This document shows, one piece after another, positions 1 through 64,000 of a DNA stretch of 64,000 nucleotides. The first letter of the stretch is position 1, and every line of letters starts with the position of its first letter. This stretch comes from a virus. Taxonomy: Duplodnaviria; Heunggongvirae; Uroviricota; Caudoviricetes. The notes beneath the pieces were generated by a model. That model saw only the letters and a program-made list of their open reading frames with translations. It had not been told where the DNA came from and did not search any database. The stretch lies in the IMG/VR virus record IMGVR_UViG_3300042892_003674; one strand, written 5' to 3'. The translations under genes were made by a program, and so were the position numbers.

Positions 1-2
1 AA

Positions 3-728
3 GAATTAAGTGGATGGTTTGATTCACCTAAAAACTTTAACGAGAAATGTCCTTTAACAGATTTGTATTACACAATGCAAAACTCTAAAAATGCAATCTT
101 GATTGAAAAATCAAAACAATTAAAATACTCTAAAAAATACTATTCTTATGTTTTAGTAGTTGAAGACGAACAACAACCAGAATTAGTTGGTAAAATCTTA
201 ATCTTCCAATACGGTAAAACTATTAAAGATAAAATCTCTGCTGAGAAAAATGGTGAAATCTCTGGTGTTCCTTGTAACGTATTTGATTTATCAGCTGGTA
301 AAGATTTCGTATTAGTTGTTAAAGAAATTCAAACAGGAGACGAAACTTACCCAGATTACAAAATGAGTATGTTCAAACCAGAGGCTACTTCTTTACCAAT
401 CTACTTTAAAGATAAAGCAGTTTTCAAAAACGCTCCACTTGTAGAAGGTAAAATTGATCCAAATGCACAAGGTAAAGTAAAAGAGTTTTTACTTGATAGA
501 ACTAATGAACTTGAAGATTTTGCTCCGAAACATTTAACTGACGAACAACAATCAAAAATCAGTGAAATTAGTAATTTCTTAACTGGTAAATCTTCTGCTT
601 CTTATCCAACAGCTCAACAAGCTAAGCCAGCTTCTGAAGATTTTGAATTTGAAGATAGTTTCACAAACACTTCAACAAGTGCAACTGCTACTACCGAGGA
701 CGAAGATGACTTCTTTAGTGACTTGTAA
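3..728 (+). CDS. ssDNA-binding protein, T4 gp32-like (5' partial)
   Basis: Frame is open to the window edge. KILIFQYGKTIKDKI, CNVFDL..GKDF and YPDY..S.F motifs; acidic tail EDEDDDFFSDL. Confidence 0.8.
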   Translation, partial: ELSGWFDSPKNFNEKCPLTDLYYTMQNSKNAILIEKSKQLKYSKKYYSYVLVVEDEQQPELVGKILIFQYGKTIKDKISAEKNGEISGVPCNVFDLSAGKDFVLVVKEIQTGDETYPDYKMSMFKPEATSLPIYFKDKAVFKNAPLVEGKIDPNAQGKVKEFLLDRTNELEDFAPKHLTDEQQSKISEISNFLTGKSSASYPTAQQAKPASEDFEFEDSFTNTSTSATATTEDEDDFFSDL

Positions 729-749
729 ATCAAGTAGTTATTATTTAAT

Positions 750-778
750 AAAAATCCCTATTTATAGGGATTTTTTTA
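750..778 (+). terminator. intrinsic terminator
   Basis: AAAAATCCCTAT-TT-ATAGGGATTTTTTT. Confidence 0.85.
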
Positions 779-854
779 TTGGATATAATCAGAACTTTTA
801 ATAATTATTTAATATAATCTATTAAGGAAGACTGAAAAAAAATATAAATAAACT

Positions 855-1784
855 ATGAGTTTAGCAAATAAAAGTTTTAAAAATAACTTAACCGGTGAAA
901 TAGTAACCGTTATTGATTCATTTGAAAACATTGCAATTTTGGAAAATAAACAAAAATTAAATGTTAGTCAGCTTATGAATACTGCACTATATACAGAAGA
1001 AATCGATCCAATGAGTTTCTTTAATAATCAAGGAGCTTATAATATATTAGCTGAAAAGATTAAGAGTATACCACAAGATCAAATAGGTGATGATGATGGT
1101 GAGATCAATGTTTCTGGTGTAAACCGAATTGATATACCAAGAGGTATCGATCAAGAGGAATCTCTTATTACAATGTCATCTGAAGAAGATGAGAAAGCAG
1201 CTCTAGCAGCTAAGTACGGTATTGTAAATCCACCAGTAGAATCTTTACAAAGACAAAATGAAGCATTCGCAAAGATATTAGGTGAAGAATCTGAAAGTGA
1301 GTTACCAAGAGTACCACAATATCAACAACCAGAACAGGAAGTTGTTCAACGTGTTGAAGTAAGTAGAGAAGAAATGGTTGAGTATGTTCAACCAGTTCAA
1401 AGAGTAGAAGTTGAAGATCCTATTATTAAGATGTTTAAAGGAGTAAAAAGAATTGTTGAATTTAATATAAGTTTAGATATTAAAAATAAAATTCCTCGTT
1501 TAGATTTTATAGAAATGATGGAAGATTCTTATGAAACAAGTATCATTGATTTCTTGGCGGATGAGTTTACAAATGAATTATTAAAAAATCCTGATACTAT
1601 TAAAGGTATGATTAAAAGTAAAATCAAAACATTGGTTTATGGAGAAGATAAAGTTGAATCATTTCCAACACCAATAAATGATCAGATTACAGATGCAGTT
1701 ACACAAGTTGCAGAAAATCCGGTTAAGGTTACTAAACCCAGAGCACCGAGAAAGCCACGTGCAAAAAAAGAAGAAGTTAAGTAA
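855..1784 (+). CDS. hypothetical protein
   Basis: 309 aa ORF, no recognisable motif. Confidence 0.75.
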   Translation: MSLANKSFKNNLTGEIVTVIDSFENIAILENKQKLNVSQLMNTALYTEEIDPMSFFNNQGAYNILAEKIKSIPQDQIGDDDGEINVSGVNRIDIPRGIDQEESLITMSSEEDEKAALAAKYGIVNPPVESLQRQNEAFAKILGEESESELPRVPQYQQPEQEVVQRVEVSREEMVEYVQPVQRVEVEDPIIKMFKGVKRIVEFNISLDIKNKIPRLDFIEMMEDSYETSIIDFLADEFTNELLKNPDTIKGMIKSKIKTLVYGEDKVESFPTPINDQITDAVTQVAENPVKVTKPRAPRKPRAKKEEVK

Positions 1785-2200
1785 TGGTAGATGAGGTATT
1801 TTTACAAAATGCAGTAAGAATTAGAAGAACTTATTTAAAGTTATCTAATAATATGGATCTTTATCAAAAGAAAGCTCAACAGGTTTCTGATAAATTAGAA
1901 GAAACACTTACTAAAATCGAAGAGATTGAGAAAGAAGCTAAGGAAAGTAGAAATTCAAAAAATGGTTCAAGTAATGGTATAGAGTATTTTTTAAATGAAC
2001 TAATGAAAGCACTACAGGAAGTAGATGATGATGGTAAATCATTAGAAAATTTAGTAAATCCTTTAAACAAAGAGATTGAAAAATTGGCATTAGAAGAACA
2101 AGAACTTTATAGAAAAATAAAAGAAAAACATTTTACTTTAACAGATGAACAGATAATTGAATCAGTTAGAGATAGATTAATTAAAGAAAACCTTTCATAA
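1784..2200 (+). CDS. hypothetical coiled-coil protein
   Basis: 138 aa, coupled to upstream ORF (TAATG), followed by terminator hairpin at about 2186-2217. Confidence 0.75.
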   Translation: MVDEVFLQNAVRIRRTYLKLSNNMDLYQKKAQQVSDKLEETLTKIEEIEKEAKESRNSKNGSSNGIEYFLNELMKALQEVDDDGKSLENLVNPLNKEIEKLALEEQELYRKIKEKHFTLTDEQIIESVRDRLIKENLS

Positions 2201-2250
2201 GAAAGGTTTTCTTTTTTAATATATACAATAAAATATTGTTTCTATAACAA

Positions 2251-4122
2251 ATGTCTAAGATTTCTAAATACATCAAGCTTGACAAAAATATTCTATTGGA
2301 GTATATCTATAATGATTCAAATCTAATATCTGAACCATATAGTATTTTAGTTAATTCTAAATATAAAACAAACGCTTATATGGCGAGTCCATCAAGTATA
2401 ACTGGTAATGATATAAATAATCAACTATTTAAACTTGATACTATATCTGGAAGATATGGTAAAATAAATACTAATAACTATTCATTTTTACAAGTAAAAG
2501 ATTATACATCAGGTAATCCATTAAGACATGATACTTTAAAAGTTCACTTACCAATAAATTGGACTTTCGGAGAATATTTAGGATTCTATGTAAAAGTTTA
2601 TGCACATGATTATACAAATAGTAAAATATATGATTTATCAAATTTTTACTTTGATATGACTTCTATAGAACAACAATATTTACTAAACTTTACATCACCA
2701 CCACTATTGTTTCAAGAAAAGTTATGGGGTAAAAATATCACAATTGAGATTCCCGCATTGAGTGAACTATCTTCACAAATTTTAAATAGCAAGCCAAGAG
2801 AGAATAGTATAAACTATAATCTTACTGATAATATTGGTTTGAGCTCAACTGCACCAATATTTATTGATTTTCATTTTATAACTAATATACAAACAATAAA
2901 TAGTGTTACATCTTACTTATTAAGTGCAAATAACACAGTATCAATACCTCAATCACCAGAATTCGAGAGATTAGGATTAGTAATTCAACATTCATCTAAT
3001 GGAGATTTCTTTGAAATATATGGTGTTTATAATGATACAATATTTGGATTTAAAAAGTTCATTGATGATTCATATACTTTAGATAGAAATTATTATGTTC
3101 AATATGATATTACAACTTATGAGCAAAATATTCGTGGAAAAACTACTACAATAACTGTAACAGATAATTTTAATGAGACTATAGAATATAGGCCTATAAT
3201 AAAATACTCTTCTACAACTGCTATAATTGATGTTGAGATGAGACTTATTGATAGTGTTGATGATAGTACAATTATTAGAAGAGCATCTTATGGTATGTTA
3301 CAGGATGAATTATCTAAATATGCAATAAACATGATGAAAATTAATGTTAAGAATGTTTCTAAACCAAAAATTTATAATATTAAGTCATCTATAAATACTA
3401 CTTTAATTGGTGGTTTAGGTAATGCAAATGGTTCATTAGTATTAGGTAATATTGGTGGTGGTATAAATAATGGTAATAGTAATACACAAGGTGTGAATAA
3501 TTTAAGTTCTCAAAATGGAGTAGTTATTGAGACTATTAAAGTTCCATTTCCAGTTTTAGTAGATAGATTTAATATCATTGCTAAATCTGATAATGCACTT
3601 TTCAATAATACTATATTTTATGGTTTTGGTAAAATTCAAATTTTACTTTATCCATTTGATAATGTTATTAAATTCTCGATTGCAACTGGACCAGAAACTA
3701 AACCAGATTATTTTAATATGACCGGAATAAGTGAGATTAGTTTAGTTATAAAGAATGATCAAAATCAGATTACATTTCCATTATTTACAGAATCCGGAGA
3801 TATTAACTTAGCAATAGGACAAGTGGTATTTAAAGTAACTCAAAATAGATTTGCAGAGATTAAAAAGATATATGATGGTGGTATAAATATATTTTATATT
3901 ACAGGTAAGAGTCAATCTACTACCTCAGTAGTGTATACAGGTTTATTTAAAATATATGATAGTAGATCAAATGTAAATGCGTTAAATGATCAAGCTGCTA
4001 ATATGCAGGCAAATAACCCAAGTATTATTTTAGATCCAAATACAACTAAGGAAACTGCCATAGTAACAAGAAAACTAATAAACGAACAAGCTCCTATTAT
4101 AAAACCAGGTGCAACATCATAA
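2251..4122 (+). CDS. probable virion structural protein
   Basis: 623 aa, beta-rich N/T/I/S composition, TAATATATA box upstream, next to tail-tube-like gene. Confidence 0.5.
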   Translation: MSKISKYIKLDKNILLEYIYNDSNLISEPYSILVNSKYKTNAYMASPSSITGNDINNQLFKLDTISGRYGKINTNNYSFLQVKDYTSGNPLRHDTLKVHLPINWTFGEYLGFYVKVYAHDYTNSKIYDLSNFYFDMTSIEQQYLLNFTSPPLLFQEKLWGKNITIEIPALSELSSQILNSKPRENSINYNLTDNIGLSSTAPIFIDFHFITNIQTINSVTSYLLSANNTVSIPQSPEFERLGLVIQHSSNGDFFEIYGVYNDTIFGFKKFIDDSYTLDRNYYVQYDITTYEQNIRGKTTTITVTDNFNETIEYRPIIKYSSTTAIIDVEMRLIDSVDDSTIIRRASYGMLQDELSKYAINMMKINVKNVSKPKIYNIKSSINTTLIGGLGNANGSLVLGNIGGGINNGNSNTQGVNNLSSQNGVVIETIKVPFPVLVDRFNIIAKSDNALFNNTIFYGFGKIQILLYPFDNVIKFSIATGPETKPDYFNMTGISEISLVIKNDQNQITFPLFTESGDINLAIGQVVFKVTQNRFAEIKKIYDGGINIFYITGKSQSTTSVVYTGLFKIYDSRSNVNALNDQAANMQANNPSIILDPNTTKETAIVTRKLINEQAPIIKPGATS

Positions 4123-4137
4123 AAATAATAGTAAGAA

Positions 4138-4737
4138 ATGAGATTATCCAGTCAGGCCAGTCAGTTTATATTTAATCTACCTCAAGCTTTTTTAAAGCCG
4201 GAGATTATAGATACTTATACACCAATTCTTGAAAAGAATTGGGTTCAGTATGAGAATGTAATTGATTATTTGAATTCTACTATTAAGGGTGTGAATTTTC
4301 CGGGTATATCATTTGAATTAGTTAAACGTATTGAGGTTAGAGGTAAAGAAAGATACTTAAAACCTGCAAAGAATATTCAAGATATACCAACCACACACGA
4401 CTTAACTGTTACATTTAGATCAGTTGATTCTGATCTAAACTACTGGTTGATGTTTGATATTATGAGTAAACATTATTTAGATACTGATAATGCCTTCTTA
4501 GAACCATTTACAATTACTTGTGTTGATATACATAGAGATGCAATTTATATAATTCGTTTTTATGAGATAATACTTAAATCTTTATCTGATAATACTTTCA
4601 ACTACTCACAACAAAAAGTTAATGCGAAAGAATTTACAATTACTTTTCACTTTAACTTTTATGATATTGAGTTCTTACTTAATCAAAGTAAGGTACTTGA
4701 ATTGGGTAATGTACCTCAAATTATTCAAATTATTTAA
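4138..4737 (+). CDS. tail tube / tail completion-like protein (T4 gp19/gp3 fold)
   Basis: Pattern GVNFPGISF...DLTVTF..VD...W...F.ITFHFN typical of tube-fold proteins. Confidence 0.45.
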   Translation: MRLSSQASQFIFNLPQAFLKPEIIDTYTPILEKNWVQYENVIDYLNSTIKGVNFPGISFELVKRIEVRGKERYLKPAKNIQDIPTTHDLTVTFRSVDSDLNYWLMFDIMSKHYLDTDNAFLEPFTITCVDIHRDAIYIIRFYEIILKSLSDNTFNYSQQKVNAKEFTITFHFNFYDIEFLLNQSKVLELGNVPQIIQII

Positions 4738-4921
4738 AGATATTTTCAATCTTTATCTTTCTTCTATTTCTCTTACTAAAAAGTTCATTTAGTATTTGAT
4801 TATCTATTGATTTTGTTAGTTCGTCTGCCAACATTTGTGTCATTGTATCTACTATATCTATACCATATGATTCTCCTAAAGGTTGTTCATAAATCTCACC
4901 ACCTGCTCCTGTTTTTTTCAT
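4730..4921 (-). CDS. small protein resembling a major-capsid helix, with C-terminal RxxKIxxIF motif
   Basis: GIDIVDTMTQMLADELTKSIDNQILNELF followed by RKIKIENIFK. Confidence 0.5.
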   Translation of the reverse strand: MKKTGAGGEIYEQPLGESYGIDIVDTMTQMLADELTKSIDNQILNELFSKRNRRKIKIENIFK

Positions 4922-4924
4922 CTA

Positions 4925-5575
4925 TTATTTATATATTCTATCTGGTAATAATGCGTATGAACTACATTGAAATTCTTTGTATATACATGAATTACCTAGT
5001 ATTAGGTTTTGATTTACGGTCTCGGGGTTCCAACTTCTCTCAACAGTTTCAAAAAAGTCTTCAAACTTTTCAATATTTATTGACTTCATTATATAGTCAA
5101 ATCTACCAAATAAAAAGTTATCATTTATACCAGCACCTCTACTTGGCCAATATATTTCAGGTAGATAGCAAATATCATCATTTATTATAAAATCAAAGTC
5201 AGTATTAAATAATACATCACAACGTGATTTTGCTAAGTATTGATATTCACTACTTAGATTATTATCTTTTATATATTTAACTATTAAAAAATTATGAAAA
5301 AATTGTGCATAGTGTCCAATTCTCATATGATCCCTACCTTCACAACTTTTTGCTTGTAGTGTATAAGGAAATCCGATTTCTTTAACAGATTCTACTGTTG
5401 GATCAGGTGTTTTTATAATATACTTAAATTTATCAGTATCAATATATTGACTATCCCAAGTTGATATTAGAAAGTCTATATCATAATTAGGTAATAATCT
5501 TTTATAATTTTCTATAATTTCATCTATATTATTATTCCTATATAATCCCCAAAAACATAATAGTAGTTTATTCAT
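4925..5575 (-). CDS. putative glycosyltransferase / polysaccharide modification protein (WavE-like)
   Basis: LISTWD, KSRCDVLF and INDNFLFG motifs; lies in glycan operon. Confidence 0.5.
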   Translation of the reverse strand: MNKLLLCFWGLYRNNNIDEIIENYKRLLPNYDIDFLISTWDSQYIDTDKFKYIIKTPDPTVESVKEIGFPYTLQAKSCEGRDHMRIGHYAQFFHNFLIVKYIKDNNLSSEYQYLAKSRCDVLFNTDFDFIINDDICYLPEIYWPSRGAGINDNFLFGRFDYIMKSINIEKFEDFFETVERSWNPETVNQNLILGNSCIYKEFQCSSYALLPDRIYK

Positions 5576-5584
5576 AACTTTTAT

Positions 5585-7138
5585 TTATTTTTTATTGAAA
5601 AATTCTTTCCAATAATTATATGTTTTATAGTCATCTGGTGTGCCCCAACATATATAATTTTCAACCTCAAATACTTTAACTTTTAACCCAGATTTTATAT
5701 TTTGATTTAAAACATCATCCACATAAAACTCATTATTAGATCTTATATTCTCTTCGTAGTTTTTCTTTAAACCATCAATAAAATATCTAGCTTTTCTAAA
5801 GAACATAGTTCCTATTATAGCGTGTGTTTTTAATGGATCATCGTATATAAACTTTTTACAAGAAACATGTTTTATCATATCATTATCATCTACATCTAAC
5901 CAAGCATACATATCTGGGTTTATTTTACTTGTTTGATTATTTCTAAAAGACCAAACTATAATATCATTAGACTCATCATTTACCAACTCTAGATATTTTT
6001 CGGTATCATAGTAAACCCCATTATCACATGCAGATATTAGTATTGGTTTATCTAAATCTAAATTACTATAATCAATACCAAGTTCACAAGTACAAGCTTG
6101 ACCCTCAGTAGTCATACTAATAGGTAGTATATCACAACCACTATAAAAACTAGATAATGTTTCATCTAATTTATATTTATCTATGTGTTCTCCTAGACAA
6201 ATAAATGTATTATTATCACATTGTGGAAGACATTTAACTGCTTTTATAATCATTGGTAATCCATCAACATCGATTAAAGGTTTAGGTAATTCGTATCCAC
6301 ACTCAGAAAATCTACTACCTCTACCAGCCATTGGTAGTACTAATGTTACATCATCATTGTGTTTTATAGTAGGTAGTTCAGGTTTTGAGAAGTAATTAGA
6401 CCAACCTTTGTATATTTCTAAATCATATGGTGTACCCCATTGTAACATATTCTCAATTTCAAATATATTCACTTTTAAACCATCTCTAACTAATAGATTA
6501 TAAACAAGACTCACATAATATTCACCTTTTAAATTTATATCTAGATCTATTAGCTCTTTAAAGTATTTCTTAACCATTTTACCTGATTTAAAATAGTATG
6601 TTCCGTTTGAGGCATACTCATTCATTTTATTATCAGTAAATGGTTCTTTTTCTTTTATTTCCAAAAGAATATTATTTCTCTCTTTACAAAAGGCATAGTT
6701 ATCACTACCTAACATATGTGGATGAAACCCAGTATAACAAGGTATCGCACCGTCAAAGTCTTTAACAATTTCTAGGAATTTATCAAAGTTCCAATATGTA
6801 CCGTAGTCACAATAACTAATAATAACTTCTGAATCATCATTTATGTATTCTGAAATTTGATTTACTGCATCTACTGGTCCTTTTCTATTCTCACTTGGTA
6901 CTTCATAAATTTTACAATTAGGTACTATAGATTTTAGAATATCTCTCATTTTAGTATCTCTAAGATGTATCTCATTACATATAAATGTAACGTCAGTTAC
7001 ACCTGGGAATAGATCTACAACGTGTTTAATTATTGGTTGACCATCTACCTCAATTAAAGGTTTTGGGTCTTTATAACCGGCATCTATAAATCGTTTACCT
7101 ATACCAGACATTGGTATTATTAGTTGTATGTTATTCAT
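5585..7138 (-). CDS. tandem two-domain sugar nucleotidyltransferase
   Basis: Two NTP_transferase signatures: IPMSGIGKRF...PKPLIEV and LPMAGRGSRF...PKPLIDV; WGTP ends each domain. Confidence 0.85.
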   Translation of the reverse strand: MNNIQLIIPMSGIGKRFIDAGYKDPKPLIEVDGQPIIKHVVDLFPGVTDVTFICNEIHLRDTKMRDILKSIVPNCKIYEVPSENRKGPVDAVNQISEYINDDSEVIISYCDYGTYWNFDKFLEIVKDFDGAIPCYTGFHPHMLGSDNYAFCKERNNILLEIKEKEPFTDNKMNEYASNGTYYFKSGKMVKKYFKELIDLDINLKGEYYVSLVYNLLVRDGLKVNIFEIENMLQWGTPYDLEIYKGWSNYFSKPELPTIKHNDDVTLVLPMAGRGSRFSECGYELPKPLIDVDGLPMIIKAVKCLPQCDNNTFICLGEHIDKYKLDETLSSFYSGCDILPISMTTEGQACTCELGIDYSNLDLDKPILISACDNGVYYDTEKYLELVNDESNDIIVWSFRNNQTSKINPDMYAWLDVDDNDMIKHVSCKKFIYDDPLKTHAIIGTMFFRKARYFIDGLKKNYEENIRSNNEFYVDDVLNQNIKSGLKVKVFEVENYICWGTPDDYKTYNYWKEFFNKK

Positions 7139-7601
7139 TTAGATTCTTTTGTTTTAAAATATCTATAAAGTCTGTACAGATAGCATAAACTGTATTATTA
7201 CTATTATAATTTTCTATAGATTTCTCATCAAGAAGTGGTATTATACAAGTTTCGTCTAAATTCAAGTCTAAATTATGAACCCATATATGATTTGTACTAG
7301 TTAGAACAAAATCATCACTTGAATGACAGAAGTATTTTATACCACAGTTCATTCTTTTAAATTCCTGTGCAGAATAAAGATCTTTACAATGAAACCAAAT
7401 ATTATCTTTTCTACTTGTAATCCATTCCTTTGTTATTATTGTATCTGGAGTATCATGTCCTAGATAAAACTTATTATCAATATATCTAATATCAACTTCT
7501 ACATCATAACCCATTGATAATGTGGTATCTATATATGATGGTTTATTTTCTCTTTCTGGGTAAATGCCATTATAATTACCTCTATGTGAAATTATTCTCA
7601 T
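7131..7601 (-). CDS. glycerophosphodiester phosphodiesterase-like protein
   Basis: ISHRGN...EN....I...GYDVEVDI...LGHD...ICTD. Confidence 0.75.
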   Translation of the reverse strand: MRIISHRGNYNGIYPERENKPSYIDTTLSMGYDVEVDIRYIDNKFYLGHDTPDTIITKEWITSRKDNIWFHCKDLYSAQEFKRMNCGIKYFCHSSDDFVLTSTNHIWVHNLDLNLDETCIIPLLDEKSIENYNSNNTVYAICTDFIDILKQKNLNE

Positions 7602-7900
7602 ATTTCTTCAATTCTCATATTTTTATCATCTATGAATAAATCATAGTATGGTTTGTCAACTCGTAGTTCATGATGTTTAGCACCCCATTCATTTAGTTGT
7701 GCTTTTGTCAGATCATACCAATTAATATTTGTTCTACTTCCTCTTGCAGTCCAGTAAACAATAGTGTTTCCTTCATCATAAAGTTTGTTAATCTTCTCAA
7801 TATTTTCTAATATTGGTTTTGCATTACTATAAACTCTTGGTTTATCAGGTGTCTCACAGATTGTTTCATCTATATCAACATATATAACTTTTTTTCTCAT
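7598..7900 (-). CDS. HAD-family phosphatase (capsule-biosynthesis type)
   Basis: VDIDETIC, WTARG and KPYYDLFIDDK motifs. Confidence 0.8.
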   Translation of the reverse strand: MRKKVIYVDIDETICETPDKPRVYSNAKPILENIEKINKLYDEGNTIVYWTARGSRTNINWYDLTKAQLNEWGAKHHELRVDKPYYDLFIDDKNMRIEEI

Positions 7901-8562
7901 TTCAGTAATTCTTGTCTATATTTTTCTTTTATATCATTTACCAAATCATTAGTTTCAATATCTGATAGAAATTTAATATCTCCTAATAGTATAGCACCTA
8001 GAAATATTTTGGCTGACTTCTCACATATTTCACTTATGATGACACATTCATCAATTGTTTTTCCACAAGCAATGATTCCATGATTTTCTAGTAATATTAG
8101 CTTTGGGAAGTAACCTTCCTCATCAATGAATTTATTAACATATTCTTCGATTATTTTAGTCAATTCTTCTCCTGGTTTAGCATAGGGAACTAAACATGAC
8201 TTTTCACCATTAAAAATAACTTGATCAGGGAATAATCTATTATTTGAAAATAGATTACTATATTTAGAACATAATATTTTAACTGTATTGGTAGGATGTG
8301 TATGAGATATATAATTTATATTATCAAATTTTAGTAGTAGAGTATGGAATCCTAATTCCATACTACCACGTTTACTAAAATTTGATAACTGGTTACCATC
8401 TAAGTCAAATTTAACTAAACTATTTTTAGATAGTTCACTAAGTCTTTGACCACTTGCCTTAATTAGTAATCCATCTTCAATCTTTCCAGATATATTACCT
8501 TCCATTCCAACACAATACTTTGATATTTTTTTGGATAATTTTATTAATTGTTTTTCTATCAT
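7897..8562 (-). CDS. class II aldolase/epimerase family protein
   Basis: EGNIS, IKASG, SMELGFH, SHTHP and LENHG motifs. Confidence 0.85.
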   Translation of the reverse strand: MIEKQLIKLSKKISKYCVGMEGNISGKIEDGLLIKASGQRLSELSKNSLVKFDLDGNQLSNFSKRGSMELGFHTLLLKFDNINYISHTHPTNTVKILCSKYSNLFSNNRLFPDQVIFNGEKSCLVPYAKPGEELTKIIEEYVNKFIDEEGYFPKLILLENHGIIACGKTIDECVIISEICEKSAKIFLGAILLGDIKFLSDIETNDLVNDIKEKYRQELLK

Positions 8563-8573
8563 AAATACTTTAT

Positions 8574-9995
8574 TTATTTTTTAATATTTAGTAAGATAAA
8601 AACAATATAGTCATAATAATTATTATTTAACATGTTTAATTTTAGATTATGTTCTTGATATGAGTCAAAAACTAGTATATTAAAGTTATCATTATTATAC
8701 TTTTTAAATTTAATATTTTGTTCGTCAAGATATCTTATTACTTCTATTATACTAATACTCCTATTTACTAATACTTTTAACTTTATATCAATTGGATCGA
8801 TATCATTTGAAATTTCTTCAATATCTGTAAAAAAGTTTATTACAACATCCGATATATCTCTTTGAGGTTCAATATATTTTAAATAGTCAATTTTTCTATC
8901 TTCGATTTGTTTTATTATCTTTTCTCTTGAATATCCTCTTTTTGCAATATCTCTTTTTATTTTCCAAGTATATTTTAGTACATTATCCGTATCAACAAAT
9001 ATTTTAATATTAAATATATTTTTATCATCGTTATACAGTGAGTGTAATCCACATACAATAATATTATCCGAACTATCAATTTTTTCTTGTTCTGTAAATC
9101 TACCACTACTATGATCATAATCAACTTGATAAATAGACTTTCCAATTTTTAAATTAAAAATATCATCATTCATTTTAGTTATATAGTTAGCATCTGGATT
9201 TAAGTGTGTAAAATCCTGCCAATTATCATGACCTCTTTCCCATTTATGGTATCTATCACATTCTAACATAAAAGAGTTTGAGAAGTATTTTTTTAATATA
9301 TTACCAAGTGTTGTTTTACCACTACCAGAGTCTCCTGCAATAGCGAAAACATTACACATTGATAATATAATATTATAGTCAATATCACATAATTGACGTT
9401 CAATGTTATTATTTTTAAGATAGTGATAAAGTAAGGTCTCTGATGTATAACCATTTGTTATTATTAAGTCTCTAATACTTAAATAGAAGTCAAAGTATTT
9501 ATCCATTAGGTCTGAACTACCATAAGCAAATGTATCACAAATATAGGAGTCATTTATATTATCTAATTTACTTTTATCTATCTTACTATCTTTTGGTATA
9601 TATATCTTATCATTATTAAAATCTATATCAGATATAATATTTAGGTCAGGTCTATATTTAATAACCATATCATATTTACCAAATATGGTCTCATTTATCT
9701 TTTTTATTTGATTTAGTTTATAATACTTTATCCAAGTATTTAGTAAATCATTTTCTCTTTTATTGTTGGATATTTTTAGATTTGTTTCATGTGTTAGAAA
9801 TACTGGCTTTAGATTATCAGTGATAAATCTAATATCATTATTTATATTTAGATATTTATCATCACTTTCTTCATTATCAGTTATGTGTATATAAATATCA
9901 ACATTCTCAAATTTGTCTATTATTTTTTCTTGAAAATTACTCAAATTTATTTTAAATGTTCTTAGATATCCTGAGATTAAGACTGCTACTTTCAA
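8574..9995 (-). CDS. fusion of putative GT-like domain and phosphoribulokinase/uridine-kinase domain
   Basis: N-term AVLISGYLR...YRPD...DTFAYG; C-term IAGDSGSGKTT, CDRYHKW, GLH, RDIAKRGY. Confidence 0.8.
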   Translation of the reverse strand: MKVAVLISGYLRTFKINLSNFQEKIIDKFENVDIYIHITDNEESDDKYLNINNDIRFITDNLKPVFLTHETNLKISNNKRENDLLNTWIKYYKLNQIKKINETIFGKYDMVIKYRPDLNIISDIDFNNDKIYIPKDSKIDKSKLDNINDSYICDTFAYGSSDLMDKYFDFYLSIRDLIITNGYTSETLLYHYLKNNNIERQLCDIDYNIILSMCNVFAIAGDSGSGKTTLGNILKKYFSNSFMLECDRYHKWERGHDNWQDFTHLNPDANYITKMNDDIFNLKIGKSIYQVDYDHSSGRFTEQEKIDSSDNIIVCGLHSLYNDDKNIFNIKIFVDTDNVLKYTWKIKRDIAKRGYSREKIIKQIEDRKIDYLKYIEPQRDISDVVINFFTDIEEISNDIDPIDIKLKVLVNRSISIIEVIRYLDEQNIKFKKYNNDNFNILVFDSYQEHNLKLNMLNNNYYDYIVFILLNIKK

Positions 9996-9996
9996 A

Positions 9997-11208
9997 TTAT
10001 ATTATTATTTTTTTTAGTTCTGTTATATCCACTAACCATGGTGAATTAAGTCCATTATCTAATGGTAGACAATCTTCTTTACTAACAACAATAGATTTAT
10101 ATTCACCGTCATTATTCCAACCGGCAACTGGTGTTCCAGTATATATTATAGTCAACATGTTCCCATCTATCTCTGATATTTCACCTATAATATCTTTATA
10201 CTTAACACGCATATTCGTTTTAAAGTCACCTATCTCATAATGAGATGTTTTGTCAAAGTATATAGTTTCAACATTTGAAAAACTATACTTAAATCTTTCA
10301 TTTACATCTAAGAACCCTGGTGAACATAGTGAAATAAGTTTAGTATTATTAGAAAATAATACATTACATAACCCACCACCTATAGCACCTATTACAAATT
10401 CGCAGTTTCTAAATAGATTTATCTTCTCAACGGTAGTATAGTTTTCAGTAAATACTTCTTCATAGCCATTCTCTTTAAGATAGTCAACTAATTCATCCTC
10501 ATTTACTAACTTTCTTCTGGTTGTATAATTGGTTCCTATATTAGATGTATCATCATTTAACCAAGTTCTTCGAGAAATGTATATTTTTTTAGGAAAGTCA
10601 CTTTTGATTTCTATATTATGTAATTTTTGATAGAATTCAAAAATCTCTTTTCTCGGTGGTTTATTTGAATCATATTCATGTGTATATGATGATGATATAA
10701 ATACTTTTTTATATTCTGTATTTTTATCAACGATAATTATATCATCATCCGATATATTTAGTAGTTCTAAAAACTCTTTAACAAATCTGTAGAAGTGTGA
10801 CTTACCATATGAAAAGTTCATAAGTAACTTTAAGTCTTTATTTTCTTTTTTAATTTCTTTAAATGATATTAAGTATGGTAATGTATCATATACAAAGTGA
10901 TAGTAGTTATCAACATTATATATGAAGAAGAATACTGGTGTATCAACAGTATTATTTATCTCTAAATTATCTAATTGATAAGTATCATCATTCTTCAGAT
11001 TTTTAAGAGACATTATATTTTCTCTTATTGGATTATAAATTTTATCATTACAATATAATAAAGTATTTGGGTAAAATAATGATTTACCCAAAATTTTTAC
11101 ATTATCAAGTTCAAATATAAATATCTCTCTATCATTTTCATCCTTTTTAAGAAAGGAATATTTAGAATCTATTAAATCTAGTCCTTCTATTTTATACTTC
11201 ATGTTCAC
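9997..11208 (-). CDS. glycosyltransferase family 61 (DUF563)
   Basis: NYYHFVYDTLP, IYISRR...RRKLVNE, IGAIGGGLCNVLF. Confidence 0.8.
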   Translation of the reverse strand: MNMKYKIEGLDLIDSKYSFLKKDENDREIFIFELDNVKILGKSLFYPNTLLYCNDKIYNPIRENIMSLKNLKNDDTYQLDNLEINNTVDTPVFFFIYNVDNYYHFVYDTLPYLISFKEIKKENKDLKLLMNFSYGKSHFYRFVKEFLELLNISDDDIIIVDKNTEYKKVFISSSYTHEYDSNKPPRKEIFEFYQKLHNIEIKSDFPKKIYISRRTWLNDDTSNIGTNYTTRRKLVNEDELVDYLKENGYEEVFTENYTTVEKINLFRNCEFVIGAIGGGLCNVLFSNNTKLISLCSPGFLDVNERFKYSFSNVETIYFDKTSHYEIGDFKTNMRVKYKDIIGEISEIDGNMLTIIYTGTPVAGWNNDGEYKSIVVSKEDCLPLDNGLNSPWLVDITELKKIII

Positions 11209-12016
11209 TCATTCCTCTTCTAAAGTGTCTATTTGTTCCTTTAAGAAAGTTTTCTACTATTTTTTTATATTCATCATGTGCAAAGTCAGATAGTGAATTG
11301 TGTTGTCCTACTTTATCAAGTGGTATAAGATGACCACCATGAGTAATATGTAAATATTGGTAGAACTCTAATAGAACAAAATAACCACATCCCATTCTAT
11401 TATTCTCTTCGGTATATAATTTATAAACTTTATACTCCTCTCTAAGTTTTTTTTGTAATTCAGAACTACTTTCAATAGTTCGATATGTTAGTTCTTTAAA
11501 TTGACCTATTATATCTAAGAAATTACTAAGATTCCATATAGAAGCATTCACATTATATTGATAATAACCTTTTTTATTAAGTGTTAAGAAAATATCATCG
11601 TCTTTTATTTCACCATTTATCTCACCAGTATTTATATTTATACGGTTATCTATCCAATTATTTTCCCAATCCATTTGTAAGTCAACTCTAGTAATATCAT
11701 GTTTATCCATAAGTGAAATAATCTTATTTAAAGTCGTATCATCTTTTTTCAAGACAATATCAATATCGTGAGTAAGTAATACATATTTAAACTTATCTCT
11801 TAATTTATCTAATTCACATAGTCTGTTCGCATATGGTAAATTATCATCATAGAATATTATATTTTCATATTTTGAGTAAATATCTTCGATTTCTAAATTA
11901 TTTTTATTAATCAATAATGATTTAGAGACTCCATTTAGGTATTCTGTTTGTATTTTACAAATATCTAAAAAATCTGTGTGTGTATAAACTACATAGTGTA
12001 TCATATTATATTCCAA
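11192..12016 (-). CDS. putative GT-A fold protein
   Basis: LLTHDID, YNVNASIW; operon context. Confidence 0.45.
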   Translation of the reverse strand: MEYNMIHYVVYTHTDFLDICKIQTEYLNGVSKSLLINKNNLEIEDIYSKYENIIFYDDNLPYANRLCELDKLRDKFKYVLLTHDIDIVLKKDDTTLNKIISLMDKHDITRVDLQMDWENNWIDNRININTGEINGEIKDDDIFLTLNKKGYYQYNVNASIWNLSNFLDIIGQFKELTYRTIESSSELQKKLREEYKVYKLYTEENNRMGCGYFVLLEFYQYLHITHGGHLIPLDKVGQHNSLSDFAHDEYKKIVENFLKGTNRHFRRGMSEHEV

Positions 12017-12762
12017 TTTTTTAATTTTACAGGATTTTCAAACATTTGTTTATATCCTCTCATAGCGTGTAAATTTATTTTCTTATCTGAAAATAAACCA
12101 TATTTTGAATCGATCTGATAGTATAAAGAACCCCAAATAGAATCTATTAGATGTACCTCTTTTGCATTTTGTATAATCTTTATAAAATCAAAGAAGTTAT
12201 TACTTATCTTATTTAAGTTTACATAGTTATGATCATCTAATTTATTTCCAAAGTCAATTTTTGTTGGAATATGTGTATAGTTACTATTAAACTGATCATC
12301 ATGATACAAAACATATTTATCTCCATATTTATTGATGAAATCATTATAAACTCTTTCTTCTAAATCTATATCACGGTTAAAAGAAAATAGATCAACTCGT
12401 GTGGTATATGGTATATTATAACAAGCATAGAATGATTCTATAAAAAAGTATTGTTCATTACCTCTAAAATATGAATATCTATAATTATCTCTCCGATAAA
12501 CATCATGTTCTCCGTGAAACAATATATCGTAGTTTGTATCAATATTAAGGTGATTTGTATTTAAGTGTCTACCATTATCAGTTGGTATATAAACTACTTC
12601 AACATTTTCTAAATCTTTTACATAAAAGTCTACAAAGTTTCTAGCATCATCTCTTATTATTACCTTTAAATGATCATAGAATTGTAAATACCAATTTATT
12701 AGTGGTAATTGACATACAATATCTGTCCATCCTTGGTGAAACCAAATTATTCCCTTTTTCAT
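12001..12762 (-). CDS. putative glycosyltransferase
   Basis: FHQGWTDI at N-term and EVHLIDS near C-term (GT-B-like); operon context. Confidence 0.5.
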   Translation of the reverse strand: MKKGIIWFHQGWTDIVCQLPLINWYLQFYDHLKVIIRDDARNFVDFYVKDLENVEVVYIPTDNGRHLNTNHLNIDTNYDILFHGEHDVYRRDNYRYSYFRGNEQYFFIESFYACYNIPYTTRVDLFSFNRDIDLEERVYNDFINKYGDKYVLYHDDQFNSNYTHIPTKIDFGNKLDDHNYVNLNKISNNFFDFIKIIQNAKEVHLIDSIWGSLYYQIDSKYGLFSDKKINLHAMRGYKQMFENPVKLKNWNII

Positions 12763-12775
12763 ATTTTTTATTATT

Positions 12776-13579
12776 TTATATCCAACCGTCTGATTGTGAT
12801 TTGTAAATACTATTTAAGTATTGGTGTACATTATTAGTATTGCCTCTGAATAATACTGCCCACATACCACAATTTCCAGAATGTGTTATCAATATATTAG
12901 ATTTTGATACAATTTTTGTTATTGCTAGAAAGTATGCTGCAAATATTTTTTTATCATCCGGTCTAACAGTATGATGTACTGCAATAGTAGGATTAGAGTT
13001 TATACTTGGTATCTCATCAAAAACTATTATTTTACTATTATCTATTTTATCTTTACAATAATTTAGAAAACCCTGGTCATCAGTTTGTATTATTATTTTC
13101 TTTTCTGGATTACTATTAGAACATTCAAGAGTTTTATTTAAAAATTCATCATATGAACCAATATTAGTTTCTTTAACTTTATCATTACCTCTATAAAATA
13201 CCGAAATTGTATTTTGATAGTCTATATTATACTTTTCTTCCATCTCTAGTACCATAGAGTTTACTTCATCAGATAAGCTAAAATACTTCTCAACAAATGG
13301 ATTTATTTCACTAATATTTAATAGTTTATAGTCTGAAAATTGTTCTTCGTCATCAGTCTTTGATAGTTTTATATCAAAGTTATATTCTATACTATTTTCT
13401 TTTTCTGTAAAGTAAAATTTAGATAGATCTTCCGGTTTTGATTTATAAAAGTCAAATTGTCTTGAGGAGTCAACAATAGTAGGTAGATTTTTATTATTAT
13501 TAAAAAAGTTTACTATTTCTATAAGTCTTATAGTACAACAGGAAAAAAAACCAGCATTATGCGTTATTGTTAGTGTCAT
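12776..13579 (-). CDS. putative fucosyltransferase (NodZ/O-FucT-like)
   Basis: HNAGFFSC, VFYRGNDK, IQTDD and SGNCGMW motifs. Confidence 0.6.
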   Translation of the reverse strand: MTLTITHNAGFFSCCTIRLIEIVNFFNNNKNLPTIVDSSRQFDFYKSKPEDLSKFYFTEKENSIEYNFDIKLSKTDDEEQFSDYKLLNISEINPFVEKYFSLSDEVNSMVLEMEEKYNIDYQNTISVFYRGNDKVKETNIGSYDEFLNKTLECSNSNPEKKIIIQTDDQGFLNYCKDKIDNSKIIVFDEIPSINSNPTIAVHHTVRPDDKKIFAAYFLAITKIVSKSNILITHSGNCGMWAVLFRGNTNNVHQYLNSIYKSQSDGWI

Positions 13580-14438
13580 TATTATTTATATATTTTAGTA
13601 GAATATTAAATGGGTTATTTATATTCAAATAGAAATCTTTTGCTTTGTCAAAGTTATAAACTTTGTCATCGTTTATTATTTCTTTGATTTTATCAATAGA
13701 ATCATTTTCAACATCTATATATTCAAAGCAGTTGCCATACCAATTTTCTACACTCGCTGACCCATAATAAATAGGTACTGTTTCACACAGAATTGAATCT
13801 ATAAATTTCTCAGTGATATAACCATCTTCAACAGAATTCTCCATACATATAGAAAATTGATAATCTTTTATTGCATCTAATTTGTTTTCAACATATCCTT
13901 TATATCTTCTATCAGTTATATTCCAACCTCTACCATACATATCAAAATCTAAATCACTATTTAGTAAATTTTGTACAAAGTTATATCTTTTATATCCACT
14001 TATATTGGATACTACTATTGATAATTTCTTAGTTTTATCATATTTAGTATTAGATATGGTATTTATGTTATTCTCAACATACTGAATCTCACCAATATTT
14101 ATTGGTTTAGGAAAAAGATGTGTAGTCATAACAGATGTATTAAACTGACATTTTTGATCGAAGTTTATATGAGAATATATCTTTGAAACATATGATCCTA
14201 AGTTTCTATCCCAGTTTTGACTCCAAGAAGGTTCCATTATAAATGCTATACGATTCTCAACAGGACATTGTATTTGATTTTTATATCTATTTAATATTAT
14301 TAAATAATCATATACATCATTATAAACGAGGTCTATACTTTTAGATACTTCATCATTATACCATATATCTCTAAATATATTAGAAATATTGTAGTCACTA
14401 TCCCAATCACAAACAACTTTTACTTTTATCTTATCCAT
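13557..14438 (-). CDS. alpha-1,3-fucosyltransferase, GT10
   Basis: YQFSICMENSVEDGYITEKFIDSILCETVPIYYG; start reset to MDKIKVK. Confidence 0.85.
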   Translation of the reverse strand: MDKIKVKVVCDWDSDYNISNIFRDIWYNDEVSKSIDLVYNDVYDYLIILNRYKNQIQCPVENRIAFIMEPSWSQNWDRNLGSYVSKIYSHINFDQKCQFNTSVMTTHLFPKPINIGEIQYVENNINTISNTKYDKTKKLSIVVSNISGYKRYNFVQNLLNSDLDFDMYGRGWNITDRRYKGYVENKLDAIKDYQFSICMENSVEDGYITEKFIDSILCETVPIYYGSASVENWYGNCFEYIDVENDSIDKIKEIINDDKVYNFDKAKDFYLNINNPFNILLKYINNNDTNNNA

Positions 14439-15072
14439 TCTGTATTGATGTCTCAAATTTTGGATTTTGTGAAATTAAGTCTGGTTCCATCCAGTAATTG
14501 TTTAAATTAAATTTATTTATTATATAATTGAAGTAAAAGTCTACAGGGTAGTTATTGTATTTAACATTCTCAAGTAACGTATCAACAACTTTTAAGTTTA
14601 ACATATATCCGTGAGTACATCTACTGCTATTTGTTTTAATAAGATTAGACGAGCCATTAGCATGTAAATCACAACAACTTCCTACCCATACTATATCATA
14701 ATCTTTATTTATATCCTTAGTATATTCATTAAATAGTGTAACAAAGTTATCCGATAGTAACGCATCATCTTCTAGTATAAGTGCATTCTGAATATTTTTA
14801 TTCTTCATATCTAACCAAATATCATAATGTTTAAGTAAGAGTGAAAGTTCACTTAATCTTAATTTTCTATAATGACCATCTAGTTGAAAATGTTTATCAA
14901 TATTTATAAAGTCTTTTTGTAAAATCTCAATATTTAGATCTTCTTTATCATTTGATAAAATCCAATCGGTATCTAGGTTATATTTAGATAGCTGCTCTTT
15001 TAAAGGAACAACTCTTTCAGTTAGTTTAGTATAGTGACAAACATATATTTTATCTATTAGATCTAATTTCAT
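14431..15072 (-). CDS. glycosyltransferase family 25
   Basis: SLLLKHY.IW, ALILEDDA, CTHGYML. Confidence 0.8.
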   Translation of the reverse strand: MKLDLIDKIYVCHYTKLTERVVPLKEQLSKYNLDTDWILSNDKEDLNIEILQKDFINIDKHFQLDGHYRKLRLSELSLLLKHYDIWLDMKNKNIQNALILEDDALLSDNFVTLFNEYTKDINKDYDIVWVGSCCDLHANGSSNLIKTNSSRCTHGYMLNLKVVDTLLENVKYNNYPVDFYFNYIINKFNLNNYWMEPDLISQNPKFETSIQNG

Positions 15073-15871
15073 TCTCCCAATATTTTTTATTTATTATATC
15101 AATGTTTTGATTTTTGTTTATGATTTCATCATACCTGTCAAGTAATTCTTTCTCATTTAAGTCATAATCTTTAACAATTAAAACCGGTAATTTTTCATAC
15201 ATATTTCTATTAAAATAACTATCTAAAACAATAGGTATACAACCCAGATAAAGTGCTTCCCAGTTTCTATGACAATCTATACCATTTCCCGGTGGTGATA
15301 TAACATATTTATGTGATTTTAGATCATCTATATAAGTTTTATAATCTCCACCGTTTCCAACCATCTTCTGTGTAATAAATGATTTATTATTTAATTGGTC
15401 AAATATAGTTTGTCTCTGTGGATTAGTACCTGGATTGAAGTTCATATAAACTAAATCTGATTTAGTATCATCACTTATTGATTGGTGAACTACCTCTTGT
15501 TTCTTTTGTTCTGGAAACCATCTAACTCTTTCTAGACCTATTGGTAAGCTTTTAATTCTATCAGTTTCAATATAGTTATAATTTTGACACCATATCTTCT
15601 CAACATTTTTAGGAAGATTGTTAAATAGATCAATGCCAAAAGTTGCATCTGAATTATGTGCAATAATTATTACACTATTAGAAAATTGGTTAAGAACTCT
15701 AAATAGATTGCCTAATCTATGTGTTTCAATAAATAAAATAGGATTATTATATTTTTGAAAAATAGATTTTAGTAAATCATAACTTGGTTCAATCATATTC
15801 TGTGAGTACATATCACCAAAAGTAAAATCAGCAAGTGATTCAAAGAAATCACCATCAATGAATTTATACAT
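15050..15871 (-). CDS. exostosin/GT47-like protein
   Basis: YVISPPGNGIDCHRNWEALYLGCIPIV. Confidence 0.75.
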   Translation of the reverse strand: MYKFIDGDFFESLADFTFGDMYSQNMIEPSYDLLKSIFQKYNNPILFIETHRLGNLFRVLNQFSNSVIIIAHNSDATFGIDLFNNLPKNVEKIWCQNYNYIETDRIKSLPIGLERVRWFPEQKKQEVVHQSISDDTKSDLVYMNFNPGTNPQRQTIFDQLNNKSFITQKMVGNGGDYKTYIDDLKSHKYVISPPGNGIDCHRNWEALYLGCIPIVLDSYFNRNMYEKLPVLIVKDYDLNEKELLDRYDEIINKNQNIDIINKKYWENEIRSNR

Positions 15872-16772
15872 TACCTAAGTAAAAGTTTTTTATATCGTCT
15901 GAACAAGATTCAATTACTTCCTTCATTTTTTTAAGTTCAGGTATATCTAAACTTAATAATTTACTAAGTTTATCACCTCTTAAATTTGTTGGTTCACCCG
16001 CCCACTTAGTTTCATCATTTAGTATTTCTAAAACACGACTATCTATTTGTTTAATATCAACATTTTTTCTATAGAAATCTTGATTGAGTGATTTACAATT
16101 TATTAAAGGATTTGGTACTTTATGATATTCAGTACTAATTGGAGAGTCTAAAAAGTTCTGACCTGTCCAAGGTTGATCTCTTACGAATAGATTTATTAGT
16201 GAGTTTTGATCTAATCCCCAACTCATTGATTTAAAATGATTATAGTAAGCATCAAATGTAATATCTTTTATAAAGTATATTTCAGATGGTCTATATCCAC
16301 AGAGACCTGCAAGTATTATAGTTGCACCACTACCATGATTTGTGTGTGTTCTTAATGTGTGTACTTTATATTTTTTATTTTGTAAAAAGTAGTATGTTGA
16401 CTTTATCTCATCTTCATTAGGTAATGAATCTATATCTCTACATAGAACAACATCTGATTCCTTATCAAATAAAGGTTTATATCTCCACATTGTTGGTTCA
16501 GTGTTGGTATAGTCATAAGGCATAAATACTAATTCAACATTACTCATATTTTCAGAGATTTTATCTAAAATCTCAAATAATGTATTTGATTTTATTTCCT
16601 CAGAAAGATGTATTTTTATTTTTGCATTTGGGTATATAATACTATTAACTGCCATTAGTGCAGGTATGTTATACCAGTATCTATCATATGCGTTATAAAT
16701 ATCCCAAAATCTCATCTCTTTATGTAATTGTTTTGGTGTAAAAAAACAATAACTTATTAGTAATTCTTCCAT
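15864..16772 (-). CDS. putative glycosyltransferase
   Basis: MWRYKPLF...VLCRDIDS, DQ..L motifs; operon context. Confidence 0.5.
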   Translation of the reverse strand: MEELLISYCFFTPKQLHKEMRFWDIYNAYDRYWYNIPALMAVNSIIYPNAKIKIHLSEEIKSNTLFEILDKISENMSNVELVFMPYDYTNTEPTMWRYKPLFDKESDVVLCRDIDSLPNEDEIKSTYYFLQNKKYKVHTLRTHTNHGSGATIILAGLCGYRPSEIYFIKDITFDAYYNHFKSMSWGLDQNSLINLFVRDQPWTGQNFLDSPISTEYHKVPNPLINCKSLNQDFYRKNVDIKQIDSRVLEILNDETKWAGEPTNLRGDKLSKLLSLDIPELKKMKEVIESCSDDIKNFYLGNV

Positions 16773-16787
16773 TTTATATTTTATTTT

Positions 16788-17621
16788 TTACCAGTAGCAA
16801 CCACCTTCAACCATTGTACTAGTTGTTGGTGTTTCTTCTGTAGTTGGTCTTGTCCAATATTCATTGTAGAACTTTGTAATGTCCTCACTACCTTCCCATC
16901 TTTTACCTCTTATACCAAAATATAATTGAAGTCCACCACCAATATAAACTGCAGATTTATTCAATTTATTTTTAATAAAATCACATAATGGTAGTCCGTA
17001 TGAACCACAACCTAATAGTGCTATATCAAAGTCAATATTTGATATATCTTTACACATTTTATCATATGATTCATACCAATCTTTATCAGGTCCTTGACCA
17101 CCAATTGATTGAATAGACTTATATGTAATATATTCTGCATCAGGTAGTATATTTTTATTTTCCCATATTTTATCTTTAACTAATAGTTGTTTATCTATCG
17201 TTTCTTTAAATGGATTTATAATAAGTATCTTTTTACCTTTTAAATGTTCAGTCCAAGGGTTATCAAATCTAAATGATTCTAAAGCACTTACATCAATAAG
17301 TGTTTTATCTTCAGGTACTAGAAAATCTTCCATTTCAATAAACCCCGTGTAATTCCAATATGCGTGTAAGTCACATGATTCACAAGCAGACTTATAATAC
17401 CTTGCATAAGTTATAAAGTTTTGTGTACCATAGAAACCAGCATTTATATAAAACCAGTTGTAAACGTGTTGTGGTATTTGTTGATTTGCTAATATTAAAG
17501 CAGATATGGCAGTTTCACCACCTAAACCTACTCTTGATATTAGAAAACTCTCTTTACTTTGTAAAAGTTTAGATATTGAATCATTACTTTCTTGTGCATT
17601 TAGTCTTTTTTCTACTCTCAT
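16788..17621 (-). CDS. putative glycan-modifying protein (GT-D-like)
   Basis: FDIALLGCGSYGLPL...IGGGLQL.FGI.GKRW. Confidence 0.5.
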   Translation of the reverse strand: MRVEKRLNAQESNDSISKLLQSKESFLISRVGLGGETAISALILANQQIPQHVYNWFYINAGFYGTQNFITYARYYKSACESCDLHAYWNYTGFIEMEDFLVPEDKTLIDVSALESFRFDNPWTEHLKGKKILIINPFKETIDKQLLVKDKIWENKNILPDAEYITYKSIQSIGGQGPDKDWYESYDKMCKDISNIDFDIALLGCGSYGLPLCDFIKNKLNKSAVYIGGGLQLYFGIRGKRWEGSEDITKFYNEYWTRPTTEETPTTSTMVEGGCYW

Positions 17622-18310
17622 TAGAAATGTGGTATTGTTTTCTTTTGGCTATCAATATTTATATTATTGGTTGGTTCAACCAGTAGATATGGACCAAATA
17701 CCATATCCGTATTATTATAAGTTCTGTGATTGGAAATATGTAAGTGTTTACTAACTATCTGCATACTTGGATTCTTAACATTATAGTTGTTCTCTAAGTA
17801 AATTTGTACAATTCTATTATCACAACCTGGTTTACCCATTAGAAACTTACTTCTTTCATCTAACTTTATAGGAGTTTTAAATATCCAAGAATCTTGTGAT
17901 AACATTCCAGTTGTTATTCCATTATTCCAAGGTTTATTATAAAAATCAACAAACCATTGATTATCTTTAAGTAATAGATCCCATCTTGTTAAAGCAACAA
18001 ATGTATTAGTAAGATCGGTATTATTTAGGTGCTTAATTGTTGAGTCAAAGAAAATATCTGTATTTGCAATAATACATATTTCTTCTGGTAAGTTACTATT
18101 ACACCATTCAAATAGAAAGTGAAATGTAGGTCTATTATCTATTTTAACAATTTCAATTTTATCTGATTTTATATCTAGTATAGAGTCATCTGATATAAAG
18201 ACATATATCTTTTCAATCAAATTATTTTTAATATTCTCATTTATACAAGATCTATATTCAACATCACGATTTTGATTTGTAGATTTAAAGTATTCAATAA
18301 TAAGTTTCAT
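17621..18310 (-). CDS. putative GT-A protein
   Basis: IANTDIFF, ALTRWD, SQDSWIF, GKPGCDNR. Confidence 0.5.
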   Translation of the reverse strand: MKLIIEYFKSTNQNRDVEYRSCINENIKNNLIEKIYVFISDDSILDIKSDKIEIVKIDNRPTFHFLFEWCNSNLPEEICIIANTDIFFDSTIKHLNNTDLTNTFVALTRWDLLLKDNQWFVDFYNKPWNNGITTGMLSQDSWIFKTPIKLDERSKFLMGKPGCDNRIVQIYLENNYNVKNPSMQIVSKHLHISNHRTYNNTDMVFGPYLLVEPTNNINIDSQKKTIPHF

Positions 18311-19356
18311 TAGGTAGTTTGTTGATTTTTTATATCATGTTTCATCATAATTTTAACTAAATCCTCAAACTTAACTTTTGGTTCCCAGCCTAATTTCTGT
18401 TTTGCCTTTGTGTAATCTCCTAATAGTATATCAACCTCTGCAGGTCTATAATATCTCTCATCTATCTCCACAATTACTTTATCTTCAAAGTATGCTTTCT
18501 CATCAACACCTTCACCAACCCATTTAAGTTGCATTCCACATTCTAAAGCAGCCAGGTTGACAAATTCTTTAATTGAGTGGGTTTCATTGGTTGCTAAAAC
18601 ATAATCATCAGGAGTGTCTTGTTGTGTCATTAGCCACATTCCATAAACAAAATCTTTAGCATATCCCCAATCTCTTTTAGAGTAAAGATTGCCTAACCTT
18701 AATGTAGGGAAATCAGTATGACCTTTATCTAGATAATTTTTAATAACACCTAATGCCATTGTTACTTTTCTAGTAACAAATGTTTCTCCTCTTCTTTCAC
18801 CTTCGTGATTGAAAAGAATTCCGTTACTAATATGCATCCCATAAGATTCTCTATAGTTCTTTGTTATCCAAAGACCATACATCTTCGCACAACCATAAGG
18901 GGAACGTGGATGCATAACTGATTCTTCGGTATATCCTGTTATTGGCATATTATATCCCATACCACCGTATAACTCAGAAGTAGATGCTTGATAAACTCTT
19001 GCATTAGGACAGTGGTTTTTTACAGCCTCTAAAATTACTAATGTACCTAATCCGTCAACTTGTGCAGTATAATAAGGTATTTCAAATGAAACTCTAACGT
19101 GTGACTGTGCACCTAAGTTATAAACTTCATCTGGTTGTATTTTTGTAACTAAGTCTGAAATAACTAATGGATCAGTTAAGTCACCATAGTGTAGTTTTAT
19201 TCTATCATAAATATGATCTATACGTGCGGTATTAAATGAAGAACATCTTCTAATAATACCGTGTACTTCATAACCTTTATCTAAAAGAAGTTCTGCTAGG
19301 TGTGATCCATCCATACCGGTTATTCCGGATATAAGTGCAACTTTTTTATTTAACAT
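18310..19356 (-). CDS. gmd: GDP-mannose 4,6-dehydratase
   Basis: [44 protein letters not shown]. Confidence 0.97.
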
Positions 19357-20266
19357 ATTCCTTATAAGTTTTTTCTATTCCTTCTTTAAGAGAAGTTTTA
19401 TATTCCCAACCTAAGTTTGTTAGTTTAGAAACATCTAATAGTTTTCTTGGTGTTCCATTTGGCATTTGTGAGTTGAAAAGTATATTTCCTTTGAATCCAA
19501 TTACTTCTTTTATTAAGTAGGCTAAATCTTTAATTGTTATATCTTCACCAGTTCCGATGTTTACTATATCATTGTCGTTATAGTTATCCATAAGAAACAA
19601 ACATGCTTCTGCTAAATCATCAACAAAAAGAAATTCTCTCATTGGTGTTCCATCACCCCATATTTCTACGTGTGGGTTATCGTTTATTTTAGCTTCGTGA
19701 AACTTTCTAATCATTGCAGGAAGTACATGAGAATTTTTTAAATCATAGTTATCATTGTAACCGAATAGATTTGTTGGCATAACTGAAATAAAGTTAGTGC
19801 CATATTGTTCATTATAACTTTGACACATTTTAATACCCGCTATCTTGGCAATTGCATAAGCATCGTTAGTTGGTTCTAACGAACCAGTAAGCAAGTATTC
19901 TTCTTTAATTGGTTGTTGACATAACTTAGGATAAATACAGGATGAGCCTAAGAAAAGTAGTTTCTTAACATTAAATAGTTTAGAACAATTAATAATGTTA
20001 GATTGTATCATTATATTATCATAGATAAAGTCACCTTTAAAATCAGAATTGGCTTTTATACCACCAACTTTGGCAGCACATAAGAAGACATATTCTGGTC
20101 TTTCTAATAGAAAGAAATTTCTAACTTGTTCTTGATTTAAAAGGTTTAGGTTATCTTTATTTTCGGTAATTAAGTTAGTGAATCCTAACTGTTGTAGTTT
20201 TCTTAAAATAGCAGAACCGACCATACCTTTATGACCTGCTATATATATTCTTGAGTCCTTTTGCAT
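19346..20266 (-). CDS. fcl: GDP-L-fucose synthase
   Basis: [46 protein letters not shown]. Confidence 0.97.
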
Positions 20267-20314
20267 TATACAAAAATTATTTTCTTTTTATAGATTTTAT
20301 TTGGATTTTGTTTA

Positions 20315-20345
20315 AAAAAAAAGAAGAGTATTACTCTTCTTTTTT
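20315..20345. terminator. bidirectional terminator-like hairpin
   Basis: AAAAAAAAGAAGAG-TATTA-CTCTTCTTTTTTT. Confidence 0.7.
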
Positions 20346-22436
20346 TGTTTTCTTTCTCTTTTTCAAGTTGACTGTTGTTACATCATTTTCAGAATCATAG
20401 TCAAGTAATAAAATACTACCTTCTTTTGGTTCACTTTCAATGATGAATTCAGTTACCGCATCATCGATACTTCTTTGAATAGCTCTTTTCAAAGGTCGAG
20501 CACCAAATTGTGGATCATAACCAATCTCAACTAAATGTTCTTTTAATACATCAGATACTTCTAAAGTAAATCCAATCTCTAAACCTCTAGCTAAAGTTTT
20601 TCTTAATTCTAAGTCAACAATTTTCATTATTTCCTCTTTACCTAAATCTCTAAAGTAAATGATTTCATCTAATCTATTGATAAATTCAGGTGCGAATTTT
20701 TTCTTTAACTCTTTTTCTAAGATACCTTTTATATCATCCTCTTTCTTGTCATTTTTGGTTTTGGTAGAGAATCCAACACCAGCACCAAACTCTTTAACAA
20801 CTTTAGTACCAACATTTGAAGTCATTAAGATTACACAGTTTTTAAAGCTAACTTTTCTACCGTGAGAATCTGTAATATGTCCTTCATCTAACATCTGTAA
20901 GAAAAGATTGAATATATCTGGATGAGCTTTCTCAATCTCATCAAGAAGAATTACTGAATAAGGTTTTCTTCTAATCTTGTCTAATACATTCGCATCATCA
21001 TATCCAACATATCCAGGAGCAGCTCCTTGAATTCTTGTTAAAGAGATTTTATCCATGTATTCAGACATATCTAATCTGATTAAAGAATCTTCTGACTCAA
21101 ATAAGTACTTAGATAATTGTTTCGCCAATTCTGTTTTACCAACACCAGAGTTACCAATTAAGATACCACTAAAGATTGGTTTGTTTGGATCTTTCATACC
21201 AACTCTTCCTCTTTGAATAGATTTAATGATTTTCTTAACGGCATCATCTTGTCCAACAACTTTACCAGCAATGTTTTCATACATCTTAGAAAGTTTTTTA
21301 TTTTCACTTTGGTTTACTTTTTGAACTGGGATACCAGTAATCATAGCTACAACCTCAGCAACATTTTCTTCACCAACTGATTGTCTGTTCTTCAAAGTTT
21401 CTTCCTCCCATCTTTCTTTGGCTACTTGTAATTGAGTATTTAATTGTTTTTCAACATCTCTCAATTTGGCCGCTTCCTCATACTTCTGACGTTTAATCAC
21501 ATCATTCTTCTTTTCTTTGATATCCACAATTTTTTGCTCTACGTCAGTAATTTCTTTTGGTACAACAATATTTGAAATGTGAACTCTTGCACCCGCTTCA
21601 TCTAAAGCATCAATGGCTTTATCTGGTAAGTGTCTATCAGACATATATCTAACAGTCAGGTCAACACATGCTTTGATGGCTTCATCAGTATAAGTTACGT
21701 TGTGGTGAGACTCATACTTATCTTTTATGTTTGTTAAGATTTGTATAGTTTCTTCTGCACTAGCAGGTTCAACAACAACTTTTTGGAAACGTCTTTCTAA
21801 AGCAGCGTCTTTTTCAATATGTTTTCTATACTCATCAAGTGTTGTTGCACCAATGATTTGTATCTCACCTCTTGCCAAAGCAGGTTTAAACATATTAGAA
21901 GCATCCATAGAACCACTTGAGCCACCTGCACCAATCATAGTATGAATTTCATCAATGAAAAGAATAATAGATTTATCATCTTCAACTTCTGCCATAAGTG
22001 CTTTGATTCTTTCTTCAAATTGACCACGATATTTAGTACCCGCAACCATAGAAGCTAAGTCTAACATGACAACTCTTTTATCAAAAAGAATTCTACTAAC
22101 TTTACGTTGTGAAATTCTAAGTGCTAGTCCTTCTGCTATAGAAGATTTACCAACTCCCGCTTCACCAAGTAACATAGGGTTATTTTTCTTTCTTCTTGAA
22201 AGAATTTGAGAAACTCTTTCGATTTCTTTATCTCTTCCAACAATTGGGTCTAGCTTACCTTCTTCTGCGTATTTAGTTAAATCACGACTATAAGTATCTA
22301 ATACCGGAGTTTTAGATTTAGTATCGGATTTTTTACCATTACCACCTCCGAATTTATTGTAGTCGTCATCGTCGTCATCTTCTAAAGAAGCTTTAACGTC
22401 AAGTGTTTTCGTAAGTAAGTGTTTGTTTATCTCCAT
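20331..22436 (-). CDS. clpC: ClpC-like AAA+ unfoldase lacking the N-terminal Clp-repeat domain
   Basis: Two Walker A motifs ([16 protein letters not shown]), FIDEIH, UVR M-domain [20 protein letters not shown]. Confidence 0.9.
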
Positions 22437-22491
22437 ATTTTATTTAATAAGATTTATAATAAGTTTTATATTCGGTAAATGATTAAAGTTT

Positions 22492-22812
22492 TTACTTTTC
22501 CTTTAAAATTTGTTCAATAATTGAGTCTCTTCTTTCAGATACATCAGTATCAATATGTTCACAGTAAATGTTTAAATTTAGTTTTGAATTAAAAACTATA
22601 TCAATAGTTTTTATACGACATCCCTTTGCAATATATTTAGTGTGTTCGATTGTGAAGTTTTTGACCTTCTCATATTTATCTATGAAAAAGTCGTAGTAGT
22701 GTTTATTATTCTTGATGTCTAAATCCAGATAGATAGTTGCATGTTTTGAAATAGAAAGTTGTACACTTATATCTTCGACATGAAATATCTCATCGTCAAT
22801 TTTTACCCACAT
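22492..22812 (-). CDS. hypothetical protein with C-terminal RDxxIxxIL motif
   Basis: Ends ERRDSIIEQILKEK. Confidence 0.7.
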   Translation of the reverse strand: MWVKIDDEIFHVEDISVQLSISKHATIYLDLDIKNNKHYYDFFIDKYEKVKNFTIEHTKYIAKGCRIKTIDIVFNSKLNLNIYCEHIDTDVSERRDSIIEQILKEK

Positions 22813-22856
22813 AAAAAAAGTAATTTTTATGTTATACAGAAATAGGTATAATTTGT

Positions 22857-23339
22857 TTAGTTACTTTGTATATTAAAATTAAGATCTGGTATTATGATGT
22901 TAAGATCCTCACACCTTTTTATAAAGTCTTCAACAACTGTAAATGTTGAACGGATATCATCAAATTTATGTTCTTTAACATCCCATTTAGACTTATCCTC
23001 ACTCTTTAATTTTCTAAAGATTGTAATTACATTATATTGTTGTTTGTAGAAAGCAAACGTAATAGAGGCATAGTAGTCGTCTCCGTTTACATGTTTTAAT
23101 GATGTTGCAAAAAGAAGATGTATCTTTTGTTCACCTTTTTCAACCACTTTATAATTTAAGTGATTAAGTACTGGGAATTGATATCTCATTACATCTAAAA
23201 ATCTAATATCTTCACCAGAGTCATAGTTTTTAAACTTACTTATTACTTCTGGCATTTCTCCTTTTAAATAAGGTATCTCATATTGAGATTTAAAATCCTC
23301 ATCATCGAAGAATTCTACTAATCTTTTAATTTTTTTCAT
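22857..23339 (-). CDS. hypothetical protein
   Basis: 160 aa; N-term MKKIKRLVEFF. Confidence 0.7.
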   Translation of the reverse strand: MKKIKRLVEFFDDEDFKSQYEIPYLKGEMPEVISKFKNYDSGEDIRFLDVMRYQFPVLNHLNYKVVEKGEQKIHLLFATSLKHVNGDDYYASITFAFYKQQYNVITIFRKLKSEDKSKWDVKEHKFDDIRSTFTVVEDFIKRCEDLNIIIPDLNFNIQSN

Positions 23340-24177
23340 CTAAATAGTTTAATAAATTTTCTATAAGAACATCAGCTCTTTCTTTAAATTCTTTTTGTTT
23401 ATCAAAGGTTTTATTTGCAGTATAATAATCAACACCTTTATTTACGTGAAAAGCTTGTACTAGATTATCCGGTACAAATACACCAGAGTATTTCATCTGC
23501 ATGATATACGGTAGTACTGCTGATTTAGGATCAATTGAAAAAGGATCTGATATTACATCATATGATTCAGGTAAGTTATTTTTTGTATAATCTTTTGCAC
23601 CATCATCACCGTGTACATAAAATGCCGCAATCTTACCGTCTAAATGATTTCTTAACATATTTTCATGCTTACCAGACTTAGAAAGTTTACCGGTAAATTC
23701 TGAATTTTTGATGTTTTTTGGACCCATTAGATTTTTTGCATCATCAACTGCAAGTGTTTGGTTAACACAAACTAATCTATCGAAAAAAGATTTTACTTGT
23801 GACGTTAAAGAAAACCAATGAATAGGAGATATAATAATAAAAGCATCACACTCTTGTAGTAATTGATATATATCTAGGTCGTGCATTAAATCGGGTTTCT
23901 TTTTATCACCTTTGAAGTAACAAGAACAAGGAAAATGACAGTGATATCCACCTGCAGTTGATACACAACCTTTACAAGGTTGTATAATTGGTTGTTTTGA
24001 TTGATTGACAGCCAAATCAATTGTATGAAAATCGATAAATGGTAACCATTTATCTTTGATATAATCAACTATATCATGACTTTTAGAACTCATATTAGGA
24101 CAAGTGTCTTTATCCCTTGGTGAGCCTTGTATTATTAATATTTTTGGTTTATTATCACCTAGTTTTCTTATCTGCAT
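23326..24177 (-). CDS. NADPH-dependent FMN reductase / iron-sulfur flavoprotein family
   Basis: IQGSPR, PCKGC...C..PC.C, ECDAFIIISPIHW, KSFFDRL. Confidence 0.8.
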   Translation of the reverse strand: MQIRKLGDNKPKILIIQGSPRDKDTCPNMSSKSHDIVDYIKDKWLPFIDFHTIDLAVNQSKQPIIQPCKGCVSTAGGYHCHFPCSCYFKGDKKKPDLMHDLDIYQLLQECDAFIIISPIHWFSLTSQVKSFFDRLVCVNQTLAVDDAKNLMGPKNIKNSEFTGKLSKSGKHENMLRNHLDGKIAAFYVHGDDGAKDYTKNNLPESYDVISDPFSIDPKSAVLPYIMQMKYSGVFVPDNLVQAFHVNKGVDYYTANKTFDKQKEFKERADVLIENLLNYLDEKN

Positions 24178-24220
24178 ACACTATATATAAAAAAACCCAG
24201 ATTAAAATCTGGGTTTTTTA

Positions 24221-24580
24221 TTATAATGTATTTTTTAATAATGTTTCTACTTTAAGGAAATCTTCTTTATCAAGATCTACTAACTCACCATCGATAAAAA
24301 CTTCGTTGATAGTAACATCAATATCAGTAAGTTCTACATCACAAGAGCCTGGTGTCCAATAGTCACCACTTTCCTCTTCGATAGTTCCTTCAACATAAAC
24401 CTCATAGTTTACGATAACATCTTTCCCATCTACATCAAATGACATAGATTGATCTTTTTGTGTAAAAGAACCTTCGTTCTCGTAGATCATATCTACAAGA
24501 CTTTCTGTATTTAAGAAATCACCATCAATAAATTTTAAGTTGTCAAAGTTTGTCATATCTGTTTCTTTATTAGAGTACAA
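24221..24580 (-). CDS. hypothetical acidic protein
   Basis: 119 aa; upstream TAtaTTTG box, downstream terminator 24188-24220. Confidence 0.7.
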   Translation of the reverse strand: MYSNKETDMTNFDNLKFIDGDFLNTESLVDMIYENEGSFTQKDQSMSFDVDGKDVIVNYEVYVEGTIEEESGDYWTPGSCDVELTDIDVTINEVFIDGELVDLDKEDFLKVETLLKNTL

Positions 24581-24614
24581 ATATACGGTGATTATATCAG
24601 AAATACAAAAATTA

Positions 24615-25064
24615 CTATGTTAATTTTTTAATTTCTGAGAAAATACTTTTTCTTGGTTGTCTTTGTTTTACATCGTTCTGTGTTGATACTTTCGTATAAT
24701 CTACAATGTTTTTTGGTCGTCTATCTTCCTCAACTATCTTTACTGTTTCTTTTGTTTCTTTAAAGTTACCTGCGAGTGTATCATAGATACTCTGCCATTT
24801 GGACTTATTTATACCTGCCTTATCAAGGTAAGCATAAATTGACTCTTTAGGTATCTCACTAAATTTCTTCCCTGATGCAACAACTGCATCTACTAAAATG
24901 TTTATTATATCCATATTTTTGTTTTTTTCCTCTTTCTTTTTTACCCATCCTTTAGGATATTTAATACCTTTTGGACCGGTAATTCCTTTTGGACCTGGTG
25001 AACCATTAGCACGACTAATGTCATATAATTCCTTCATACGTTCCAAACTTTTAATTGATGCCAT
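24615..25064 (-). CDS. hypothetical protein
   Basis: 149 aa ORF. Confidence 0.65.
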   Translation of the reverse strand: MASIKSLERMKELYDISRANGSPGPKGITGPKGIKYPKGWVKKKEEKNKNMDIINILVDAVVASGKKFSEIPKESIYAYLDKAGINKSKWQSIYDTLAGNFKETKETVKIVEEDRRPKNIVDYTKVSTQNDVKQRQPRKSIFSEIKKLT

Positions 25065-25540
25065 TATATCTTTATTATTTTATCGAAACCTTCATCTTCA
25101 GTTGGTAAAACAAAAGACTCCATCATTGATTTAATTACAAATGGTGGTATGAATTTATTTTCGTTCACTAATCTAAAATCATTTCTTCTTTTGTATTCTT
25201 CTGAATCTAAGATTGGTAACACAACAGATACTTTGTAATAATCATTAGAGAAGTAAGAAAGGTTTTTAACTCTTACTTTTCTTGATAAGTTAGTCATGTC
25301 GATGATAACATCTACTTTTTGAGTAGCTGCATCAGTTATTCTTTTAGCCAACAATTTATCAACTGCTTTTTGATCAACAGTTTTAAAAGCTAAGTTATAA
25401 TCTCTTGTACCTGCAACTTCCATAACGATTTCGTCTCTGGATATAGCAAGAACATCTGGGTAGTTTTCTCTTACCCAAGTAGATTTACCAGACATTGGTA
25501 TCCCTGATAATATTATAACGAATGGTGATTTTGTTTTCAT
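25064..25540 (-). CDS. P-loop kinase (AAA_33 / polynucleotide-kinase-like)
   Basis: LSGIPMSGKSTW, ISRDEI, VIIDMTN...R. Confidence 0.8.
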   Translation of the reverse strand: MKTKSPFVIILSGIPMSGKSTWVRENYPDVLAISRDEIVMEVAGTRDYNLAFKTVDQKAVDKLLAKRITDAATQKVDVIIDMTNLSRKVRVKNLSYFSNDYYKVSVVLPILDSEEYKRRNDFRLVNENKFIPPFVIKSMMESFVLPTEDEGFDKIIKI

Positions 25541-25611
25541 AATTACAAATGTACAAATAAAATTCGACTTGACAAATTTTATATATAAGAAATAAATAAA
25601 GTTTTAATAAT

Positions 25612-27516
25612 ATGATAAGTAAGTATAATGATTTCATTCTTGAAAAATTGCTAAATGAGTCTGTAATATTTTATGCACCACCATTTAGAAAAGTGTTAAA
25701 TAAACTATCTAGCGAACCTATTGCTAAAATACTATTAGATACAGAAAGAACTGATATAAAGCCAGATATAACATTTGTAAATTTAGACAAAGATGGTTAT
25801 GTTTCATTTACAACAATGAAGAATACAAAAAAGATTCTAATGGATAGATTTTCTGATGTTTTTGATGAAGAAGGTTTAGAAAACACATTAAACAATGATC
25901 CACTTATTGGTGATGATATATGGAACCTACATAGTGGTGCAGATAGTATTAGAAGTGAATCTCCATTAAGATATAGAGGTGCACTAAATGATGCAGACCC
26001 ATATGAAAAAGCTAGAAATCCTCTTAAACTAGGTCGTTTTATAAATAATATATTCCCAGGTAAATTTACTGCAAGAGAAGTAGAAGAGTTCGTAAATAAG
26101 TTCAAATCTACATTAGAACAAAGTGGTGAGAAGTTTATTGAAGTATCTGGTGATGAAATCGCAGAATGGTATGACTATAATAATTATAAAATTATGAATG
26201 GTTCATTGGGTAGTTCTTGTATGGCAAGAGCAGAAAAAAGAACATTTGAAATTTATACTTCTAATCCAGAGGTATGTAGAATGTTAGTTTTATTAGAAGA
26301 TGATAAACTAATCGGAAGATCACTTATTTGGAAAGTAGTTGATGATACTGATACAGTTTCTAAAGAGGATCACTTAGATTTTGAATATTTTTTAGACAGA
26401 CAATACACCATAAAAGATTCTGATGTAGAAAAGTTTAGAGCTTATGCAGTTGAAAGAGGTTGGGCTTATAAAACACATAATAATCATCATAGTTTAGAGA
26501 CAGTAACATTCAAAGATACTAATTATAAACTAGAGATGCAAGTACAACTTAATATAAAGAAATTTAATAGATTCCCTTATGTTGATACATTTAGAAGATA
26601 TGATCCAAGAACTGGAATACTTTACAATGATAATGATAATGAAGATACGAAAAATATTGGATGTTATATTTTAGATAGTACATCAGGTGGTTATAGTGAA
26701 ATAAATGACACTGTTTATTCTGATTGGCATGATTGTGATATTGAGAGAGATGATGCAATTTATTCTGAAAGATTAGGAGATTGGATATACAGAGAGGATT
26801 CTGTTACTGTTACAAGAGGATCTCGTGCTGGTGTTTATCCAGATGGATATGACGATCTTTCTTGGTCGGAATGGGATGATCAATACTATCATAGTGATAA
26901 CGCCGTTTGGTGTGATGATTACCAAGATTATATCTATGAAGAAGATGCTGTTGATACAGTAACGAGTGTAGATGATGATGGTACTATTTCAGGTGGATGG
27001 GGTGACCAATACTATCATAAAGATGATAAAGATACTATTATATCAATGGATAAAGTAAAAGATAAAGAATGGTATAAAAAACTAAAAACTGAAGATCGTG
27101 ATTGGAGGGATAAAGAAGCTATTAAATTAGAACTTGTTACATTAGATTACAAAAATGAATATGTATTAAACATCTTCAAAATAGAAACTTATCTACTAAA
27201 AACTGATCAAGAAAAAGAATACTTCTATCTAACGGAAGAAGATGCAGAATTACTTGGATATGAAATTGATAAAGTAAGTGACGATGATGATAATCTTGAT
27301 AAATATAGAAGAATAACTGATTGGTTTGATTACTATACAGATATAGAAACTTATAAAGATAAACCTACTTTATTTAGAGACAAACCAATTATAACAGTTG
27401 AAGAATTGAAAAATAAAATAGATGGAATCATAGACTCGGAAAAAGAAGATAATGAAAAATTAGATCCACACTATTGGACACAAAGATTAGAATTTCTTGA
27501 AAAATGGTTTGAATAA
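25612..27516 (+). CDS. uncharacterised phage protein (SCM/GRxLxW/DRxY family), paralog of 51508-52737
   Basis: GSLGSSCM, GRSLIW, LDRQY, FPYVDT; acidic repeat-rich C-half. Confidence 0.75.
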   Translation: MISKYNDFILEKLLNESVIFYAPPFRKVLNKLSSEPIAKILLDTERTDIKPDITFVNLDKDGYVSFTTMKNTKKILMDRFSDVFDEEGLENTLNNDPLIGDDIWNLHSGADSIRSESPLRYRGALNDADPYEKARNPLKLGRFINNIFPGKFTAREVEEFVNKFKSTLEQSGEKFIEVSGDEIAEWYDYNNYKIMNGSLGSSCMARAEKRTFEIYTSNPEVCRMLVLLEDDKLIGRSLIWKVVDDTDTVSKEDHLDFEYFLDRQYTIKDSDVEKFRAYAVERGWAYKTHNNHHSLETVTFKDTNYKLEMQVQLNIKKFNRFPYVDTFRRYDPRTGILYNDNDNEDTKNIGCYILDSTSGGYSEINDTVYSDWHDCDIERDDAIYSERLGDWIYREDSVTVTRGSRAGVYPDGYDDLSWSEWDDQYYHSDNAVWCDDYQDYIYEEDAVDTVTSVDDDGTISGGWGDQYYHKDDKDTIISMDKVKDKEWYKKLKTEDRDWRDKEAIKLELVTLDYKNEYVLNIFKIETYLLKTDQEKEYFYLTEEDAELLGYEIDKVSDDDDNLDKYRRITDWFDYYTDIETYKDKPTLFRDKPIITVEELKNKIDGIIDSEKEDNEKLDPHYWTQRLEFLEKWFE

Positions 27517-27517
27517 A

Positions 27518-27548
27518 ATAAAAAAGACTCCAATTGGAGTCTTTTTCT
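27518..27548. terminator. bidirectional terminator
   Basis: AAAAAGACTCC-AATT-GGAGTCTTTTT between convergent genes. Confidence 0.85.
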
Positions 27549-28269
27549 ATTTAAAGGCTTTTAAAACTTTAACTTTATGTCCTGCGGTTGTGTGAACTCT
27601 ATGATAACCATCAATTAGTCGGTATTTACCATTAGTAAATGTAACTAATCCTCTAATTCCTTTATAGTTTTTATCACTATAGAATTCTAAATCTTTTTTC
27701 TTTACTTTACTATGGTGTTCAATAGAACCAAAGTTTATTTCGCTTTTATCAAGTTCAACTATTTCATATTGACAATTTTCTAACTCTGGTAATAAACTAC
27801 CATATTCTAAATCTAATAAATATTCTACACGTCCGGATAAGTTCTCAATAGAGAATGCTATTTCTAATTCTGTTTCTATTTTATCAGAAATGTTTTTAAT
27901 AATAAATGTTCCTTCAATTTCTTGTCCATAATATCCACCACATACTTCAATATCAAAGTTATATGGTTCCCATATTTTATATTTTCTTAAAATCCTATCA
28001 ATAGTATAGCGATTTATATCTTCTCCTATACCATAAAGTAATTGATTTAATCGATCTTCTCTTTTACCTAAAATGGTACTACTATCAAATAGTTCATCAT
28101 AAATTAGATTTACCATTTGAGAAATATTCACATCAGTAACCACTGCATCATAAATAGTACCGCAACGACAAATTCCTTCATCATTACAGCCATTATTTTC
28201 ACAATCGTATTCTGTGTGATAATCTATATCGACACAACGATAGTGTAAATCTATTTTATCTAGGTTCAT
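27547..28269 (-). CDS. hypothetical protein with C-terminal ParB-like motif
   Basis: YRLIDGYHR near C-terminus. Confidence 0.55.
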   Translation of the reverse strand: MNLDKIDLHYRCVDIDYHTEYDCENNGCNDEGICRCGTIYDAVVTDVNISQMVNLIYDELFDSSTILGKREDRLNQLLYGIGEDINRYTIDRILRKYKIWEPYNFDIEVCGGYYGQEIEGTFIIKNISDKIETELEIAFSIENLSGRVEYLLDLEYGSLLPELENCQYEIVELDKSEINFGSIEHHSKVKKKDLEFYSDKNYKGIRGLVTFTNGKYRLIDGYHRVHTTAGHKVKVLKAFK

Positions 28270-28579
28270 TTTTCTTTAATTTTTGACTTGGTTTAATATT
28301 TATATGGTAGTTACACCAAGCATCATTTTCGTTTAGTTTTTGTTTAATGTAAACTTCTTCTTTGCATAAAGCGTTATAAATCTGTAAACGTGTTTTAGGA
28401 CTTACTGCATACCAACTAATTGGCATTATCTCCTCACATTCATAAGGATCTAGTTTAATTCTATCTATGACAGATTTTCTATCATAGATAGGTTTATCAA
28501 GCCATATAAATCCGATATGATCTATGGCTTTTACTTTATCTCTAATTTTAATAATTAGATGTGTATCTAAAAATGTCAT
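28256..28579 (-). CDS. hypothetical protein
   Basis: 107 aa, translationally coupled. Confidence 0.65.
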   Translation of the reverse strand: MTFLDTHLIIKIRDKVKAIDHIGFIWLDKPIYDRKSVIDRIKLDPYECEEIMPISWYAVSPKTRLQIYNALCKEEVYIKQKLNENDAWCNYHINIKPSQKLKKNEPR

Positions 28580-28989
28580 ACTGGTTTGTTGTTTACGATA
28601 CCATTGTGATAGTATCTAAAGTTAGTAATATCTTTACCTTCTACTTTGTCTAAGTAGTTTAATACCGCTCCTATTATATTTCTTTTTCCAGAAGTGTTGT
28701 CTGTATGAGCATACCAATCTGGAAAATTTTTGTTATTATCTAAACAGTAATCAATTAAATAATCTACTGCTGACTTACCTGTGTATTCAACCCCATCTTT
28801 ATAACAAGCCAAATCGTGGTCAAAAGAAATCAAATCAATTATATCAAAGTTCTTATCTACTAGGTCGATAAATTCAAAATAATCTCTAACAATTACCCAT
28901 TTATTTTTATCAGAATAGTCCACACCAAGACCTTTGTCTACATTGTGAGACATTGATGGAATTCGGATATCATCTAAAAATACTATCAT
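28576..28989 (-). CDS. cyclic-phosphate-processing receiver domain protein
   Basis: VFLDDIR...ISFDHDL...G...HT.N. Confidence 0.7.
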   Translation of the reverse strand: MIVFLDDIRIPSMSHNVDKGLGVDYSDKNKWVIVRDYFEFIDLVDKNFDIIDLISFDHDLACYKDGVEYTGKSAVDYLIDYCLDNNKNFPDWYAHTDNTSGKRNIIGAVLNYLDKVEGKDITNFRYYHNGIVNNKPV

Positions 28990-29441
28990 ACTGAGTAATG
29001 TTTTAAAAAGTCTTTCTCGACTTGTTTTAATGAGTTCATTCCGACATCAGTTATTCTATCGAGAACGATGTCTATTTCTAAGTTATTATAAATCCAATGT
29101 TCTAAATCGTCTAAAAAGAAATCATACTTAAATAAATTCTTTTCATCTAATTTATCTTCTAATTCTAACTCTATATCTATCTTGTTATTTAGAATTTCTT
29201 GTGATAAATCTAAGTACTCGTGTTGAATTAAATTATTAGTAAGTATCTTACTATATTTTACTACTTCTACGGGTGTTGATATAACATAACAACAATAAAT
29301 ATTATCATCTTCATAATCAAAAAAACCTTCTGCGTCTAATTCAGAAATTTGTTCTTTCTCATAGTCCGATAGGTTATCATAGTCTTCATTTAGTTCTAAT
29401 GAGGATTTTGAATATCTTATCTTATATACACGATTCGCCAT
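28986..29441 (-). CDS. hypothetical protein
   Basis: 151 aa; TAtcTTTG box at 29460-29467. Confidence 0.7.
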   Translation of the reverse strand: MANRVYKIRYSKSSLELNEDYDNLSDYEKEQISELDAEGFFDYEDDNIYCCYVISTPVEVVKYSKILTNNLIQHEYLDLSQEILNNKIDIELELEDKLDEKNLFKYDFFLDDLEHWIYNNLEIDIVLDRITDVGMNSLKQVEKDFLKHYSV

Positions 29442-29478
29442 AATGTATATATTTAATTACAAAGATACGAAAAGTTAT

Positions 29479-29730
29479 TTATTTATCAAAGATAATTTCA
29501 TCATATCCTAATTCTTCTTTTAAACGTGAAATAATTTCTTCACTTGTTGATATAAAGTTGTATTGATTATCCATCAAGGTTTTATTATCTGAACCACATT
29601 GACATCCTTTTATGAATTTTTCTGTGACAAATATAAATCTTGCTAGTTCTTTATTATTCTCAAAGATTTCTTCTTTGTTTTTAAGAATTGTCCACAGTTG
29701 AGTTGCGGATTTTACTATTAGTGTTTTCAT
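29479..29730 (-). CDS. hypothetical protein
   Basis: 83 aa ORF. Confidence 0.6.
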   Translation of the reverse strand: MKTLIVKSATQLWTILKNKEEIFENNKELARFIFVTEKFIKGCQCGSDNKTLMDNQYNFISTSEEIISRLKEELGYDEIIFDK

Positions 29731-29773
29731 TGGTTAAACTTATTTTATGTTTCTATATATAATTAAAAAATAG

Positions 29774-29977
29774 TTGATTATTATGAGTAAAAGTTTTAGT
29801 GGTAGTATGATGTCAGATGCTAAGTCAGCGGCACCAGATTACAGATGGGAGAATGAAAGATATTTATTAAATATTATCAAAACTCAATTAGGAATTACAG
29901 ACGAGGATATGAATAACCCAAGTATTGTAAAAGCTAAAGTTAGAGAAGCTAATATCGATAAAATATTAGAAAACTAA
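29774..29977 (+). CDS. small protein with C-terminal RExxIxxIL motif
   Basis: Ends VREANIDKILEN; terminator follows at 29982-30010. Confidence 0.65.
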   Translation: MIIMSKSFSGSMMSDAKSAAPDYRWENERYLLNIIKTQLGITDEDMNNPSIVKAKVREANIDKILEN

Positions 29978-30012
29978 CAAATAAAACCTCTCATTTGAGA
30001 GGTTTTATTTTG

Positions 30013-30083
30013 TTATCCTACAGGGATTCGAACCCCGACTGTTTGGACCAAAACCAAATGTGCTACCGTTACACCATAGGATA
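30013..30083 (-). tRNA. tRNA-Gln(UUG)
   Basis: Cloverleaf; loop TT-TTG-GT. Confidence 0.85.
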
Positions 30084-30088
30084 ATATG

Positions 30089-30160
30089 TAGCGTTGGGGA
30101 ATTCCGAGATCCCGACCGTTCGGATATGAGCCGACTTCTCTGCCTCTGAGATACAACGCC
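30089..30160 (-). tRNA. tRNA-Met(CAU), atypical T-loop
   Basis: Loop CT-CAT-AT; T-loop CTCGGAA; Ile2 identity not excluded. Confidence 0.7.
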
Positions 30161-30167
30161 ATTTATT

Positions 30168-30241
30168 TGCAGTGAATATTGGACTCGAACCACACCTCCG
30201 ACGACTCCGGTCGGTACTCTAACCTTTTAAGCTATATCACT
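30168..30241 (-). pseudogene. degenerate tRNA (Asp-like body, scrambled loop CGGAGTC)
   Basis: D-arm and TTCGAG present; acceptor and T stems mismatched; G33 and T37. Confidence 0.55.
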
Positions 30242-30308
30242 TCTCCAACTTGTCTTTTACTAGATATTACACAAGTCAGGATTACACTTACCTTCCAGTA
30301 AGCTTTTG

Positions 30309-30437
30309 CGGTAGTGGCTGGACTCGAACCAGCAATGTGAAATCCTCTAGGCGACACTTATTCCTAAAACTATAAAGTTTCACAACCCTTATAATTTCGT
30401 CATCCGATTAATCTCTGACTTTAGTGCTAACACTACC
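30309..30437 (-). ncRNA. tRNA-like RNA: acceptor plus T-arm with about 95 nt structured insert
   Basis: GGTAGTG/CACTACC; GCTGG-TTCGAGT-CCAGC; internal TGTGAAA/TTTCACA stem. Confidence 0.65.
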
Positions 30438-30443
30438 AATTTG

Positions 30444-30512
30444 TACCGAGAAAGGGTATCGAACCCTTCTATAGACGGATATGAGCCATCCACGGTCGCC
30501 TGACCCCTCGGT
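30444..30512 (-). tRNA. tRNA-Met(CAU) with minimal D-loop
   Basis: Loop CT-CAT-AT; D-arm GGTC-AGGC-GACC. Confidence 0.65.
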
Positions 30513-30518
30513 ATGTTG

Positions 30519-30591
30519 CAGTTATAACGGGGATCGAACCCGCGACCTCTAGGGCGACAACCTAGCACTCTAACCTCTGAGCTATATAACT
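30519..30591 (-). tRNA. tRNA-Asp(GUC)
   Basis: Loop TT-GTC-GC. Confidence 0.9.
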
Positions 30592-30598
30592 ATTTTAG

Positions 30599-30672
30599 CG
30601 GGACCAACGGGATTCGAACCCGCACCGCGCACCGTGACAGGGTGGCATTGTAAACCATTCAACCATGGTCCC
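30599..30672 (-). tRNA. tRNA-Asp(GUC)
   Basis: Loop CT-GTC-AC; near-identical to 31222-31295. Confidence 0.9.
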
Positions 30673-30681
30673 ATATTTTTG

Positions 30682-30756
30682 TCGGGATAGCAGGATTCGA
30701 ACCTGCGACCTCTTGCTCCCAAAGCAAGCGCGATAACCGGACTACGCTATATCCCG
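30682..30756 (-). tRNA. tRNA-Pro(UGG)
   Basis: Loop TT-TGG-GA. Confidence 0.92.
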
Positions 30757-30817
30757 AAAAATCTAATTCTACGCTAACAGTATGTAGTTCTATGAATTAG
30801 TAACAGTCTCATCTGAG

Positions 30818-30890
30818 CGGTCTATGAGGGATTCGAACCCTCTCCGTACCGGGCGACAGCCGGACATCTTAGCCATTTGACCTATAAACC
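30818..30890 (-). tRNA. tRNA-Asp(GUC)
   Basis: Loop CT-GTC-GC. Confidence 0.88.
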
Positions 30891-30898
30891 AATTTTTG

Positions 30899-30972
30899 CA
30901 GTACTAACGGGACTCGAACCCGCAATCTCCACCGTGACAGGGTGGCGTCATACACCAATATGCTGTAGTACT
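30899..30972 (-). tRNA. tRNA-Asp(GUC)
   Basis: Loop CT-GTC-AC. Confidence 0.88.
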
Positions 30973-30979
30973 ATTTTCG

Positions 30980-31054
30980 TCGCGTAAACAGGACTCGAAC
31001 CTGCAATAACCCCGCGTCCAAGGCGGGTAACCTCTCTCTGTGGATCGTTACGCG
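30980..31054 (-). tRNA. tRNA-Pro(UGG), atypical D-arm
   Basis: Loop CT-TGG-AC. Confidence 0.75.
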
Positions 31055-31063
31055 TTATTTTTG

Positions 31064-31137
31064 TTGTACTATCAGGATTCGAACCTGAGCTACTTGAGTC
31101 AAAGTCAAGTGTGTTTAAACCGCTACACTATAGTACA
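31064..31137 (-). tRNA. tRNA-Gln(UUG)
   Basis: Loop CT-TTG-AC. Confidence 0.88.
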
Positions 31138-31144
31138 GTATTTG

Positions 31145-31215
31145 TTAGAGTACTGGGGGTCGAACCCAGAGCACAGGATCCAAAGGCCTGGATATTACCG
31201 TTATACGATACTCTA
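31145..31215 (-). tRNA. tRNA-Gln(UUG)
   Basis: Loop CT-TTG-GA. Confidence 0.8.
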
Positions 31216-31221
31216 ATTTAG

Positions 31222-31295
31222 CGGGACCAACGGGATTCGAACCCGCACCGCACACCGTGACAGGGTGGCATTGTAAACCATTCAACCATGGTCCC
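31222..31295 (-). tRNA. tRNA-Asp(GUC)
   Basis: Duplicate of 30599-30672 with 1 nt difference. Confidence 0.9.
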
Positions 31296-31304
31296 ATTTA
31301 TTTG

Positions 31305-31378
31305 TCGCAAAGACGGGAATCGAACCCGCTAACTGATGCCTCCAATGCACCCGTGCTTAAAACCTTAGTCACTTCGCG
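31305..31378 (-). tRNA. tRNA-Pro(UGG)
   Basis: Loop AT-TGG-AG. Confidence 0.75.
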
Positions 31379-31393
31379 TTATTTTTATTCCAT

Positions 31394-31429
31394 AAAAAAA
31401 ATCCGTTAGTCTCAAAGACTAACGGATTT
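31394..31429 (-). terminator. attenuator terminator, tRNA array 1
   Basis: AAATCCGTTAGTCT-TTG-AGACTAACGGATTT plus U-tract. Confidence 0.9.
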
Positions 31430-31452
31430 GTAATTTTTATACACGTAATTTC

Positions 31453-31551
31453 TTAATGTGATATAAATACATAGTTAGTCTGGCTCGTGAAACGATCCTG
31501 ATCCTGCATCGGCTGCGGCATAACTACTATATTTACATTTACATTTTTCAT
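31453..31551 (-). CDS. leader peptide 1 (MKNVNVNIVVMPQPMQDQDRFTSQTNYVFISH)
   Basis: Translated by hand; MPQPMQDQD run matches the Met/Pro/Gln/Asp array. Confidence 0.88.
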   Translation of the reverse strand: MKNVNVNIVVMPQPMQDQDRFTSQTNYVFISH

Positions 31552-31555
31552 ATTA

Positions 31556-31615
31556 CTATATATTAAACTTTTATTGTTCCTTTTTGTTTTTCTTTGATTT
31601 TATACTACAAAAGTA
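31556..31615 (-). promoter_or_regulatory. tandem promoter boxes for array 1 (TActTTTG and TAATATATAG)
   Basis: Same two boxes precede leaders 2 and 3. Confidence 0.6.
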
Positions 31616-31645
31616 ATATAAAGTTTTCAATTCACCTAATCTTTA

Positions 31646-31771
31646 TTAGATTTTTTTAATTTCTTTTTTAGAAAGTGCTCTTTCTGAGCTCCAAAAGATT
31701 CTTTTGTATTTCTTTCTCAAGTGTTTAGCCCATTCTTTACAAACTGCAAACTGTCCTTTTTTACCAGCCAT
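31646..31771 (-). CDS. small basic protein (41 aa, not in ORF track)
   Basis: MAGKKGQFAVCKEWAKHLRKKYKRIFW...; TAtcTTTG box upstream. Confidence 0.55.
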   Translation of the reverse strand: MAGKKGQFAVCKEWAKHLRKKYKRIFWSSERALSKKEIKKI

Positions 31772-31819
31772 TGTTTCTATTATTTTAACAAAGATACAAC
31801 TATTTTTTTATTCACCAAA

Positions 31820-32242
31820 CTACCAACCGACTATTTCATCGATTGCTTGTTGAACTGCTGCATTAAAGGCCATATCATGATCTGAATCACCTTCATCATA
31901 TCCAATTTCTGCTGAACTGTCAGATAAACAAGTTGTAAACTCGTGTATAGCACTTCTAAGATCTTCTCTTAGTTTGTTATAACAAGGTAGTTTAACCATT
32001 TTATCTAATACATCATAGTCAATACTAGATTCATTGATTTTAGATTCTTCTAAAGATTCAATTTTATCATCAACTTCTTCAATTGATAAATCGTCTATTT
32101 TTCTAGTTTTATCATTAAAACGTGATTTTACGTTTCTAGGAAATTGTTGATTATCAGTATTTTTAGTGAAACCTCTTTTGAAGTCTTGAATCGTACTTTT
32201 CTCTTCTTCTTTTTTGAAGTCATCAAATTTTGCTATAGCCAT
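31820..32242 (-). CDS. hypothetical protein
   Basis: 140 aa; N-term MAIAKFDDF, internal KINES. Confidence 0.7.
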   Translation of the reverse strand: MAIAKFDDFKKEEEKSTIQDFKRGFTKNTDNQQFPRNVKSRFNDKTRKIDDLSIEEVDDKIESLEESKINESSIDYDVLDKMVKLPCYNKLREDLRSAIHEFTTCLSDSSAEIGYDEGDSDHDMAFNAAVQQAIDEIVGW

Positions 32243-32250
32243 GTTGTTAT

Positions 32251-32517
32251 TTATTTTTTGTTTATTAGTTCTTCAACGTATTTATCTCTTTGTTCTATTA
32301 AGTATTCATTACGTTGTATTAAACGTGTTCTTTCATCTTCCATGAGTTTATCAATGTAGTCTTGTTGTTTATCAATAGTTACTTGTTGCATATCAATTCT
32401 ATTATTATAAGTTTTATATTGAAAGTATATTACACCTAACATTAGAACTATAGTAAATGATTGCTCTTTAAGCTTAGATAAAAAAATATCTGTTATACTT
32501 TCTTTATTACCTTCCAT
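32251..32517 (-). CDS. single-TM coiled-coil protein (possible holin-like)
   Basis: Hydrophobic FTIVLMLGVIYF followed by a charged coiled coil. Confidence 0.45.
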   Translation of the reverse strand: MEGNKESITDIFLSKLKEQSFTIVLMLGVIYFQYKTYNNRIDMQQVTIDKQQDYIDKLMEDERTRLIQRNEYLIEQRDKYVEELINKK

Positions 32518-32520
32518 GAT

Positions 32521-32751
32521 TTATAGACAAGCGTTGATTTCATTTTTTTGTTGTTCTGTTAAACCAGATTCAAACCAATCTTTACCTAACATTATTGTTA
32601 AGTGTTCTTTGTTTCTATCTAATCTATCTTGTTCTTCTTCTGTTAAAGAAGTCTTTAACTTTAATTCATTGATTAAGTTTACTGAATCAAATGCAGCGGA
32701 GATTGAACGTTGAGTTTGTTCTTCTGTTGTCTCAATTTCTGGAATAGTCAT
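32521..32751 (-). CDS. hypothetical protein
   Basis: 76 aa ORF. Confidence 0.65.
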   Translation of the reverse strand: MTIPEIETTEEQTQRSISAAFDSVNLINELKLKTSLTEEEQDRLDRNKEHLTIMLGKDWFESGLTEQQKNEINACL

Positions 32752-32757
32752 AATTAT

Positions 32758-33306
32758 TTATTTTATTTTTATTCTAAAACTTTCGTAAGTTTGTAGATAT
32801 TTATTTTTAGATTCGGTATAAGTATAGCTATCAGGATATTTATCAATAAAAGAGAAATCTTTTACTGATAGTTTAAATCCTAATCTATTAAAGAAATTTA
32901 CTAGATCTTTTATTGATTGATCTTCAAATCCAAAGAATGTTTCTTTATCATATTTAGAACCTAATCCTGTGTAATGTATAATTTCTGTATTACCCGGCAT
33001 TTTTATAATAAACTCTGATACCATTGCATCACCATAGGTAATATCTATATTTAATTTAAGATCAGATAAAGCTTTTGTACCATCATTATCTTGTACTAAA
33101 TGAATATCAAATTCCAAATAATCAGGTTCACCATTTAATTTATTATGTTTAAATGTATTTTGATGATATATTATTTGTGCAATATTAGCATTACCAATTA
33201 TTGATACTTCTGAAAATAATAAGTTAAAATTACCATTATCTGTAACAATAGTTAGTTTTTTAGGTAAATATTTTTTCCATACTTCCTTATCAAATATGTT
33301 TGTCAT
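32758..33306 (-). CDS. hypothetical protein
   Basis: 182 aa ORF. Confidence 0.7.
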   Translation of the reverse strand: MTNIFDKEVWKKYLPKKLTIVTDNGNFNLLFSEVSIIGNANIAQIIYHQNTFKHNKLNGEPDYLEFDIHLVQDNDGTKALSDLKLNIDITYGDAMVSEFIIKMPGNTEIIHYTGLGSKYDKETFFGFEDQSIKDLVNFFNRLGFKLSVKDFSFIDKYPDSYTYTESKNKYLQTYESFRIKIK

Positions 33307-33385
33307 TTAATGAAATCATTTTTCTTATATATTAAATTACAATTATCGAAAAATAAAAAAGTCGAGATTTCTCTCGACTTTTGTT

Positions 33386-34648
33386 TTAACACATATAAAC
33401 ACTATCATCATAATCACCTAAGATTTCGATACCTCGGTAATCTAAATCTGGTAGGTATTCTAATAGATCATTTCTATCACACTCAGTTCTATGTTCTGAC
33501 TCATAGAATACAGTACATTTGAAACCATCCCACTCTAATTTAGTATAGTGTAGTTCAATATCTTTGAACAATCTTGTAATAAGTTGAGACTCATATTTAA
33601 TTCTATCCTCAATCAACTCTACTTTAACTATTTTACCAGTTGTGGCATTTGTTTCAATCATAGATAAATATTGGAACAATTCATCATAGAAGTAAGACTT
33701 CTCAGTTTTAACTCTGTAAGCACCTTGTTGTCTAGTTCTTGAAGAACTATAATCATTGGTCATTACATTTGTTGATGCATAAGCATTGGTATAGTTACCA
33801 GTATCATATCTTGAAGAACCCCAAGCACCCCAATCATCACCGTAACCACCGTAACCACCCCAAGAGTAATCGTACTCAACTTTTGATGGATCTCTTTCTA
33901 CAGGTAAGCTAGCCCAATCAACTTTTAGACAAGCTTCAGCTAATTTGGTTAAGTGAGCAATATCTTGTCTTTCAGAGAAAGTATGTTCAGAGTAATAACC
34001 AACAGAAATGTTTGTACATTCTGGATAGATACTAATAAATTGTATAGAGTCAGTTAAAACACCATTTTTGTCTAATTTATATGAGAATGTTTCTTCAACA
34101 TCGTTAAATGCTTTTGCAAGAGCTTCACCAAATGTATCTGAACAACATCTTTTTGAACTTTGAAATGTAATGATAGAATCAGTGCTTCTACGGTCAAAAG
34201 AGATTACTTTGTTGATACCTGGAATTTTCTCTACTTTTTGTACATCAGCAACTTTTCTAGAACCGATACAACCTACTTCTTCTCCTAGGAAAAAGTAATA
34301 TAAACCAGGAATATTTTTTTCGATCATGTTTAACATAATTGTTACACCTGCTTTATCATCGGCACCTAAGATAGATTTACCATCAGTTTTGATAATATCT
34401 CCGTCAAAAATATGAACAACTTCTGTATTTGCTTTAGTTGCAGTATCTAAGTGTGAAGTAAACATAGCATCACTCTCACCTATTTTAATAAATAAGTTAC
34501 CAAATTCATCCTCTTTTAAACTTTTAGGTAACAAGTGAAAAAGTTCTTGCTCAGTACCGTGAGGATAAGTTCTAGATGTTAGTTGTAAGAATTTTTTTGT
34601 TATATTCATTTTAGCGATTTTTTTATTATTATAATTAATAACATGCAA
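33386..34648 (-). CDS. M28/M20 zinc peptidase
   Basis: SHLDT, LGADDKAG, GEEVGCIGS, SFDRR, YYSEH. Confidence 0.88.
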   Translation of the reverse strand: MHVINYNNKKIAKMNITKKFLQLTSRTYPHGTEQELFHLLPKSLKEDEFGNLFIKIGESDAMFTSHLDTATKANTEVVHIFDGDIIKTDGKSILGADDKAGVTIMLNMIEKNIPGLYYFFLGEEVGCIGSRKVADVQKVEKIPGINKVISFDRRSTDSIITFQSSKRCCSDTFGEALAKAFNDVEETFSYKLDKNGVLTDSIQFISIYPECTNISVGYYSEHTFSERQDIAHLTKLAEACLKVDWASLPVERDPSKVEYDYSWGGYGGYGDDWGAWGSSRYDTGNYTNAYASTNVMTNDYSSSRTRQQGAYRVKTEKSYFYDELFQYLSMIETNATTGKIVKVELIEDRIKYESQLITRLFKDIELHYTKLEWDGFKCTVFYESEHRTECDRNDLLEYLPDLDYRGIEILGDYDDSVYMC

Positions 34649-34709
34649 ATATAAACATATTATTTAATATAACAAAAGATTATAGAATTATTTTTTTAAT
34701 ATATAAATT

Positions 34710-36926
34710 ATGTTTACAATAGATACAAATGTTTTAAATGGTTCCACTGTTATTTCTGATAAATTTAACATAAGTGCTAGTGCCTCAGCAGCCGATGCAA
34801 CACCTTATATTAATAATATAGAAGAAGAGTACATAATCAGTTTTACAAATTTACAAAATATTAGCAAGATAACCAAATTTACTTACGATACTTTAGGTTT
34901 ATCTACTACAAGATATTTAGCACAATATTATCGTTTATCAAGAGATGGTCAAAAATGGACTAATTGGTTTGACTTAAAAAAATATATTGATAACTTTCCA
35001 GCAATAGACCCGTTAGACCCACTATATTTAGATATTAAATGGGTTAGAAAAGGAACAAATCCACTTGGTTCAATTAGAATATTAGAGTATGCTATTGAAT
35101 GTACAGTTGAAAGACCTATGGTCGATGATGGTTCTGCAGTTCAATTACCAGCAGGAGGTATTCAACTAATTAGACCACCTTTTATTTATAAAGTTTTTAA
35201 ATTAGAAGATGTTGAAGTAATATCATCTACTGGAATACAAGGGGTAGATTTGAAGTGGAGGTACTCTCAAGATAATTCAAGAACTTGGTCAGATTGGGAA
35301 TTTCTAACTAAAGAAAATGTATCTACTAAAAGACTAACACCAACAAGATTTTTTGAAGTTGAGTATTCAATAGAGAATAAATCTGGTGTTCCAGTAAAAA
35401 TACAAGATATAAATTTAATTGGTAATTTTCAAAATGTTACTTTAGATTATCAAAAAAGTAATTTATATGGATTAAGAGAATGTTGTCAATCGAACTTAAC
35501 TGGTGCATTTGATGCTAATGGAAATTTTATACCTAATACTAATTTAAACTCAAATAGTGGTGGAGGCTGTGATTCTACTAATATATTTTCGTCAATGACA
35601 AAAGATGAACAAGCACTTCTTTACAACCCTTATAATCAAAGTACGGCACTAAATCTTTTGAATAAATTAAGTACAGATGCCCAAATGATGTTTGGACATG
35701 CAGTTGTTTACTTTGTAACTGACCCTGATGCAAAAGGTCAAGATTATTCAATGCATGAGTATCAACTATATAATATTGTTTGTGAAGGTGATGTTAAAGT
35801 ATCTGTAAATAATAATGAGTTTCCAGACTCACAAATTACAATGAATCAATTTGATTTAAGTTTATTTGATAATATGGAAGTACACATAACAAAAGAACAA
35901 TTCAAAAGTGTATTTGGTGCACAAAGAAGACCTGGTAAAGAAGACTTTATGTTTTTCTGTCAACTAAGTAGAATGTTTCAAGTAGATCACGTATCTCAAT
36001 TTAGAGGATTTAATAACTCTGCAGTTTATTATAAATTGATATTGAAAAAATACAATCAAAAAGCAAATGTACAAGCTGGTACGACAGAGATTCAAAACAA
36101 ATTGGATATGCTTACACAGAATACTACAATTGATTCATTATTTGGTGTTGAAAATACAGAAGATAAGAGAGCGGTAGCTAATAAAGTTCAAACAAGAACT
36201 TTAACTAGTGATTTAATTAGGTTAGAATATTTGGCAACTATAAATAAAGAACTGATTGAAAATTCTTCTACAGTAATATCTAAATCAAATTATGACTTAT
36301 ATTCAGTTGATGCAGGAATACCAGCAGTAAATTACTTTAACTCTGATCCTATTCTAAAAGTTTCCGATAATATTGGATTTACAATTTGGTTTAATATCAA
36401 TAATTATATAGATGGTGAGGTTTATAACTTCTTTAATTACTATGATGATACTAATGTTGGTAATCCAATTGGTTGGAAAGTGAATTTAACTAATGATGTA
36501 ATAACCGTTACTTTAAATGGTGATACTTATACAACAAATTCTGATTTATTGTTAGATGAAGAAGTTTGGTATTGCTATACATTAAATGTTGATCAAAGAA
36601 ATAGAAAAATATCTCAATTTATTTATAAACGTAATGTTGATTTTGAAGAAGAAGCGGGAAGACTTACAAGTAACTTCCTAAGAAAAGTTTATTCTGATGA
36701 ACAAGATATGACACCATTTGAATTTACTATTGAAAATACTAATCCTCAATTATTAGGTTCCGATATGAAAGTAACTAATATTAGATTATTTACTGATATT
36801 ATACCAGAATCTACATTTGATAAGATACTTAATCAAGCGATTATTAGAGACGATTCTAAGTATTTAGTTTTTGCAGATAACGCGAATACACGTCTCACAC
36901 TTCCAAATTTTCCACTATTTGAATAA
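34710..36926 (+). CDS. probable virion protein with neck (T4 gp14-like) central domain and C-terminal LamG-like domain
   Basis: FGHAVVYF...EYQLY...EVHITKEQFKSVFG..RP...DF.F pattern; TAATATATA box upstream. Confidence 0.5.
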   Translation: MFTIDTNVLNGSTVISDKFNISASASAADATPYINNIEEEYIISFTNLQNISKITKFTYDTLGLSTTRYLAQYYRLSRDGQKWTNWFDLKKYIDNFPAIDPLDPLYLDIKWVRKGTNPLGSIRILEYAIECTVERPMVDDGSAVQLPAGGIQLIRPPFIYKVFKLEDVEVISSTGIQGVDLKWRYSQDNSRTWSDWEFLTKENVSTKRLTPTRFFEVEYSIENKSGVPVKIQDINLIGNFQNVTLDYQKSNLYGLRECCQSNLTGAFDANGNFIPNTNLNSNSGGGCDSTNIFSSMTKDEQALLYNPYNQSTALNLLNKLSTDAQMMFGHAVVYFVTDPDAKGQDYSMHEYQLYNIVCEGDVKVSVNNNEFPDSQITMNQFDLSLFDNMEVHITKEQFKSVFGAQRRPGKEDFMFFCQLSRMFQVDHVSQFRGFNNSAVYYKLILKKYNQKANVQAGTTEIQNKLDMLTQNTTIDSLFGVENTEDKRAVANKVQTRTLTSDLIRLEYLATINKELIENSSTVISKSNYDLYSVDAGIPAVNYFNSDPILKVSDNIGFTIWFNINNYIDGEVYNFFNYYDDTNVGNPIGWKVNLTNDVITVTLNGDTYTTNSDLLLDEEVWYCYTLNVDQRNRKISQFIYKRNVDFEEEAGRLTSNFLRKVYSDEQDMTPFEFTIENTNPQLLGSDMKVTNIRLFTDIIPESTFDKILNQAIIRDDSKYLVFADNANTRLTLPNFPLFE

Positions 36927-36939
36927 AATATATACATAT

Positions 36940-37338
36940 ATGAGAAAGTTTACAAGTTTAAATGAAGATGTTAAGTTCGGAAGACATATGATTGAAGAAG
37001 ATAAAATCTTATATCAAGATAGTGATTTCTTTATAATGTTTGATGGATTTCCAACAAGTCCAGGTCACATACTTATCATAACAAATGGACCAGAAGAAAC
37101 TTACTTTGATTTAAGTCAGTCCAAAAAGAAGAAACTATCTGAAATGTTAGATAAAGCTAAACAGATAGTTGAATCACAATATGAACCAGATGGTTACAAT
37201 ATAGGTATGAATTGTGGTGAACCAGCAGGACAAACAGTAATGCAATTTCATTGTCATTTAATCCCAAGATATACTGGTGACGTAGAAAATCCAAGAGGTG
37301 GTGTTAGACACTCTGTTATAGGAAAAGGTTATTATTGA
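36940..37338 (+). CDS. HIT-family hydrolase
   Basis: FPTSPGHIL, GYNIGMNCG..AGQTVMQFHCHLIPR; start reset to MRKFTSLNE. Confidence 0.9.
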   Translation: MRKFTSLNEDVKFGRHMIEEDKILYQDSDFFIMFDGFPTSPGHILIITNGPEETYFDLSQSKKKKLSEMLDKAKQIVESQYEPDGYNIGMNCGEPAGQTVMQFHCHLIPRYTGDVENPRGGVRHSVIGKGYY

Positions 37339-37673
37339 TTATGAAAGAATATTTATTTGTATATGGTCAATTTAGAGATACTGCAAAAAATTTACTAAAG
37401 AAACCTGTTTTTTTTGGAAGAGCAACAATTAAAGGTAAAATTTATAGAGTAAATGAATTCTACCCTGGTTTTGTAAGTGGATCTGGAGAAGTTTTAGGAG
37501 ATATATATCTTATAGACCCATCAATATTCCCAGAACTAGATGATTTTGAAGGTGATGAGTATATAAGAGTTAAAACAAACACATCAAAAGATATTGAGTG
37601 TTGGGTTTATAAGTATAAATATGATGTTAAAGATTTTGAAGAAATCAAAGGTGGTGATTGGTGGCTTAGATAG
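37335..37673 (+). CDS. gamma-glutamylcyclotransferase (AIG2-like)
   Basis: LFVYG, YPG, LDDFEG..Y.R. Confidence 0.85.
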   Translation: MIMKEYLFVYGQFRDTAKNLLKKPVFFGRATIKGKIYRVNEFYPGFVSGSGEVLGDIYLIDPSIFPELDDFEGDEYIRVKTNTSKDIECWVYKYKYDVKDFEEIKGGDWWLR

Positions 37674-38106
37674 TTGGTATTAAATACTCAGTAACTGAAG
37701 TCCAATCAGGAAACTTATCTGAAGCAAATTCAATCCATTCTCCTTCAAACTCAGGTTGACCATTTTGACCATTATCATCAATAAGGTAGTCACCTTTCAC
37801 TAAAGATTTATCACCACACATAATCGTTTTTTCTAATACATCGAAACCTAAATGTTCTAAAACCCACTCAGCTTTCTCGTTAAAACAATTGATATTTTTA
37901 AATGAAGGACGTGTTAAAATCCAAACGTCATAATGTTCTTTTAATTTATTAAAAGACTCAATTGCATCTGGCATTGGTTCAAGATTTTTGAAGAACCCTA
38001 TTCGTGATTGAGGAAATTTAAAGTCAGGGTCTTTTCTACGAACATCTGAGAATGCTCCAAAAAAATCACACAAAACTCCATCCATGTCAATATAAACTCT
38101 TTTCAT
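37666..38106 (-). CDS. 5'(3')-deoxyribonucleotidase (HAD)
   Basis: YIDMDGVLCDF, EKAEWV, DYLIDD. Confidence 0.88.
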   Translation of the reverse strand: MKRVYIDMDGVLCDFFGAFSDVRRKDPDFKFPQSRIGFFKNLEPMPDAIESFNKLKEHYDVWILTRPSFKNINCFNEKAEWVLEHLGFDVLEKTIMCGDKSLVKGDYLIDDNGQNGQPEFEGEWIEFASDKFPDWTSVTEYLIPTI

Positions 38107-38154
38107 AATAATGTGTTTTATATTCTATACAAAGATACGAATTTAGTTTAAATA

Positions 38155-38188
38155 AAAAAGACTTCTTAATTAAAAGAAGTCTTTTTTT
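38155..38188. terminator. bidirectional terminator ending tRNA array 2
   Basis: AAAAAAGACTTCTT-AATTA-AAGAAGTCTTTTTTT. Confidence 0.8.
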
Positions 38189-38192
38189 GTTG

Positions 38193-38267
38193 AGCACTCT
38201 ACCGGATTCGAACCGGTGTCCCTGGGTTACAAAGCCAGAATAATCAAACCAACTATACGAAGAGTGC
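38193..38267 (-). tRNA. tRNA-Thr(UGU)
   Basis: Loop TT-TGT-AA. Confidence 0.8.
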
Positions 38268-38276
38268 ATATTTTTG

Positions 38277-38350
38277 AGCCAATAAAGGGAGTCGAACCCT
38301 CAACCTTCTCCATACCAAGGAGATACTCTAACCAATTGAGCTATATCGGC
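38277..38350 (-). tRNA. tRNA-Thr(GGU)
   Basis: Loop TT-GGT-AT. Confidence 0.9.
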
Positions 38351-38357
38351 ATTTTTG

Positions 38358-38431
38358 AGGCGCGGACTGGGATCGAACCAGTGTGTATGAGGTTGCAGCT
38401 CATCGCCTTCGTGCCACTCGGCCACCGCGCC
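38358..38431 (-). tRNA. tRNA-Cys(GCA)
   Basis: Loop CT-GCA-AC. Confidence 0.9.
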
Positions 38432-38438
38432 ATTATTG

Positions 38439-38511
38439 AGCTTCCTGACGGGATCGAACCGACGACATCTTGATTACAAATCAAGTGCTCTACCTGCTGA
38501 GCTAAGGAAGC
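38439..38511 (-). tRNA. tRNA-Thr(UGU)
   Basis: Loop TT-TGT-AA. Confidence 0.92.
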
Positions 38512-38520
38512 ATTTATTAG

Positions 38521-38591
38521 AGGTGCCTACTGGATTCGAACCAGTGTAGGAGATTTTGCAGACCTCTGCCTCACCACTCGGCCAAGGCACC
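38521..38591 (-). tRNA. tRNA-Cys(GCA)
   Basis: Loop CT-GCA-AA. Confidence 0.92.
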
Positions 38592-38599
38592 ATTTTTTG

Positions 38600-38673
38600 T
38601 TGGTAGTAAGGGAGTCGAACCCATAACCTCTTCGGTATCAGCGAAGTGCTCTAACCAGTTGAGCTAACTACCA
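38600..38673 (-). tRNA. tRNA-Ile(GAU)
   Basis: Loop CT-GAT-AC. Confidence 0.9.
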
Positions 38674-38681
38674 ATATATTG

Positions 38682-38757
38682 TGATTCCTATAGGATTCGA
38701 ACCTATGACCTCTTCCGTGTAAAGGAAGCGCTACTGAACCAACTGAGCTAAGGAACC
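38682..38757 (-). tRNA. tRNA-Val(UAC)
   Basis: Loop TT-TAC-AC. Confidence 0.92.
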
Positions 38758-38764
38758 TTTTTAT

Positions 38765-38944
38765 TTATTTTTCTTCACAATTATAATTTACGATGAAGTT
38801 CCATTTAGGAAAATTAGGATTTGATATATTTTCTATTACTTTTTCAGAAATCAATCTAAATCCATTAGTTTTCTCTAATGTTTCTCTCCAATTATAATTT
38901 TCATCATCAGAGCTAAATCCAATTGTGACATTTAATGTTTTCAT
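38765..38944 (-). CDS. 59 aa hypothetical protein inside tRNA array 2 (not in ORF track)
   Basis: MKTLNVTIGFSSDDENYNWRE...; fills the spacer between the two Val tRNAs. Confidence 0.55.
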   Translation of the reverse strand: MKTLNVTIGFSSDDENYNWRETLEKTNGFRLISEKVIENISNPNFPKWNFIVNYNCEEK

Positions 38945-38945
38945 G

Positions 38946-39020
38946 TAGTCCTAGACGGATTCGAACCGACGACCTATTCCGTGTTAAAGAATCGCTCTGA
39001 ACCAACTGAGCTATAGGACT
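38946..39020 (-). tRNA. tRNA-Val(AAC)
   Basis: Stem ATTCT/GGAAT, loop TT-AAC-AC. Confidence 0.85.
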
Positions 39021-39027
39021 ATTTTTG

Positions 39028-39100
39028 TTGGTATGGCGGGTTACGATCCCACTACCTTTCGCGTATCAGGCGAATGCTCTACCGAGTGAGCTACATACCA
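39028..39100 (-). tRNA. tRNA-Ile(GAU)
   Basis: Loop CT-GAT-AC; T-loop ATCGTAA. Confidence 0.82.
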
Positions 39101-39109
39101 ATATTTTTG

Positions 39110-39183
39110 CTCTCCCGCTTGGACTCGAACCAAGGACCCTCTGATTAACAGTCAGATGCTCTAACCAACTGAGCTACAGGAGA
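39110..39183 (-). tRNA. tRNA-Asn(GUU)
   Basis: Loop CT-GTT-AA. Confidence 0.92.
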
Positions 39184-39189
39184 ATTTTG

Positions 39190-39277
39190 CTACTGGGGTG
39201 GGATTCGAACCCACGGTGGAGCGATGCTCATCGGATTAACAGTCCGAACCATTCGACCTGGCTATGGCAACCCAGTA
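39190..39277 (-). tRNA. tRNA-Asn(GUU) with long variable arm
   Basis: Loop CT-GTT-AA; extra arm GAGC-ATC-GCTC. Confidence 0.75.
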
Positions 39278-39284
39278 ATATCTG

Positions 39285-39358
39285 CTCTCTCGACAGGACT
39301 CGAACCTGTAACCCTTGGACTAACAACCCACCGCTCTGACCATTATAGCTACGAGAGA
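39285..39358 (-). tRNA. tRNA-Asn(GUU)
   Basis: Loop TT-GTT-AG. Confidence 0.82.
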
Positions 39359-39377
39359 ATATTTATTTTTTGACATG

Positions 39378-39409
39378 AAAAAACCCAAACTTTTTGAGTT
39401 CGGGTTTTT
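39378..39409 (-). terminator. attenuator terminator, tRNA array 2
   Basis: AAAAACCCGAAC-TCAAAAA-GTTTGGGTTTTTT. Confidence 0.88.
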
Positions 39410-39436
39410 ATGAATTTATTATAATATACTTTAACT

Positions 39437-39526
39437 TTATACCATACATATCTCATTACCCGAAGTCGTGTTATTCACACAATTCGTAATCGTAATCACA
39501 TTAATATTTACAGTATTTGTTTTCAT
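39437..39526 (-). CDS. leader peptide 2 (MKTNTVNINVITITNCVNNTTSGNEICMV)
   Basis: Residues 3-21 are only T/N/V/I/C, the five specificities of the array. Confidence 0.9.
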   Translation of the reverse strand: MKTNTVNINVITITNCVNNTTSGNEICMV

Positions 39527-39530
39527 TATA

Positions 39531-39588
39531 TTATATATTAAATTTTTATTGTCCCTTTTTGTTTATCTTTATTTATAGTACAAATATA
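39531..39588 (-). promoter_or_regulatory. tandem promoter boxes for array 2
   Basis: TAtaTTTG (39581-39588) and TAATATATAA (39531-39540). Confidence 0.6.
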
Positions 39589-39631
39589 CTATAAGTTTTT
39601 TAATCTACCTAATTTTATTAGTATTATTTTG

Positions 39632-39714
39632 TACGGATAGTCGGACTCGAACCGACACGCATATTTCAGCACTGACTTCTAAGGCCAGCGGGTCTACCAT
39701 TCCCCCATACCCGC
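39632..39714 (-). tRNA. tRNA-Leu(UAG)
   Basis: Loop CT-TAG-AA; long variable arm. Confidence 0.9.
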
Positions 39715-39722
39715 ATATTTTG

Positions 39723-39804
39723 TATCGAAGGTGGGATTCGAACCCACACGTCTTTTGGACACTCGGTCTTGAGCCAAGCACGTCTACCATTTCATCACTC
39801 CGAC
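39723..39804 (-). tRNA. tRNA-Leu(CAA)
   Basis: Loop CT-CAA-GA. Confidence 0.92.
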
Positions 39805-39813
39805 ATTCATTTG

Positions 39814-39896
39814 TACCGAGAGCGGGACTCGAACCCGCACGTCCTTTCGGACACTGGCTTCTTAGACCAGCATGTCTACCATTCCACCACCTCGGC
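39814..39896 (-). tRNA. tRNA-Leu(AAG)
   Basis: Stem CTGGT/GCCAG, loop CT-AAG-AA. Confidence 0.88.
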
Positions 39897-39902
39897 ATAT
39901 TG

Positions 39903-39987
39903 TATCGGAGAAGGGACTCGAACCCTCACGCCCATTACTGAGCACAGCATTTTAAGTGCTGCGTGTCTACCATTCCACCACTCCGAC
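39903..39987 (-). tRNA. tRNA-Leu(UAA)
   Basis: Loop CT-TAA-AA. Confidence 0.92.
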
Positions 39988-39998
39988 AAGTGATTTTG

Positions 39999-40079
39999 TA
40001 CCCCAGATAGGATTCGAACCTACATTTTCAGTTTCCAATTACCCGTAGTTGTTTAGAAGACAACTGGGACTACTGAGGC
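39999..40079 (-). ncRNA. D-armless tRNA-Arg(UCU)-like RNA
   Basis: Acceptor GCCTCAG/CTGGGGT; extended stem AGTTGT-CTTCTAA-ACAACT; canonical T-arm; no D-arm. Confidence 0.6.
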
Positions 40080-40088
40080 ATATTTTTG

Positions 40089-40175
40089 TACGTCTGGAGG
40101 GAGTCGAACCCTCACGGCCATTCCTGACCACAGATTTTTAAGACCTGCGTGTACTACCAATTTCACCACAGACGC
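40089..40175 (-). tRNA. tRNA-Leu(UAA)
   Basis: Loop CT-TAA-AA. Confidence 0.9.
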
Positions 40176-40181
40176 ATTTTG

Positions 40182-40255
40182 TGACCCCGACAGGATTCGA
40201 ACCTGTGACCTACTCATTAGAAGTGAGTTGCTCTATCCAGCTGAGCTACGGGGCC
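40182..40255 (-). tRNA. tRNA-Arg(UCU)
   Basis: Loop CT-TCT-AA. Confidence 0.93.
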
Positions 40256-40274
40256 AATTTTTATTTTTTTCCAC

Positions 40275-40308
40275 AAAAAAACCCGAAACTTTTATATTTC
40301 GGGTTTTG
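40275..40308 (-). terminator. attenuator terminator, tRNA array 3
   Basis: CAAAACCCGAAA-TATAAAAG-TTTCGGGTTTTTTT. Confidence 0.88.
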
Positions 40309-40331
40309 TTTGTATATTTAGTTATAATATG

Positions 40332-40436
40332 TTATCCAATAACAGTATCATTTGCTCTAAATAAGGCAAAACCCGGTTCACGTCTTAGACATAAGACATT
40401 CAGCGTTAAGTTAATATTTAGATTAGTTGTTTTCAT
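40332..40436 (-). CDS. leader peptide 3 (MKTTNLNINLTLNVLCLRREPGFALFRANDTVIG)
   Basis: 6 Leu and 3 Arg codons upstream of the Leu/Arg array. Confidence 0.85.
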   Translation of the reverse strand: MKTTNLNINLTLNVLCLRREPGFALFRANDTVIG

Positions 40437-40440
40437 TATT

Positions 40441-40501
40441 GTATATATTAAGATTTTATTCTCTCTTTTTGATTATTTGTTATTTTTATAGTACAAAAGT
40501 A
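40441..40501 (-). promoter_or_regulatory. tandem promoter boxes for array 3
   Basis: TActTTTG (40494-40501) and TAATATATAC (40441-40450). Confidence 0.6.
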
Positions 40502-40526
40502 ATAAAAGTTTTCTATTGTACCTAAT

Positions 40527-40760
40527 TTATTTTAATTTATTTTCAAAAAACTCTGAGAGTTCTTTTACTAACTGTTCATTATTTTTTATTGTAGATTCTT
40601 GATCTTTTACATCAACCTCAATTGGATCATCAAACCATAATCCTTTGTTATCAAATCCTTTTGTTTTTGTCCAGGTAATCAAATCATTTAATCCCCAGAA
40701 TACTTCTTGTGGAGTATCTGAACCCCAAGAGTGCATAATTGTTAAGAAAAATTTTTCCAT
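40527..40760 (-). CDS. hypothetical protein
   Basis: 77 aa; TAccTTTG box upstream. Confidence 0.65.
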   Translation of the reverse strand: MEKFFLTIMHSWGSDTPQEVFWGLNDLITWTKTKGFDNKGLWFDDPIEVDVKDQESTIKNNEQLVKELSEFFENKLK

Positions 40761-40836
40761 TTATTTAGTTATTTCTATTTGTACTACAAAGGTAATAAAA
40801 AATTTTTATTGTATCAAAAATATGATATTTATTAAA

Positions 40837-41110
40837 CAGATAATCCAGATATTTCTATCTGGATTATCCGTTATAAGTAATATCACGTTAGTGATATTCC
40901 CCTACCACAGATAATGTCACCACTATCTGAGATCTCGCGACTGACCGGTTACCCGGCCAGCCGCGAGACACTAAACAAGAGCAGTTCTGAAGAATTGCCC
41001 TGTTTTCGCACACCTTCACAACGGGTTGCGTTGTGATTTAGCTGGTAGATTCCACTAACCTTTCACTAGCAAGGTGAATTGGCTGGGAACTGACTCACAT
41101 CAAACAAGAT
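40837..41110 (-). ncRNA. unidentified structured ncRNA
   Basis: GC-enriched non-coding stretch with at least 5 hairpins and a TAATATATAC box upstream. Confidence 0.6.
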
Positions 41111-41150
41111 TAATGAACCTTGTTATGATATGTATATTATAAAGTATATA

Positions 41151-44099
41151 TTAAAAATCACTCGTTCTATTAGTACTAATATTAACTTTATATTTTTTGT
41201 TAGTAATATATTCTTTATTGTATATAACAGCACTAATAGTATAGTCATTATTTGTATTAAAACTAGTATTACCTTCTATATTACCAGTATTACTTAGTGT
41301 TAGTCCCGGTGGTAATTCTGGATAAATACTAAGCTCTACTATCGGATTTAATTTACTACCTTTTATTTCGGAAGAAATTGATTCTATTTGTATAACATTT
41401 GTACTATCTTTTGTACCATCAATTTGAATTTCGCTATTTAGTAATGATATCTGATCTTTTATTTTAGTATAATATATATTTATTGATCCAAAGTCAATAC
41501 TTGAGTTTAGTTTATAATTATATTTACCATACAACCTATCAAATCTTTTGATATTTTTTAAAATCTGTGGTAAGTTTGATTGATATTTTTGTTTATTTTT
41601 TACTTCACTAAATTTAAAACCTGATATTTGATTTTTAGTATTTATTTTATAAGGTACTGTATCAATTGATCTTAGTTTTGTAATATCAAACTTTTTAAAA
41701 AATTTAGTTACACTGTTATAAATTGGATAGTTTAAATTTAGTTCTTTAGTAATTTCAGGATAACGACCATTTTCCTTATCAATATGTAAAAATGGATTAT
41801 CCTTATACTTTATGTAAACTGGATTTTTACTATAGTAAATAGGTGTATAAAGTATATTAGGTCCAAATTTATTTTTATTTCTATCATTTAGATTTTCTAG
41901 TATTTCATATCCTTTTAATTTTATTTCTTGGAAAAAACCAGAGAAACCACCATTCCTACTCCAAGATTTGAATTTTAGCTTATAGAATTTATCATTACTA
42001 TCATCACGTAATATAAACTCTTTATCTATTATTTGATCTCCAAGATTTTCATATACTTCACCAAGTGATATATATTCAATTCTTCTAAAGTCTTTATTGA
42101 AACACTCACTCCAAGAATAGTTATTTAGTATATATAAATCGGTTGATCCAAAAAGGCCATTACTGGTTCTTGTGATAAATGTTTGATATTCTTCATTAAT
42201 GATAATTTTATCAGATATAAAATCTTTCATACTGAAATTAGTCACATTTCCAAATGTGACTTTATATAATCCAGGAAATCTTATTTCAGAAATTTTTTGT
42301 AAAACATCTCGCTTAATAGAAGCATCAAATTTGGTAGGTAGTTTTTGCCCATCTGAAAAGGATATTACTGTTACAAAGCCCATTTTATTTAATTTCTTTT
42401 GACTTATAATTAGATTGGATAAATTACCATTTATTGGATATAGCCTTTGTTCATCAATATTTAAAATATATTGTTGTATATAATCAAGTCTAGTAGCGTA
42501 ATTTTCAAAATTATCATCTATTGCGATCATATTAAAGAATAGATCTACTATACTATATAGTTTAGGAAGATATTCTTGATTAAAATCTAATAATTTAGAT
42601 AATTTAAAATCTGTATTTTGATTTATCATTTCTTTTAAGGATTTATCATAGATTATAAGATCATCGATTCTTACATTAAAAAAATTAGAATAAATATCAT
42701 TTAATTTAGATCTATCATATGCCATTTGTAAATTTGTTGCCGGTATAAATCCTGGTTGTGATGCAAGTAATCTTTTTTTCTTTTGTTTTTTTGCTCTATT
42801 ACCCCAGACCTTACCATCATAAGTACTAACATCTTCTAAAAATCCATTTACTTCCAATTTAATATCATATACTGCTGGGTTTCCAAATGTATTTATATTA
42901 TCGTTGTATTTTTTAATATCTAGTAGTATATCTAATACGGCTTGTTTATCCTCACCACTGGAGTAGTTATAATATTTTTGTGCAAATTTAAAAGTTGTTT
43001 CTGAACCCTTTGAATCAATTTCAGATTTTCTCTGTTCAAATTTTATGAAATAGTTTTCTCTTATTTGACTAAATCTATTTAATTGAGACATTATTTCAGA
43101 AATACTACCTTCCCTTTTTTTAGCTTCTTCATTAGTCATTTTTATATTATCAAAAATAAAACTAGTACCTTTTTTAATTTCTCTATTTAACTCATCCATA
43201 TACTCATCGGTTATTCTTCTAATTGATAATTTAATATTATAAATCTCACCTAGTTTGAATTTATAATCGGTATATATTGATAGTTTTTTATTATCATCAT
43301 AAGTTAAACAAGCTGCAATTGAGAAATTGTCAAAATTGTCATTATATAAACTAAAATTATTAAAAGTGTCTACTTTCATACCAAATGGTGCCATAGCACC
43401 AAACTCTATCTTATTATTTATATTTTCGGTATCATAATTAAATGAGATAATATCACTTCGTCTTGAAGTATATTTTTTGGTAGTCTCTGTATTATTACTA
43501 TCATATTTAGTATTTTTAACCTTATGTGTTTTGCTTGGAAATCTATTAAGTCTCATTTCAAATGAAATATTATATTCATCATCAATATCATTTATTTCAT
43601 TTAATAAACCTATTGATACACCAGGTAGTTCCTGTGTACTTTTAGAAATACTAAGAGTTGATTCTTCATTATAATTTATAATATCATCTATCATATCTGA
43701 TTTTTTAGATGAACTTCCAATTGCCATATTATCAATAACTGTATTGGAAATTTTAGAAATTATATAGTTACCATTTTTAGGTAAGGTTTTAGTAGTAGTT
43801 AAATAAGGTGTATATGTAAATGTATTAAAATTATTATTTAGTAATAATTTAGTATTATTCAGTAATGCTATTATATTAGCAGGTAAGTTTTTAATAGTAT
43901 TATCACTAATAACATTAGTTGCTATTCTTATTTGTTTAATTGATGTAATAATTTTTGAATACTCTACATCAACACCTTCTGCCCATGAAATATATACTTT
44001 ACCTTTTTTAACTTTTAAAGGTCTGGTAAATATTTTATTCAGAGAAATATTATTATTTGTAATTGATTCTGAGATCGAGTTTATGATTGCTTTATCCAT
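41151..44099 (-). CDS. large hypothetical protein (possibly structural)
   Basis: 982 aa; C-terminal putative Ig-like LPPGLTL...G.I.G. Confidence 0.65.
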   Translation of the reverse strand: MDKAIINSISESITNNNISLNKIFTRPLKVKKGKVYISWAEGVDVEYSKIITSIKQIRIATNVISDNTIKNLPANIIALLNNTKLLLNNNFNTFTYTPYLTTTKTLPKNGNYIISKISNTVIDNMAIGSSSKKSDMIDDIINYNEESTLSISKSTQELPGVSIGLLNEINDIDDEYNISFEMRLNRFPSKTHKVKNTKYDSNNTETTKKYTSRRSDIISFNYDTENINNKIEFGAMAPFGMKVDTFNNFSLYNDNFDNFSIAACLTYDDNKKLSIYTDYKFKLGEIYNIKLSIRRITDEYMDELNREIKKGTSFIFDNIKMTNEEAKKREGSISEIMSQLNRFSQIRENYFIKFEQRKSEIDSKGSETTFKFAQKYYNYSSGEDKQAVLDILLDIKKYNDNINTFGNPAVYDIKLEVNGFLEDVSTYDGKVWGNRAKKQKKKRLLASQPGFIPATNLQMAYDRSKLNDIYSNFFNVRIDDLIIYDKSLKEMINQNTDFKLSKLLDFNQEYLPKLYSIVDLFFNMIAIDDNFENYATRLDYIQQYILNIDEQRLYPINGNLSNLIISQKKLNKMGFVTVISFSDGQKLPTKFDASIKRDVLQKISEIRFPGLYKVTFGNVTNFSMKDFISDKIIINEEYQTFITRTSNGLFGSTDLYILNNYSWSECFNKDFRRIEYISLGEVYENLGDQIIDKEFILRDDSNDKFYKLKFKSWSRNGGFSGFFQEIKLKGYEILENLNDRNKNKFGPNILYTPIYYSKNPVYIKYKDNPFLHIDKENGRYPEITKELNLNYPIYNSVTKFFKKFDITKLRSIDTVPYKINTKNQISGFKFSEVKNKQKYQSNLPQILKNIKRFDRLYGKYNYKLNSSIDFGSINIYYTKIKDQISLLNSEIQIDGTKDSTNVIQIESISSEIKGSKLNPIVELSIYPELPPGLTLSNTGNIEGNTSFNTNNDYTISAVIYNKEYITNKKYKVNISTNRTSDF

Positions 44100-44123
44100 A
44101 AACTATATATTTAGAAAGTATAT

Positions 44124-44294
44124 CTACTTTTGAGTATTTTGCTGTTTTCTTTTTTTCCAAGCTTCTACATCATTCTCAATATATTTTCTAATTCTTTTAG
44201 AAGCATTCATTGAGTTATCATCACAGAACTCTTGAAACTCTTCTAACAGTTTTTCAGAGATTCTAATTATAAAGTTCCTGTCTTTATTTGCCAT
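44124..44294 (-). CDS. ribbon-helix-helix DNA-binding protein (56 aa, not in ORF track)
   Basis: MANKDRNFIIRISEKLLEEFQEFC...NASKRIRKYI fits the beta-alpha-alpha pattern. Confidence 0.65.
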   Translation of the reverse strand: MANKDRNFIIRISEKLLEEFQEFCDDNSMNASKRIRKYIENDVEAWKKRKQQNTQK

Positions 44295-44302
44295 ATTTTT
44301 TT

Positions 44303-44479
44303 TTATTTATAAAAATCTTCTAATGCATGAATTAGAAGTGCTACACCAATACCGAATATAAGTGACTGTTCAATTATTCGCATTGTATTAAATTCTAGAT
44401 TTACTAGTGCCAATAAACCATATGCTAAAAAAAATCCTTTTGAGTAGTATTTAGCTACTGATTTTAATGGCTTCATCAT
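44303..44479 (-). CDS. 58 aa two-TM membrane protein (not in ORF track)
   Basis: MMKPLKSVAKYYSKGFFLAYGLLALV...SLIFGIGVALLIHAL. Confidence 0.55.
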   Translation of the reverse strand: MMKPLKSVAKYYSKGFFLAYGLLALVNLEFNTMRIIEQSLIFGIGVALLIHALEDFYK

Positions 44480-44508
44480 GCAACTTATATTATTTTTTTT
44501 TAAGAAGT

Positions 44509-44841
44509 TTAAATTTTTTTCTCAACATAAGTAACTATTTCACCTGGTGTAAATTCCTTCTCTAAAAGTAATGGTAATGATGTTTCTTTACACCAAGCAT
44601 ATATTGTATAGCCTTTGTATTGTTGATTTACATATTCCCATCTAGTTTCCCATAATTTTCGATAGATTCCCCTTCTACGATAATCATCATGTACCCAAGC
44701 ATCTAAGAATTTTATACGATTATCTTTCTCTACATTCATACAAATATGACCTACCGAGAGGTTGTTTTTTGTATCAATTGCAGACCACATTTCCAAAGTT
44801 TGTCCATGTGTCTTGATGTAAGTGATAGTCAGGTTTTCCAT
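44509..44841 (-). CDS. GNAT-family acetyltransferase
   Basis: AWVHDDYRRRGIY motif A; start reset to MENL. Confidence 0.75.
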   Translation of the reverse strand: MENLTITYIKTHGQTLEMWSAIDTKNNLSVGHICMNVEKDNRIKFLDAWVHDDYRRRGIYRKLWETRWEYVNQQYKGYTIYAWCKETSLPLLLEKEFTPGEIVTYVEKKI

Positions 44842-44891
44842 AAAACTATATATCATAAAAATATATCGAAAAACCCTACTTTTGAACTTTT

Positions 44892-45545
44892 TTAATAAAT
44901 AATCTGAGATACTCTAATAGAAGCTTTTACGTCTTTCTCACAGTAGATTTTTACCTCCTCAACTCTACCTTCCCAGTAAGCATCATGTACATCTCCACCA
45001 TTCATATTATCCTTTGGGGATTCAATACCCAGCTCATAACACATCTCATCAAATGAGAATGCCCAAGCGAATTTTGACTTCCAATCATCAGACATATCAG
45101 TAATTCTCATTTCCCATGGTTTCTTATTATAAGTAGTTATTATATCAGCTGGTTTAATACCATATTTAGCCAACTTATGTGCTACCCAAGGAATATCAAA
45201 GTAAGCTATTCTAAATCCTGATAGATTGAAGTCTTTCTTCTCAATCTTTTTAAGTAGATTGTTAAATTTTTCAACTATGTCTTTTTCATCGTCTCCATAG
45301 AAACTTGAAATTCTTTCTTGGCCATTATCTAAATAACCAAATGAGATACAAACGATTCTACCGTAAGTTGGTACAATACCACAATTATCAGCATAAGCTT
45401 CATCAACATTTTCATATTTAGAATCCCAACCCATTTTATGGAACTTACCTCTAAAAAGGTTTGAACCACGTTCATCATTTTTTTCAAATTCCGTAAAGTT
45501 TCTATATTGACCAGCCGTTTCTATATCGAAGTGAAATAATTCCAT
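44892..45545 (-). CDS. 3'-5' exonuclease (PolB-exo2 family)
   Basis: FDIET, RIVCIS, FDIPW, YCEKDV. Confidence 0.85.
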   Translation of the reverse strand: MELFHFDIETAGQYRNFTEFEKNDERGSNLFRGKFHKMGWDSKYENVDEAYADNCGIVPTYGRIVCISFGYLDNGQERISSFYGDDEKDIVEKFNNLLKKIEKKDFNLSGFRIAYFDIPWVAHKLAKYGIKPADIITTYNKKPWEMRITDMSDDWKSKFAWAFSFDEMCYELGIESPKDNMNGGDVHDAYWEGRVEEVKIYCEKDVKASIRVSQIIY

Positions 45546-45600
45546 AAAAGTTTTTTCTTATTATATGATTTTATTAGTCAAATGTTTTTATATATAGATT

Positions 45601-46083
45601 ATGAAACATTTAAGAAAGTTTAATGAATCCTTAGATTTTGATCCAGAAGTATTAGCTTGGGCGGAAGAGAATTTAGATATGATGCCTGTTGATGATAAAC
45701 AATATAAAATGGTAAAAGCTGAGTATAATGAAGCAATGTTAAGAGAGTATTGTGAAATGAATCTAGCTTACTTAATAGATGATGGTTTTTTTATGGATAT
45801 AAGTCTACACGGTGGTACTTATATTATAATTCTTAGAAGAAGCTTAACTACAAATCAACACGGTGTTCATACTTCTTATTTTAGGTGGGATGATATAAAA
45901 GATCATTATATACCATTTATATTAAGAATACAAAAAAAGTATAAACTTTCTAGTGATTACATAAATTTCACTTCATCAAATTCGATGGATTTAATAAGTT
46001 TTCCATTTTATAAATTAGATGATATAAATGTATATTGGGATCTTTCTAGAATAACATTTAAAATAGAAGAAAGTAGTTTATGA
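45601..46083 (+). CDS. paralog 1 of tandem family, N-term MKHLRKFNES
   Basis: LREYCEMNLAYLIDDGF core. Confidence 0.75.
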   Translation: MKHLRKFNESLDFDPEVLAWAEENLDMMPVDDKQYKMVKAEYNEAMLREYCEMNLAYLIDDGFFMDISLHGGTYIIILRRSLTTNQHGVHTSYFRWDDIKDHYIPFILRIQKKYKLSSDYINFTSSNSMDLISFPFYKLDDINVYWDLSRITFKIEESSL

Positions 46084-46529
46084 GACATTTAAAGAAATTT
46101 GAGTCTTTAATCAATCCAGAAAAAGTAGATAAAGAAGAATTGAGAGATTTTTGTGAAATGTGCTTAGCTTATCTTTTAGATGAAGGATTTGAAATACATA
46201 TAGTTGAACATTATTTTTGTTGTGAGATAAATCTTCATAAAGTTGGTTACCCTGAACAGTGGCAATACAAAGGTTTTAGATGGGAAGAAATAGCTGATAG
46301 ATTTATACCATTCTTAAAAGTCTTATATGATAAATATGTTAGTTTTGGTAATAAATGTATAAAACTTGAAACTGCTAATGGTATGACTACAAATGTATAT
46401 ATTTCGGATTTCTTAAATAATATGGAAATTGATATGAATAAAATAGAAAGAGTTCCAATTACATATAAAAGGTTATTTGATAAAAGTCCTATTTATAATA
46501 TACAAATGAAAATTGAAAAGAATAAATGA
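46080..46529 (+). CDS. paralog 2, N-term MRHLKKFES
   Basis: LRDFCEMCLAYLLDEGF core. Confidence 0.75.
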   Translation: MRHLKKFESLINPEKVDKEELRDFCEMCLAYLLDEGFEIHIVEHYFCCEINLHKVGYPEQWQYKGFRWEEIADRFIPFLKVLYDKYVSFGNKCIKLETANGMTTNVYISDFLNNMEIDMNKIERVPITYKRLFDKSPIYNIQMKIEKNK

Positions 46530-46963
46530 AACATTTAAAAAGATTTAATGAAAGTCGAGAAGAACTTACTTTACAGAGAGAAGAATTACGTGATTTCTGT
46601 GAGACCTACCTAGCTTATCTTTTAGACGAAGGATTTGAGTTAAAGATTTATGGAGGTGCTGAACTTGCAGCGGGTGTAACTCCTTTTCAAATTTCTTTAG
46701 TAAAACAAGATAAATCTATTTTTTCATGGCAAGATATAATCAATCAATTTCTACCATTTCTTAAATTTCTAAAAGATAATTATAACTTAGAAAAAGTAGA
46801 TCCAAGTTCAAATGTTTCTTACCACAGAAAAGCAGATATAAAATTTGTAGATTATAGATGGCATGGTATAATGTATCAAACTAAAGGACTGCTTGAAGAA
46901 AGACATAATGCACTTGATACAAAACAATTAAGAGAGGTATACTTTATGGTTACTATTAAATAG
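46526..46963 (+). CDS. paralog 3, N-term MKHLKRFNES
   Basis: LRDFCETYLAYLLDEGF core. Confidence 0.75.
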   Translation: MKHLKRFNESREELTLQREELRDFCETYLAYLLDEGFELKIYGGAELAAGVTPFQISLVKQDKSIFSWQDIINQFLPFLKFLKDNYNLEKVDPSSNVSYHRKADIKFVDYRWHGIMYQTKGLLEERHNALDTKQLREVYFMVTIK

Positions 46964-47288
46964 TAAATCCATCCGTTCTAAACATATCATTCACCAGTTC
47001 TACTAGAACATCACCGTGACAAGATTTTCCTTTACCATTCTCATCTTTACACCAACAACCCAATGTTTTACCTTTTAACTCGTGCAAATCATTTAGAAGA
47101 TGTTTACCTTCACCATTTGTAATCCATTCTTTATAAGCGTCAATAGCTTCTTTTCTTGAATTTACATGATACTTAGCTTTTGTTTTTCTATCTTTTATAT
47201 GAGAAAAAGGACAACCCCATTTAGTTGTCCTATCTATCATTATATCATAAGCGGCTTTTCTAAAGTGTACTACTTTACATTTACTCAT
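46956..47288 (-). CDS. DUF4326 family protein
   Basis: IDRTTKWGCPF...LKGKTLGCWCK...CHGDVL. Confidence 0.85.
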   Translation of the reverse strand: MSKCKVVHFRKAAYDIMIDRTTKWGCPFSHIKDRKTKAKYHVNSRKEAIDAYKEWITNGEGKHLLNDLHELKGKTLGCWCKDENGKGKSCHGDVLVELVNDMFRTDGFTI

Positions 47289-47914
47289 AATTTTTTAAAT
47301 ACTGTTATCCCATCTAACTCTATCTCAGATAATTTATCAGATAAAGAGGTAAGAATTTCTCTTTCTCCCAATCCATAATTTTTATTCTCGATAAGAATAG
47401 AACCTGGTTGCATTTCTTCTATTACTTTTAGATAGAAAGTTTTAAGTTTTTCTATATCTCTAAAAGGTGTATAACAATATATGATATTATAATCATGATA
47501 CTTTTGTTCCATTAAATCACCTTCTAATATTTGTAAATCGTTATTCCAAAAATCTAAAAGATTTTCATTAAGATAATTTACATATTTAGATTGTTTCTCT
47601 ATTCCTACAAAAGAATAATTCTTTTCAAGTTTTTTAGATTGAAGATAAATATCAAAAATCGCAGTTCCTAATCCTATACCACAATCACATATCTTTCCTG
47701 AATCTGGAAGCAATCCCATATCTTCTAGTTTCTTCAATAAAAAGATGTTTTGATCTAAATTACTTTGAATGTATAACCATTCACCATCTTCTGTTTTACT
47801 TACAAGCATATCACTTACTTCAAAAATCTTTGCGACCTTATAGTACTCTATAAGAGTCGGATCTGGTTCAACTATGATAAGTGGAGACAATCCAAGTGTT
47901 TTTCTTTCCTCCAT
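47285..47914 (-). CDS. class I SAM-dependent methyltransferase-like protein
   Basis: ICDCGIGLG, FVGIE, EGD, IYCYTPF. Confidence 0.65.
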   Translation of the reverse strand: MEERKTLGLSPLIIVEPDPTLIEYYKVAKIFEVSDMLVSKTEDGEWLYIQSNLDQNIFLLKKLEDMGLLPDSGKICDCGIGLGTAIFDIYLQSKKLEKNYSFVGIEKQSKYVNYLNENLLDFWNNDLQILEGDLMEQKYHDYNIIYCYTPFRDIEKLKTFYLKVIEEMQPGSILIENKNYGLGEREILTSLSDKLSEIELDGITVFKKL

Positions 47915-49506
47915 TATGCTATCAATTCTTCTGTTTCATGTTCTACTAAAACTGCAGCTCTTTGTCTAATCTCATCAAAGTTCCACTCTTTAGTAATTAC
48001 ACCCATTCTAAATACTTCAACTAATTCGTCTTTAACAGTATCAAAGTCAGCATCCATTGAAGTAACAGTTCTGAAAGTACCATCATCATTTTTAACAAGT
48101 TTCAAACGACCTTGTTTAGATTTTTTGAAAGATTTCATAATATTACCATCTGCATCCATTTCTGTAGGAGATTTAACTACATTTCTTTCTTCACCATCAA
48201 CTACAGCAAAACAAGCTTTAGTTGCAAAGTTATTTGTATCACGGTTTATATCCGCTTGTAGTAATTTACCACCCATACCTAGTGCTAAGTTCTCTGGAGA
48301 AATTTTCTCTGCTTTTAACATCGCATAGATTTCACCAATTGATTCTAAGTTTACACCGTCACCTTGAATTACTCTAACTTGTGGTGGAAGTACTTTGTAA
48401 CCTTTTTCATTTACAGTATAACCAAACTTGTCAAATAATATATCAAAGATTTCTTTTAATGTTCTTAAAACGTGACCAGAGTCAGGTCTAATAACTAATT
48501 GATTTCCAGGTGTTGCAGGTCTTGAAAGAACTAAATCTCTTAACTCAGTTCCCCAATACTCAGAACAAGCTCTAAAGATGTTATATGAATCTGATACACA
48601 TGCTACTAATCCAGTAGGAAATGTTTTTAAAACTCGCATCATTAACTCTAACTCTCCTTCTTCACCTTTAAGTGTCATAATAGAGTGTTCAGTTGCTGGA
48701 ATTGATAAACCATATACTCTATCTGTATTATATACGTCTCTAATCAATTTAGAAGCGATTACAGTGTCTGATCCTAGGAAGTTGACTAAATGTGCTGATC
48801 CACCAATTTTCGCTGATTGTACAGAAGATACACCTCTAAAACCAAAGTCATTTAAAACAAAATCAACTAAGAAATTGATTGTTTTATCATCATAAGAAGT
48901 ACAATCTAAAAATGAATTGGTTACAATTTTTCTAACTTCTCTTGAAAGAGTAGCCACAGTGATTGGATACCAAACTTGAAGTAAGATACTTTCTAGGAAG
49001 TTTGTCAACCAAGCACATTTTTCATCTAAGCTTTCAATAATGAAAAGTACATTTTTTGTATTTACAACGGTTCCCTCTGGTACAGCTTTAATACTGATAG
49101 GAAGTTTACCATCATATTTATCAACGATATAATCGAATTTAGAACGGTCGAATACATCTTCTCTGCCAAATACACCTAATTTAGAAGCTAAGTAATCATC
49201 TGCTTCATCAACTTCTTCTTTAGTAATAGCGATACCTTCTAAGTATTGTTTAAGTAAAATTTGTAGACCATAGAATAAGGTTTCAGAGAATTTACCACCA
49301 CGAGATTCCATATAGGAAACCATTTTGGTCATTTCTGTACCGTAAAATCGGTGGTGTGAGTATTTGTATGCGTCAGAGCAAAGGATTAAATTGTCTGGTT
49401 TTGTAATGATTTTTGTTAGGTATTTTTGAATACCTTCTAAAGAGTTCCAATCTTTATCAGCAATGGCTCTTTCTAATTTTCGAGTAATTTGTCTTTGTAA
49501 ACTCAT
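47914..49506 (-). CDS. nadV: nicotinamide phosphoribosyltransferase
   Basis: SDAYKYSH, DFGFRG, SIPATEHS, VSDSY, VIRPDSG, IQGDG, KKSKQGRL. Confidence 0.95.
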   Translation of the reverse strand: MSLQRQITRKLERAIADKDWNSLEGIQKYLTKIITKPDNLILCSDAYKYSHHRFYGTEMTKMVSYMESRGGKFSETLFYGLQILLKQYLEGIAITKEEVDEADDYLASKLGVFGREDVFDRSKFDYIVDKYDGKLPISIKAVPEGTVVNTKNVLFIIESLDEKCAWLTNFLESILLQVWYPITVATLSREVRKIVTNSFLDCTSYDDKTINFLVDFVLNDFGFRGVSSVQSAKIGGSAHLVNFLGSDTVIASKLIRDVYNTDRVYGLSIPATEHSIMTLKGEEGELELMMRVLKTFPTGLVACVSDSYNIFRACSEYWGTELRDLVLSRPATPGNQLVIRPDSGHVLRTLKEIFDILFDKFGYTVNEKGYKVLPPQVRVIQGDGVNLESIGEIYAMLKAEKISPENLALGMGGKLLQADINRDTNNFATKACFAVVDGEERNVVKSPTEMDADGNIMKSFKKSKQGRLKLVKNDDGTFRTVTSMDADFDTVKDELVEVFRMGVITKEWNFDEIRQRAAVLVEHETEELIA

Positions 49507-49511
49507 AATAT

Positions 49512-49838
49512 TTAATTTAATATTTTTTCTATCTTTTTATCCCTAATATCTGCGGTAGATTCATGTACTGTTCCACCCAAACTCTTTCCCATACCTTGTG
49601 TAAGTTTAAGAACTATTTCACCTGCTTCTTCAATACTTTCTACTTTAAACTTTAAATCTGAAATAGATAATTCATTTTTCTCCTCTTTATAGACACATGT
49701 AGGACCACCTGACATATCACCTAAATATATGTAATAATATGGTGTTGAAATACCTACCGCTTGATCTTTTATCCAATTAAATGGATAAGATTGAACCATC
49801 ATTAAGCCGTTTCCTATCTTTATAACTGGATTATTCAT
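49512..49838 (-). CDS. hypothetical protein with C-terminal RDKKIEKIL motif
   Basis: 108 aa, inserted between the NAD genes. Confidence 0.65.
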   Translation of the reverse strand: MNNPVIKIGNGLMMVQSYPFNWIKDQAVGISTPYYYIYLGDMSGGPTCVYKEEKNELSISDLKFKVESIEEAGEIVLKLTQGMGKSLGGTVHESTADIRDKKIEKILN

Positions 49839-50833
49839 TATTCAATTGTGTAAGTTACATTAGTTCTTTCTTCTAATCTCTCGCCAATTGACATAAGATT
49901 TTGAGAGTAAACTTTGTCGATGAAAGTTTTCATTAAATCTCTGTGTTCTGGAACAATCCCAGTTCTAATGCCATCATAGTTACTAAATTTATTAGCCGGT
50001 ATCCATTTTACTTCGGCTATATCATCAGAAGCTTTTGCAAGTCCAAAATGTCTTGTTGCTAAGTATAATGTAGTCATAATACCAGATTCTTCACCTTTAT
50101 ATCTCCAATCATTTACTTTTTGTGAAGTAATGTAAGTTAAGTCTCTATTTACTACTAGGTTACCACCAGTTTCTTCATCAAGTTCTCTTAAAGCTGCTGC
50201 TTCAAATGAAGCGTCTTTAGTATCAACAAAACCACCAATAAATCTAAATAGTTTCTCGTTAGGTTTTCTACCTAAAAGTATGTTACCTTCACTATCGTGT
50301 GCAACAATATCAACAGTTGGGAAAGTTGTAGGTCTGTGATTAAAAGAAGAGTAAATAACTCCGGCTCTAAAGTCGTCAGTATCTAATGTTTCTTTTGCAA
50401 CTTCTTCACGGATATTCGTACCGTTATAAGTAACACTTTCTTCTAATTCAATAACTGGAAATTTACCTTTGTATGAAGGAATAAAAGAGTCTCTGCTTCC
50501 GTAGATTACAGTTTTTTTCTCACCAAAAGGAATAGGGATAATAGAATCAACATCGTGAGACCATTTTTCGTTATATCTTTGATCTTGAATAGGTAAGATC
50601 ATAACAGAAGGGAATTCTTTTTGAATCATTGCTTTACGAGAAGCAAAGTCTAGTGGATTTTTACGAGTGTTTTGAACTCTAGATACACCTAAAAGTATGA
50701 TTACTTTTTTATGGTTATCTAATACGTAGTTGATTAGTGATCTGTGACCATCATGTAGTTTGTTTACTTGAAAACGGCCAATAATTGTACCAACTTCAAA
50801 GTCTTTCGGGTTTATTTCTGATTTGATTATCAT
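49838..50833 (-). CDS. nadM: bifunctional NMN adenylyltransferase / Nudix (NadM-Nudix)
   Basis: IGRFQVNKLHDGH, NPL, GGFVD...AALRELDEETG. Confidence 0.9.
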   Translation of the reverse strand: MIIKSEINPKDFEVGTIIGRFQVNKLHDGHRSLINYVLDNHKKVIILLGVSRVQNTRKNPLDFASRKAMIQKEFPSVMILPIQDQRYNEKWSHDVDSIIPIPFGEKKTVIYGSRDSFIPSYKGKFPVIELEESVTYNGTNIREEVAKETLDTDDFRAGVIYSSFNHRPTTFPTVDIVAHDSEGNILLGRKPNEKLFRFIGGFVDTKDASFEAAALRELDEETGGNLVVNRDLTYITSQKVNDWRYKGEESGIMTTLYLATRHFGLAKASDDIAEVKWIPANKFSNYDGIRTGIVPEHRDLMKTFIDKVYSQNLMSIGERLEERTNVTYTIE

Positions 50834-50852
50834 AATATATGTTTTAATTTTT

Positions 50853-51089
50853 TTAAATAACAGTTACTTCTTCAAAATGCCAGCATGACATAGGATCTTC
50901 ATCATAAGATTTTAGAACACCATCAACTAGAGCATTAAATGATATATTGATTTGATTATCTTCAATCAATATATCCGTTACATTCCATTCCCAATTCTTT
51001 AAAGTATCAATGATACCTTGTTTTAGGGTTTCGATACTTGAATAGTATCCAATTGCGTCATTGTTTCTTTTTAGTATAAATACTATCAT
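50853..51089 (-). CDS. hypothetical protein
   Basis: 78 aa ORF. Confidence 0.6.
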   Translation of the reverse strand: MIVFILKRNNDAIGYYSSIETLKQGIIDTLKNWEWNVTDILIEDNQINISFNALVDGVLKSYDEDPMSCWHFEEVTVI

Positions 51090-51108
51090 AAATTATATGA
51101 TTTTTTTA

Positions 51109-51462
51109 TTAAATAGTTATAGTTATTTTAAACTTCTTTATTTGATTATATTTGAAAAGAGGGAAAACTACATGAAGTTCTCTTTTACTATCCATTGTTT
51201 GATAGGATACATTTGCATCATATTTACGTTTCATAAAATCAACAACTGTTAAAACTTTTGGTTGTATCTTACTTATTTTAAATCCTTTTTTATTTTCTTT
51301 AGTTATATAAACATCTATAATATGTCTATTATTACCAAATTTATAAGTTTCAGAATCTACAAAAACTTTTCTAACCTCAAAATCATCATCAATTAGTTCT
51401 ACGAGAACACCATCGATTATATTATCGATTTCTTCTTGAACGTCTTGTAGTTTGATTTTCAT
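51109..51462 (-). CDS. hypothetical protein, possibly a distant relative of the 45601-46963 family
   Basis: IIDGVLVELIDDDFEV; start reset to MKIKL behind a TAtcTTTG box. Confidence 0.6.
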   Translation of the reverse strand: MKIKLQDVQEEIDNIIDGVLVELIDDDFEVRKVFVDSETYKFGNNRHIIDVYITKENKKGFKISKIQPKVLTVVDFMKRKYDANVSYQTMDSKRELHVVFPLFKYNQIKKFKITITI

Positions 51463-51507
51463 AGTACAAAGATACAAAAAATCCTCCAATGTGGAGGATT
51501 TTTTTAT

Positions 51508-52737
51508 TTAATCTTCATCATTATATTCATCTTCGTCATAATCTTGTGGATCATAATAATTCTCATCAGAACCTTCATATCCACCATTTGTACCTCTAAG
51601 TCTTCTATCATATTCATCATTGAAATTCATCAATGTATTATCATCTAGGTTAGCAAAAGACATAGTATCGGTATAAGGATAAAACGCAAAGTTAGTTTCA
51701 TCTAAATCAACTGTGATAACGGCTTTTTGTTCTATAACTCCATTACAGATAGTACACTCAAAATCCATACTTTGTGACTTTTTATACCAGAAATTTTTTG
51801 ATTGTGCAAATGTTATAAACAATTCAGTATCAGAATCATTACTAGTGTAAATTCTATCCATAAAGTTTATAGTACCTTCTACACCAACACATTTAGCATC
51901 ATTCCATAAAATTGCTCTACCTTTGATTTTATCAGAAGTATATTTACCATCTTCAATTTTACCAGCATCATCATAAAGAATAACTAATTTAACTTGTGGA
52001 TTTTTAACATAAATCTCAAAGAAGTCTGATTTCACATTAGCCATACAGGAGTTGTTCAAAGTACCACCACCTTTAGTATATTTCTCATGACGATACCATT
52101 TTGCGATGTCTTCACCAGATACTATATCAAATTTATTAGTAGCATCTTTATTAAAGTCATAAGCGGCCTTAAACTTATTAGTAAATTCTTCAATGTCTTT
52201 CTCGGTAAATGTTGCACCAACGGAAGATAAAAGGGATCTAGTCAATCTACCGATTCTAATAGAGTTTCTATTAGAAGACCAAATTTTATTAAAATTGGTT
52301 GTTGGTATCAAGGTAGATTTGTTTACAACAACTTTATAGTCACCTTCATATTGTTGAAAGATAACATATACTTTATCGGTAGTGCGTGACTTAGCTTCAC
52401 CTAAAATAGTTCCTAAAGTACCATACTCTGGTGACCAAGGGTCTCTATTAGGTTTTATATATCCTAAATCTTCGTAAATTTTATCATTTGCGGAACCGTG
52501 TGTAAGGTGTCTTGTATCCTCAGTGGTTTTCCACAACTGAGGTATACTGGCTTTAATTTCAGCAACTTTTCTATCAGGTGTAAAAGATACAGTATCTTTT
52601 TTGTCGGTAATATCAATATAGTTTTGAGTAACTATAAAGCTTTTATTTTCAATGTCTAAAAGTATTTTTGCGACACGGTGGTCAATAAGTCTTAATAAGT
52701 TTGTGAACTTACTGGAATATTTAATTTCAGATTGCAT
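51508..52737 (-). CDS. paralog of 25612-27516
   Basis: GTLNNSCM, KGRAILW, FMDRIY, FYPYTDT. Confidence 0.75.
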   Translation of the reverse strand: MQSEIKYSSKFTNLLRLIDHRVAKILLDIENKSFIVTQNYIDITDKKDTVSFTPDRKVAEIKASIPQLWKTTEDTRHLTHGSANDKIYEDLGYIKPNRDPWSPEYGTLGTILGEAKSRTTDKVYVIFQQYEGDYKVVVNKSTLIPTTNFNKIWSSNRNSIRIGRLTRSLLSSVGATFTEKDIEEFTNKFKAAYDFNKDATNKFDIVSGEDIAKWYRHEKYTKGGGTLNNSCMANVKSDFFEIYVKNPQVKLVILYDDAGKIEDGKYTSDKIKGRAILWNDAKCVGVEGTINFMDRIYTSNDSDTELFITFAQSKNFWYKKSQSMDFECTICNGVIEQKAVITVDLDETNFAFYPYTDTMSFANLDDNTLMNFNDEYDRRLRGTNGGYEGSDENYYDPQDYDEDEYNDED

Positions 52738-52805
52738 ATATTGTCTTTTGTATTAGATTACAAATATAATTAAATTATTTGAATAAAAAAGAGAAATCTC
52801 AAAAT

Positions 52806-53009
52806 TTAATTTGAGATTTCTCCTCTATATTCTTGTTTGTATTTTCCACACGGACATACCCAACAATCTTCTGTTGGAATTAAAGCACCCCAATTTGGTT
52901 GTTTATCTCTTTCACATCCATCATAAGAACAACATGTATAAGGATGATACCTTGTATTGTCTTGTTGATCTTGTAGTTTTTGTACTTGTTCTTTACTTAT
53001 CTTTCCCAT
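52806..53009 (-). CDS. small Cys-rich (putative zinc-binding) protein
   Basis: HPYTCC....C...WVCPCGKYKQ. Confidence 0.65.
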   Translation of the reverse strand: MGKISKEQVQKLQDQQDNTRYHPYTCCSYDGCERDKQPNWGALIPTEDCWVCPCGKYKQEYRGEISN

Positions 53010-53436
53010 TTAATATTTCATTTAGTATTTCGTCTCTTATTTCAGATTTTGGCTTAATAGTAATTTCATCAAATCTATAAGCAGTTCCATTTTTAGAACG
53101 AATTGAGTCGTGATAAATAACATCAACAATTCCTTCGAGTGGAACTTTACTATATTTTGAATGATAGTAGAATATATCATCTTTTGATGGTATATTTCCA
53201 CATAAACAATGGGTTACTGTTGGTACAGTGGATGCAGTTAAACTTGTAAAGTTGATATTAGGTAGTGTATGAATAAGATTAGATTTTCTACTAATATAAT
53301 TTTCACAATTAGTAATCGCCTTATCTATATTATCATCACTTATAGTATCTATTGAGCCATATAAAAAGTTAAATCCAAATTTTTGACCACCTGTTAGTTT
53401 TTTATATAGTTCTTCTAATTTTTCTTTCTTATTCAT
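52993..53436 (-). CDS. hypothetical protein with C-terminal RDEILNEIL motif
   Basis: 147 aa ORF. Confidence 0.65.
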   Translation of the reverse strand: MNKKEKLEELYKKLTGGQKFGFNFLYGSIDTISDDNIDKAITNCENYISRKSNLIHTLPNINFTSLTASTVPTVTHCLCGNIPSKDDIFYYHSKYSKVPLEGIVDVIYHDSIRSKNGTAYRFDEITIKPKSEIRDEILNEILNGKDK

Positions 53437-53816
53437 TACTTAACATCTATTCCTAAATTTAACATTGATTGATAAACTTGTAAATTCCAATGACCAAATG
53501 AACCTTTAATCAATTCACTAAATTTTGTCCATTTAACTACGTGTGGTTCGTCATATTCTATTTCTCCAGAGTAGTCTGCTAAATAAGTATAACCTATTCT
53601 TCCGTCTCTAGTTACTTTTACATATATCAATTTTAGATTAGTAATATCTAATCCAGTTTCTTCTTTTGTTTCTCTTATAGCACCAGCTTCTGGTGTTACA
53701 TCATAGTCTTCTAATGATCCTCCAACTAAACCAAAATCATTGTGGTCTGTCTTTCTTGATACACCTAATACTAATCCTTCTTTATTTACTAGCACAACTT
53801 GCACAGTTCCGTTCAT
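53436..53816 (-). CDS. Nudix hydrolase
   Basis: GGSLE.YD.TPEAGAIRETKEETGL Nudix box. Confidence 0.9.
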   Translation of the reverse strand: MNGTVQVVLVNKEGLVLGVSRKTDHNDFGLVGGSLEDYDVTPEAGAIRETKEETGLDITNLKLIYVKVTRDGRIGYTYLADYSGEIEYDEPHVVKWTKFSELIKGSFGHWNLQVYQSMLNLGIDVK

Positions 53817-53920
53817 ACTTTTCCTATTTAGATTACAAAGATAATGAATTATATTGATAATACAAGTAAAGTTGAAACTTTAATACTATATACTAATATA
53901 ATAATAAACTAATTTTTATA

Positions 53921-55348
53921 ATGAGAAAGGCAACAAATAAAGATAATTATACAAAGATAGAAATACTCGGTCAGTATAATACTAAGATAGAAGGTACTAA
54001 TAAAATTATTTCAGAACTACCTGTTGAGATTACTGATAAGACAGTTTTTATAGAGCCATCTTTTGGTTCTGGTAACTTTATCAAATCATTTAGAAGTAGA
54101 TATAATAATAAAATTGTTGCAGTTGAAATAGATGAAGAAGTTTTTTCAGAATTTGAACCAATTGATAACTGTCAGTTGATAAATCAAAATATCTATGACT
54201 TTGATTTAGATAAAGACTTTATAGAAGATTGTGATAGAATTTTATTAGTTGGTAATCCACCTTATAGAACTCCAGCATTATCTTTAAAAGATAGAAAACC
54301 TGAGATTGATAGATTGAAAAGATTATATAATATTGATGGTGTAAAAGAAGAATGTATATTCTTTATAGTAAAAACACTTGATGTAATTAAAAATGTGAAT
54401 AAAGAAGCAGATGTTTTTTATATTCTACCGAAAACAATCTTTCAAAATCCAACTAAAGCATTTAAGTCATTTTATACTTTCTTAAATAATAATTTGAATA
54501 TTGTATCTATTAAAGATATTGATAAAAATAATTTTGAGAACGTAAGTCAGAATTTAATTCTAGTTCACTTTACTACTACTATTACTAATAGTAAAACTAT
54601 GTTATATAATGATGAAGAAGTTTTATTAGAAGACTTCTTAGGTGCTAATCAAAATATTATACCTTATAATAAGATTTTTAAGAAAACTTATTTAGGTAGT
54701 GTTCCTGCAGAATCTTTTTTACTTTCTTGTAAAGATGAATCTAAAGAACATTTTATGTCAAGAGTATGTAGTATGTTTTTTGAAGAAACTAATCTTACTA
54801 ATCTAAAAGATAAACTGTCTTATAATAATTCACATCACTTGAGTAAAATCGATGATAATAAATTAGTAATAATTCTAGGTTATATAAATGAGATTAAAGA
54901 TTCCTATGATCTATCAGTATTTCAAAATATTGATAACTACAAAAGAATAAAACATAGAAATGAATGGAGATTTTATTTTAGACACGAAAGTATTAAAAAG
55001 GTTTCATTTGTTTATCTTATAAATAGTAATCCTGGTGAGTCTTTTTACTTTACGAGTAATCCAACATCAATATCAACCGATTATTATGGATATACAGATT
55101 ATGATGCAAATAGAAACTCTAGTCCTGGAAGTATAAGAACTGTTCCACTTGCTGGTATAAAAGATAATCTTACTGATGAATTTAAAAAGTATTGGTATGA
55201 AAATACTGAAATGCCAATTGATATGATTTATGAGTATATGATATTTATCTACAAATCTGATTGGTATAAGAATATTAAGAAAACTTATAGTAAGTTTTAC
55301 TTTGGAGTACCAGTAGAATTTATGGAAGAGTTTAAATATAAAAAATAA
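53921..55348 (+). CDS. N6-adenine DNA methyltransferase
   Basis: FIEPSFGSGNF motif I; VGNPPY motif IV. Confidence 0.85.
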   Translation: MRKATNKDNYTKIEILGQYNTKIEGTNKIISELPVEITDKTVFIEPSFGSGNFIKSFRSRYNNKIVAVEIDEEVFSEFEPIDNCQLINQNIYDFDLDKDFIEDCDRILLVGNPPYRTPALSLKDRKPEIDRLKRLYNIDGVKEECIFFIVKTLDVIKNVNKEADVFYILPKTIFQNPTKAFKSFYTFLNNNLNIVSIKDIDKNNFENVSQNLILVHFTTTITNSKTMLYNDEEVLLEDFLGANQNIIPYNKIFKKTYLGSVPAESFLLSCKDESKEHFMSRVCSMFFEETNLTNLKDKLSYNNSHHLSKIDDNKLVIILGYINEIKDSYDLSVFQNIDNYKRIKHRNEWRFYFRHESIKKVSFVYLINSNPGESFYFTSNPTSISTDYYGYTDYDANRNSSPGSIRTVPLAGIKDNLTDEFKKYWYENTEMPIDMIYEYMIFIYKSDWYKNIKKTYSKFYFGVPVEFMEEFKYKK

Positions 55349-55377
55349 AAAAAGGAGACATTAGTCTCCTTTTTTTA

Positions 55378-56133
55378 TTATAGTATATCACTAAAGTCTA
55401 AGTTAGTGTATAGTTTATCAGTTTTCTTACCATTCTCAATGTAGTAGTACTTACCATCTTTTACGTAAAGTGAGAATTTAAGATATTTTTTCAATTCATT
55501 AAATCCAATTTGTCCTTCTGTTAGGTTAGACTTGTGTTGTCCAGATAAAACAATTTTACCCGCATCATTTAATTGTTTGATAAAGGCTTTCTTGGTCTTA
55601 TCAGTTTTTTTAATTACTGTTGGATGGAAAACTGTATTTGGAACATTATAAATACTTATACCGTCTTTATAAACTAACACACCAACCATTGAGTCAAACT
55701 CACTAGGTTTAATTTGCTGAAAGCTTGTGTTAGAAAGACAAGTTTGTTTTTCAAATATAGACATTGCTCTTTGTACAGGATACTTATCTTTATCTTTACT
55801 AGACATTACTCTAATAGATTTAATTTCACCTTTCTTACCATCATATAAGAAGTCATAGTTCTCACTTGTTACACGAGTAACTCCGTTTACCATATCAACA
55901 AACTTTTTCTCAATAAGTTCTCCAGATTGAGTATTTTTAAGATAAATGTCAACGTGTGGAAATGAATCTCCACCATACATTCTTTTTAAAACAGTTAAGA
56001 AAGTTTTTCTTTCTTCATCAGTTGTTAAATGGTCGTTTTTTAAGTCTGTTAGTAAACTAGCAAACACTGAAAAGTCAACCTTTGAAAGTTCGTCTGATGT
56101 AATTGTATCTATGTTTATGTCTTTAAGTTCCAT
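55378..56133 (-). CDS. putative PD-(D/E)xK restriction endonuclease
   Basis: GELIE...YDFLYDGKKGEIKS; FQQIKP; convergent with the MTase. Confidence 0.5.
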   Translation of the reverse strand: MELKDINIDTITSDELSKVDFSVFASLLTDLKNDHLTTDEERKTFLTVLKRMYGGDSFPHVDIYLKNTQSGELIEKKFVDMVNGVTRVTSENYDFLYDGKKGEIKSIRVMSSKDKDKYPVQRAMSIFEKQTCLSNTSFQQIKPSEFDSMVGVLVYKDGISIYNVPNTVFHPTVIKKTDKTKKAFIKQLNDAGKIVLSGQHKSNLTEGQIGFNELKKYLKFSLYVKDGKYYYIENGKKTDKLYTNLDFSDIL

Positions 56134-56206
56134 GTTTTTTATTTATTTTTATTAAGCAAATATACAACATATATTTACATTTTCCTAGTAAAGGTTGATT
56201 TATTTT

Positions 56207-56443
56207 TTATTTACAATGATCGTGTTCACATTTTTTATGTTTACACTTATACGAAGTAATAATAAGAGGTATAAGACAACAAAATATATGAAACTTAAAT
56301 CCATATGCAATTATGAACCCAAGCCAACCAAACCAACTAAAATCAAGTTTATGAAGGTCTATATTAAATATGTGTGATATAGCATGTTCTAATAAGTAGA
56401 ATGCTATAAATGATACGATAAATGTGATTATAAATTTCTTCAT
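56207..56443 (-). CDS. small membrane protein with Cys/His-rich tail
   Basis: Two hydrophobic segments; CKHKKCEHDHC. Confidence 0.65.
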   Translation of the reverse strand: MKKFIITFIVSFIAFYLLEHAISHIFNIDLHKLDFSWFGWLGFIIAYGFKFHIFCCLIPLIITSYKCKHKKCEHDHCK

Positions 56444-57048
56444 TATTTAACTAAAATATGTTTTGACCAGAACTCAACTGATTCATTATAAACTTTTTTG
56501 TTTAATTTTTCTCCGTTACCACCCTCTTCAACACCTAAAGCATTTCTCATAATAGTGATCGGTACAAGTGGATCAGGGTGTGGAAGAACCGTACCCATAA
56601 TCGAAACAATTCCCCATTCAACATTATCATCAAAGTAAAACTCTTGTCCTTCTTCTTTTGGTTTAAATTCCTTTTGAAGTTGCTCTTTTGAATAAAGAAC
56701 TAAAACAATATAGTTTGCTTCCTGTGATTTGAATCCAGGTGGTAGTTGAACATATCTAGTTAGAATTGCCAACTCTTCTGGGGTTCTTTGTGAATAGTCT
56801 GTTCTAATATAAGGGTAAATGTCTAATGTAATTGGTCTAACTGCACATTTTACACCAAACTCATTTGGTAAAACCAAGTACTTACAAAAACTCCACTCAG
56901 AATCTAACATAGTTTCTGTTGAAGCATAATCATAAGCATCATTTATTACTTCTAATAGTTCGTCTTTAACTTCGGGATCAACTTTAGTTCCAGAGAAATT
57001 CTGTGAGAATTGTCTGGTTACAAAAGGATCATATTCAATTTTCTTCAT
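56443..57048 (-). CDS. DUF3228-like protein
   Basis: RTPEELAILTR, LYSKEQL, WGIVSI, PITIMRNALGVEEGG. Confidence 0.75.
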   Translation of the reverse strand: MKKIEYDPFVTRQFSQNFSGTKVDPEVKDELLEVINDAYDYASTETMLDSEWSFCKYLVLPNEFGVKCAVRPITLDIYPYIRTDYSQRTPEELAILTRYVQLPPGFKSQEANYIVLVLYSKEQLQKEFKPKEEGQEFYFDDNVEWGIVSIMGTVLPHPDPLVPITIMRNALGVEEGGNGEKLNKKVYNESVEFWSKHILVK

Positions 57049-57120
57049 TTTTATCTTAATTTAATTTTTATCAATGTTTCCAAAAACATGTAACATCATG
57101 ATATATAATATAAACTTATA

Positions 57121-57627
57121 CTATATCCCAAGTAATTGTTTTAATTTCTTCTCTCTTAATAAGGCAGTAACCAATCTTGGCTCATGTTCAATAATGAAAT
57201 TCATTATTTCTGTCAATATGTCACAATTTTCTACAATATCTCTACATCCTCTTGAGTTCCAAAGATACCAACATTCATCTGTATGCCAATCAATAGGTTT
57301 ATCTTCATCTGAACCATAATTTCTAAAGCTCCATTCAAATTTTTTATAGCTTTTTTGTTCGTCACGCCAACCAGAATACCACTCTAAACCAACTTCGGTT
57401 ACTAACTCTTCGTCATTATACCAAACAAGTTTTATATTGATGTCAGTGTGATTATTTCCTTTTGGTTTGTCTTTATAAACTAAAGTAAAATTACTTTGAT
57501 GTCCAAACTGTCTGTTTTCATATCTTTCATATATGTCAAAATACTGTTTAACAAAATCTTTTATTTGTTCAACAGTACAACAATCTTGACGTTGTTTAAT
57601 TCTTCGAGGTGTATCAATCAATTTCAT
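57121..57627 (-). CDS. hypothetical protein with C-terminal REKKLKQLL motif
   Basis: 168 aa ORF. Confidence 0.7.
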   Translation of the reverse strand: MKLIDTPRRIKQRQDCCTVEQIKDFVKQYFDIYERYENRQFGHQSNFTLVYKDKPKGNNHTDINIKLVWYNDEELVTEVGLEWYSGWRDEQKSYKKFEWSFRNYGSDEDKPIDWHTDECWYLWNSRGCRDIVENCDILTEIMNFIIEHEPRLVTALLREKKLKQLLGI

Positions 57628-57877
57628 TTACTTCTTTTAATAGTTGACGAACTTTCATAAATCTTTTAGGTGTTTTAATCCAAAGACCATATAAATCAAC
57701 GAATAAGGCTGGACCTTTTTTGCCATCAACTGGTTCTTTTCTAAGAATATCACAGTTACCTCTATGATTAGATTTTAGAACTTCTACTTCATAGGGTCTT
57801 TCTATTGAACTCATATAAAAAAAACGAACCTCGGTTTTATTGAGACCTAAAGTTCTTAGTACGTCAGTTAAATCCAT
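57614..57877 (-). CDS. hypothetical protein, tandem paralog A
   Basis: Shares EV.SN..G.C.I.R and WIKTP.RF with the next ORF. Confidence 0.7.
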   Translation of the reverse strand: MDLTDVLRTLGLNKTEVRFFYMSSIERPYEVEVLKSNHRGNCDILRKEPVDGKKGPALFVDLYGLWIKTPKRFMKVRQLLKEVNEID

Positions 57878-57878
57878 A

Positions 57879-58142
57879 TTATTTTTCTAATTCTTTTAAC
57901 CAAACACCAATTTGTACAAATCTTGTAGGTGTTTTGATCCATATTGTGTTTATTGTAGTAAAAAATCCAGCATAATCAATCCTTTCATTTATTTGAGTTA
58001 GTCTAATTATCTCACATTCGCCATTCTTATTAGAATTGATGATTTCTATTTCAACAGGTTTTTCATCAGTAGTATTCTTATAAAAATAAGAAACACCTGA
58101 TTTATCTAAATCTACTTTTTTAAGGAAGTCTTTTATAAACAT
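57879..58142 (-). CDS. hypothetical protein, tandem paralog B
   Basis: WIKTPTRF; TActTTTG box upstream. Confidence 0.7.
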   Translation of the reverse strand: MFIKDFLKKVDLDKSGVSYFYKNTTDEKPVEIEIINSNKNGECEIIRLTQINERIDYAGFFTTINTIWIKTPTRFVQIGVWLKELEK

Positions 58143-58188
58143 AACTTTATTTTTTACAAAAGTAAGTAAAAAAATTAGTATTTACAAA

Positions 58189-58956
58189 TTATATTAAATC
58201 TAAATCTATACCGTGAGTGTCCCACCACCATTCTTTAGATTTATCTTGGTGTTTATCTTTCAATCTTTCCCACTTCAATAAAATTCTTTCCTGCCTTTCG
58301 ACTTCATCATAATAAAATTGATGATCTATTATAATATTTTCTTTATGACATAACCTTAATAATTTCTTTAATATGTAACCTTGTTTATTATTACCCGGTA
58401 CAAAACCACTGTCAATTATCTTTTTAATCGTTTCTACCAACGTTTCTTGTTTCGACTTAGTAGTTTTATTCAAAATCATTTCTAATCGTTCTAAACCAAA
58501 CCCAACGTCAATACAAGTGCCTAATGGATTCACTATGTTTCCAATTTCAATACCATCTTTGTAAAATTCAGTACAATATCCACCTATATCACCATCAGAC
58601 CAAATACACTCTTCGTCAAATCTAACTTCTATATCTGTATAGAATTCTGACCATTCTGGTTTATCTGGATGTATAGTAACATAATCAGGTGTTATACCTA
58701 TTATCTTTAAAAAATCTAACCAATAATTTATTGTTTGTGGTACAGTCCATTCTCTGAAAGAGAAGAACCCTATCATATTGAAATAAAGTAAATGAGTCCC
58801 ATCACCTATTTCATCTATATCATTTAATCTTAAACAAGATTGTATGTTTGATATAGTTCCTTTGTAGTTTAAGTCTTTGAATTTAGACTTGTGTTGTTGC
58901 ATTCCTGCTGGACAGAATAATGTAGTTTCGTCATAAGACCTAACATTATCATCCAT
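58189..58956 (-). CDS. alaS: truncated alanyl-tRNA synthetase (catalytic core only)
   Basis: AGMQQ.K, QSCLR..DIDEIG...H...F.M.G.FSF, IDVGFGLERL; no editing or C-Ala domains. Confidence 0.8.
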   Translation of the reverse strand: MDDNVRSYDETTLFCPAGMQQHKSKFKDLNYKGTISNIQSCLRLNDIDEIGDGTHLLYFNMIGFFSFREWTVPQTINYWLDFLKIIGITPDYVTIHPDKPEWSEFYTDIEVRFDEECIWSDGDIGGYCTEFYKDGIEIGNIVNPLGTCIDVGFGLERLEMILNKTTKSKQETLVETIKKIIDSGFVPGNNKQGYILKKLLRLCHKENIIIDHQFYYDEVERQERILLKWERLKDKHQDKSKEWWWDTHGIDLDLI

Positions 58957-59061
58957 TTTAAATTCTATCTTTTTAACGTCACAGTAAGATTTGTATTCTT
59001 CTGTGACTAAAGTGCGTCCAGCGACTGTTCTTTAGTTTTCATATTTATTTTTTATTTTTAG

Positions 59062-59120
59062 TAGGGATAGAGGGAATCGAACCCCCAAAAATCCTGCTCT
59101 TCCAATTGAGCTATATCCCA
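59062..59120 (-). ncRNA. tRNA-like RNA lacking the anticodon arm
   Basis: Acceptor, D-arm GCTC-AATTGGAA-GAGC, 9-nt linker, T-arm GGGGG-TTCGATT-CCCTC. Confidence 0.7.
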
Positions 59121-59126
59121 AAGTTT

Positions 59127-59348
59127 TTAACAGTCACCATTACAGTACATTCTACGTTCACAATCGTAGTAACCCATTTCACAAGTGAAAACTCTACCTT
59201 TTTGTTTTTTACGACCCCAAGATATTAAAGTTTTATCATGTGACCAAGCTGTCTGTAAGTAACTTTTATCTTTTTCAACTCTTTTCGACTTACGACGAAA
59301 AGCTCTTTCTTGTTTCAATTTTACTTTTTCTTCTTTCGTCATAATCAT
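59127..59348 (-). CDS. small basic Cys-containing protein inside array 4
   Basis: MIMTKEEKVKLKQERAFRRK...CEMGYYDCERRMYCNGDC; start reset. Confidence 0.6.
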   Translation of the reverse strand: MIMTKEEKVKLKQERAFRRKSKRVEKDKSYLQTAWSHDKTLISWGRKKQKGRVFTCEMGYYDCERRMYCNGDC

Positions 59349-59357
59349 AAGTATTAG

Positions 59358-59429
59358 TGGATATGATGGGAGTCGAACCCACAATCATCCGAATTAGACC
59401 AATTCTTGCATTACTCGGTACTCATACCC
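59358..59429 (-). ncRNA. D-armless tRNA-like RNA with G3-U70/A73 alanine identity
   Basis: GGGTATG/CATATCC-A; T-arm GTGGG-TTCGACT-CCCAT; no cloverleaf centre. Confidence 0.65.
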
Positions 59430-59438
59430 AAAATTTTG

Positions 59439-59513
59439 TGGAGCCAGTGGAAATCGAACCCACCACAGTCTGGTTGCAAACCAAACTCGCCTAGCCTTGG
59501 AACATGTGACCCC
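59439..59513 (-). tRNA. tRNA-Ala(UGC)
   Basis: Loop TT-TGC-AA; G3-U70. Confidence 0.8.
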
Positions 59514-59523
59514 AAAATTGTTG

Positions 59524-59597
59524 TGGAGAATACCGGAGTCGAACCGGTGGCCTCTTGCGTGCAAGGCAAGCGCTCTAGCCATCTGAGCTAATCCCCC
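59524..59597 (-). tRNA. tRNA-Ala(UGC)
   Basis: Loop CT-TGC-AC; G3-U70. Confidence 0.93.
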
Positions 59598-59603
59598 AAA
59601 AAT

Positions 59604-59747
59604 AAGATAGAGAAAGTTTATTAAACGTGTTTTTACTGTGCTACCATTACACTATATCCGCATTTTAAATTATTTGTGCGGACAATAGGATTCGAACCTA
59701 TAATAGTCGTTTGAATACGAAGTAACGCTTTATATTACTACTATCTT
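59604..59747 (-). ncRNA. circularly permuted tRNA-like RNA
   Basis: T-arm plus TGTCCGC-A precede GCGGATA plus D-arm; ends pair (AAGATAG/CTATCTT). Confidence 0.75.
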
Positions 59748-59826
59748 TATAATTAAAGTGGTGTATAAAAATTTACATCTAACGTCTTAGATATAGAGAT
59801 TTCTACAACTTAAACCACTTCTACTG

Positions 59827-59898
59827 AGCGAATGACCGGGGTCGAACCGGCGGCCTTCTACTTGGCAAGCAGAAGCTCTACCACTGAGCTACATTCGC
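59827..59898 (-). tRNA. tRNA-Gly(GCC)
   Basis: Loop TT-GCC-AA. Confidence 0.92.
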
Positions 59899-59946
59899 AT
59901 TATTGGAGCCGGACCCTGGGACTAACAGGGAGTCCTCCGGCATGTG

Positions 59947-60019
59947 AGCAAAAGACGAGATTCGAACTCGCGACAACCTGCTTGGAAGGCAGGAGCTCTA
60001 CCAACTGAGCTACTTTTGC
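59947..60019 (-). tRNA. tRNA-Gly(UCC)
   Basis: Loop CT-TCC-AA. Confidence 0.92.
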
Positions 60020-60082
60020 ATGGCATCCCGTTACTCGTGCACGAGCCATGGCATTACGGGACCGATGTTATTCCATATTCTG

Positions 60083-60156
60083 TGCGGGAGAAGGGAATCG
60101 AACCCTCGTCTCTGACTTGGAAGGCCAGCATAATCGAGCCATTATACGACTCCCGC
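60083..60156 (-). tRNA. tRNA-Gly(UCC)
   Basis: Loop CT-TCC-AA; discriminator A. Confidence 0.88.
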
Positions 60157-60162
60157 GATTTG

Positions 60163-60236
60163 TTGGTAAGGTGGGTATCGAACCCACTATCTTTTGTGTA
60201 TAAGACAAATGCTTTTACCGTCTAAGCTACTTACCA
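60163..60236 (-). tRNA. tRNA-Ile(UAU)
   Basis: Stem TTTGT/ACAAA, loop CT-TAT-AC. Confidence 0.85.
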
Positions 60237-60245
60237 ATAATTTAG

Positions 60246-60317
60246 TAGTCCATAGGGGAATCGAACCCCTCTTTCCAGGATGAAAACCTGACGACCTAAC
60301 CGATAGTCGAATGGACC
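60246..60317 (-). tRNA. tRNA-Glu(UUC)
   Basis: Loop TT-TTC-AT. Confidence 0.92.
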
Positions 60318-60325
60318 AAATTTTG

Positions 60326-60399
60326 TACTCTTGACGGGAATCGAACCCGCATTTACATCAGCTTGAGAAGCTGGAGTCCTACCGTTAGACGACAAGAGC
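60326..60399 (-). tRNA. tRNA-Glu(CUC)
   Basis: Loop TT-CTC-AA. Confidence 0.82.
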
Positions 60400-60406
60400 A
60401 TTTTGG

Positions 60407-60474
60407 TGGGATGCGAGAGACTCGAACTCTCCTGCTAGGGTTTTACAGACCCGGCTATCACCATAATCCATCCC
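60407..60474 (-). tRNA. tRNA-Tyr(GUA), compact (short D-arm, no long variable arm)
   Basis: Loop CT-GTA-AA; 68 nt. Confidence 0.7.
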
Positions 60475-60488
60475 GATTATGTTTTTTG

Positions 60489-60561
60489 TAGTGTATGTCG
60501 GATTCGAACCGACGTCCTCCGCTTTGAAAAAGCGTAATCCTTACCGCTAGACGAATACACC
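60489..60561 (-). tRNA. tRNA-Glu(UUC)
   Basis: Loop TT-TTC-AA. Confidence 0.85.
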
Positions 60562-60642
60562 ATATTCTAAAAAGTGACCACGTTAGACTATTTCGGTTGG
60601 TTTTTCAAGTCTTTCGACCCGCACATAGTCACTTTTGTTTTG

Positions 60643-60725
60643 TGGGTAGAGAGGGATTCGAACCCCCGAACTCGAATGAGAACAGATTTACAGTCTGCCA
60701 GCTTTAACCACTTGCATATCTACCC
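60643..60725 (-). tRNA. tRNA-Tyr(GUA)
   Basis: Loop CT-GTA-AA; long variable arm. Confidence 0.92.
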
Positions 60726-60733
60726 GTATTTTG

Positions 60734-60805
60734 TACTAGTGACGGGACTCGAACCCGCATCTTCCGGTTTGAAAAACCAGCTTCCTGCCATTAGAAGACA
60801 CTAGC
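60734..60805 (-). tRNA. tRNA-Glu(UUC)
   Basis: Loop TT-TTC-AA. Confidence 0.85.
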
Positions 60806-60827
60806 ATATTTTTTAATTTTAATCAAT

Positions 60828-60868
60828 AAAAAAACCCAATCTGATTTTTACGTCAGATTGGGTTTTTT
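60828..60868 (-). terminator. attenuator terminator, tRNA array 4
   Basis: AAAAAACCCAATCTGA-CGTAAAAA-TCAGATTGGGTTTTTTT. Confidence 0.9.
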
Positions 60869-60891
60869 GTATAATAATGTTCTTTAACTCA

Positions 60892-60993
60892 TTACTTTAT
60901 ACACATAACGCTTCTGACCGATGGTATTGTATACCCCGCTTCATACCCGCCTATGGCTTCGATAGCTATTGTTATGTTAGTAATTGTTGTCAT
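60892..60993 (-). CDS. leader peptide 4 (MTTITNITIAIEAIGGYEAGYTIPSVRSVMCIK)
   Basis: Residues 9-21 are only I/A/E/G/Y; 5 ATA codons match tRNA-Ile(UAU). Confidence 0.9.
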   Translation of the reverse strand: MTTITNITIAIEAIGGYEAGYTIPSVRSVMCIK

Positions 60994-61031
60994 TTTTTCT
61001 ATTTTTTAAATTGTTGTTTTTAATTCTTCTA

Positions 61032-61039
61032 CAAAGATA
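61032..61039 (-). promoter_or_regulatory. TAtcTTTG promoter box for array 4
   Basis: Matches the Bacteroidota -7 consensus TAnnTTTG. Confidence 0.6.
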
Positions 61040-61088
61040 CGATAAGTTTTTAAACTACCAAATCTTTTTTTAATTTTTTATTCTTTAG

Positions 61089-61161
61089 TAGCGGGAGAAG
61101 GACTCGAACCTCCGACCTTATGGTTATGAGCCACACGAGCTGCCTACTGCTCTATCCCGCG
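61089..61161 (-). tRNA. tRNA-Met(CAU), initiator-like
   Basis: Loop CT-CAT-AA; C1-U72 mismatch; CGCGGGATAGAGCAG 5' end. Confidence 0.85.
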
Positions 61162-61207
61162 ATATATTTTTTGAGACTTGTATCTAAATCGTTACCTATC
61201 TCTTTTG

Positions 61208-61278
61208 TAGCGTATCGTGGATTCGAACCACCCCGTAGACCTTATGAGAGTCTCATGCAACCTTTACACTTTAACGCG
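61208..61278 (-). tRNA. tRNA-Met(CAU), initiator-like, partly degenerate
   Basis: Loop CT-CAT-AA; C1 mismatch; imperfect acceptor stem. Confidence 0.6.
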
Positions 61279-61330
61279 ATATATGTTTATACTTCTATAT
61301 ATTAGAAAAGTTTTCTCTATTTCTCTATTT

Positions 61331-61912
61331 TTAGTAGTTTTTTTCAATTTTTTTAATAATTTCGTCAATTTCTTTCTTAGATTGTTCTAAATCTACGTTT
61401 TTTATTACAAAATCCGCTAATTTGGCTTTATCTTCATCGGACCATTGACTTCTTATTCTTTTAATGACATCTTCTTTGTTAGTATTATCTCGTTTGATAA
61501 CTCTTTCAACTCTGACATCTTCTGGTGCAGTTACTAAAATTGTAAAATCACAATCTTTATAAGCACCACTTTCAAATAAGATAGCCGCTTCTTTAACTAC
61601 AAAAGGTTTATCACATTGTTTTAACCAGTTAGTAAAGTTTTTTCTCACTTTTGGATGAACAATCTCATTTAATTGTTTGAGTTTGTTTTCATTTCCGAAT
61701 ACAAAAGTAGCTAACTTTTTCTTATCTACCAAATTATTTTTTATAATTTCTTCACCGAAGGCATTTCTTATTTCATTTACTACTTCTGGTGTATCAAGTA
61801 ACTTCTTTGCCTCATCATCTGCAATATAAACAGGATAACCTAAAGTTTCAATATACTTTGTGATTGTTGTCTTTCCAGAACCAATCCCTCCTGTTATACC
61901 TATTATTTTCAT
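61331..61912 (-). CDS. coaE: dephospho-CoA kinase
   Basis: IGITGGIGSGKTT, IADDEAK, IVHP, EAAILFE, SQW. Confidence 0.93.
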   Translation of the reverse strand: MKIIGITGGIGSGKTTITKYIETLGYPVYIADDEAKKLLDTPEVVNEIRNAFGEEIIKNNLVDKKKLATFVFGNENKLKQLNEIVHPKVRKNFTNWLKQCDKPFVVKEAAILFESGAYKDCDFTILVTAPEDVRVERVIKRDNTNKEDVIKRIRSQWSDEDKAKLADFVIKNVDLEQSKKEIDEIIKKIEKNY

Positions 61913-61969
61913 AAAACAAATGTAGTGATAATTTTTAATATATAACTTATATAAAATAATTTATTAAAG

Positions 61970-62335
61970 ATGGAAAGACCTCAAGTAAGAATGATTGAAC
62001 CTCAATCAGAAGAAACGGCACCAGCAAACATTCCAAGTTGGGAAGCAGAACAACTACTTCGTAAATACGGACATCAACCAGAACAATTTACAAGTCGTCA
62101 AGTAGATCCACCTCCAACACCACCTGGTTTAACATTTGAGGAAATGATTGCTCAACAAGAAGCAGAAGAAAGAAATAATCAAATGAGAAGACAACAACAA
62201 ATGAATGGACCACAACCAAAAACATTTGATGGTACTAGAGGATATGATTCAGAAGTTAGATATACATCAGATGATGATTCAGGATTTGGTTTCAAGATTG
62301 AGATTACAACTGATATGCAATTACCTAGATATTGA
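61970..62335 (+). CDS. hypothetical protein
   Basis: 121 aa, Q/P-rich. Confidence 0.7.
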   Translation: MERPQVRMIEPQSEETAPANIPSWEAEQLLRKYGHQPEQFTSRQVDPPPTPPGLTFEEMIAQQEAEERNNQMRRQQQMNGPQPKTFDGTRGYDSEVRYTSDDDSGFGFKIEITTDMQLPRY

Positions 62336-62551
62336 ATCTATTTTAAGATCTCTCAATATCCATTCTTGTTTATAAATTTTACAAAACTTTTTTATTTCAG
62401 TAAGAAAGTTTTCTTTGTTCCAAAAAATCCAGGTAGAATCTATGAATTGTAGAATTTCTAAATTTCTTAATTCAGTTGCCATTTCATATTCACCTATTGT
62501 AAAGAAGTGATTCTTATATTCTATTAGTTTTTCTTTGTAGTATTCTTTCAT
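62321..62551 (-). CDS. small protein: UVR-like motif plus C-terminal RDLKI motif
   Basis: GEYEMATELRNLE; ends LRDLKIDSISR. Confidence 0.65.
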   Translation of the reverse strand: MKEYYKEKLIEYKNHFFTIGEYEMATELRNLEILQFIDSTWIFWNKENFLTEIKKFCKIYKQEWILRDLKIDSISR

Positions 62552-62808
62552 TTTAATACTTCGCTTATTTTTAAGTCTCGTAAAGAACTTTTTAGATAAG
62601 ATTTGGAGTCTTCATCTATATTAGTATCTATATATCTTTGTAGTAACATTGAAAGATTTTCAATAGTTGGATTTTGTGATATTTCACCAAATTGACCTTT
62701 AAAGGTGTTCTCGATACTTCTCAATGCACTCGCAGCATCCCATAATTGAAGCTTAACTGCACCACTTTTCATTGTAATTACTAGGTCGATTATTTCTTGT
62801 TTATACAT
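62548..62808 (-). CDS. small protein: UVR-like motif plus C-terminal RDLKI motif
   Basis: KSGAVKLQLWDAASALRSIE; ends LRDLKISEVLK. Confidence 0.65.
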   Translation of the reverse strand: MYKQEIIDLVITMKSGAVKLQLWDAASALRSIENTFKGQFGEISQNPTIENLSMLLQRYIDTNIDEDSKSYLKSSLRDLKISEVLK

Positions 62809-63307
62809 TTAGTATTCTATTTATCTGTGAATCTCTCAATTCTGATTTTGTTTTCTTAAACCATAAAGTTCTTTCGTATGCTTGTCTTAATTGTTTCCAA
62901 TCAGGTTTTGTGTCCCAAATTCCATAAACATACATTACATCATCCCATAGAATTAGACTTTTTAATTCAGATTTATCTTCAGCAACAAGATTAGTGTATA
63001 TCTTACCATTATAATCATATTCATATTCAACTTTATATTCCCAAGTTCTTCTAGTATCAATCCATTCAACTTCTAAAGCTTGGTCTATTATATAAGTATC
63101 TATGAAGAGTCCTAGTTTTGGATAAGTTAAACCATTTTGACCGGCTCCACCAATGACAGACTCATATAAAAAGAAATTACCTGTTTTGATTTTAGTTTGA
63201 TGTAAGTCAAATTTATTATAATGTTCTTTTTCATCTTCTTTATTTTCAAATCTAAATATCTTAGTTTTGTTTTTCTTCTCGTTTATTTGACCTTTTGTTA
63301 TAATCAT
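62801..63307 (-). CDS. hypothetical protein with C-terminal RDSQINRIL motif
   Basis: 168 aa; TAtaTTTG box upstream. Confidence 0.7.
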   Translation of the reverse strand: MIITKGQINEKKNKTKIFRFENKEDEKEHYNKFDLHQTKIKTGNFFLYESVIGGAGQNGLTYPKLGLFIDTYIIDQALEVEWIDTRRTWEYKVEYEYDYNGKIYTNLVAEDKSELKSLILWDDVMYVYGIWDTKPDWKQLRQAYERTLWFKKTKSELRDSQINRILNV

Positions 63308-63373
63308 GTTCTTTCCTTTAATTTACAAATATAAAAAATAATATATAAGATACAAAATATTTTATATAAAATT

Positions 63374-64000
63374 ATGGCATTAGTTCTTTTTGAAAGTAGA
63401 GTAAATATGATAACCGCGGCTACACCCTCAATTGGTGGATTCGTAGTTGCTTATGATACATTAGACGGAGTTTTAAAACAAAAAGATCATTTAGGTGTTA
63501 TTACACCAATTGGTTCAGGAGGTGGAATAGGTTCACTTGCACAAACACTATCTATTGGTAGTACTACTGGTACTAATTCAATATATTTAGATATAAATTC
63601 TCATGTTAGATCTAGTGGAGGTTCTGCTAGCTTAAGATTAGATAATGGTAGTTCTGGTAATTATGTAGAACTATCTTCTTCTAACTCAATAACTGGTTCT
63701 ACTTTGGCAATGAGTGATACTAATATTCTATTAAAAGGATTAAGTTCATCCTTAACAATGAATACATCATCTGTTAGTTTAATTTTTGGTGTAAATCAAT
63801 TTTTATTACAAAATAACAATTCTTATTTAAGATTAGGTTCAACAAATGTTTTAGAATTTACAACATCAACTGCAACTAGAGCAACTGGTAATAGGGTTCC
63901 GGCATTTATATCATCAAATGGTTCAAGATTTTCGAATACAGTTACTAATAGTGTTATATTAGGTGGTTCTAGTATTGTTGGTACACAATCAAACTCTGTT
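63374..64000 (+). CDS. probable tail-fibre/structural protein (3' partial, not in ORF track)
   Basis: ATG at 63374, open to window end; MALVLFESRVN...GSLAQTLSIG.TTG, S/T/G-rich. Confidence 0.65.
   Translation, partial: MALVLFESRVNMITAATPSIGGFVVAYDTLDGVLKQKDHLGVITPIGSGGGIGSLAQTLSIGSTTGTNSIYLDINSHVRSSGGSASLRLDNGSSGNYVELSSSNSITGSTLAMSDTNILLKGLSSSLTMNTSSVSLIFGVNQFLLQNNNSYLRLGSTNVLEFTTSTATRATGNRVPAFISSNGSRFSNTVTNSVILGGSSIVGTQSNSV

Follow-up and report, generated by a model that had tools for sequence, protein, structure and literature searches.

Candidate leader-peptide attenuators ahead of four tRNA arrays in a giant phage

The reasons for which phages carry tRNA genes, and the times at which these are used, have been debated for decades. 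Phage tRNA arrays have been explained as codon compensation, or as replacement where host defence or host shut-off has removed tRNAs (e.g. PMC10264068). Such accounts address the presence of tRNAs in phages, and in the literature searched none was found to describe a leader-peptide switch that would time the transcription of each block; the giant phage from lake water described here likewise has a large tRNA repertoire in an AT-rich genome. In the window (the whole 64,000-nucleotide stretch that was analysed), ARAGORN and Rfam place at least 41 minus-strand tRNA genes, grouped into four arrays in which U34 anticodons are common and a tRNA-Ile(UAU) is present. The sequences upstream of these arrays raise the question of whether the phage controls each array separately, and what it would sense in doing so.

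Anatomy of the four tRNA units

A preliminary description of this DNA had proposed that the four arrays share one upstream layout, and the anatomy of promoters, ORFs, hairpins and tRNA genes confirmed this. Each array is preceded, in the same order, by a promoter box, an ATG-initiated ORF, a gap, and a hairpin followed by a U-run. The boxes of the four units can be aligned with each other and are of the Bacteroidota type; their common 31-nt pattern, GGTnnnnTnnAAAnnTTnTnnTAnnTTTGTA, has five matches in the window as against 0.01 expected, and four of the five belong to leaders. An A-rich 5' UTR leads from the box to the leader ORF, which starts 36-55 nt downstream of the box, encodes 32, 29, 34 and 33 aa in units 1-4, respectively, and ends in every case with a TAA stop. 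The leader stop is separated by 23-28 nt from a GC-containing hairpin of 12-16 bp. Since the U-run behind this hairpin is only 15-22 nt from the first tRNA, there is no space for a second promoter, and transcription of the array must cross the putative terminator.

In unit 1 (Met/Pro/Gln/Asp; like all features located below, on the minus strand), the promoter box at 31606-31636 matches the pattern exactly and carries a TAnnTTTG -7 element. Leader ORF 1 (31453-31551) holds the presumed sensing run MPQPMQDQD at codons 11-19, and the predicted intrinsic terminator (31394-31429; 14-bp stem, 3-nt loop, U-run) is followed by array 1 (30012-31378), which consists of a Pro(tgg)-like gene, five Asp, three Gln, two Pro, one Met and a last Gln tRNA gene and is closed by an end terminator at 29979-30010.

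Units 3 and 2 adjoin each other, with the box of unit 2 (39579-39609) directly behind array 3; this box and that of unit 3 (40492-40522) both match the common pattern. Leader ORF 3 (40332-40436) has a run at codons 3-19 in which Leu and Arg are mixed with T/N/I/V/C. Behind its hairpin and U-run (predicted terminator 3, 40275-40307) lies array 3 (39631-40255), with Arg(tct) and then five Leu tRNAs called by ARAGORN (taa, taa, aag, caa, tag), and with a weak tRNA-like gene at 39999-40079 within it. Leader 3 also contains a CGT codon, which is not read by the Arg(tct) of array 3. In leader ORF 2 (39437-39526), codons 3-21 form an unbroken stretch of 19 T/N/V/I/C residues, and the hairpin and U-run of this unit (predicted terminator 2, 39378-39408) precede array 2 (38192-39358), with three Asn, two Ile(gat), two Val, two Cys and three Thr tRNA genes.

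The box of unit 4 (Ile/Ala/Glu/Gly/Tyr), at 61030-61060, has two mismatches to the pattern, and the 5' UTR of this unit is shorter. Leader ORF 4 (60892-60993) carries the run IAIEAIGGYEAGY at codons 9-21; the predicted terminator (60828-60866) has a stem of 14-16 bp, an 8-nt loop and a U-run, and array 4 (59438-60805) holds four Glu, one Tyr, one Ile(tat), three Gly and two Ala tRNA genes. All three runs quoted in the preliminary description, those of leaders 1, 2 and 4, are thus present in the leaders. Leader-less phage tRNA blocks occur as well, namely the L115 block at 4568, that of crAss001, and two Met tRNAs at 61089-61280.

Leader composition and array content

As a comparison set we used the window's 233 ATG-initiated ORFs with a length of 20-45 codons. 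Leaders 1, 2 and 4 were the sole ORFs among the 233 to reach their own run lengths (9, 19 and 13 residues, respectively) and their own best-10-residue scores. The claim that each leader is enriched for the amino acids of its own array therefore held for these three, at the top of the set, but for leader 3 only once the array 2 amino acids were added. For Leu and Arg alone leader 3 is unexceptional, with an equal or higher fraction in 37 of the 233 ORFs; with the amino acids of array 2 included it has a 17-residue run, a length that, apart from leader 3, is attained among the 233 by leader 2 alone. T, N, I and V occupy codons 2-9 in all four leaders, and part of the class-2 match is for this reason general leader composition. 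The Ile codons are split as had been described: leader 2, with tRNA-Ile(gat) in its array, uses ATT, whereas leader 4, with tRNA-Ile(tat), mainly uses ATA.

Rare codons are concentrated at codons 10-20, where they make up 20 of the 59 run codons as against 4.2 expected (p about 1e-5); those of leader 1 include CCG and CAG. Codons 2-9 contain no rare codon and consist of common AT-rich ones.

Across IMG/VR relatives, we compared leaders and arrays in 24 objectively collected, non-redundant units. The pairing of leader with array beat permutation (z 6.8, p<=5e-6), none of 200,000 permutations reaching the observed score, and, with six array definitions corrected by hand, 20 of 20 amino acids were commoner in leaders whose array has the cognate tRNA. 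The match of leader to array is thus far above that of short ORFs in the window and above that of permuted leader-array pairings. The leader ORFs are also kept in relatives: in the class-4 run there are five synonymous and no non-synonymous differences, and in the rest of the ORF no synonymous and three non-synonymous ones, between close relatives whose similarity precludes a proper dN/dS test.

For arrays serving Lys, Phe, His, Ser and Trp, the prediction had been that their leaders would be rich in the same residues. Indeed, such leaders and arrays were found in the closest relatives, and also in distant phages. In close relatives, an H/S/F/K/W-rich leader with HTSFSKSFKWFSHKF stands ahead of a Lys/Trp/Phe/His array, and a leader with TTSSSSSSRSS stands ahead of Arg(acg), Ser(tga), Ser(gga) and Ser(gct). 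Distant phages partition the amino acids differently, and the leaders track array content there too. L130 has two leaders for its two tRNA blocks, the in-set runs being 16 and 15 residues long; L075 has QPQHGVICQKWFQ ahead of Phe/Ile/Lys/Val/His/Cys/Gln/Trp; and in GenBank LR745206.1 a 20-residue in-set run stands ahead of an Asn/Arg/Leu/Val/Ile/Thr/Met array. A single leader spans 2 to 11 amino acids, and the leader set together partitions all 20. Published giant-phage genomes, LR745206.1 among them, contain the system, and so do lake, freshwater and estuary metagenomes that come from a large number of studies.

Putative pairing between leader and terminator

Complementarity to the 5' arm of the terminator, claimed earlier for every leader, was found right after the run over 8, 7, 8 and 6 nt in units 1-4, respectively. 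The putative antiterminator segments are AGACTAAC at 31474-31481 in unit 1 (duplex with the terminator arm -10.3 kcal/mol), TTCGGGT at 39458-39464 in unit 2 (duplex z -3.2 vs shuffles), CGGGTTTT at 40368-40375 in unit 3 (z -4.0 vs shuffles) and, in unit 4, the 6-bp candidate GTCAGA at 60913-60918, whose duplex did not reach significance. The duplex between leader and 5' arm was better than in dinucleotide shuffles for 22 of 35 unique units; the Ser/Arg class and the class-1 variant L004 were not significant in this test. The segment lies at about codons 21-25 though the stems are unrelated in sequence, and it co-varies with the 5' arm of the terminator (cognate vs non-cognate pairings, z -7.6, p<=1e-5).

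We also used a fold model in which ribosome-covered RNA is blocked, with the footprint size as an assumption. With the A site inside the run, the 5' arm is predicted to be sequestered (0.6-0.7). Just past the run, sequestration falls to about 0 in units 2-4, but drops only partly in unit 1 and then rebounds. The duplex test, the cognate comparison and this model point to a mutually exclusive antiterminator that depends on ribosome position, weakly so for unit 4 with its 6 bp.

Probable leader-peptide attenuation and its alternatives

The anatomy, statistics and co-variation of the units are observed directly, and we consider their best explanation, with a probability of roughly 0.8, to be that the four units are ribosome-mediated transcription attenuators, each governing a block of phage tRNA genes in feedback control of tRNA supply. 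From the sequences we infer that the leaders are translated, that termination occurs at the hairpins, and that the switch works in the following direction. Host RNA polymerase would initiate at the Bacteroidota-type promoter and a ribosome would translate the short leader, whose codons ~10-20 would demand the amino acids of the downstream tRNAs, often through the rarest synonymous codons of the phage. If these aminoacyl-tRNAs were scarce, the ribosome would dwell in the run and leave the segment at codons ~21-27 free to pair with the emerging terminator 5' arm, and the polymerase would read through into the array. If decoding were fast, the ribosome would cover the segment, the terminator would form and the array would remain untranscribed. 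Since each array encodes the very molecules that its leader would sense, this would amount to negative feedback in which each tRNA set is replenished as needed. Anticodon nucleases may be a trigger of array transcription.

An unlikely alternative keeps the sensor and changes its signal or its output, so that the leaders would respond to amino-acid starvation through charging, or a stalled ribosome would control the processing or stability of the precursor. Stalling alone indeed cannot distinguish an absent from an uncharged tRNA, and the hairpins adjoin tRNA 5' ends, the sites of RNase P cutting; a GC-rich hairpin with 6-8 U behind it is, however, the signature of intrinsic termination, and control of termination agrees with the geometry of the switch and with the co-variation of the antiterminator. 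Moreover, extra tRNA would not relieve amino-acid starvation, which would make feedback on tRNA supply the more coherent logic. Phages commonly use protein-mediated antitermination, and the hairpins could thus act constitutively, as terminators or insulators, and be overridden by a phage or host factor, with the ORFs incidental or encoding unrelated micropeptides. We regard this as very improbable, since it leaves unexplained why ORF composition tracks the arrays across different partitions, why a segment within the ORF co-varies with the terminator arm, and why rare codons cluster at codons 10-20. Direct, T-box-like sensing of tRNA by the leader RNA, through codon-anticodon contacts without translation, would fit the presence of codons cognate to the downstream tRNAs, but is scarcely credible given that these codons all lie in a single frame from ATG to TAA, that one leader has up to 11 tRNA identities vs one specifier per T-box, and that a search of 29800-61500 at E<=0.5 gave no match to the T-box or to any other riboswitch family.

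The order of promoter, short ORF, alternative hairpins and regulated genes is the same as in trpL, hisL, leuL, thrL, pheL and the multivalent ilv attenuators. Attenuators of amino-acid operons share with the phage leaders the use of rare codons as sensors, and the ilv and thr leaders, like the phage ones, hold several amino acids each. The classical his attenuator responds to the level of tRNA-His as well as to histidine, as seen in hisR and hisT mutants. Whereas classical attenuators regulate biosynthesis or synthetase genes, the phage units would regulate tRNA arrays, so that the output is the sensed molecule itself; they differ further in being phage-encoded, in that the leader set partitions the 20 amino acids, and in having no obvious 1:2 pause hairpin. 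The pheM leader of pheST and the T-boxes of synthetase genes likewise regulate a translation component by the state of the cognate tRNA, but they govern synthetase or biosynthesis genes, not tRNA genes, and T-boxes bind uncharged tRNA directly. The Rfam leader families (Trp, His, Thr, Leu, Phe and others) gave no match at the four units, at gathering score or E<=0.5, and a literature search found no published description of leader-peptide control of tRNA genes in cells or viruses.

If attenuation is the true explanation, the phage gauges how fast codons are decoded and provides tRNAs when they are needed, and the principle of the trp operon extends to tRNA genes, with the product being the sensed molecule. 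Each leader would name the codons that the phage treats as limiting, array content would be predictable from leader content and vice versa in annotation, and the units would form a natural set of compact tRNA-level sensors for engineering.

Units can apparently be nested, as leader 3 also holds residues that belong to the next array, array 2, behind array 3; similarly, in relatives Ser occurs in the leader ahead of Lys/Trp/Phe/His, and a Ser/Arg unit comes after that array. A joint reading, which we offer tentatively and find rather doubtful as a whole, would make the leaders a 20-amino-acid sensor network for closed-loop, block-by-block tRNA control independent of host stringent control. Rare NNG codons would report the level of phage U34 tRNA, in nested units the upstream leader would answer also for the array behind, and the main use would be real-time detection and repair of tRNA loss from host shut-off or anticodon-nuclease defences.

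Lastly, an AlaRS-fragment gene (58189-58956; Pfam tRNA-synt_2c, E 1.5e-18) lies downstream of array 4. In a simple scan, no minus-strand terminator was found between 60829 and 57900, and this gene is possibly part of the transcription unit of array 4, whose leader has Ala codons.

Common layout of the four units

At least 41 tRNA genes, detected by ARAGORN and Rfam, lie in four arrays on the minus strand of the AT-rich window (GC content ~28%). All four arrays share one order of parts upstream, namely a promoter box, an A-rich untranslated stretch and a short ORF (the leader) running from ATG to TAA; the 5′ UTR and the first codons are moreover common to units 1–3. Every array is preceded by a strong hairpin with 6–8 U behind it, separated from the leader stop codon by 23–28 nt in all four units, and the distance from the U-run to the first tRNA is 15–22 nt. 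As there is no room for a second promoter between the hairpin and the tRNAs, transcription of the arrays must pass the hairpin. The promoter box contains TAnnTTTG, known as the −7 element in housekeeping promoters of Bacteroidota. A 31-nt promoter pattern has five matches in the window, compared with 0.01 expected, and four of the five belong to the leaders. At the four units, no leader or riboswitch family of Rfam was matched.

Leader composition and array content

The preliminary description held that each leader is enriched for the amino acids of its own array. Compared with all 233 ATG ORFs of 20–45 codons in the six frames of the window, this was borne out for leaders 1, 2 and 4: their runs of 9, 19 and 13 residues cognate to their own arrays (Pro/Asp/Gln/Met, Asn/Ile/Val/Cys/Thr and Glu/Tyr/Ile/Gly/Ala, respectively) were reached by no other ORF, and their best-10-residue scores were likewise unmatched. 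Leader 3, however, was unremarkable among the 233 ORFs when scored for Leu/Arg alone. Unit 2 lies directly behind array 3, and with the amino acids of arrays 3 and 2 combined, leader 3 has a run of 17 residues, equalled only by leader 2. The class-2 match (that of leaders of the array 2 type) is partly a matter of general leader composition, because T, N, I, V and K, in common AT-rich codons, fill codons 2–9 of every leader. The expected split of Ile by codon was observed, with ATT accompanying the tRNA-Ile(gat) array and mostly ATA the tRNA-Ile(tat) array. The tRNA-Ile with the UAU anticodon (60162–60236, minus strand), paired with the ATA-rich leader, would read AUA without lysidine modification.

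Rare codons (relative synonymous usage <0.12 in the long ORFs of the window) account for 20 of the 59 run codons, where 4.2 would be expected (p ~1e-5), and NNG codons for 15 of the 59, although the arrays encode mostly U34 tRNAs. The first rare codon is found at position 10–12 in every leader, and codons 2–9 contain none.

Relatives with the same units, all of them IMG/VR viral fragments, were retrieved by the common 5′ UTR pattern together with the promoter pattern. In the closest relatives the leaders of classes 1–4 are near-identical, and two further classes are present. Arrays for Lys, Phe, His, Ser and Trp had been predicted to sit behind leaders rich in these residues, and these two classes supply them: in one, a leader containing HTSFSKSFKWFSHKF and then a terminator precede Lys/Trp/Phe/His tRNAs, and in the other, which lies behind this array, a leader with TTSSSSSSRSS and a terminator precede Arg(acg), Ser(tga), Ser(gga) and Ser(gct). 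Jointly, the six classes comprise all 20 amino acids. Within the run, class 4 shows five synonymous and no non-synonymous differences between relatives, compared with no synonymous and three non-synonymous differences outside it; the comparison is informative for this class only, the others being too similar, and the differing sites are too few for dN/dS.

In more distant contigs the amino acids are divided up in other ways, and the leaders track the division. One of two blocks in the contig L130 has the leader run IHNIHINFSQWCQPYI before Ile/Asn/Tyr/Trp/Phe/Pro/Gln/His/Ser/Ile/Arg/Cys, and the other has LEVAKAKMDGADSLL before Ser/Asp/Val/Glu/Thr/Lys/Met/Ala/Gly/Leu. Similarly, QPQHGVICQKWFQ stands ahead of Phe/Ile/Lys/Val/His/Cys/Gln/Trp in L075, while the 635-kb GenBank entry LR745206.1 has one merged Asn/Arg/Leu/Val/Ile/Thr/Met array whose leader contains a 20-residue run of this set. 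Units were collected as a hairpin and U-run before a tRNA with an ORF of 18–48 aa ending ≤100 nt upstream, and the set includes probable false positives as well as truncated arrays. For 24 non-redundant leaders, none of 200,000 random re-pairings reached the background-corrected match of the leaders to their own arrays (z 6.8). With six array definitions corrected by hand, 20 of 20 amino acids were commoner in leaders whose array has the cognate tRNA.

The relatives L003 (1450–2100) and L042 bear on the control of tandem arrays. In L003, the Ser/Arg leader behind the Lys/Trp/Phe/His array is without a promoter box of its own. The Lys/Trp/Phe/His leader of the relatives also contains Ser, just as leader 3 in the window carries residues of array 2. 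The promoterless Ser/Arg leader and the Ser in the leader upstream suggest that tandem arrays are under nested control.

A predicted terminator switch

An antiterminator had also been proposed for each leader, and complementarity to the 5′ arm of the terminator is indeed present in all four (AGACTAAC, TTCGGGT, CGGGTTTT and GTCAGA for units 1–4 in order), but it is weaker for GTCAGA in unit 4. In most units the complementary ORF segment is 7–10 nt long and located at codons ~21–25, just after the run. Of 35 unique units, 22 had a duplex between leader and arm that was stronger than in dinucleotide shuffles. The duplex occupies a stereotyped position even though the terminator stems are wholly different between phages. 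Cognate combinations gave a mean duplex of −9.7 kcal/mol vs. −7.0 kcal/mol for non-cognate ones (z −7.6, p ≤1e-5), which at the level of sequence is co-variation of the predicted antiterminator helix.

We modeled how the nascent RNA, extending as far as the terminator loop, would fold with the part covered by the ribosome (assumed to be the A-site codon plus 12 nt) blocked. With the A site within the run, ~0.6–0.7 of the 5′ arm was predicted to pair upstream. In units 2–4 this pairing dropped to ~0 once the ribosome was past codons 18–25, and in unit 1 it fell at codons 20–23, rebounded to ~0.5 at 25–28 and fell again. With the stop codon 23–28 nt ahead of the arm, a ribosome that is terminating there would leave the terminator free to form.

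The reading that these sequences support best is attenuation of the classical, ribosome-mediated kind, with tRNA genes as its target. Slow decoding of the run would leave the antiterminator free and let the polymerase enter the array, and fast decoding would allow the terminator to form. As the arrays encode the sensed tRNAs, the proposed switch would amount to negative feedback on tRNA supply. It is conceivable that the leaders sense starvation, or that they control precursor processing. Two further readings were weighed, one in which the terminators are constitutive and the ORFs incidental, and one in which tRNA is sensed directly in the manner of a T-box, but both leave unexplained the co-variation, the single reading frame and the many identities per leader. 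The attenuation mechanism is already known; the novelty lies in what is regulated, in the use of a multiplexed sensor set and in the occurrence in a phage, and a full-text literature search turned up no account of tRNA genes controlled by a leader peptide.

Phage setting and neighboring genes

No structural hallmark gene is found within the window, a Terminase_6N search gave no match in the fragments of five relatives, where a negative says little, and tblastn of a 982-aa ORF against phages gave none either. We consider the DNA to be of phage origin because the relatives are in IMG/VR, there are a few PHROG matches, and the best matches of the nicotinamide phosphoribosyltransferase (NAMPT; 47914–49506, minus strand) are to uncultured giant phages, the closest being of 636–642 kb. 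Metagenomes from lakes, fresh water and estuaries contain near-identical DNA (20 runs from 17 studies). The tRNA cluster of crAss001 is without a leader–terminator unit, which ruled it out as a cultured test system, and one tRNA block of the relative L115 is without a leader. In the IMG/VR contigs L079 and L138, a tRNA follows ≤8 nt after the promoter box with no leader between; this tRNA, a TAG suppressor whose anticodon is CUA, is typed as Pyl by ARAGORN.

About 480 nt beyond the last tRNA-Ala of array 4 lies a 255-aa ORF (58189–58956, minus strand) that matches the class II AlaRS catalytic domain (E 1.5e-18), although only its N-terminal part (profile positions 27–201 of 552). Our scan detected no terminator on the minus strand between the two, so judging from this arrangement the AlaRS fragment may share the transcript of array 4 and thus come under leader 4, which contains Ala.

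A few further tRNA genes on the minus strand deserve mention. Two Met(cat) genes (61089–61161 and 61207–61280, the upstream one sub-threshold) directly follow coaE (61331–61912) and are without a leader or terminator unit. Immediately after terminator 1, a sub-threshold tRNA at 31305–31378 (Rfam 28.6 bits; Pro(tgg) by relaxed ARAGORN) is absent in the relatives, whose array 1 begins with Gln. The short or weak tRNA-like genes at 59062–59120, 39999–40079 and 30170–30241, one of them just 59 nt, were found by Rfam and not by ARAGORN, and may be aberrant or decaying tRNAs. The tRNA calls that ARAGORN made in array gaps at relaxed threshold (Leu(gag), Phe(aaa), Ser(gga) and others) were judged unreliable and left out. 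Also on the minus strand are a ClpB-like double AAA+ ATPase (20331–22436) and a series of nucleotidyl-transferase and nucleotide-sugar epimerase-like genes (5585–19356), in appearance a cluster for sugar modification in a phage setting.

Follow-up and report, generated by a model that had tools for sequence, protein, structure and literature searches.

Upstream of a tRNA gene array in the 64-kb stretch of phage DNA analysed here (the window) lies a promoter-leader-terminator unit, unit A, which we interpret as a ribosome-mediated leader-peptide transcription attenuator that exerts negative feedback on tRNA supply. We put the probability of this interpretation at about 70%. The original prediction had read the locus as an attenuator, and that reading is supported at the sequence level by paralogues in the window, homologues in other phages, a match between leader composition and array content, a complementary segment that tracks its own terminator, indels in multiples of three, and the geometry of the leader. 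Judged by its sequence, unit A has the parts of the leader-peptide attenuator class: an ORF with consecutive regulatory codons, an intrinsic terminator, and a candidate antiterminator exclusive with it. From these features we infer that ribosomes translate the ORF, that the host couples transcription to translation, which way the switch acts, and what physiological signal drives it; the direction of regulation would follow from geometry and from folding models.

Table 1. Coordinates and contents of unit A, its sister units in the window, and the corresponding units of its nearest relatives.
Feature	Position	Strand	Description
Putative promoter box	31606..31639	-	TTAGGT (-33-like), AAACTT, then TACTTTTG (31615-31608), then TA
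5' untranslated leader	31552..31603	-	~52 nt from the presumed transcription start; includes AAAAAGGAACAATAAAAGTTTAATATATA
Leader ORF	31453..31551	-	ATG at 31551, TAA at 31455-31453; 32 codons + TAA; product MKNVNVNIVVMPQPMQDQDRFTSQTNYVFISH
Predicted protector hairpin, 5' strand (region 1, codons 3-11)	31521..31545	-	partner 31477-31455
Putative sensing run, codons 11-19	31495..31521	-	ATG CCG CAG CCG ATG CAG GAT CAG GAT
Candidate antiterminator segment, codons 24-26	31474..31481	-	AGACTAAC; begins 13 nt past codon 19
Intrinsic terminator	31391..31429	-	14-bp stem, 31429-31416 with 31412-31399; loop TTG
tRNA array of unit A	30012..31378	-	15 tRNA-like genes, in order Pro, Asp, Gln, Gln, Pro, Asp, Asp, Pro, Asp, Asp, Met(CAU), two degenerate, CAU, Gln
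Terminator closing the unit A array	29979..30010	-	14-bp stem directly after the last tRNA-Gln
Unit B	39526-39437		leader MKTNTVNINVITITNCVNNTTSGNEICMV; array Asn x3, Ile x2, Val x2, Cys x2, Thr x3
Unit C	40436-40332		leader MKTTNLNINLTLNVLCLRREPGFALFRANDTVIG; array Arg, Leu x5
Unit D	60993-60892		leader MTTITNITIAIEAIGGYEAGYTIPSVRSVMCIK; array Glu, Tyr, Ile(UAU), Gly, Ala
LR745206 unit A			leader MKTINVNIAPVNPQPQDQDPMRKANYVFMIS; array Pro, Asp x4, one unreadable tRNA, Pro, Gln x3
LR756502 unit A			leader MKNLILNIAIQVQRQVVVDQDQPDTTEANCDFIRE; array Pro x2, Asp x3, Gln x4
Units of LR745206 and LR756502			Pro/Asp/Gln; Asn/Leu/Arg/Val/Ile/Thr; Glu/Tyr/Ile/Gly/Ala; Lys/His/Phe/Trp; Ser/Arg

Unit A is read from the minus strand (Table 1). 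The downstream element of its promoter box fits the Bacteroidota -7 consensus TAnnTTTG, on which basis we presume that it functions as a promoter. The composite motif AAACTT-N4-5-TAnnTTTGTA occurs four times in the 64-kb window against 0.02 occurrences expected, each time preceding a tRNA leader, and the same box stands at the head of the homologous units in the two nearest relatives, LR745206 and LR756502. Within the untranslated leader, the AAAAAGGAACAATAAAAGTTTAATATATA block is kept in units A, B and C and in relatives. The leader ORF and its MPQPMQDQD run at codons 11-19 are present in the sequence where they had been placed. The terminator hairpin follows the stop codon after a 22-nt spacer, has a free energy of -18.4 kcal/mol and a T-run of eight (five of them past the stem), and is separated from the first tRNA by 12 nt. 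The claimed complementarity between the 5' arm of this 14-bp hairpin and a segment about 13 nt past the run proved to be an exact 8-nt match: AGACTAAC is identical to the opening 8 nt of the terminator 3' arm and complementary to GTTAGTCT (31423-31416) in the 5' arm.

The window, which is ~28% G+C, contains 41 tRNA genes detected by ARAGORN, all on the minus strand and grouped in four arrays. ARAGORN recovered 11 of the 15 genes in the array behind unit A, and Rfam at a relaxed threshold added four more. One of the additions (31378-31305; 28.6 bits) has the anticodon UGG by eye and an orthologue in LR745206 that is called as Pro-UGG; another (30160-30089; 38.9 bits) has the anticodon CAU by eye; the remaining two are degenerate tRNA-like genes with no readable anticodon. 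The 13 readable tRNAs (Pro x3, Asp x5, Gln x3 and CAU x2) give the same counts as the original prediction, in which the CAU tRNAs appear as Met. All codons of the run are readable by the anticodons present in the array (UGG, UUG, GUC and CAU).

The run itself is exceptional in this DNA. MPQPMQDQD is the sole stretch of seven or more residues made up only of M, P, Q and D in the six frames of the window, and the amino-acid frequencies of 46 long window ORFs predict 0.008 runs of nine. Its GC-rich codons had been noted as unusual in AT-rich surroundings; in the same ORFs CCG makes up 6% of Pro codons and CAG 12% of Gln codons, and G occupies only 8% of third codon positions. Five of the seven non-Met codons in the run have G in the third position, where 0.47 would be expected, compared with one of 21 non-cognate codons of the unit A ORF. 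Across 20 related units, cognate codons upstream of the antiterminator carry a third-position G in 46 cases; the expectation is 10.8. Rare G-ending codons, which are read through wobble by the U34 tRNAs of the array, may have been picked as the slowest codons and hence the most sensitive ones. A Gln-CUG tRNA occurs in the array only in LR756502 and L249, whose leaders use mostly CAA, a pairing whose bearing on codon choice is suggestive only.

The window holds four paralogous promoter-leader-terminator units, each ahead of its own tRNA array (Table 1). In units B, C and D a strong U-tailed hairpin lies 24-28 nt past the stop codon, and a segment at codons 20-28 is complementary to the 5' arm of the unit's own terminator. 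The leaders are enriched for the residues of their own arrays, namely TNTVNINVITITNCVNNTT in unit B, L/R in unit C and IAIEAIGGYEAGY in unit D. The layout is common to these three sisters and to no fewer than 17 units of related huge phages (two Mahaphage genomes and IMG/VR contigs). The leaders also share an N-terminus, MK-T/N-x-N-x-N-I, which in the window is found only in the four leaders, in a 59-aa ORF inside array B and in a 26-aa ORF.

BLAST searches matched unit A at 67-73% identity in LR745206.1 (634,780 bp) and LR756502.1 (642,428 bp), two records labelled 'uncultured phage'. These nearest relatives of the unit A locus are the 634-kb and 642-kb genomes of the Mahaphage clade, for which Bacteroidetes hosts were predicted (Al-Shayeb et al. 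2020, PMC7162821). Each of the two genomes contains five units (Table 1). The source of the window is a huge phage of Bacteroidota.

A pattern scan yielded seven further unit-A homologues, all of them ahead of Asp/Pro/Gln tRNAs; one, L194, lies in a phage 91-97% identical to the window. The pattern that gave these seven of the ten family members fixed GATCAGGAT and GTTAGTC, so the invariance of these two elements is not counted as evidence; the antiterminator side, CTAAC, was outside the pattern. A scan of IMG/VR with the promoter box returned mostly chance single matches, with tRNAs within 500 nt at only seven loci. The same kind of scan in bacterial genomes gave at least 120 matches, and among the matches listed one locus had a downstream tRNA and was without a leader. 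Use of the design by hosts was thus not seen among the bacterial matches listed, a sample too small to exclude it.

To relate leader composition to array content, we scored every leader against every array within each genome, as amino acids and as wobble-readable codons. At both levels of scoring, no other permutation equalled the true leader-array assignment (24 permutations in the window, 120 in LR745206 and 120 in LR756502). The Leu/Arg and Asn/Val/Ile/Thr/Cys units, separate in the window, correspond in LR745206 to a single merged array with a single merged leader (MTTMNLNMTMNLTLNVVNITLCNIR...). All ten unit-A homologues have a P/Q/D-rich centre and lie ahead of Pro/Asp/Gln arrays. Among them the composition of the run is kept and the order of its residues is not, which points to codon content, not the peptide, as the object of selection. 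Asn, Ile, Thr and Val are abundant in all leaders (the shared N-terminus included) and in AT-rich frames, and column B of the leader-array matrices is inflated as a result. One exception to the match is the L081 leader, which fails to mirror its Arg tRNAs. Covariation between the Met codons of the run and the CAU tRNAs of the array is only suggestive; the co-occurrence of the two has exceptions.

Several features of the alignments provide indirect evidence that the leader ORF is translated. Among the ten aligned unit-A homologues the ATG is invariant and the ORFs span 29-35 codons. All 26 gap runs within the ORF are multiples of three, whereas gaps beyond the stop codon are 1-8 nt long and show no periodicity. 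The stop codon lies 18-32 nt ahead of the terminator in 20 of 20 units, a distance at which a terminating ribosome would leave the hairpin unblocked.

For each unit we computed the most stable RNA duplex that the entire leader ORF can form with the unit's terminator 5' arm plus two loop bases, using dinucleotide shuffles as the control. The duplex was better than in the shuffles (p<0.05) in 17 of 20 units, and the complementary segment was always downstream of the run, at codons 19-34. Own leader-terminator pairs averaged -12.0 kcal/mol, compared with -7.8 kcal/mol for cross-family pairs (Mann-Whitney p = 5e-10). Taken alone, unit A gives a modest result (an 8-bp duplex of -10.6 kcal/mol; p = 0.038 against dinucleotide shuffles), and the other leaders of the window give similar duplex energies with the unit A 5' arm.

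Comparison between families shows matched changes on the two strands of the candidate antiterminator helix: the Ser units carry ATTCGA:TCGAAT or GTTCGA:TCGAAC, the Lys/His/Phe units GTTCGG:CCGAAC or ATTCGA:TCGAAT, and the Leu units CGGGTTTT:AAAACCCG or TGAGGGTTTT:AAAACCCTCA. In the A family the 7-bp antiterminator core can pair in ten of ten members and in this register alone, with 87.8% of cells paired compared with at most 50.6% in slid registers. Among these ten members the helix varies only between A-U and G-U and has no double-sided changes, in part because the pattern by which seven of them were found fixed GTTAGTC. The terminator stem has compensatory changes in three pairs across homologues.

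Folding of the complete unit A leader at equilibrium, with the ribosome represented as a mask, was uninformative as a test of the switch, as the 14-bp terminator wins in every ribosome state (P = 0.9). The unit A antiterminator, at 8 bp, is short beside this 14-bp stem. Since the terminator dominates at equilibrium, the switch has to be kinetic, as in classical attenuators. We therefore modelled the state in which the 5' arm and loop have emerged and the 3' arm is absent, folding only the RNA 3' of the ribosome footprint. With the A site at codons 2-20, the core of the 5' arm is predicted to be paired upstream with a probability of ~0.98, and its partner in the minimum-energy fold is AGACTAAC. 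The predicted probability falls to 0.1-0.3 with the A site at codons 22-24 and to 0.08 at the stop codon. Units B, C and D and both orthologues show the same behaviour under the ribosome masks. The proposal that a ribosome stalled in the run would leave the antiterminator segment free is thus in agreement with both the geometry and the model. When the ribosome is at the unit A stop codon, its 5' edge is ~3 nt downstream of AGACTAAC, so that the segment is not physically covered.

In the minimum-free-energy fold of the untranslated unit A leader, AGACTAAC is buried in a long AU-rich hairpin around the run. This hairpin may tentatively be equated with the protector (1:2) of the classical model. 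The folding z-score of the ORF region is -1.95, and the hairpin is neither clearly conserved nor predicted to dominate in LR745206 or LR756502. For the two orthologues, folding predicts the antiterminator even when the leader carries no ribosome, from which it follows that the untranslated default may differ between phages.

On the mechanism we favour, transcription would start at the Bacteroidota-type promoter and the 32-codon leader would be translated while RNA polymerase advances. If Met-Pro-Gln-Pro-Met-Gln-Asp-Gln-Asp is decoded slowly, with its rare CCG and CAG codons read through wobble by UGG and UUG tRNAs, the ribosome would wait at codons 11-19 with a footprint that stops short of AGACTAAC. 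The free segment could then pair with GUUAGUCU, the loop-proximal half of the terminator 5' arm, as it emerges. This pairing would take up the bases needed to nucleate the hairpin, and in place of termination there would be readthrough into the Pro/Asp/Gln/Met array. If decoding is fast, the ribosome would be on or past AGACTAAC (codon 22 to the stop codon), the 5' arm would be left free to form the 14-bp hairpin, and transcription would terminate at the U-run. The net effect would be negative feedback, in which production of each tRNA block scales with how short usable tRNA is for the codons of that block.

The same parts could instead constitute a gate on translation, in which translation of the leader is needed for readthrough and the unit serves as a feed-forward report that translation is running, not that tRNA is short. 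It speaks for such a gate that the untranslated unit A leader is predicted to sequester the whole of AGACTAAC (31545-31521 with 31477-31455) and that, in the model, a ribosome anywhere at codons 2-20 releases it. We nevertheless regard a pure gate as unlikely, because it leaves unexplained that leaders carry the codons of their own arrays, and rare ones at that, and because the protector hairpin, a weak one with z = -1.95, is not conserved in LR745206; the same behaviour also fits attenuation by tRNA shortage, as the 'superattenuation' state of classical attenuators. We give similarly poor odds to the idea that termination here is constitutive and leaky, or that the hairpin simply marks the 3' end of a short leader RNA, with the ORF untranslated or serving some other role (RNA stability or processing of the tRNA precursor) and the complementarity incidental. 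The weak complementarity of unit A alone (p = 0.038) and the dominance of its terminator at equilibrium speak for that account, and conserved hairpins in the 5' UTR hint at further functions at the RNA level. Against it stand the match of leaders to arrays in three genomes, the frame-preserving indels and the conserved placement of ATG and stop, and the way the complementary segment follows its own terminator across families.

Were the RNA a ribosome-free sensor resembling a T-box, binding tRNAs directly by codon-anticodon pairing, the run would represent multiple specifiers; its codons are cognate to the downstream tRNAs, and T-box RNAs likewise toggle between terminator and antiterminator. 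We find this very improbable. Rfam gave no T-box and no riboswitch or leader match that would suit it even at E<=1, a conserved acceptor-binding bulge is absent, nine consecutive different specifiers would be without precedent, and the conserved ATG, in-frame stop and 3-nt periodicity of indels indicate translation. Finally, short ORFs are common, and peptides rich in N/I/V/T arise easily in AT-rich DNA, so that the ORF might have arisen by chance in the spacer between promoter and terminator. With 0.008 such runs expected in the window and a design that recurs in at least 20 units, chance is the least credible of these explanations and conflicts with the comparative data.

Attenuation by a leader peptide, the reading we prefer, places unit A beside well-studied systems. 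Like trpL, hisL, pheL, leuL, thrL and ilvL/ivbL, it combines a promoter, a short ORF with regulatory codons, a terminator, and a downstream segment that can pair with the terminator 5' arm, and by analogy with the enterobacterial leaders a stalled ribosome should favour readthrough. The thr and ilv leaders also sense several amino acids with one leader; unit A would sense four. The leu leader also uses rare codons. Unlike the enterobacterial leaders, whose targets are biosynthetic enzymes, the units described here have tRNA genes as their output, so that the loop would close on tRNA supply itself. They are also phage-encoded, lie in a Bacteroidota context, lack a Shine-Dalgarno sequence, and occur as four to six paralogous units per genome that divide the genetic code.

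Unit A has no likeness in sequence or covariance model to the Rfam leader families (Trp, His, Leu, Thr, Phe). Rfam at the gathering score detected tRNAs in the whole window, but no leader, T-box or riboswitch family. At E<=1, a search of 29950-31650 gave no T-box and, besides tRNAs, only sub-threshold chance hits, of which those to Phe_leader (25 bits versus 55) were located on the other terminator, at ~29980.

The pheM leader of E. coli controls pheST, which encodes phenylalanyl-tRNA synthetase, by leader-peptide attenuation that senses the cognate charged tRNA. There the target is a synthetase mRNA, a single amino acid is sensed, and the element is cellular, whereas here the targets are viral tRNA genes. 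T-box riboswitches resemble unit A in that the choice between terminator and antiterminator is set by the state of a specific tRNA; the genes they control serve aminoacylation and amino-acid supply. They differ in binding uncharged tRNA without a ribosome and in having a conserved Stem I, a specifier loop and the T-box sequence, no trace of which was detected in unit A. The grouping of the phage tRNA genes is as in the clusters of T4, T5 and huge phages. To our knowledge, leader-peptide attenuation has been described for genes of amino-acid biosynthesis and for a few synthetase genes; tRNA genes are not known to be controlled in this way. Our literature search, which lay mostly outside subscription journals, turned up neither tRNA genes controlled through a leader peptide nor codon-matched leaders. 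The report of the Mahaphage genomes gives tRNA counts only, and its text contains neither 'attenuat' nor 'leader' (PMC7162821).

A broader view of these units, which we advance tentatively and consider somewhat short of likely, is that they form a tRNA homeostat. In each huge-phage genome, four to six paralogous attenuators would split the genetic code among them, and the speed of the ribosome on 'hungry' wobble codons would sense a shortage in one block and switch on only the matching array. Such shortages could arise from host shut-off, from a mismatch in codon demand, from host anticodon nucleases, or from other defences that target tRNA.

If the homeostat view is correct, the arrays would be the first known tRNA genes under leader-peptide attenuation, and the leaders would be a viral sensor of tRNA-directed immunity. 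With ribosome speed on codons as the sensor and the tRNAs that read those codons as the output, the feedback loop would be the shortest possible. Leaders of this kind would offer synthetic biology compact, codon-programmable sensors of tRNA availability, and their operation would be evidence for functional transcription-translation coupling in Bacteroidota. The design, which recurs block by block across the code in some of the largest phages known, would connect to current work on phage tRNAs as countermeasures against tRNA-cleaving defence systems (for example, PMC11555353), and it offers a testable answer to how and when phages express their tRNA repertoires.

The promoter box is common to units B, C and D, the sisters of unit A in the window, and the leader of each matches its own tRNA array (B, Asn/Ile/Val/Cys/Thr; C, Arg/Leu; D, Glu/Tyr/Ile(UAU)/Gly/Ala). 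Each leader contains a segment able to pair with the 5' arm of the unit's own terminator, a putative antiterminator; the complementarity in unit D is no stronger than in shuffled sequences (p = 0.43).

Coordinates of the units and associated genes (L081 is a locus on another viral contig)
Feature	Sequence	Coordinates	Strand	Description
Unit B	window	39378-39598	-	sister of unit A; terminator-complementary segment TTCGGGT:ACCCGAA
Unit C	window	40270-40511	-	sister of unit A; terminator-complementary segment CGGGTTTT:AAAACCCG
Unit D	window	60828-61049	-	sister of unit A; terminator-complementary segment GTCAGA:TCTGAC
59-aa ORF (MKTLNVTIGFSSDDENYNW...)	window	38944-38765	-	inside array B, immediately 3' of tRNA-Val(AAC)
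Degenerate tRNA-like gene 1	window	30387-30309	-	array A; 23.5 bits
Degenerate tRNA-like gene 2	window	30241-30170	-	array A; 29.3 bits
L081 unit	IMG/VR 3300028283_000494	12522-12890		same promoter box, then G+C-rich 42-codon ORF (…RRGTGTGTGTCVPAGCGFEGMNG)

The 59-aa ORF shares the N-terminal motif MKT-x-N-V-x-I with the leaders, and may be either a protein gene embedded in array B or a decayed leader. The degenerate tRNA-like genes of array A, the second of which has the anticodon loop CGGAGUC and lacks U33, may be pseudogenes or non-canonical tRNAs.

The motif TTTAATATATA occurs 5-6 nt upstream of the ATG of leaders A-C (at 31566, 39541 and 40451, minus strand). Further copies are found in the window at 2216, 34696 and 61935 (plus strand) and at 33335 and 41154 (minus strand), and several protein genes have the motif just upstream, for example the 738-aa ORF at 34710. 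TTTAATATATA may act in translation start or as a promoter specific to the phage; in the latter case, nearly leaderless mRNAs could be a further form in which the leaders are made.

The 5' UTRs of units in L122, L125, L019, L058, L050 and L081 contain a small hairpin just 5' of the TTAATATATA block, with arms that vary among these units (CTCC/GGAG, GCTT/AAGC, AGGTA/TACCT and TGGAAAAAA/TTTTTTCCA). Compensatory changes appear to preserve the hairpin. The leaders of L019 and of both units of L020 end in an identical D-L-T-T-L/I* motif (GACTTAAC(G/T)ACT), an ending common to leaders of different families from the same or related contigs; these leaders may therefore have an element in common close to the stop codon, acting as RNA or as peptide.

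In the alignment of unit A homologues, leaders ahead of arrays with tRNA-Gln(CUG) (L137, L249) use mostly CAA for Gln. Among the arrays with Gln(UUG) only (the window, L132 and L182), the window leader uses CAG throughout. The L182 leader is mostly CAA as well, so the association of array Gln(CUG) with leader CAA, seen in few cases, is not a clean trend.

The promoter box also occurs without an obviously matched leader. In L081, the G+C-rich ORF is followed by a different terminator and by Arg(UCG), Arg(ACG) and Arg(CCU) tRNAs, which the leader does not obviously mirror; either L081 is an exception to the leader-array match or its array is truncated. In the host phylum, the same box (TTTGGT...AAAAACTT...TATCTTTGTA; minus strand, the match beginning at base 2247 of the reverse complement of the locus) precedes a tRNA-Leu gene of Phocaeicola barnesiae DSM 18169 (L296; NZ_KB894643.1), a locus with neither leader ORF nor terminator. 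The phage units may represent a Bacteroidota stable-RNA promoter that was copied and to which an attenuator was added.

Follow-up and report, generated by a model that had tools for sequence, protein, structure and literature searches.

A predicted leader-peptide attenuator for five amino acids ahead of a phage tRNA array

The closest described systems to the phage module analysed here (module B) are the enterobacterial ilvGMEDA (Ile/Leu/Val), thr (Thr/Ile) and ilvBN (Val/Leu) leaders, with which it has in common a short leader ORF for several amino acids, translated in the enterobacterial cases, and the mutually exclusive 1:2, 2:3 and 3:4 RNA pairings. In the enterobacterial leaders as in module B, region 1 lies within the sensing codons and an intrinsic terminator stands just before the regulated genes; termination by default, with readthrough upon ribosome stalling, is proposed here for module B as well. 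Leader-peptide attenuation of a component of the translation apparatus by aminoacyl-tRNA supply is represented by Escherichia coli pheST with its pheM leader. To our knowledge the described cases of supply-sensing attenuation are confined to amino-acid biosynthesis and a few synthetase operons, and tRNA genes themselves are the textbook case of growth-rate and stringent control exerted at the promoter. T-box riboswitches resemble module B in that tRNA status is sensed and a choice is made between terminator and antiterminator. Clustered tRNA genes like those behind module B are found in T4, T5 and the huge phages, where they are thought to offset a codon-usage mismatch or tRNA-targeting defences (Al-Shayeb et al., 2020; PMC7162821).

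A full-text literature search, incomplete in its coverage, returned no account of tRNA genes under leader-peptide attenuation and none of amino-acid-sorted tRNA genes behind matched leaders. The Rfam leader families (Thr_leader RF00506, His, Leu, Trp and Phe) gave no match at module B at E ≤ 1; the sole leader match lay on the terminator of sister module A and reached 25.8 bits for Thr_leader, against a threshold of 55. The T-box model gave no match in 29500-41000 at E ≤ 1.

Organization of the module and composition of its leader ORF

The window (the whole 64,000-nucleotide stretch of IMG/VR record IMGVR_UViG_3300042892_003674, a tailed phage of the Caudoviricetes, to which positions refer unless another sequence is named) contains 41 tRNA genes in four blocks as called by ARAGORN. 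Module B occupies the 272-nt spacer between the Leu/Arg block and the Asn/Ile/Val/Cys/Thr block, and on the minus strand it runs from a promoter-like box through a 29-codon ORF with an internal antiterminator and a U-tailed hairpin to 12 tRNA genes, the first of which begins 20 nt beyond the U-run (Table 1). The original prediction is confirmed in these respects: the 29-residue ORF is present, with 23 of its 29 residues being T, N, V, I or C and residues 3-21 exclusively so; TTCGGGT within it has its complement, ACCCGAA, in the 5' arm of the U-tailed hairpin; and the array holds Asn x3, Ile(GAU) x2, Val x2, Cys x2 and Thr x3.

Table 1. Positions of the elements of module B, of its sister modules and of the adjoining arrays in the window
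Feature	Positions	Strand	Basis or remark
Conserved promoter-like box	39572..39613	-	exact match to 42-nt degenerate motif
Conserved 5'-leader block	39532..39561	-	common to every module found
Leader ORF, 29 codons + TAA	39437..39526	-	ORF list, composition, orthologs
Region 1, anti-antiterminator strand	39477..39486	-	codons 14-17, Thr-Asn-Cys-Val
Region 2, antiterminator strand	39457..39471	-	core UUCGGGU 39464-39458, inside codons 21-23
Spacer hairpin around stop codon (39439-39437)	39410..39456	-	predicted fold
Intrinsic terminator	39378..39409	-	fold and duplex energy
Terminator 5' arm, ACCCGAAC	39405-39397	-	
Terminator 3' arm, GUUUGGGU	39391-39384	-	
U-run (U6)	39383-39378	-	
Regulated tRNA array (array B)	38192..39358	-	ARAGORN and Rfam tRNA matches
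Module A	40270..40526	-	
Module A leader ORF	40436..40332	-	Leu/Arg-rich
Array A, Arg(UCU) + Leu x5	40255..39631	-	downstream of module A leader
Module C	31395..31640	-	Asp/Gln/Pro/Met array follows
Module C leader ORF	31551..31453	-	MPQPMQDQD at codons 11-19
Module E	60830..61060	-	
Module E leader ORF	60993..60892	-	rich in Ile(AUA)/Ala/Glu/Gly/Tyr

The promoter-like box begins 18 nt past the last tRNA-Leu of the upstream array and ends in TATATTTG, followed by TACTATAAA; the former fits TAnnTTTG, which we take to be the Bacteroidota -7 promoter element. Within the window the 42-nt box motif occurs at three paralogous modules only (0 expected), and it is also found at homologous modules in IMG/VR contigs. 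The adjoining 5'-leader block ends in TTAATATATA, 5 nt ahead of the ATG. The combination TTAATATATA-N4-10-ATG is present at 57 sites in the 634,780-bp phage genome LR745206.1 (0-1 for a reversed control), the sites inspected there lying ahead of ORFs of at least 64 aa (27 of 30) or ahead of leaders (the other three), and in the window it precedes genes of 738, 982 and 151 aa together with three leaders. The leader ATG shares its start context with many real genes. More widely, TTAATATATA or TAAATATATA stands 4-10 nt before protein-gene ATGs in the window (34700, 44109, 29451, 33330) and genome-wide in LR745206.1, and may be a phage-specific promoter or translation-start element. No Shine-Dalgarno sequence is found near the leader ATG, an absence that is expected in Bacteroidota, yet is no proof of translation.

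A consensus promoter/terminator scan, whose promoter-like counts were no higher than in shuffled sequence and are thus uninformative, listed nothing promoter-like on the minus strand within the 20 nt that separate the U-run from the first tRNA gene, a distance that appears to leave no room for a conventional promoter. The scan did not report the module B hairpin on the minus strand, probably because its A/U pairs absorb the U-run, and having missed the module's own hairpin it also found no other terminator-like site within array B. With no terminator between array A and module B, transcripts escaping attenuator A would meet attenuator B, and the two arrays would be gated in series yet independently.

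Array B reads Asn x3, Ile(GAU), Val(AAC), a 59-aa ORF, Val(UAC), Ile(GAU), Cys, Thr(UGU), Cys, Thr(GGU), Thr(UGU). The 59-aa ORF (38765-38944, minus strand) starts directly 3' of tRNA-Val(AAC) and recurs in the same place in six related contigs with 67-100% identity; lying inside the array, it would be co-regulated by attenuator B. Directly downstream of the array Pfam identifies an NT5C 5'-nucleotidase (37666-38106, minus strand), and elsewhere in the window a ClpB-like double AAA+ ATPase (20331-22436, minus strand), a nicotinamide/nicotinate phosphoribosyltransferase (47914-49506, minus strand) and a protein with an rRNA adenine dimethylase-like domain (53921-55348, plus strand). Four minus-strand tRNA-like sequences missed by ARAGORN, at 39999-40079, 31305-31378, 30170-30241 and 30309-30387, have Rfam tRNA scores of 38.1, 28.6, 29.3 and 23.5 bits respectively, the one at 39999-40079 having a long variable arm and lying within the Leu/Arg array; a further one at about 61210-61280 on the same strand was recognised by eye only.

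The window has a G+C content of about 28% (25-35%), so N, I, T and V are common residues in its reading frames. When set against 233 ATG-started ORFs of 20-45 aa from its six frames (mean T/N/V/I/C fraction 0.31, sd 0.11), the leader ORF nevertheless stands out, ranking at the top with a fraction of 0.82 (runner-up 0.62) and having the longest uninterrupted run of these residues (19; runner-up 6). The binomial probability of 23 or more of 28 is 8e-9 at the frequency in the window proteome (0.29) and 9e-8 for random codons at the base composition of the strand. Part of this enrichment is ancestral or compositional, since T/N/V/I also make up 21-50% of the other leaders, which share an MKT.N.NI-type N-terminus and the AT bias. 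The Cys codons had been put forward, along with the antiterminator, as the stronger evidence. We reject this for Cys, since nearly every class of leader has a single Cys codon irrespective of its array.

At the codon level, strict wobble rules allow the tRNAs of the array to decode 18 of the 19 codons ahead of the antiterminator, the exception being Lys-2, and Ile in the sensing run is spelled ATT, which is read by the array's Ile-GAU. The sensing run also contains the rarest codons of the phage (ACG x3 and GTG x2, each 3% of its family), as do the other leaders (CCG, CAG, CTG, GGG, GCG); such codons would be wobble-read and slowly decoded, and would in addition supply G-C pairs for the stems. 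In 12 distinct class B orthologs the frame and the length of 28-29 codons are kept and codons 7-18 are invariant at all sites, synonymous ones included, while the spacer is variable.

Alternative RNA pairings and their co-variation

The free leader RNA folds into the terminator plus the 1:2 hairpin (z-score -3.75), with ORF nt 41-50 (codons 14-17) paired to nt 56-66 in the minimum-energy fold. When the terminator 3' arm is withheld, or when region 1 is masked to imitate a ribosome whose A site lies on codons 11-17, the terminator 5' arm is instead paired with nt 59-70 (2:3) in every such fold, and classes A, C, D and E switch likewise. With the A site on codons 11-17 (I-T-I-T-N-C-V), which contain all five sensed amino acids, a ribosome would cover region 1 while sparing UUCGGGU. 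The 2:3 duplex has an energy of -12.9 kcal/mol as compared with -6.7 ± 2.0 kcal/mol for shuffled leaders, 2 of 300 of which are as good. The terminator core amounts to -9.0 kcal/mol, rising to between -16 and -17 kcal/mol in orthologs with a G-C extension, and owing to its G-U pair the hairpin is specific to RNA of the minus strand. In the full-length RNA with region 1 masked the terminator state is still favoured (-21.8 against -17.3 kcal/mol), and since it is lower in energy even then, the switch must be kinetic, as in classical attenuators. A ribosome at the stop codon would cover about nt 73-100 and abut region 2, and the spacer hairpin might serve as a pause site or as a structure melted by the terminating ribosome.

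Compensatory change had been proposed as a check on the antiterminator/terminator pair. In the alignment of the 12 distinct class B orthologs the six core 2:3 pairs are invariant, so that this comparison is uninformative. The terminator contains a single compensatory A-U/G-C pair and a single G-U/G-C pair. Across the same orthologs pairing is preserved at 97.5% in the 1:2 helix, with two one-sided U-A/U-G changes, and at 92.6% in the inner helix of the spacer hairpin despite its differing sequence. Between classes and in relatives with fused arrays the expected compensation is found, complementarity at the same leader position being kept through a full change of sequence in both strands (Table 2). 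Support for the module B pairing comes from its paralogues and the fused-array relatives, not from its own orthologs. Module A additionally shows a compensatory triple change in relative L001, and module C a compensatory change in relative L005. Among 26 representative leaders the mean energy of pairing with the own terminator is -11.62 kcal/mol, as against -8.39 ± 0.45 kcal/mol when terminators are permuted, and 0 of 20,000 permutations match the true value.

Table 2. Antiterminator sequences and the terminator 5' arms complementary to them, at corresponding positions in the leaders
Antiterminator	Terminator 5' arm	Remark
UUCGGGU	ACCCGAA	module B
CGGGUUUU	AAAACCCG	
UGGGUUUU	AAAACCCA	3' arm altered too
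AGACUAAC	GUUAGUCU	
AAACUAAC	GUUAGUUU	
CUGAGGGUU	AACCCUCAG	
GAACUUGG	CCAAGUUC	
UUCGGGGUU	AACCCCGAA	735-kb phage; extra base pair in all three strands

Sister modules and relatives

Module B is one of four paralogous modules in the window. Three of the spacers align through the promoter-like box, the block ending in TTAATATATA and an ORF opening ATGA(A/C)A, beyond which they diverge, each closing with a U-tailed hairpin. The fourth and more diverged, module E, precedes a Glu/Tyr/Ile(UAU)/Gly/Ala array, and its leader spells 5 of 7 Ile codons as ATA, for which the array has Ile-UAU; its antiterminator duplex is no better than that of shuffled leaders, which makes module E the weakest of the four. 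Upstream of leader E (61088-61310, minus strand) lie a tRNA-Met and another tRNA-like gene that have a promoter-like box ahead of them without a leader ORF, and these may be made constitutively.

In IMG/VR and JGI metagenomes, pattern scans turned up 59 distinct terminator-bearing modules. The leader classes number five: Leu/Arg; Asn/Ile/Val/Cys/Thr; Asp/Gln/Pro/Met; Lys/Trp/Phe/His/Ser, which was recovered by these scans and is absent from the window; and Glu/Tyr/Gly/Ala/Ile-AUA. Tabulated against each other (5 x 5), leaders and arrays match at 80 residues in the true pairing, the unique maximum of the 120 permutations (mean 34.8). Leader content also follows the array where the tRNA genes have been regrouped. 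In LR745206.1 the Leu/Arg and Asn/Val/Ile/Thr genes are fused in one array together with Met, and the single leader (20698..20582 on contig L013) mixes L, R, N, T, V, I and M, with 24 of 26 residues and 23 of 26 codons matching the array. In a second case (L080/L089) the array comprises Asn, Ile, Val, Thr, Leu x2, Cys, Asn, Met and Ser(GCU), and 23 of 25 residues of the L080 leader match it, Ser being spelled AGC and AGT. These re-partitioned arrays provide what we regard as the strongest argument that leader content is selected to mirror the array. In the 735-kb phage no obvious leader stands ahead of the differently partitioned Asn/Ile/Cys/Asp/Tyr and Thr/Val/Ala arrays in the gaps that were read, a result that is neither support nor refutation.

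No close phage relative emerged for the 37-42 kb region, megablast against INPHARED returning tRNA-length matches only. With the module as blastn query, the matches were confined to LR745206.1 and, at terminator length, LR756501/3. Al-Shayeb et al. (2020; PMC7162821), whose largest genomes include LR745206.1 and LR756501.1, predicted Bacteroidetes hosts for their largest-genome phages.

Several peculiarities of individual relatives were recorded. The class C ortholog in L002 has an in-frame TGA at leader codon 4 (2750-2760, minus strand) and its near-twin in L104 is intact; the stop could be an assembly error, a sign of a decaying module, or bypassed by restart at an internal ATG before PQPMQDQD. 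ARAGORN assigns 2- or 4-base anticodons (gt, gtag, gaag, ttac) to several array members in L002, L013, L047, L106 and L116, which may be miscalls or unusual tRNAs. In L003 a gene for a protein with Cys/His motifs (7740-8490, minus strand) is inserted between tRNA genes of the Leu array, the protein resembling, by eye only, an HNH homing endonuclease, and in L117 (LR756501.1, the 735-kb phage; 2820-3057, minus strand) an ORF that reads, again by eye only, like the C-terminal domain of ribosomal protein L7/L12 ends just upstream of a tRNA block.

Proposed mechanism and comparison with known systems

The sequence-level features of an attenuator are all present in module B, in that its parts, their order, the codon match, the alternative pairings, their conservation and their co-variation are evident from sequence and computation, and the paralogues and relatives add to them. 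The predicted attenuator is thus supported, and module B is very probably a multivalent, ribosome-mediated (leader-peptide) transcription attenuator gating a phage tRNA operon. On this reading the ORF would be translated, ribosomes would stall on it and the switch would operate in vivo in response to a physiological trigger. Transcription would be initiated at the promoter-like box of module B, or would continue into the module from the Leu/Arg array upstream, and the 29-codon ORF would be part of every transcript. With fast decoding of Thr, Asn, Val, Ile and Cys codons, the ribosome would pass region 2 and reach the stop codon, after which region 1 would re-pair with region 2, or the terminating ribosome would abut it; the terminator (3:4) would then form and RNA polymerase would halt 20 nt before the first tRNA gene. 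Were any cognate aminoacyl-tRNA scarce, the ribosome would stall with its A site at about codons 11-17, hiding region 1 and leaving UUCGGGU of region 2 free to pair with ACCCGAA of the terminator 5' arm, so that polymerase would enter the twelve Asn/Ile/Val/Cys/Thr tRNA genes. Their products would relieve the stall, which amounts to a negative-feedback control of decoding capacity by supply, and the array B tRNAs would probably be made only when ribosomes read the matching codons slowly. Candidate triggers are phage codon use that is poorly matched to the tRNAs of the host, or a loss of host tRNAs as infection proceeds.

The reading that comes nearest to this keeps the translated ORF and the switchable terminator and has them report overall translation or ribosome availability instead of five aminoacyl-tRNAs, the codon content arising incidentally from AT bias, from common ancestry and from what the RNA stems require. 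T/N/V/I-rich N-termini in all leader classes favour such a generic coupling sensor, as do the sensing codons ACG, GTG and TGT, which also build regions 1 and 2, and class B is without variation that would separate codon from structure constraints. However, leader composition follows array content across the five classes and in two re-partitioned arrays, the match reaches codon choice (ATT versus ATA; AGY with Ser-GCU), and among 120 possible assignments of leaders to arrays the true one is uniquely best, which makes this reading unlikely. A hairpin flanked by an A-tract and a T-tract, as in bidirectional terminators, might alternatively be an ordinary terminator that ends the Leu/Arg transcripts or insulates the arrays, with the tRNAs made by constitutive leak-through or from an unrecognised promoter, promoter-like sites being plentiful in AT-rich DNA, and with the ORF untranslated. 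The conserved promoter-like box is nonetheless upstream and not downstream of the terminator, the tRNA genes start only 20 nt from the U-run, and the composition of the ORF, its conserved frame, its gene-like start and the co-varying antiterminator would go unexplained, so that we judge an ordinary terminator very unlikely.

Recognition of uncharged or charged tRNAs by the leader RNA itself, through codon-like specifiers and without translation, would suit output genes that are tRNAs and has a precedent in T-box elements, which also act by antitermination. Neither a T-box nor any other riboswitch family is matched at E ≤ 1, however, five amino acids and about 19 in-frame cognate codons are incompatible with a single specifier, and translation is indicated by the context of the ATG and by conservation of the frame; direct RNA sensing is accordingly highly improbable. 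Hardly any credence attaches, likewise, to a functional small peptide whose likeness to the amino acids of the array is incidental: the peptide is highly conserved among class B orthologs, but the paralogous peptides are alike only in their first few residues, the remainder being re-spelled according to the array of each, and conservation extends to synonymous sites, indicating a constraint at the RNA or codon level.

Taken beyond module B, the attenuator reading makes it likely, in our estimation, that huge Bacteroidota phages run a decoding-capacity homeostat in which at least five operons divide the tRNA genes by amino acid, each operon lying behind a matched leader and being transcribed only when the corresponding tRNAs are short. 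If true, this would be the first ribosome-mediated attenuation of tRNA genes, with direct feedback from decoding speed to tRNA synthesis, the leaders often being written in the rarest wobble-read codons and the cue being, for example, host tRNA loss or a tRNA-targeting defence. Control of tRNA genes would follow a new regulatory logic if subsets of tRNAs were metered by the speed of ribosomes on matching test codons, and this would explain why these phages sort the genes by amino acid. It would also offer a handle on why phages carry tRNAs, whether for codon compensation or for replacing those lost to host defences, and the modules would constitute compact natural multi-input sensors of decoding capacity that could be reused in engineering.

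As compared with the known systems, the pheST attenuator controls an aminoacyl-tRNA synthetase for one amino acid, whereas module B would control the tRNA genes themselves, and T-boxes, unlike module B, bind one tRNA directly, dispense with an ORF and are found mainly in Firmicutes. With respect to the enterobacterial leaders, module B would regulate tRNAs instead of biosynthetic enzymes, so that its output directly restores the quantity sensed; it would sense five amino acids, is viral and has a host type without Shine-Dalgarno sequences, and it is one of at least five paralogous modules that jointly cover all 20 amino acids.

Follow-up and report, generated by a model that had tools for sequence, protein, structure and literature searches.

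The window, by which we mean the whole 64,000-nt stretch of viral DNA that was analyzed (IMGVR_UViG_3300042892_003674), is AT-rich (29% G+C) and carries 41 tRNA genes called by ARAGORN, every one on the minus strand. A pattern scan and public sequencing runs place its probable source as a huge freshwater phage: near-identical DNA is found in metagenomes of at least a dozen studies of lake, freshwater, and estuary, and a relative is represented by the 635-kb uncultured phage record LR745206.1. Four leader/terminator/tRNA cassettes lie in the window and have a promoter and 5′ region in common. Their sensing stretches specify Met/Pro/Gln/Asp, Asn/Thr/Val/Ile/Cys, Leu/Arg, and Ile(AUA)/Ala/Glu/Gly/Tyr, and each leader precedes an array of exactly the tRNAs that match its stretch. 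The Leu/Arg unit and its surroundings comprise the following features.

40494..40525, minus: promoter, TTAGGT plus −7 box, read in sequence
40525-40520, minus: upstream promoter element TTAGGT, with an 18-nt spacer to the −7 box
40501-40494, minus: −7 box, TACTTTTG
40437..40486, minus: A-rich 5′ UTR, from a presumed transcription start
40332..40436, minus: leader ORF of 34 codons with an ATG start, beginning MKTTNLNINLTLNVLCLRR
40228-40491, plus: antisense ORF of 87 aa with a TTG start, overlapping the tRNA-Arg gene
40272..40314, minus: intrinsic terminator, outer pair 40314/40272, with seven U
39631..40255, minus: tRNA array of seven RNAs, with spacers of 5–10 nt that leave no room for a promoter
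40255-40181, minus: tRNA-Arg(UCU), about 16–17 nt after the terminator
40175-40088, minus: tRNA-Leu(UAA)
40079-39999, minus: Arg(UCU)-like RNA, an Rfam tRNA match of 38.1 bits
39987-39902, minus: second tRNA-Leu(UAA)
39896-39813, minus: tRNA-Leu(AAG)
39804-39722, minus: tRNA-Leu(CAA)
39714-39631, minus: tRNA-Leu(UAG)
39375..39612, minus: next cassette, with promoter, leader L2 (39526-39437), and terminator

Promoter, leader ORF, and tRNA array

We take the promoter to be of the Bacteroidota sigma-A type, an assignment based on the Bacteroidetes consensus. In an alignment, its −7 box also stands ahead of the window's other three leaders; the upstream motif has 3 matches against 0.18 expected, and the pattern TTWG-N19-TAnnTTTG is enriched in the window (7 vs. 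1.4 expected). The 5′ UTR holds a conserved block, TTAATATATA, directly 5′ of the ATG, which is kept in leaders L1, L2, and L3 and in relatives. Promoter, ORF, terminator, and tRNA genes are contiguous, with no space for a separate tRNA promoter.

A preliminary description of this DNA had reported a leader ORF at 40436-40332 with Leu codons followed by AGA CGT, and all of its coordinates and codons are correct. Leu is specified at codons 6 (CTA), 10 (TTA), 12 (CTG), 15 (TTA), and 17 (CTA), with a further TTA at 25; Arg is specified at codons 18 (AGA), 19 (CGT), and 27 (AGA). Five Leu within the 12 codons 6–17 has p = 0.0018 at the phage Leu frequency of 8.2%, for a span chosen post hoc. The antisense ORF that the same description mentioned does exist, overlapping the tRNA-Arg gene; it lacks a Pfam match, as do the upstream 77-aa ORF, a 59-aa inter-array ORF, and a 982-aa ORF.

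The leader holds more than Leu and Arg codons: ten of codons 2–22 specify Asn, Thr, Ile, Val, or Cys. A generic N-terminal stretch of Asn, Thr, Ile, and Val, common to all leaders, partly explains these non-Leu codons, and the next two arrays downstream carry tRNAs for the same five amino acids. The downstream L2 leader has zero Leu codons, an asymmetry that fits a nested arrangement and is seen in one lineage. Among the Leu anticodons of the array, only UAG and UAA (two of four species) find a cognate codon among the leader's Leu codons; the CUU/CUC or UUG codons that would correspond to Leu(AAG) and Leu(CAA) are absent from it. Leaders favor codons rare in phage genes, such as CTG and ACG (1% of the Leu and 3% of the Thr codons there, respectively), and third-position G reaches 14–78% in sensing stretches vs. 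7.9% in phage genes. This choice recalls the enterobacterial leu leader, which uses rare CUA codons.

Conservation is concentrated in the first part of the ORF. In the orthologues L025, L045, and L052, the N-terminal sensing part is kept and the C-terminal sequence and length differ; ORF length across relatives stays within a class of 27–38 codons. Indels 5′ of the antiterminator described below are 3, 6, or 12 nt long, those 3′ of it 1–8 nt, and the leader peptide over the antiterminator and beyond is unconserved. This is the pattern of constraint expected of a translated sensor joined to an RNA switch, rather than of a functional peptide.

The array content given in the preliminary description—Leu(UAG, CAA, AAG, and UAA twice), Arg(UCU), and an Arg-like RNA—was located in full. 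The Arg(UCU)-like RNA has almost no D arm, an anticodon loop of CUUCUAA, a long variable region of ~21 nt, and a normal acceptor stem and T arm. ARAGORN misses it in the window; its homologue in LR745206.1 (L001 6254-6343) is called as a 90-nt tRNA-Arg. Further weak or truncated minus-strand tRNA-like matches that ARAGORN leaves uncalled lie at 59062-59120 (59 nt) and 30170-30241, at Rfam scores of 41.8 and 29.3 bits.

Since no terminator separates the Leu array from the L2 cassette, transcripts that pass the terminator of the Leu unit (terminator 3) would run into the next cassette. Four freshwater metatranscriptome runs were mapped to 38100-40800, mostly yielding tRNA of other organisms. They gave two RNA contigs of depth 3–4, each of which may reflect DNA carry-over: X17 (266 nt), running from the last part of the L2 ORF through the L2 terminator to two tRNA-Asn genes (39210-39474), and X15 (151 nt), covering the L2 5′ UTR and most of the ORF (39456-39582). 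Coverage over 40284-40374 is zero.

Other loci in the window were recorded alongside the unit. The 59-aa ORF lies between two tRNA arrays (38765-38944, minus), its ATG abutting the end of tRNA-Val(AAC). Between the 982-aa and 77-aa ORFs, at 40835-41100 (minus), is a G+C-rich segment of 266 nt that folds at −121 kcal/mol (z = −10.6) and ends in a 16-bp hairpin, a candidate non-coding RNA; it has no Rfam match, and BLAST against all fetched loci returned none. A 255-aa ORF at 58189-58956 (minus) matches only the N-terminal catalytic part of class II alanyl-tRNA synthetase (PF01411, 1.5e-18) and stands downstream of an Ala-tRNA array whose leader has Ala codons.

Terminator, antiterminator, and folding of the leader RNA

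The terminator hairpin begins 17 nt after the end of the ORF. Its core stem pairs CCCGAAA with UUUCGGG, is lengthened by A:U pairs, and closes on a loop of 6–8 nt. Three further elements lie within or across the ORF.

40380..40399, minus: P1 hairpin of 8 bp, codons 13–19 (ORF nt 38–57), in the lowest-energy fold
40367..40375, minus: antiterminator 5′ strand, CGGGUUUUG, ORF nt 62–70, within codons 21–24
40324..40351, minus: inner hairpin of the antiterminator domain, ORF nt 86–113, spanning the stop codon (40334-40332)

The preliminary description had proposed that 40367-40375 is a perfect 9-nt complement of the terminator 5′ arm, and this pairing is present: CGGGTTTTG at 40375-40367 complements CAAAACCCG at 40308-40300. 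The latter segment is both the terminator 5′ arm and the antiterminator 3′ strand, and the two pairings are mutually exclusive. Dinucleotide shuffling of the ORF yields a 9-nt complement in 22 of 5000 cases. The observed duplex has an energy of −14.5 kcal/mol, compared with −6.0 ± 1.8 for shuffled sequences, of which 2 of 2000 are as low. On their own, these shuffle statistics and the Leu density are suggestive only, and the weight comes from the family.

Folding predictions recover both states. The complete transcript is predicted to adopt the terminator fold (−39.9 kcal/mol, z = −4.9). When the transcript is truncated before the 3′ arm, its lowest-energy fold has 40375-40367/40308-40300 as a closing stem, which encloses a domain of two inner helices and the stop codon; L2 and L4 show the same layout in the truncated-transcript fold. 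The terminator state is by far the more stable, at −39.9 vs. −25.7 kcal/mol with an antiterminator-type stem enforced one base off the true register. A stable 1:2 pairing that would sequester the antiterminator strand was not found in folds of the Leu leader; the classical 1:2 alternative is present in L1.

The P1 hairpin ends 4 nt 5′ of the antiterminator strand and is followed by a U stretch; it may be an RNA polymerase pause hairpin, as judged from the fold. Leu-type, merged-type, and L2-type leaders have a hairpin at the equivalent site (z −1.0 to −3.2), a feature that is not family-wide, and the P1 hairpins of the two subfamilies fall at unaligned positions.

We also modeled a ribosome held at individual codons, covering 11 nt 3′ of the A-site codon. 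A block at any Leu codon from 6 to 17 leaves the full set of 9 antiterminator pairs able to form. With the block at AGA, 7 of the 9 remain, and at CGT none do. Translation would end 34 nt past the antiterminator strand, at the stop codon.

Leader/array matching across the family

An IMG/VR scan with a promoter–UTR–ATG pattern returned 40 loci, about two thirds of them leader cassettes. LR745206.1 has at least five cassettes ahead of tRNA arrays, and the pattern scan and LR745206.1 together give 29 distinct cassettes in huge-phage contigs. Twenty-six distinct leaders stand before two or more tRNAs; in these, a fraction of 0.47 of codons 2–22 encodes an amino acid that the leader's own array serves with a tRNA, vs. 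0.20 for other arrays. The own-array match was reached in 0 of 20,000 permutations, a figure that, like the other permutation result below, overstates independence because the cassettes compared are related by descent. The +1 and +2 frames of the leaders carry no array-match signal. The true leader–array pairing is the best of 24 arrangements in the window and the best of 120 in LR745206.1. Leaders before tRNA-Leu arrays have 4.4 Leu in codons 2–22, vs. 0.5 in others.

More telling than the permutation statistics are the re-sorting events. Where Asn, Arg, Leu, Val, Ile, Thr, Cys, and Met tRNAs form one merged array, one merged leader carries all of these residues (L010, L036, L039, L049, and L054). 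Conversely, LR745206.1 splits the fourth array (Ile/Ala/Glu/Gly/Tyr) and has one Tyr/Glu leader and one Ile/Ala/Gly leader. In a third lineage, Pro is grouped with Ala, Thr, Gly, and Val in array and leader alike.

The RNA pairing changes with the cassette as well. Across nine Leu-type and merged-type orthologues, all 10 terminator stem pairs are always paired (90 cells), and four of them covary. Within the antiterminator, the GGGUU:AACCC core never varies and one pair covaries, and the helix slides between subfamilies: the Leu type extends on one side (UUUUG with CAAAA), the merged type on the other (CUGA with UCAG). This type-specific extension gives every member 8–12 contiguous pairs with its own terminator. 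The matched segments are CGGG with CCCG in the Leu unit and CUGAGGG with CCCUCAG in merged types. Because column-wise covariation in the antiterminator is modest, we compared each ORF with its own and with swapped terminator arms. Over 29 units, the complement averages 7.1 nt with the own arm vs. 5.3 nt with swapped arms (0 of 20,000 permutations), and the pairing energy is −12.1 for own vs. −8.3 kcal/mol for other arms.

One cassette of LR745206.1 (L001 4023-3920, minus) departs from the tRNA theme. Its 16-codon leader has an Asn-Asn-Arg-Asn-Arg run, an 8-nt antiterminator, and a terminator, and it precedes two genes (L001 3876-2698 and 2678-1500), the first an AsnRS gene (TIGR00457, 394 bits; NF003037, 414 bits) and the second with weak similarity to ArgRS. 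This cassette ties the family to amino-acid-specific sensing. Its −7 box is only 5 nt 5′ of the ATG, and the mRNA may be leaderless. Elsewhere in LR745206.1 (near 345,090; L006 from ~1580), a leader-like 14-codon ORF, MRALHTYKITIDLG, occurs with an antiterminator-like complement and a terminator ahead of a gene whose product is highly basic, in place of tRNAs, with no evident codon logic.

The preliminary description had called the unit a Leu/Arg attenuator. The anatomy and about 30 related cassettes give good support to the attenuator and its Leu sensing; the Arg part is weak. Leaders before tRNA-Arg arrays have 1.29 Arg in codons 2–22 vs. 0.84 in others, and the leader's CGT is read by no tRNA of its own array, relatives having CAA or AGA there. 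Given this weak enrichment, the CGT without a matching tRNA, and the unfavorable geometry near the antiterminator, Arg sensing is doubtful. Every Leu-type and merged leader keeps AGA, and tRNA-Arg(UCU) heads four of nine arrays and falls within the first three genes in six of nine.

Attenuation model, alternatives, and known systems

We consider it likely that the unit controls access to a phage tRNA array by ribosome-mediated (leader-peptide) transcription attenuation, responding to Leu decoding. The phage would probably make these Leu/Arg tRNAs only while the corresponding codons are being read slowly. In the proposed sequence of events, host RNA polymerase would initiate at the TAnnTTTG promoter and a ribosome would translate the 34-codon leader. 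Slow decoding of CUA, UUA, and CUG (codons 6–17) would hold this ribosome 5′ of ORF nt 62; the inner hairpins could then fold during transcription, followed by the closing stem 40375-40367/40308-40300, which would tie up the terminator 5′ arm and allow readthrough into tRNA-Arg, the five tRNA-Leu, and the next cassette. With fast decoding, the ribosome would cross the antiterminator strand and inner hairpins to the stop codon, the local terminator hairpin would win, and transcription would end at the U run. The net effect would be negative feedback, with Leu tRNAs made when their pool is short and stopped once it is restored. The sequences show the ORF, the terminator, the two exclusive pairings, and the leader–array match across the family; that the ORF is translated, which way the unit responds, and what it senses in the cell are inferred. 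With the stop codon far past the antiterminator and no 1:2 pairing, the choice between the two states must be kinetic, set by ribosome–polymerase coupling; the lack of a 1:2 pairing also predicts that an untranslated transcript reads through.

That last prediction leaves room for a more general sensor. The unit might respond to overall translation capacity, that is, to whether a ribosome keeps pace with polymerase, such that any delay in ribosome loading or movement leads to the antiterminator and the codon content is inherited or weakly selected. Readthrough as the predicted default without a ribosome suits this reading, as does the generic N-terminal Asn, Thr, Ile, and Val stretch that all leaders share. 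It would not lead one to expect the frame-specific match of leaders to their own arrays, the repeated re-sorting of leaders where arrays split or merge, or an Asn/Arg leader ahead of AsnRS, and we regard it as unlikely.

Decidedly unlikely, in our assessment, is a constitutive or timed terminator, either leaky or overridden by a phage antitermination factor, with the ORF uninvolved. The tRNA genes can indeed be reached only through a strong terminator, and huge phages carry many unknown proteins, including here the neighboring 77-aa and 982-aa ORFs that lack Pfam matches. Such a terminator leaves unexplained the conserved ATG, the reading frame with its indels in threes, the match of codons to the array, and the ORF-internal segment that tracks each terminator 5′ arm. 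That the ORF encodes a small functional protein independently and has a terminator of its own, the tRNAs arising from unregulated readthrough, is highly improbable: the conserved length class would agree with a protein, but the C-terminal halves of even close orthologues diverge in sequence and length, conservation sits at the sensing codons and the RNA pairing, and peptide composition shifts with the array. Least probable of all is direct, translation-independent tRNA sensing by a T-box-like leader RNA, which would share the terminator/antiterminator choice and the link to tRNA identity that are also T-box hallmarks, but for which no T-box or other Rfam leader family appears at threshold in the window or in a lax scan of the unit, only ~100 nt separate the ATG from the terminator, and the signal is spread over many codons of one frame instead of a single specifier.

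Among described systems, the unit would work like leuL and the multivalent ilv and thr leaders without belonging to a curated Rfam leader family or to the T-box family. At Rfam gathering thresholds, the whole window yields tRNAs only, with no leader family and no T-box; in the lax scan of the unit, the best leader match is Thr_leader at 25.8 bits (threshold 55), confined to the terminator hairpin. The leuL leader of Salmonella and E. coli is a short ORF with several Leu codons and alternative pairing between the terminator and an upstream segment. The phage unit resembles leuL (Rfam Leu_leader) in its Leu-codon ORF, including the uncommon CUA, in the alternative pairing of the terminator 5′ arm, and in the predicted readthrough when Leu codons are read slowly. 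It differs in that it would regulate tRNA genes rather than biosynthetic enzymes, has scattered instead of consecutive Leu codons, lacks a 1:2 pairing, has its stop codon within the antiterminator domain, and shows no sequence similarity to leuL. In contrast to trpL, a terminating ribosome would here leave the antiterminator strand unmasked, the stop being 34 nt beyond it.

Other comparisons concern what is sensed and what is regulated. The ilvGMEDA (Ile/Leu/Val) and thr (Thr/Ile) leaders likewise have one leader sensing several amino acids, and paralogous and merged phage leaders carry four to eight amino-acid kinds. Unlike in those leaders, the amino-acid set here is defined by the downstream tRNA genes and re-sorted at splits and merges, and the product would be the sensed molecule itself, making the loop direct. 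E. coli pheST, with its pheM leader, is alike in that an attenuator controls a component of the translation machinery through decoding of the cognate codon; its direct analogue is the Asn/Arg leader before AsnRS in LR745206.1, whereas the unit studied here would regulate tRNAs and not a synthetase. T-box RNAs likewise tie a terminator/antiterminator choice to the state of a specific tRNA but bind uncharged tRNA directly and without translation, whereas the signal here would be in-frame codons.

Phage T5 was considered as a precedent and set aside: it has small ORFs among its tRNA genes without terminators next to the tRNAs, and thus no such cassette. Within T5, the 91-aa T5.072 (L060 8618-8893) has a Trp/Glu/Tyr/Phe-rich segment, SWEGWEGEIEWLYFY, with a hairpin after the ORF and the T5 Tyr, Glu, Trp, and Phe tRNA genes a short way downstream; this may be coincidence, and the arrangement does not belong to the present cassette type.

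Leader-peptide attenuation is a textbook mechanism, established for genes of amino-acid biosynthesis and for a handful of synthetase genes. Full-text searches, covering literature outside subscription-only papers, turned up no report of tRNA genes controlled in this way. As the regulated products, tRNAs, are the sensed molecule, the attenuator would form a direct feedback loop on decoding capacity.

A broader reading, which we put forward tentatively and hold to be possible rather than likely, is that the cassettes constitute a modular, nested sense-and-respond system by which the phage watches its own tRNA supply. Each leader would test decoding of the codons served by everything downstream, and the Asn, Thr, Ile, Val, and Cys codons of the Leu leader would serve the arrays behind the next cassette. 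Leaders would be rewritten whenever tRNA genes move between arrays. The trigger could be loss of host tRNAs, through host shut-off or the anticodon nucleases of defense systems. If so, the switches would be on-demand counter-defense, not simple housekeeping feedback.

If the attenuation model is right, it would explain blockwise, on-demand expression of the dozens of tRNA genes in huge phages. The leaders would then be a sequence-readable record of the codons that are limiting for the phage in its host, and they would be compact, reprogrammable codon-specific switches. They would also make it testable whether phage tRNAs match codon usage or replace lost host tRNAs.
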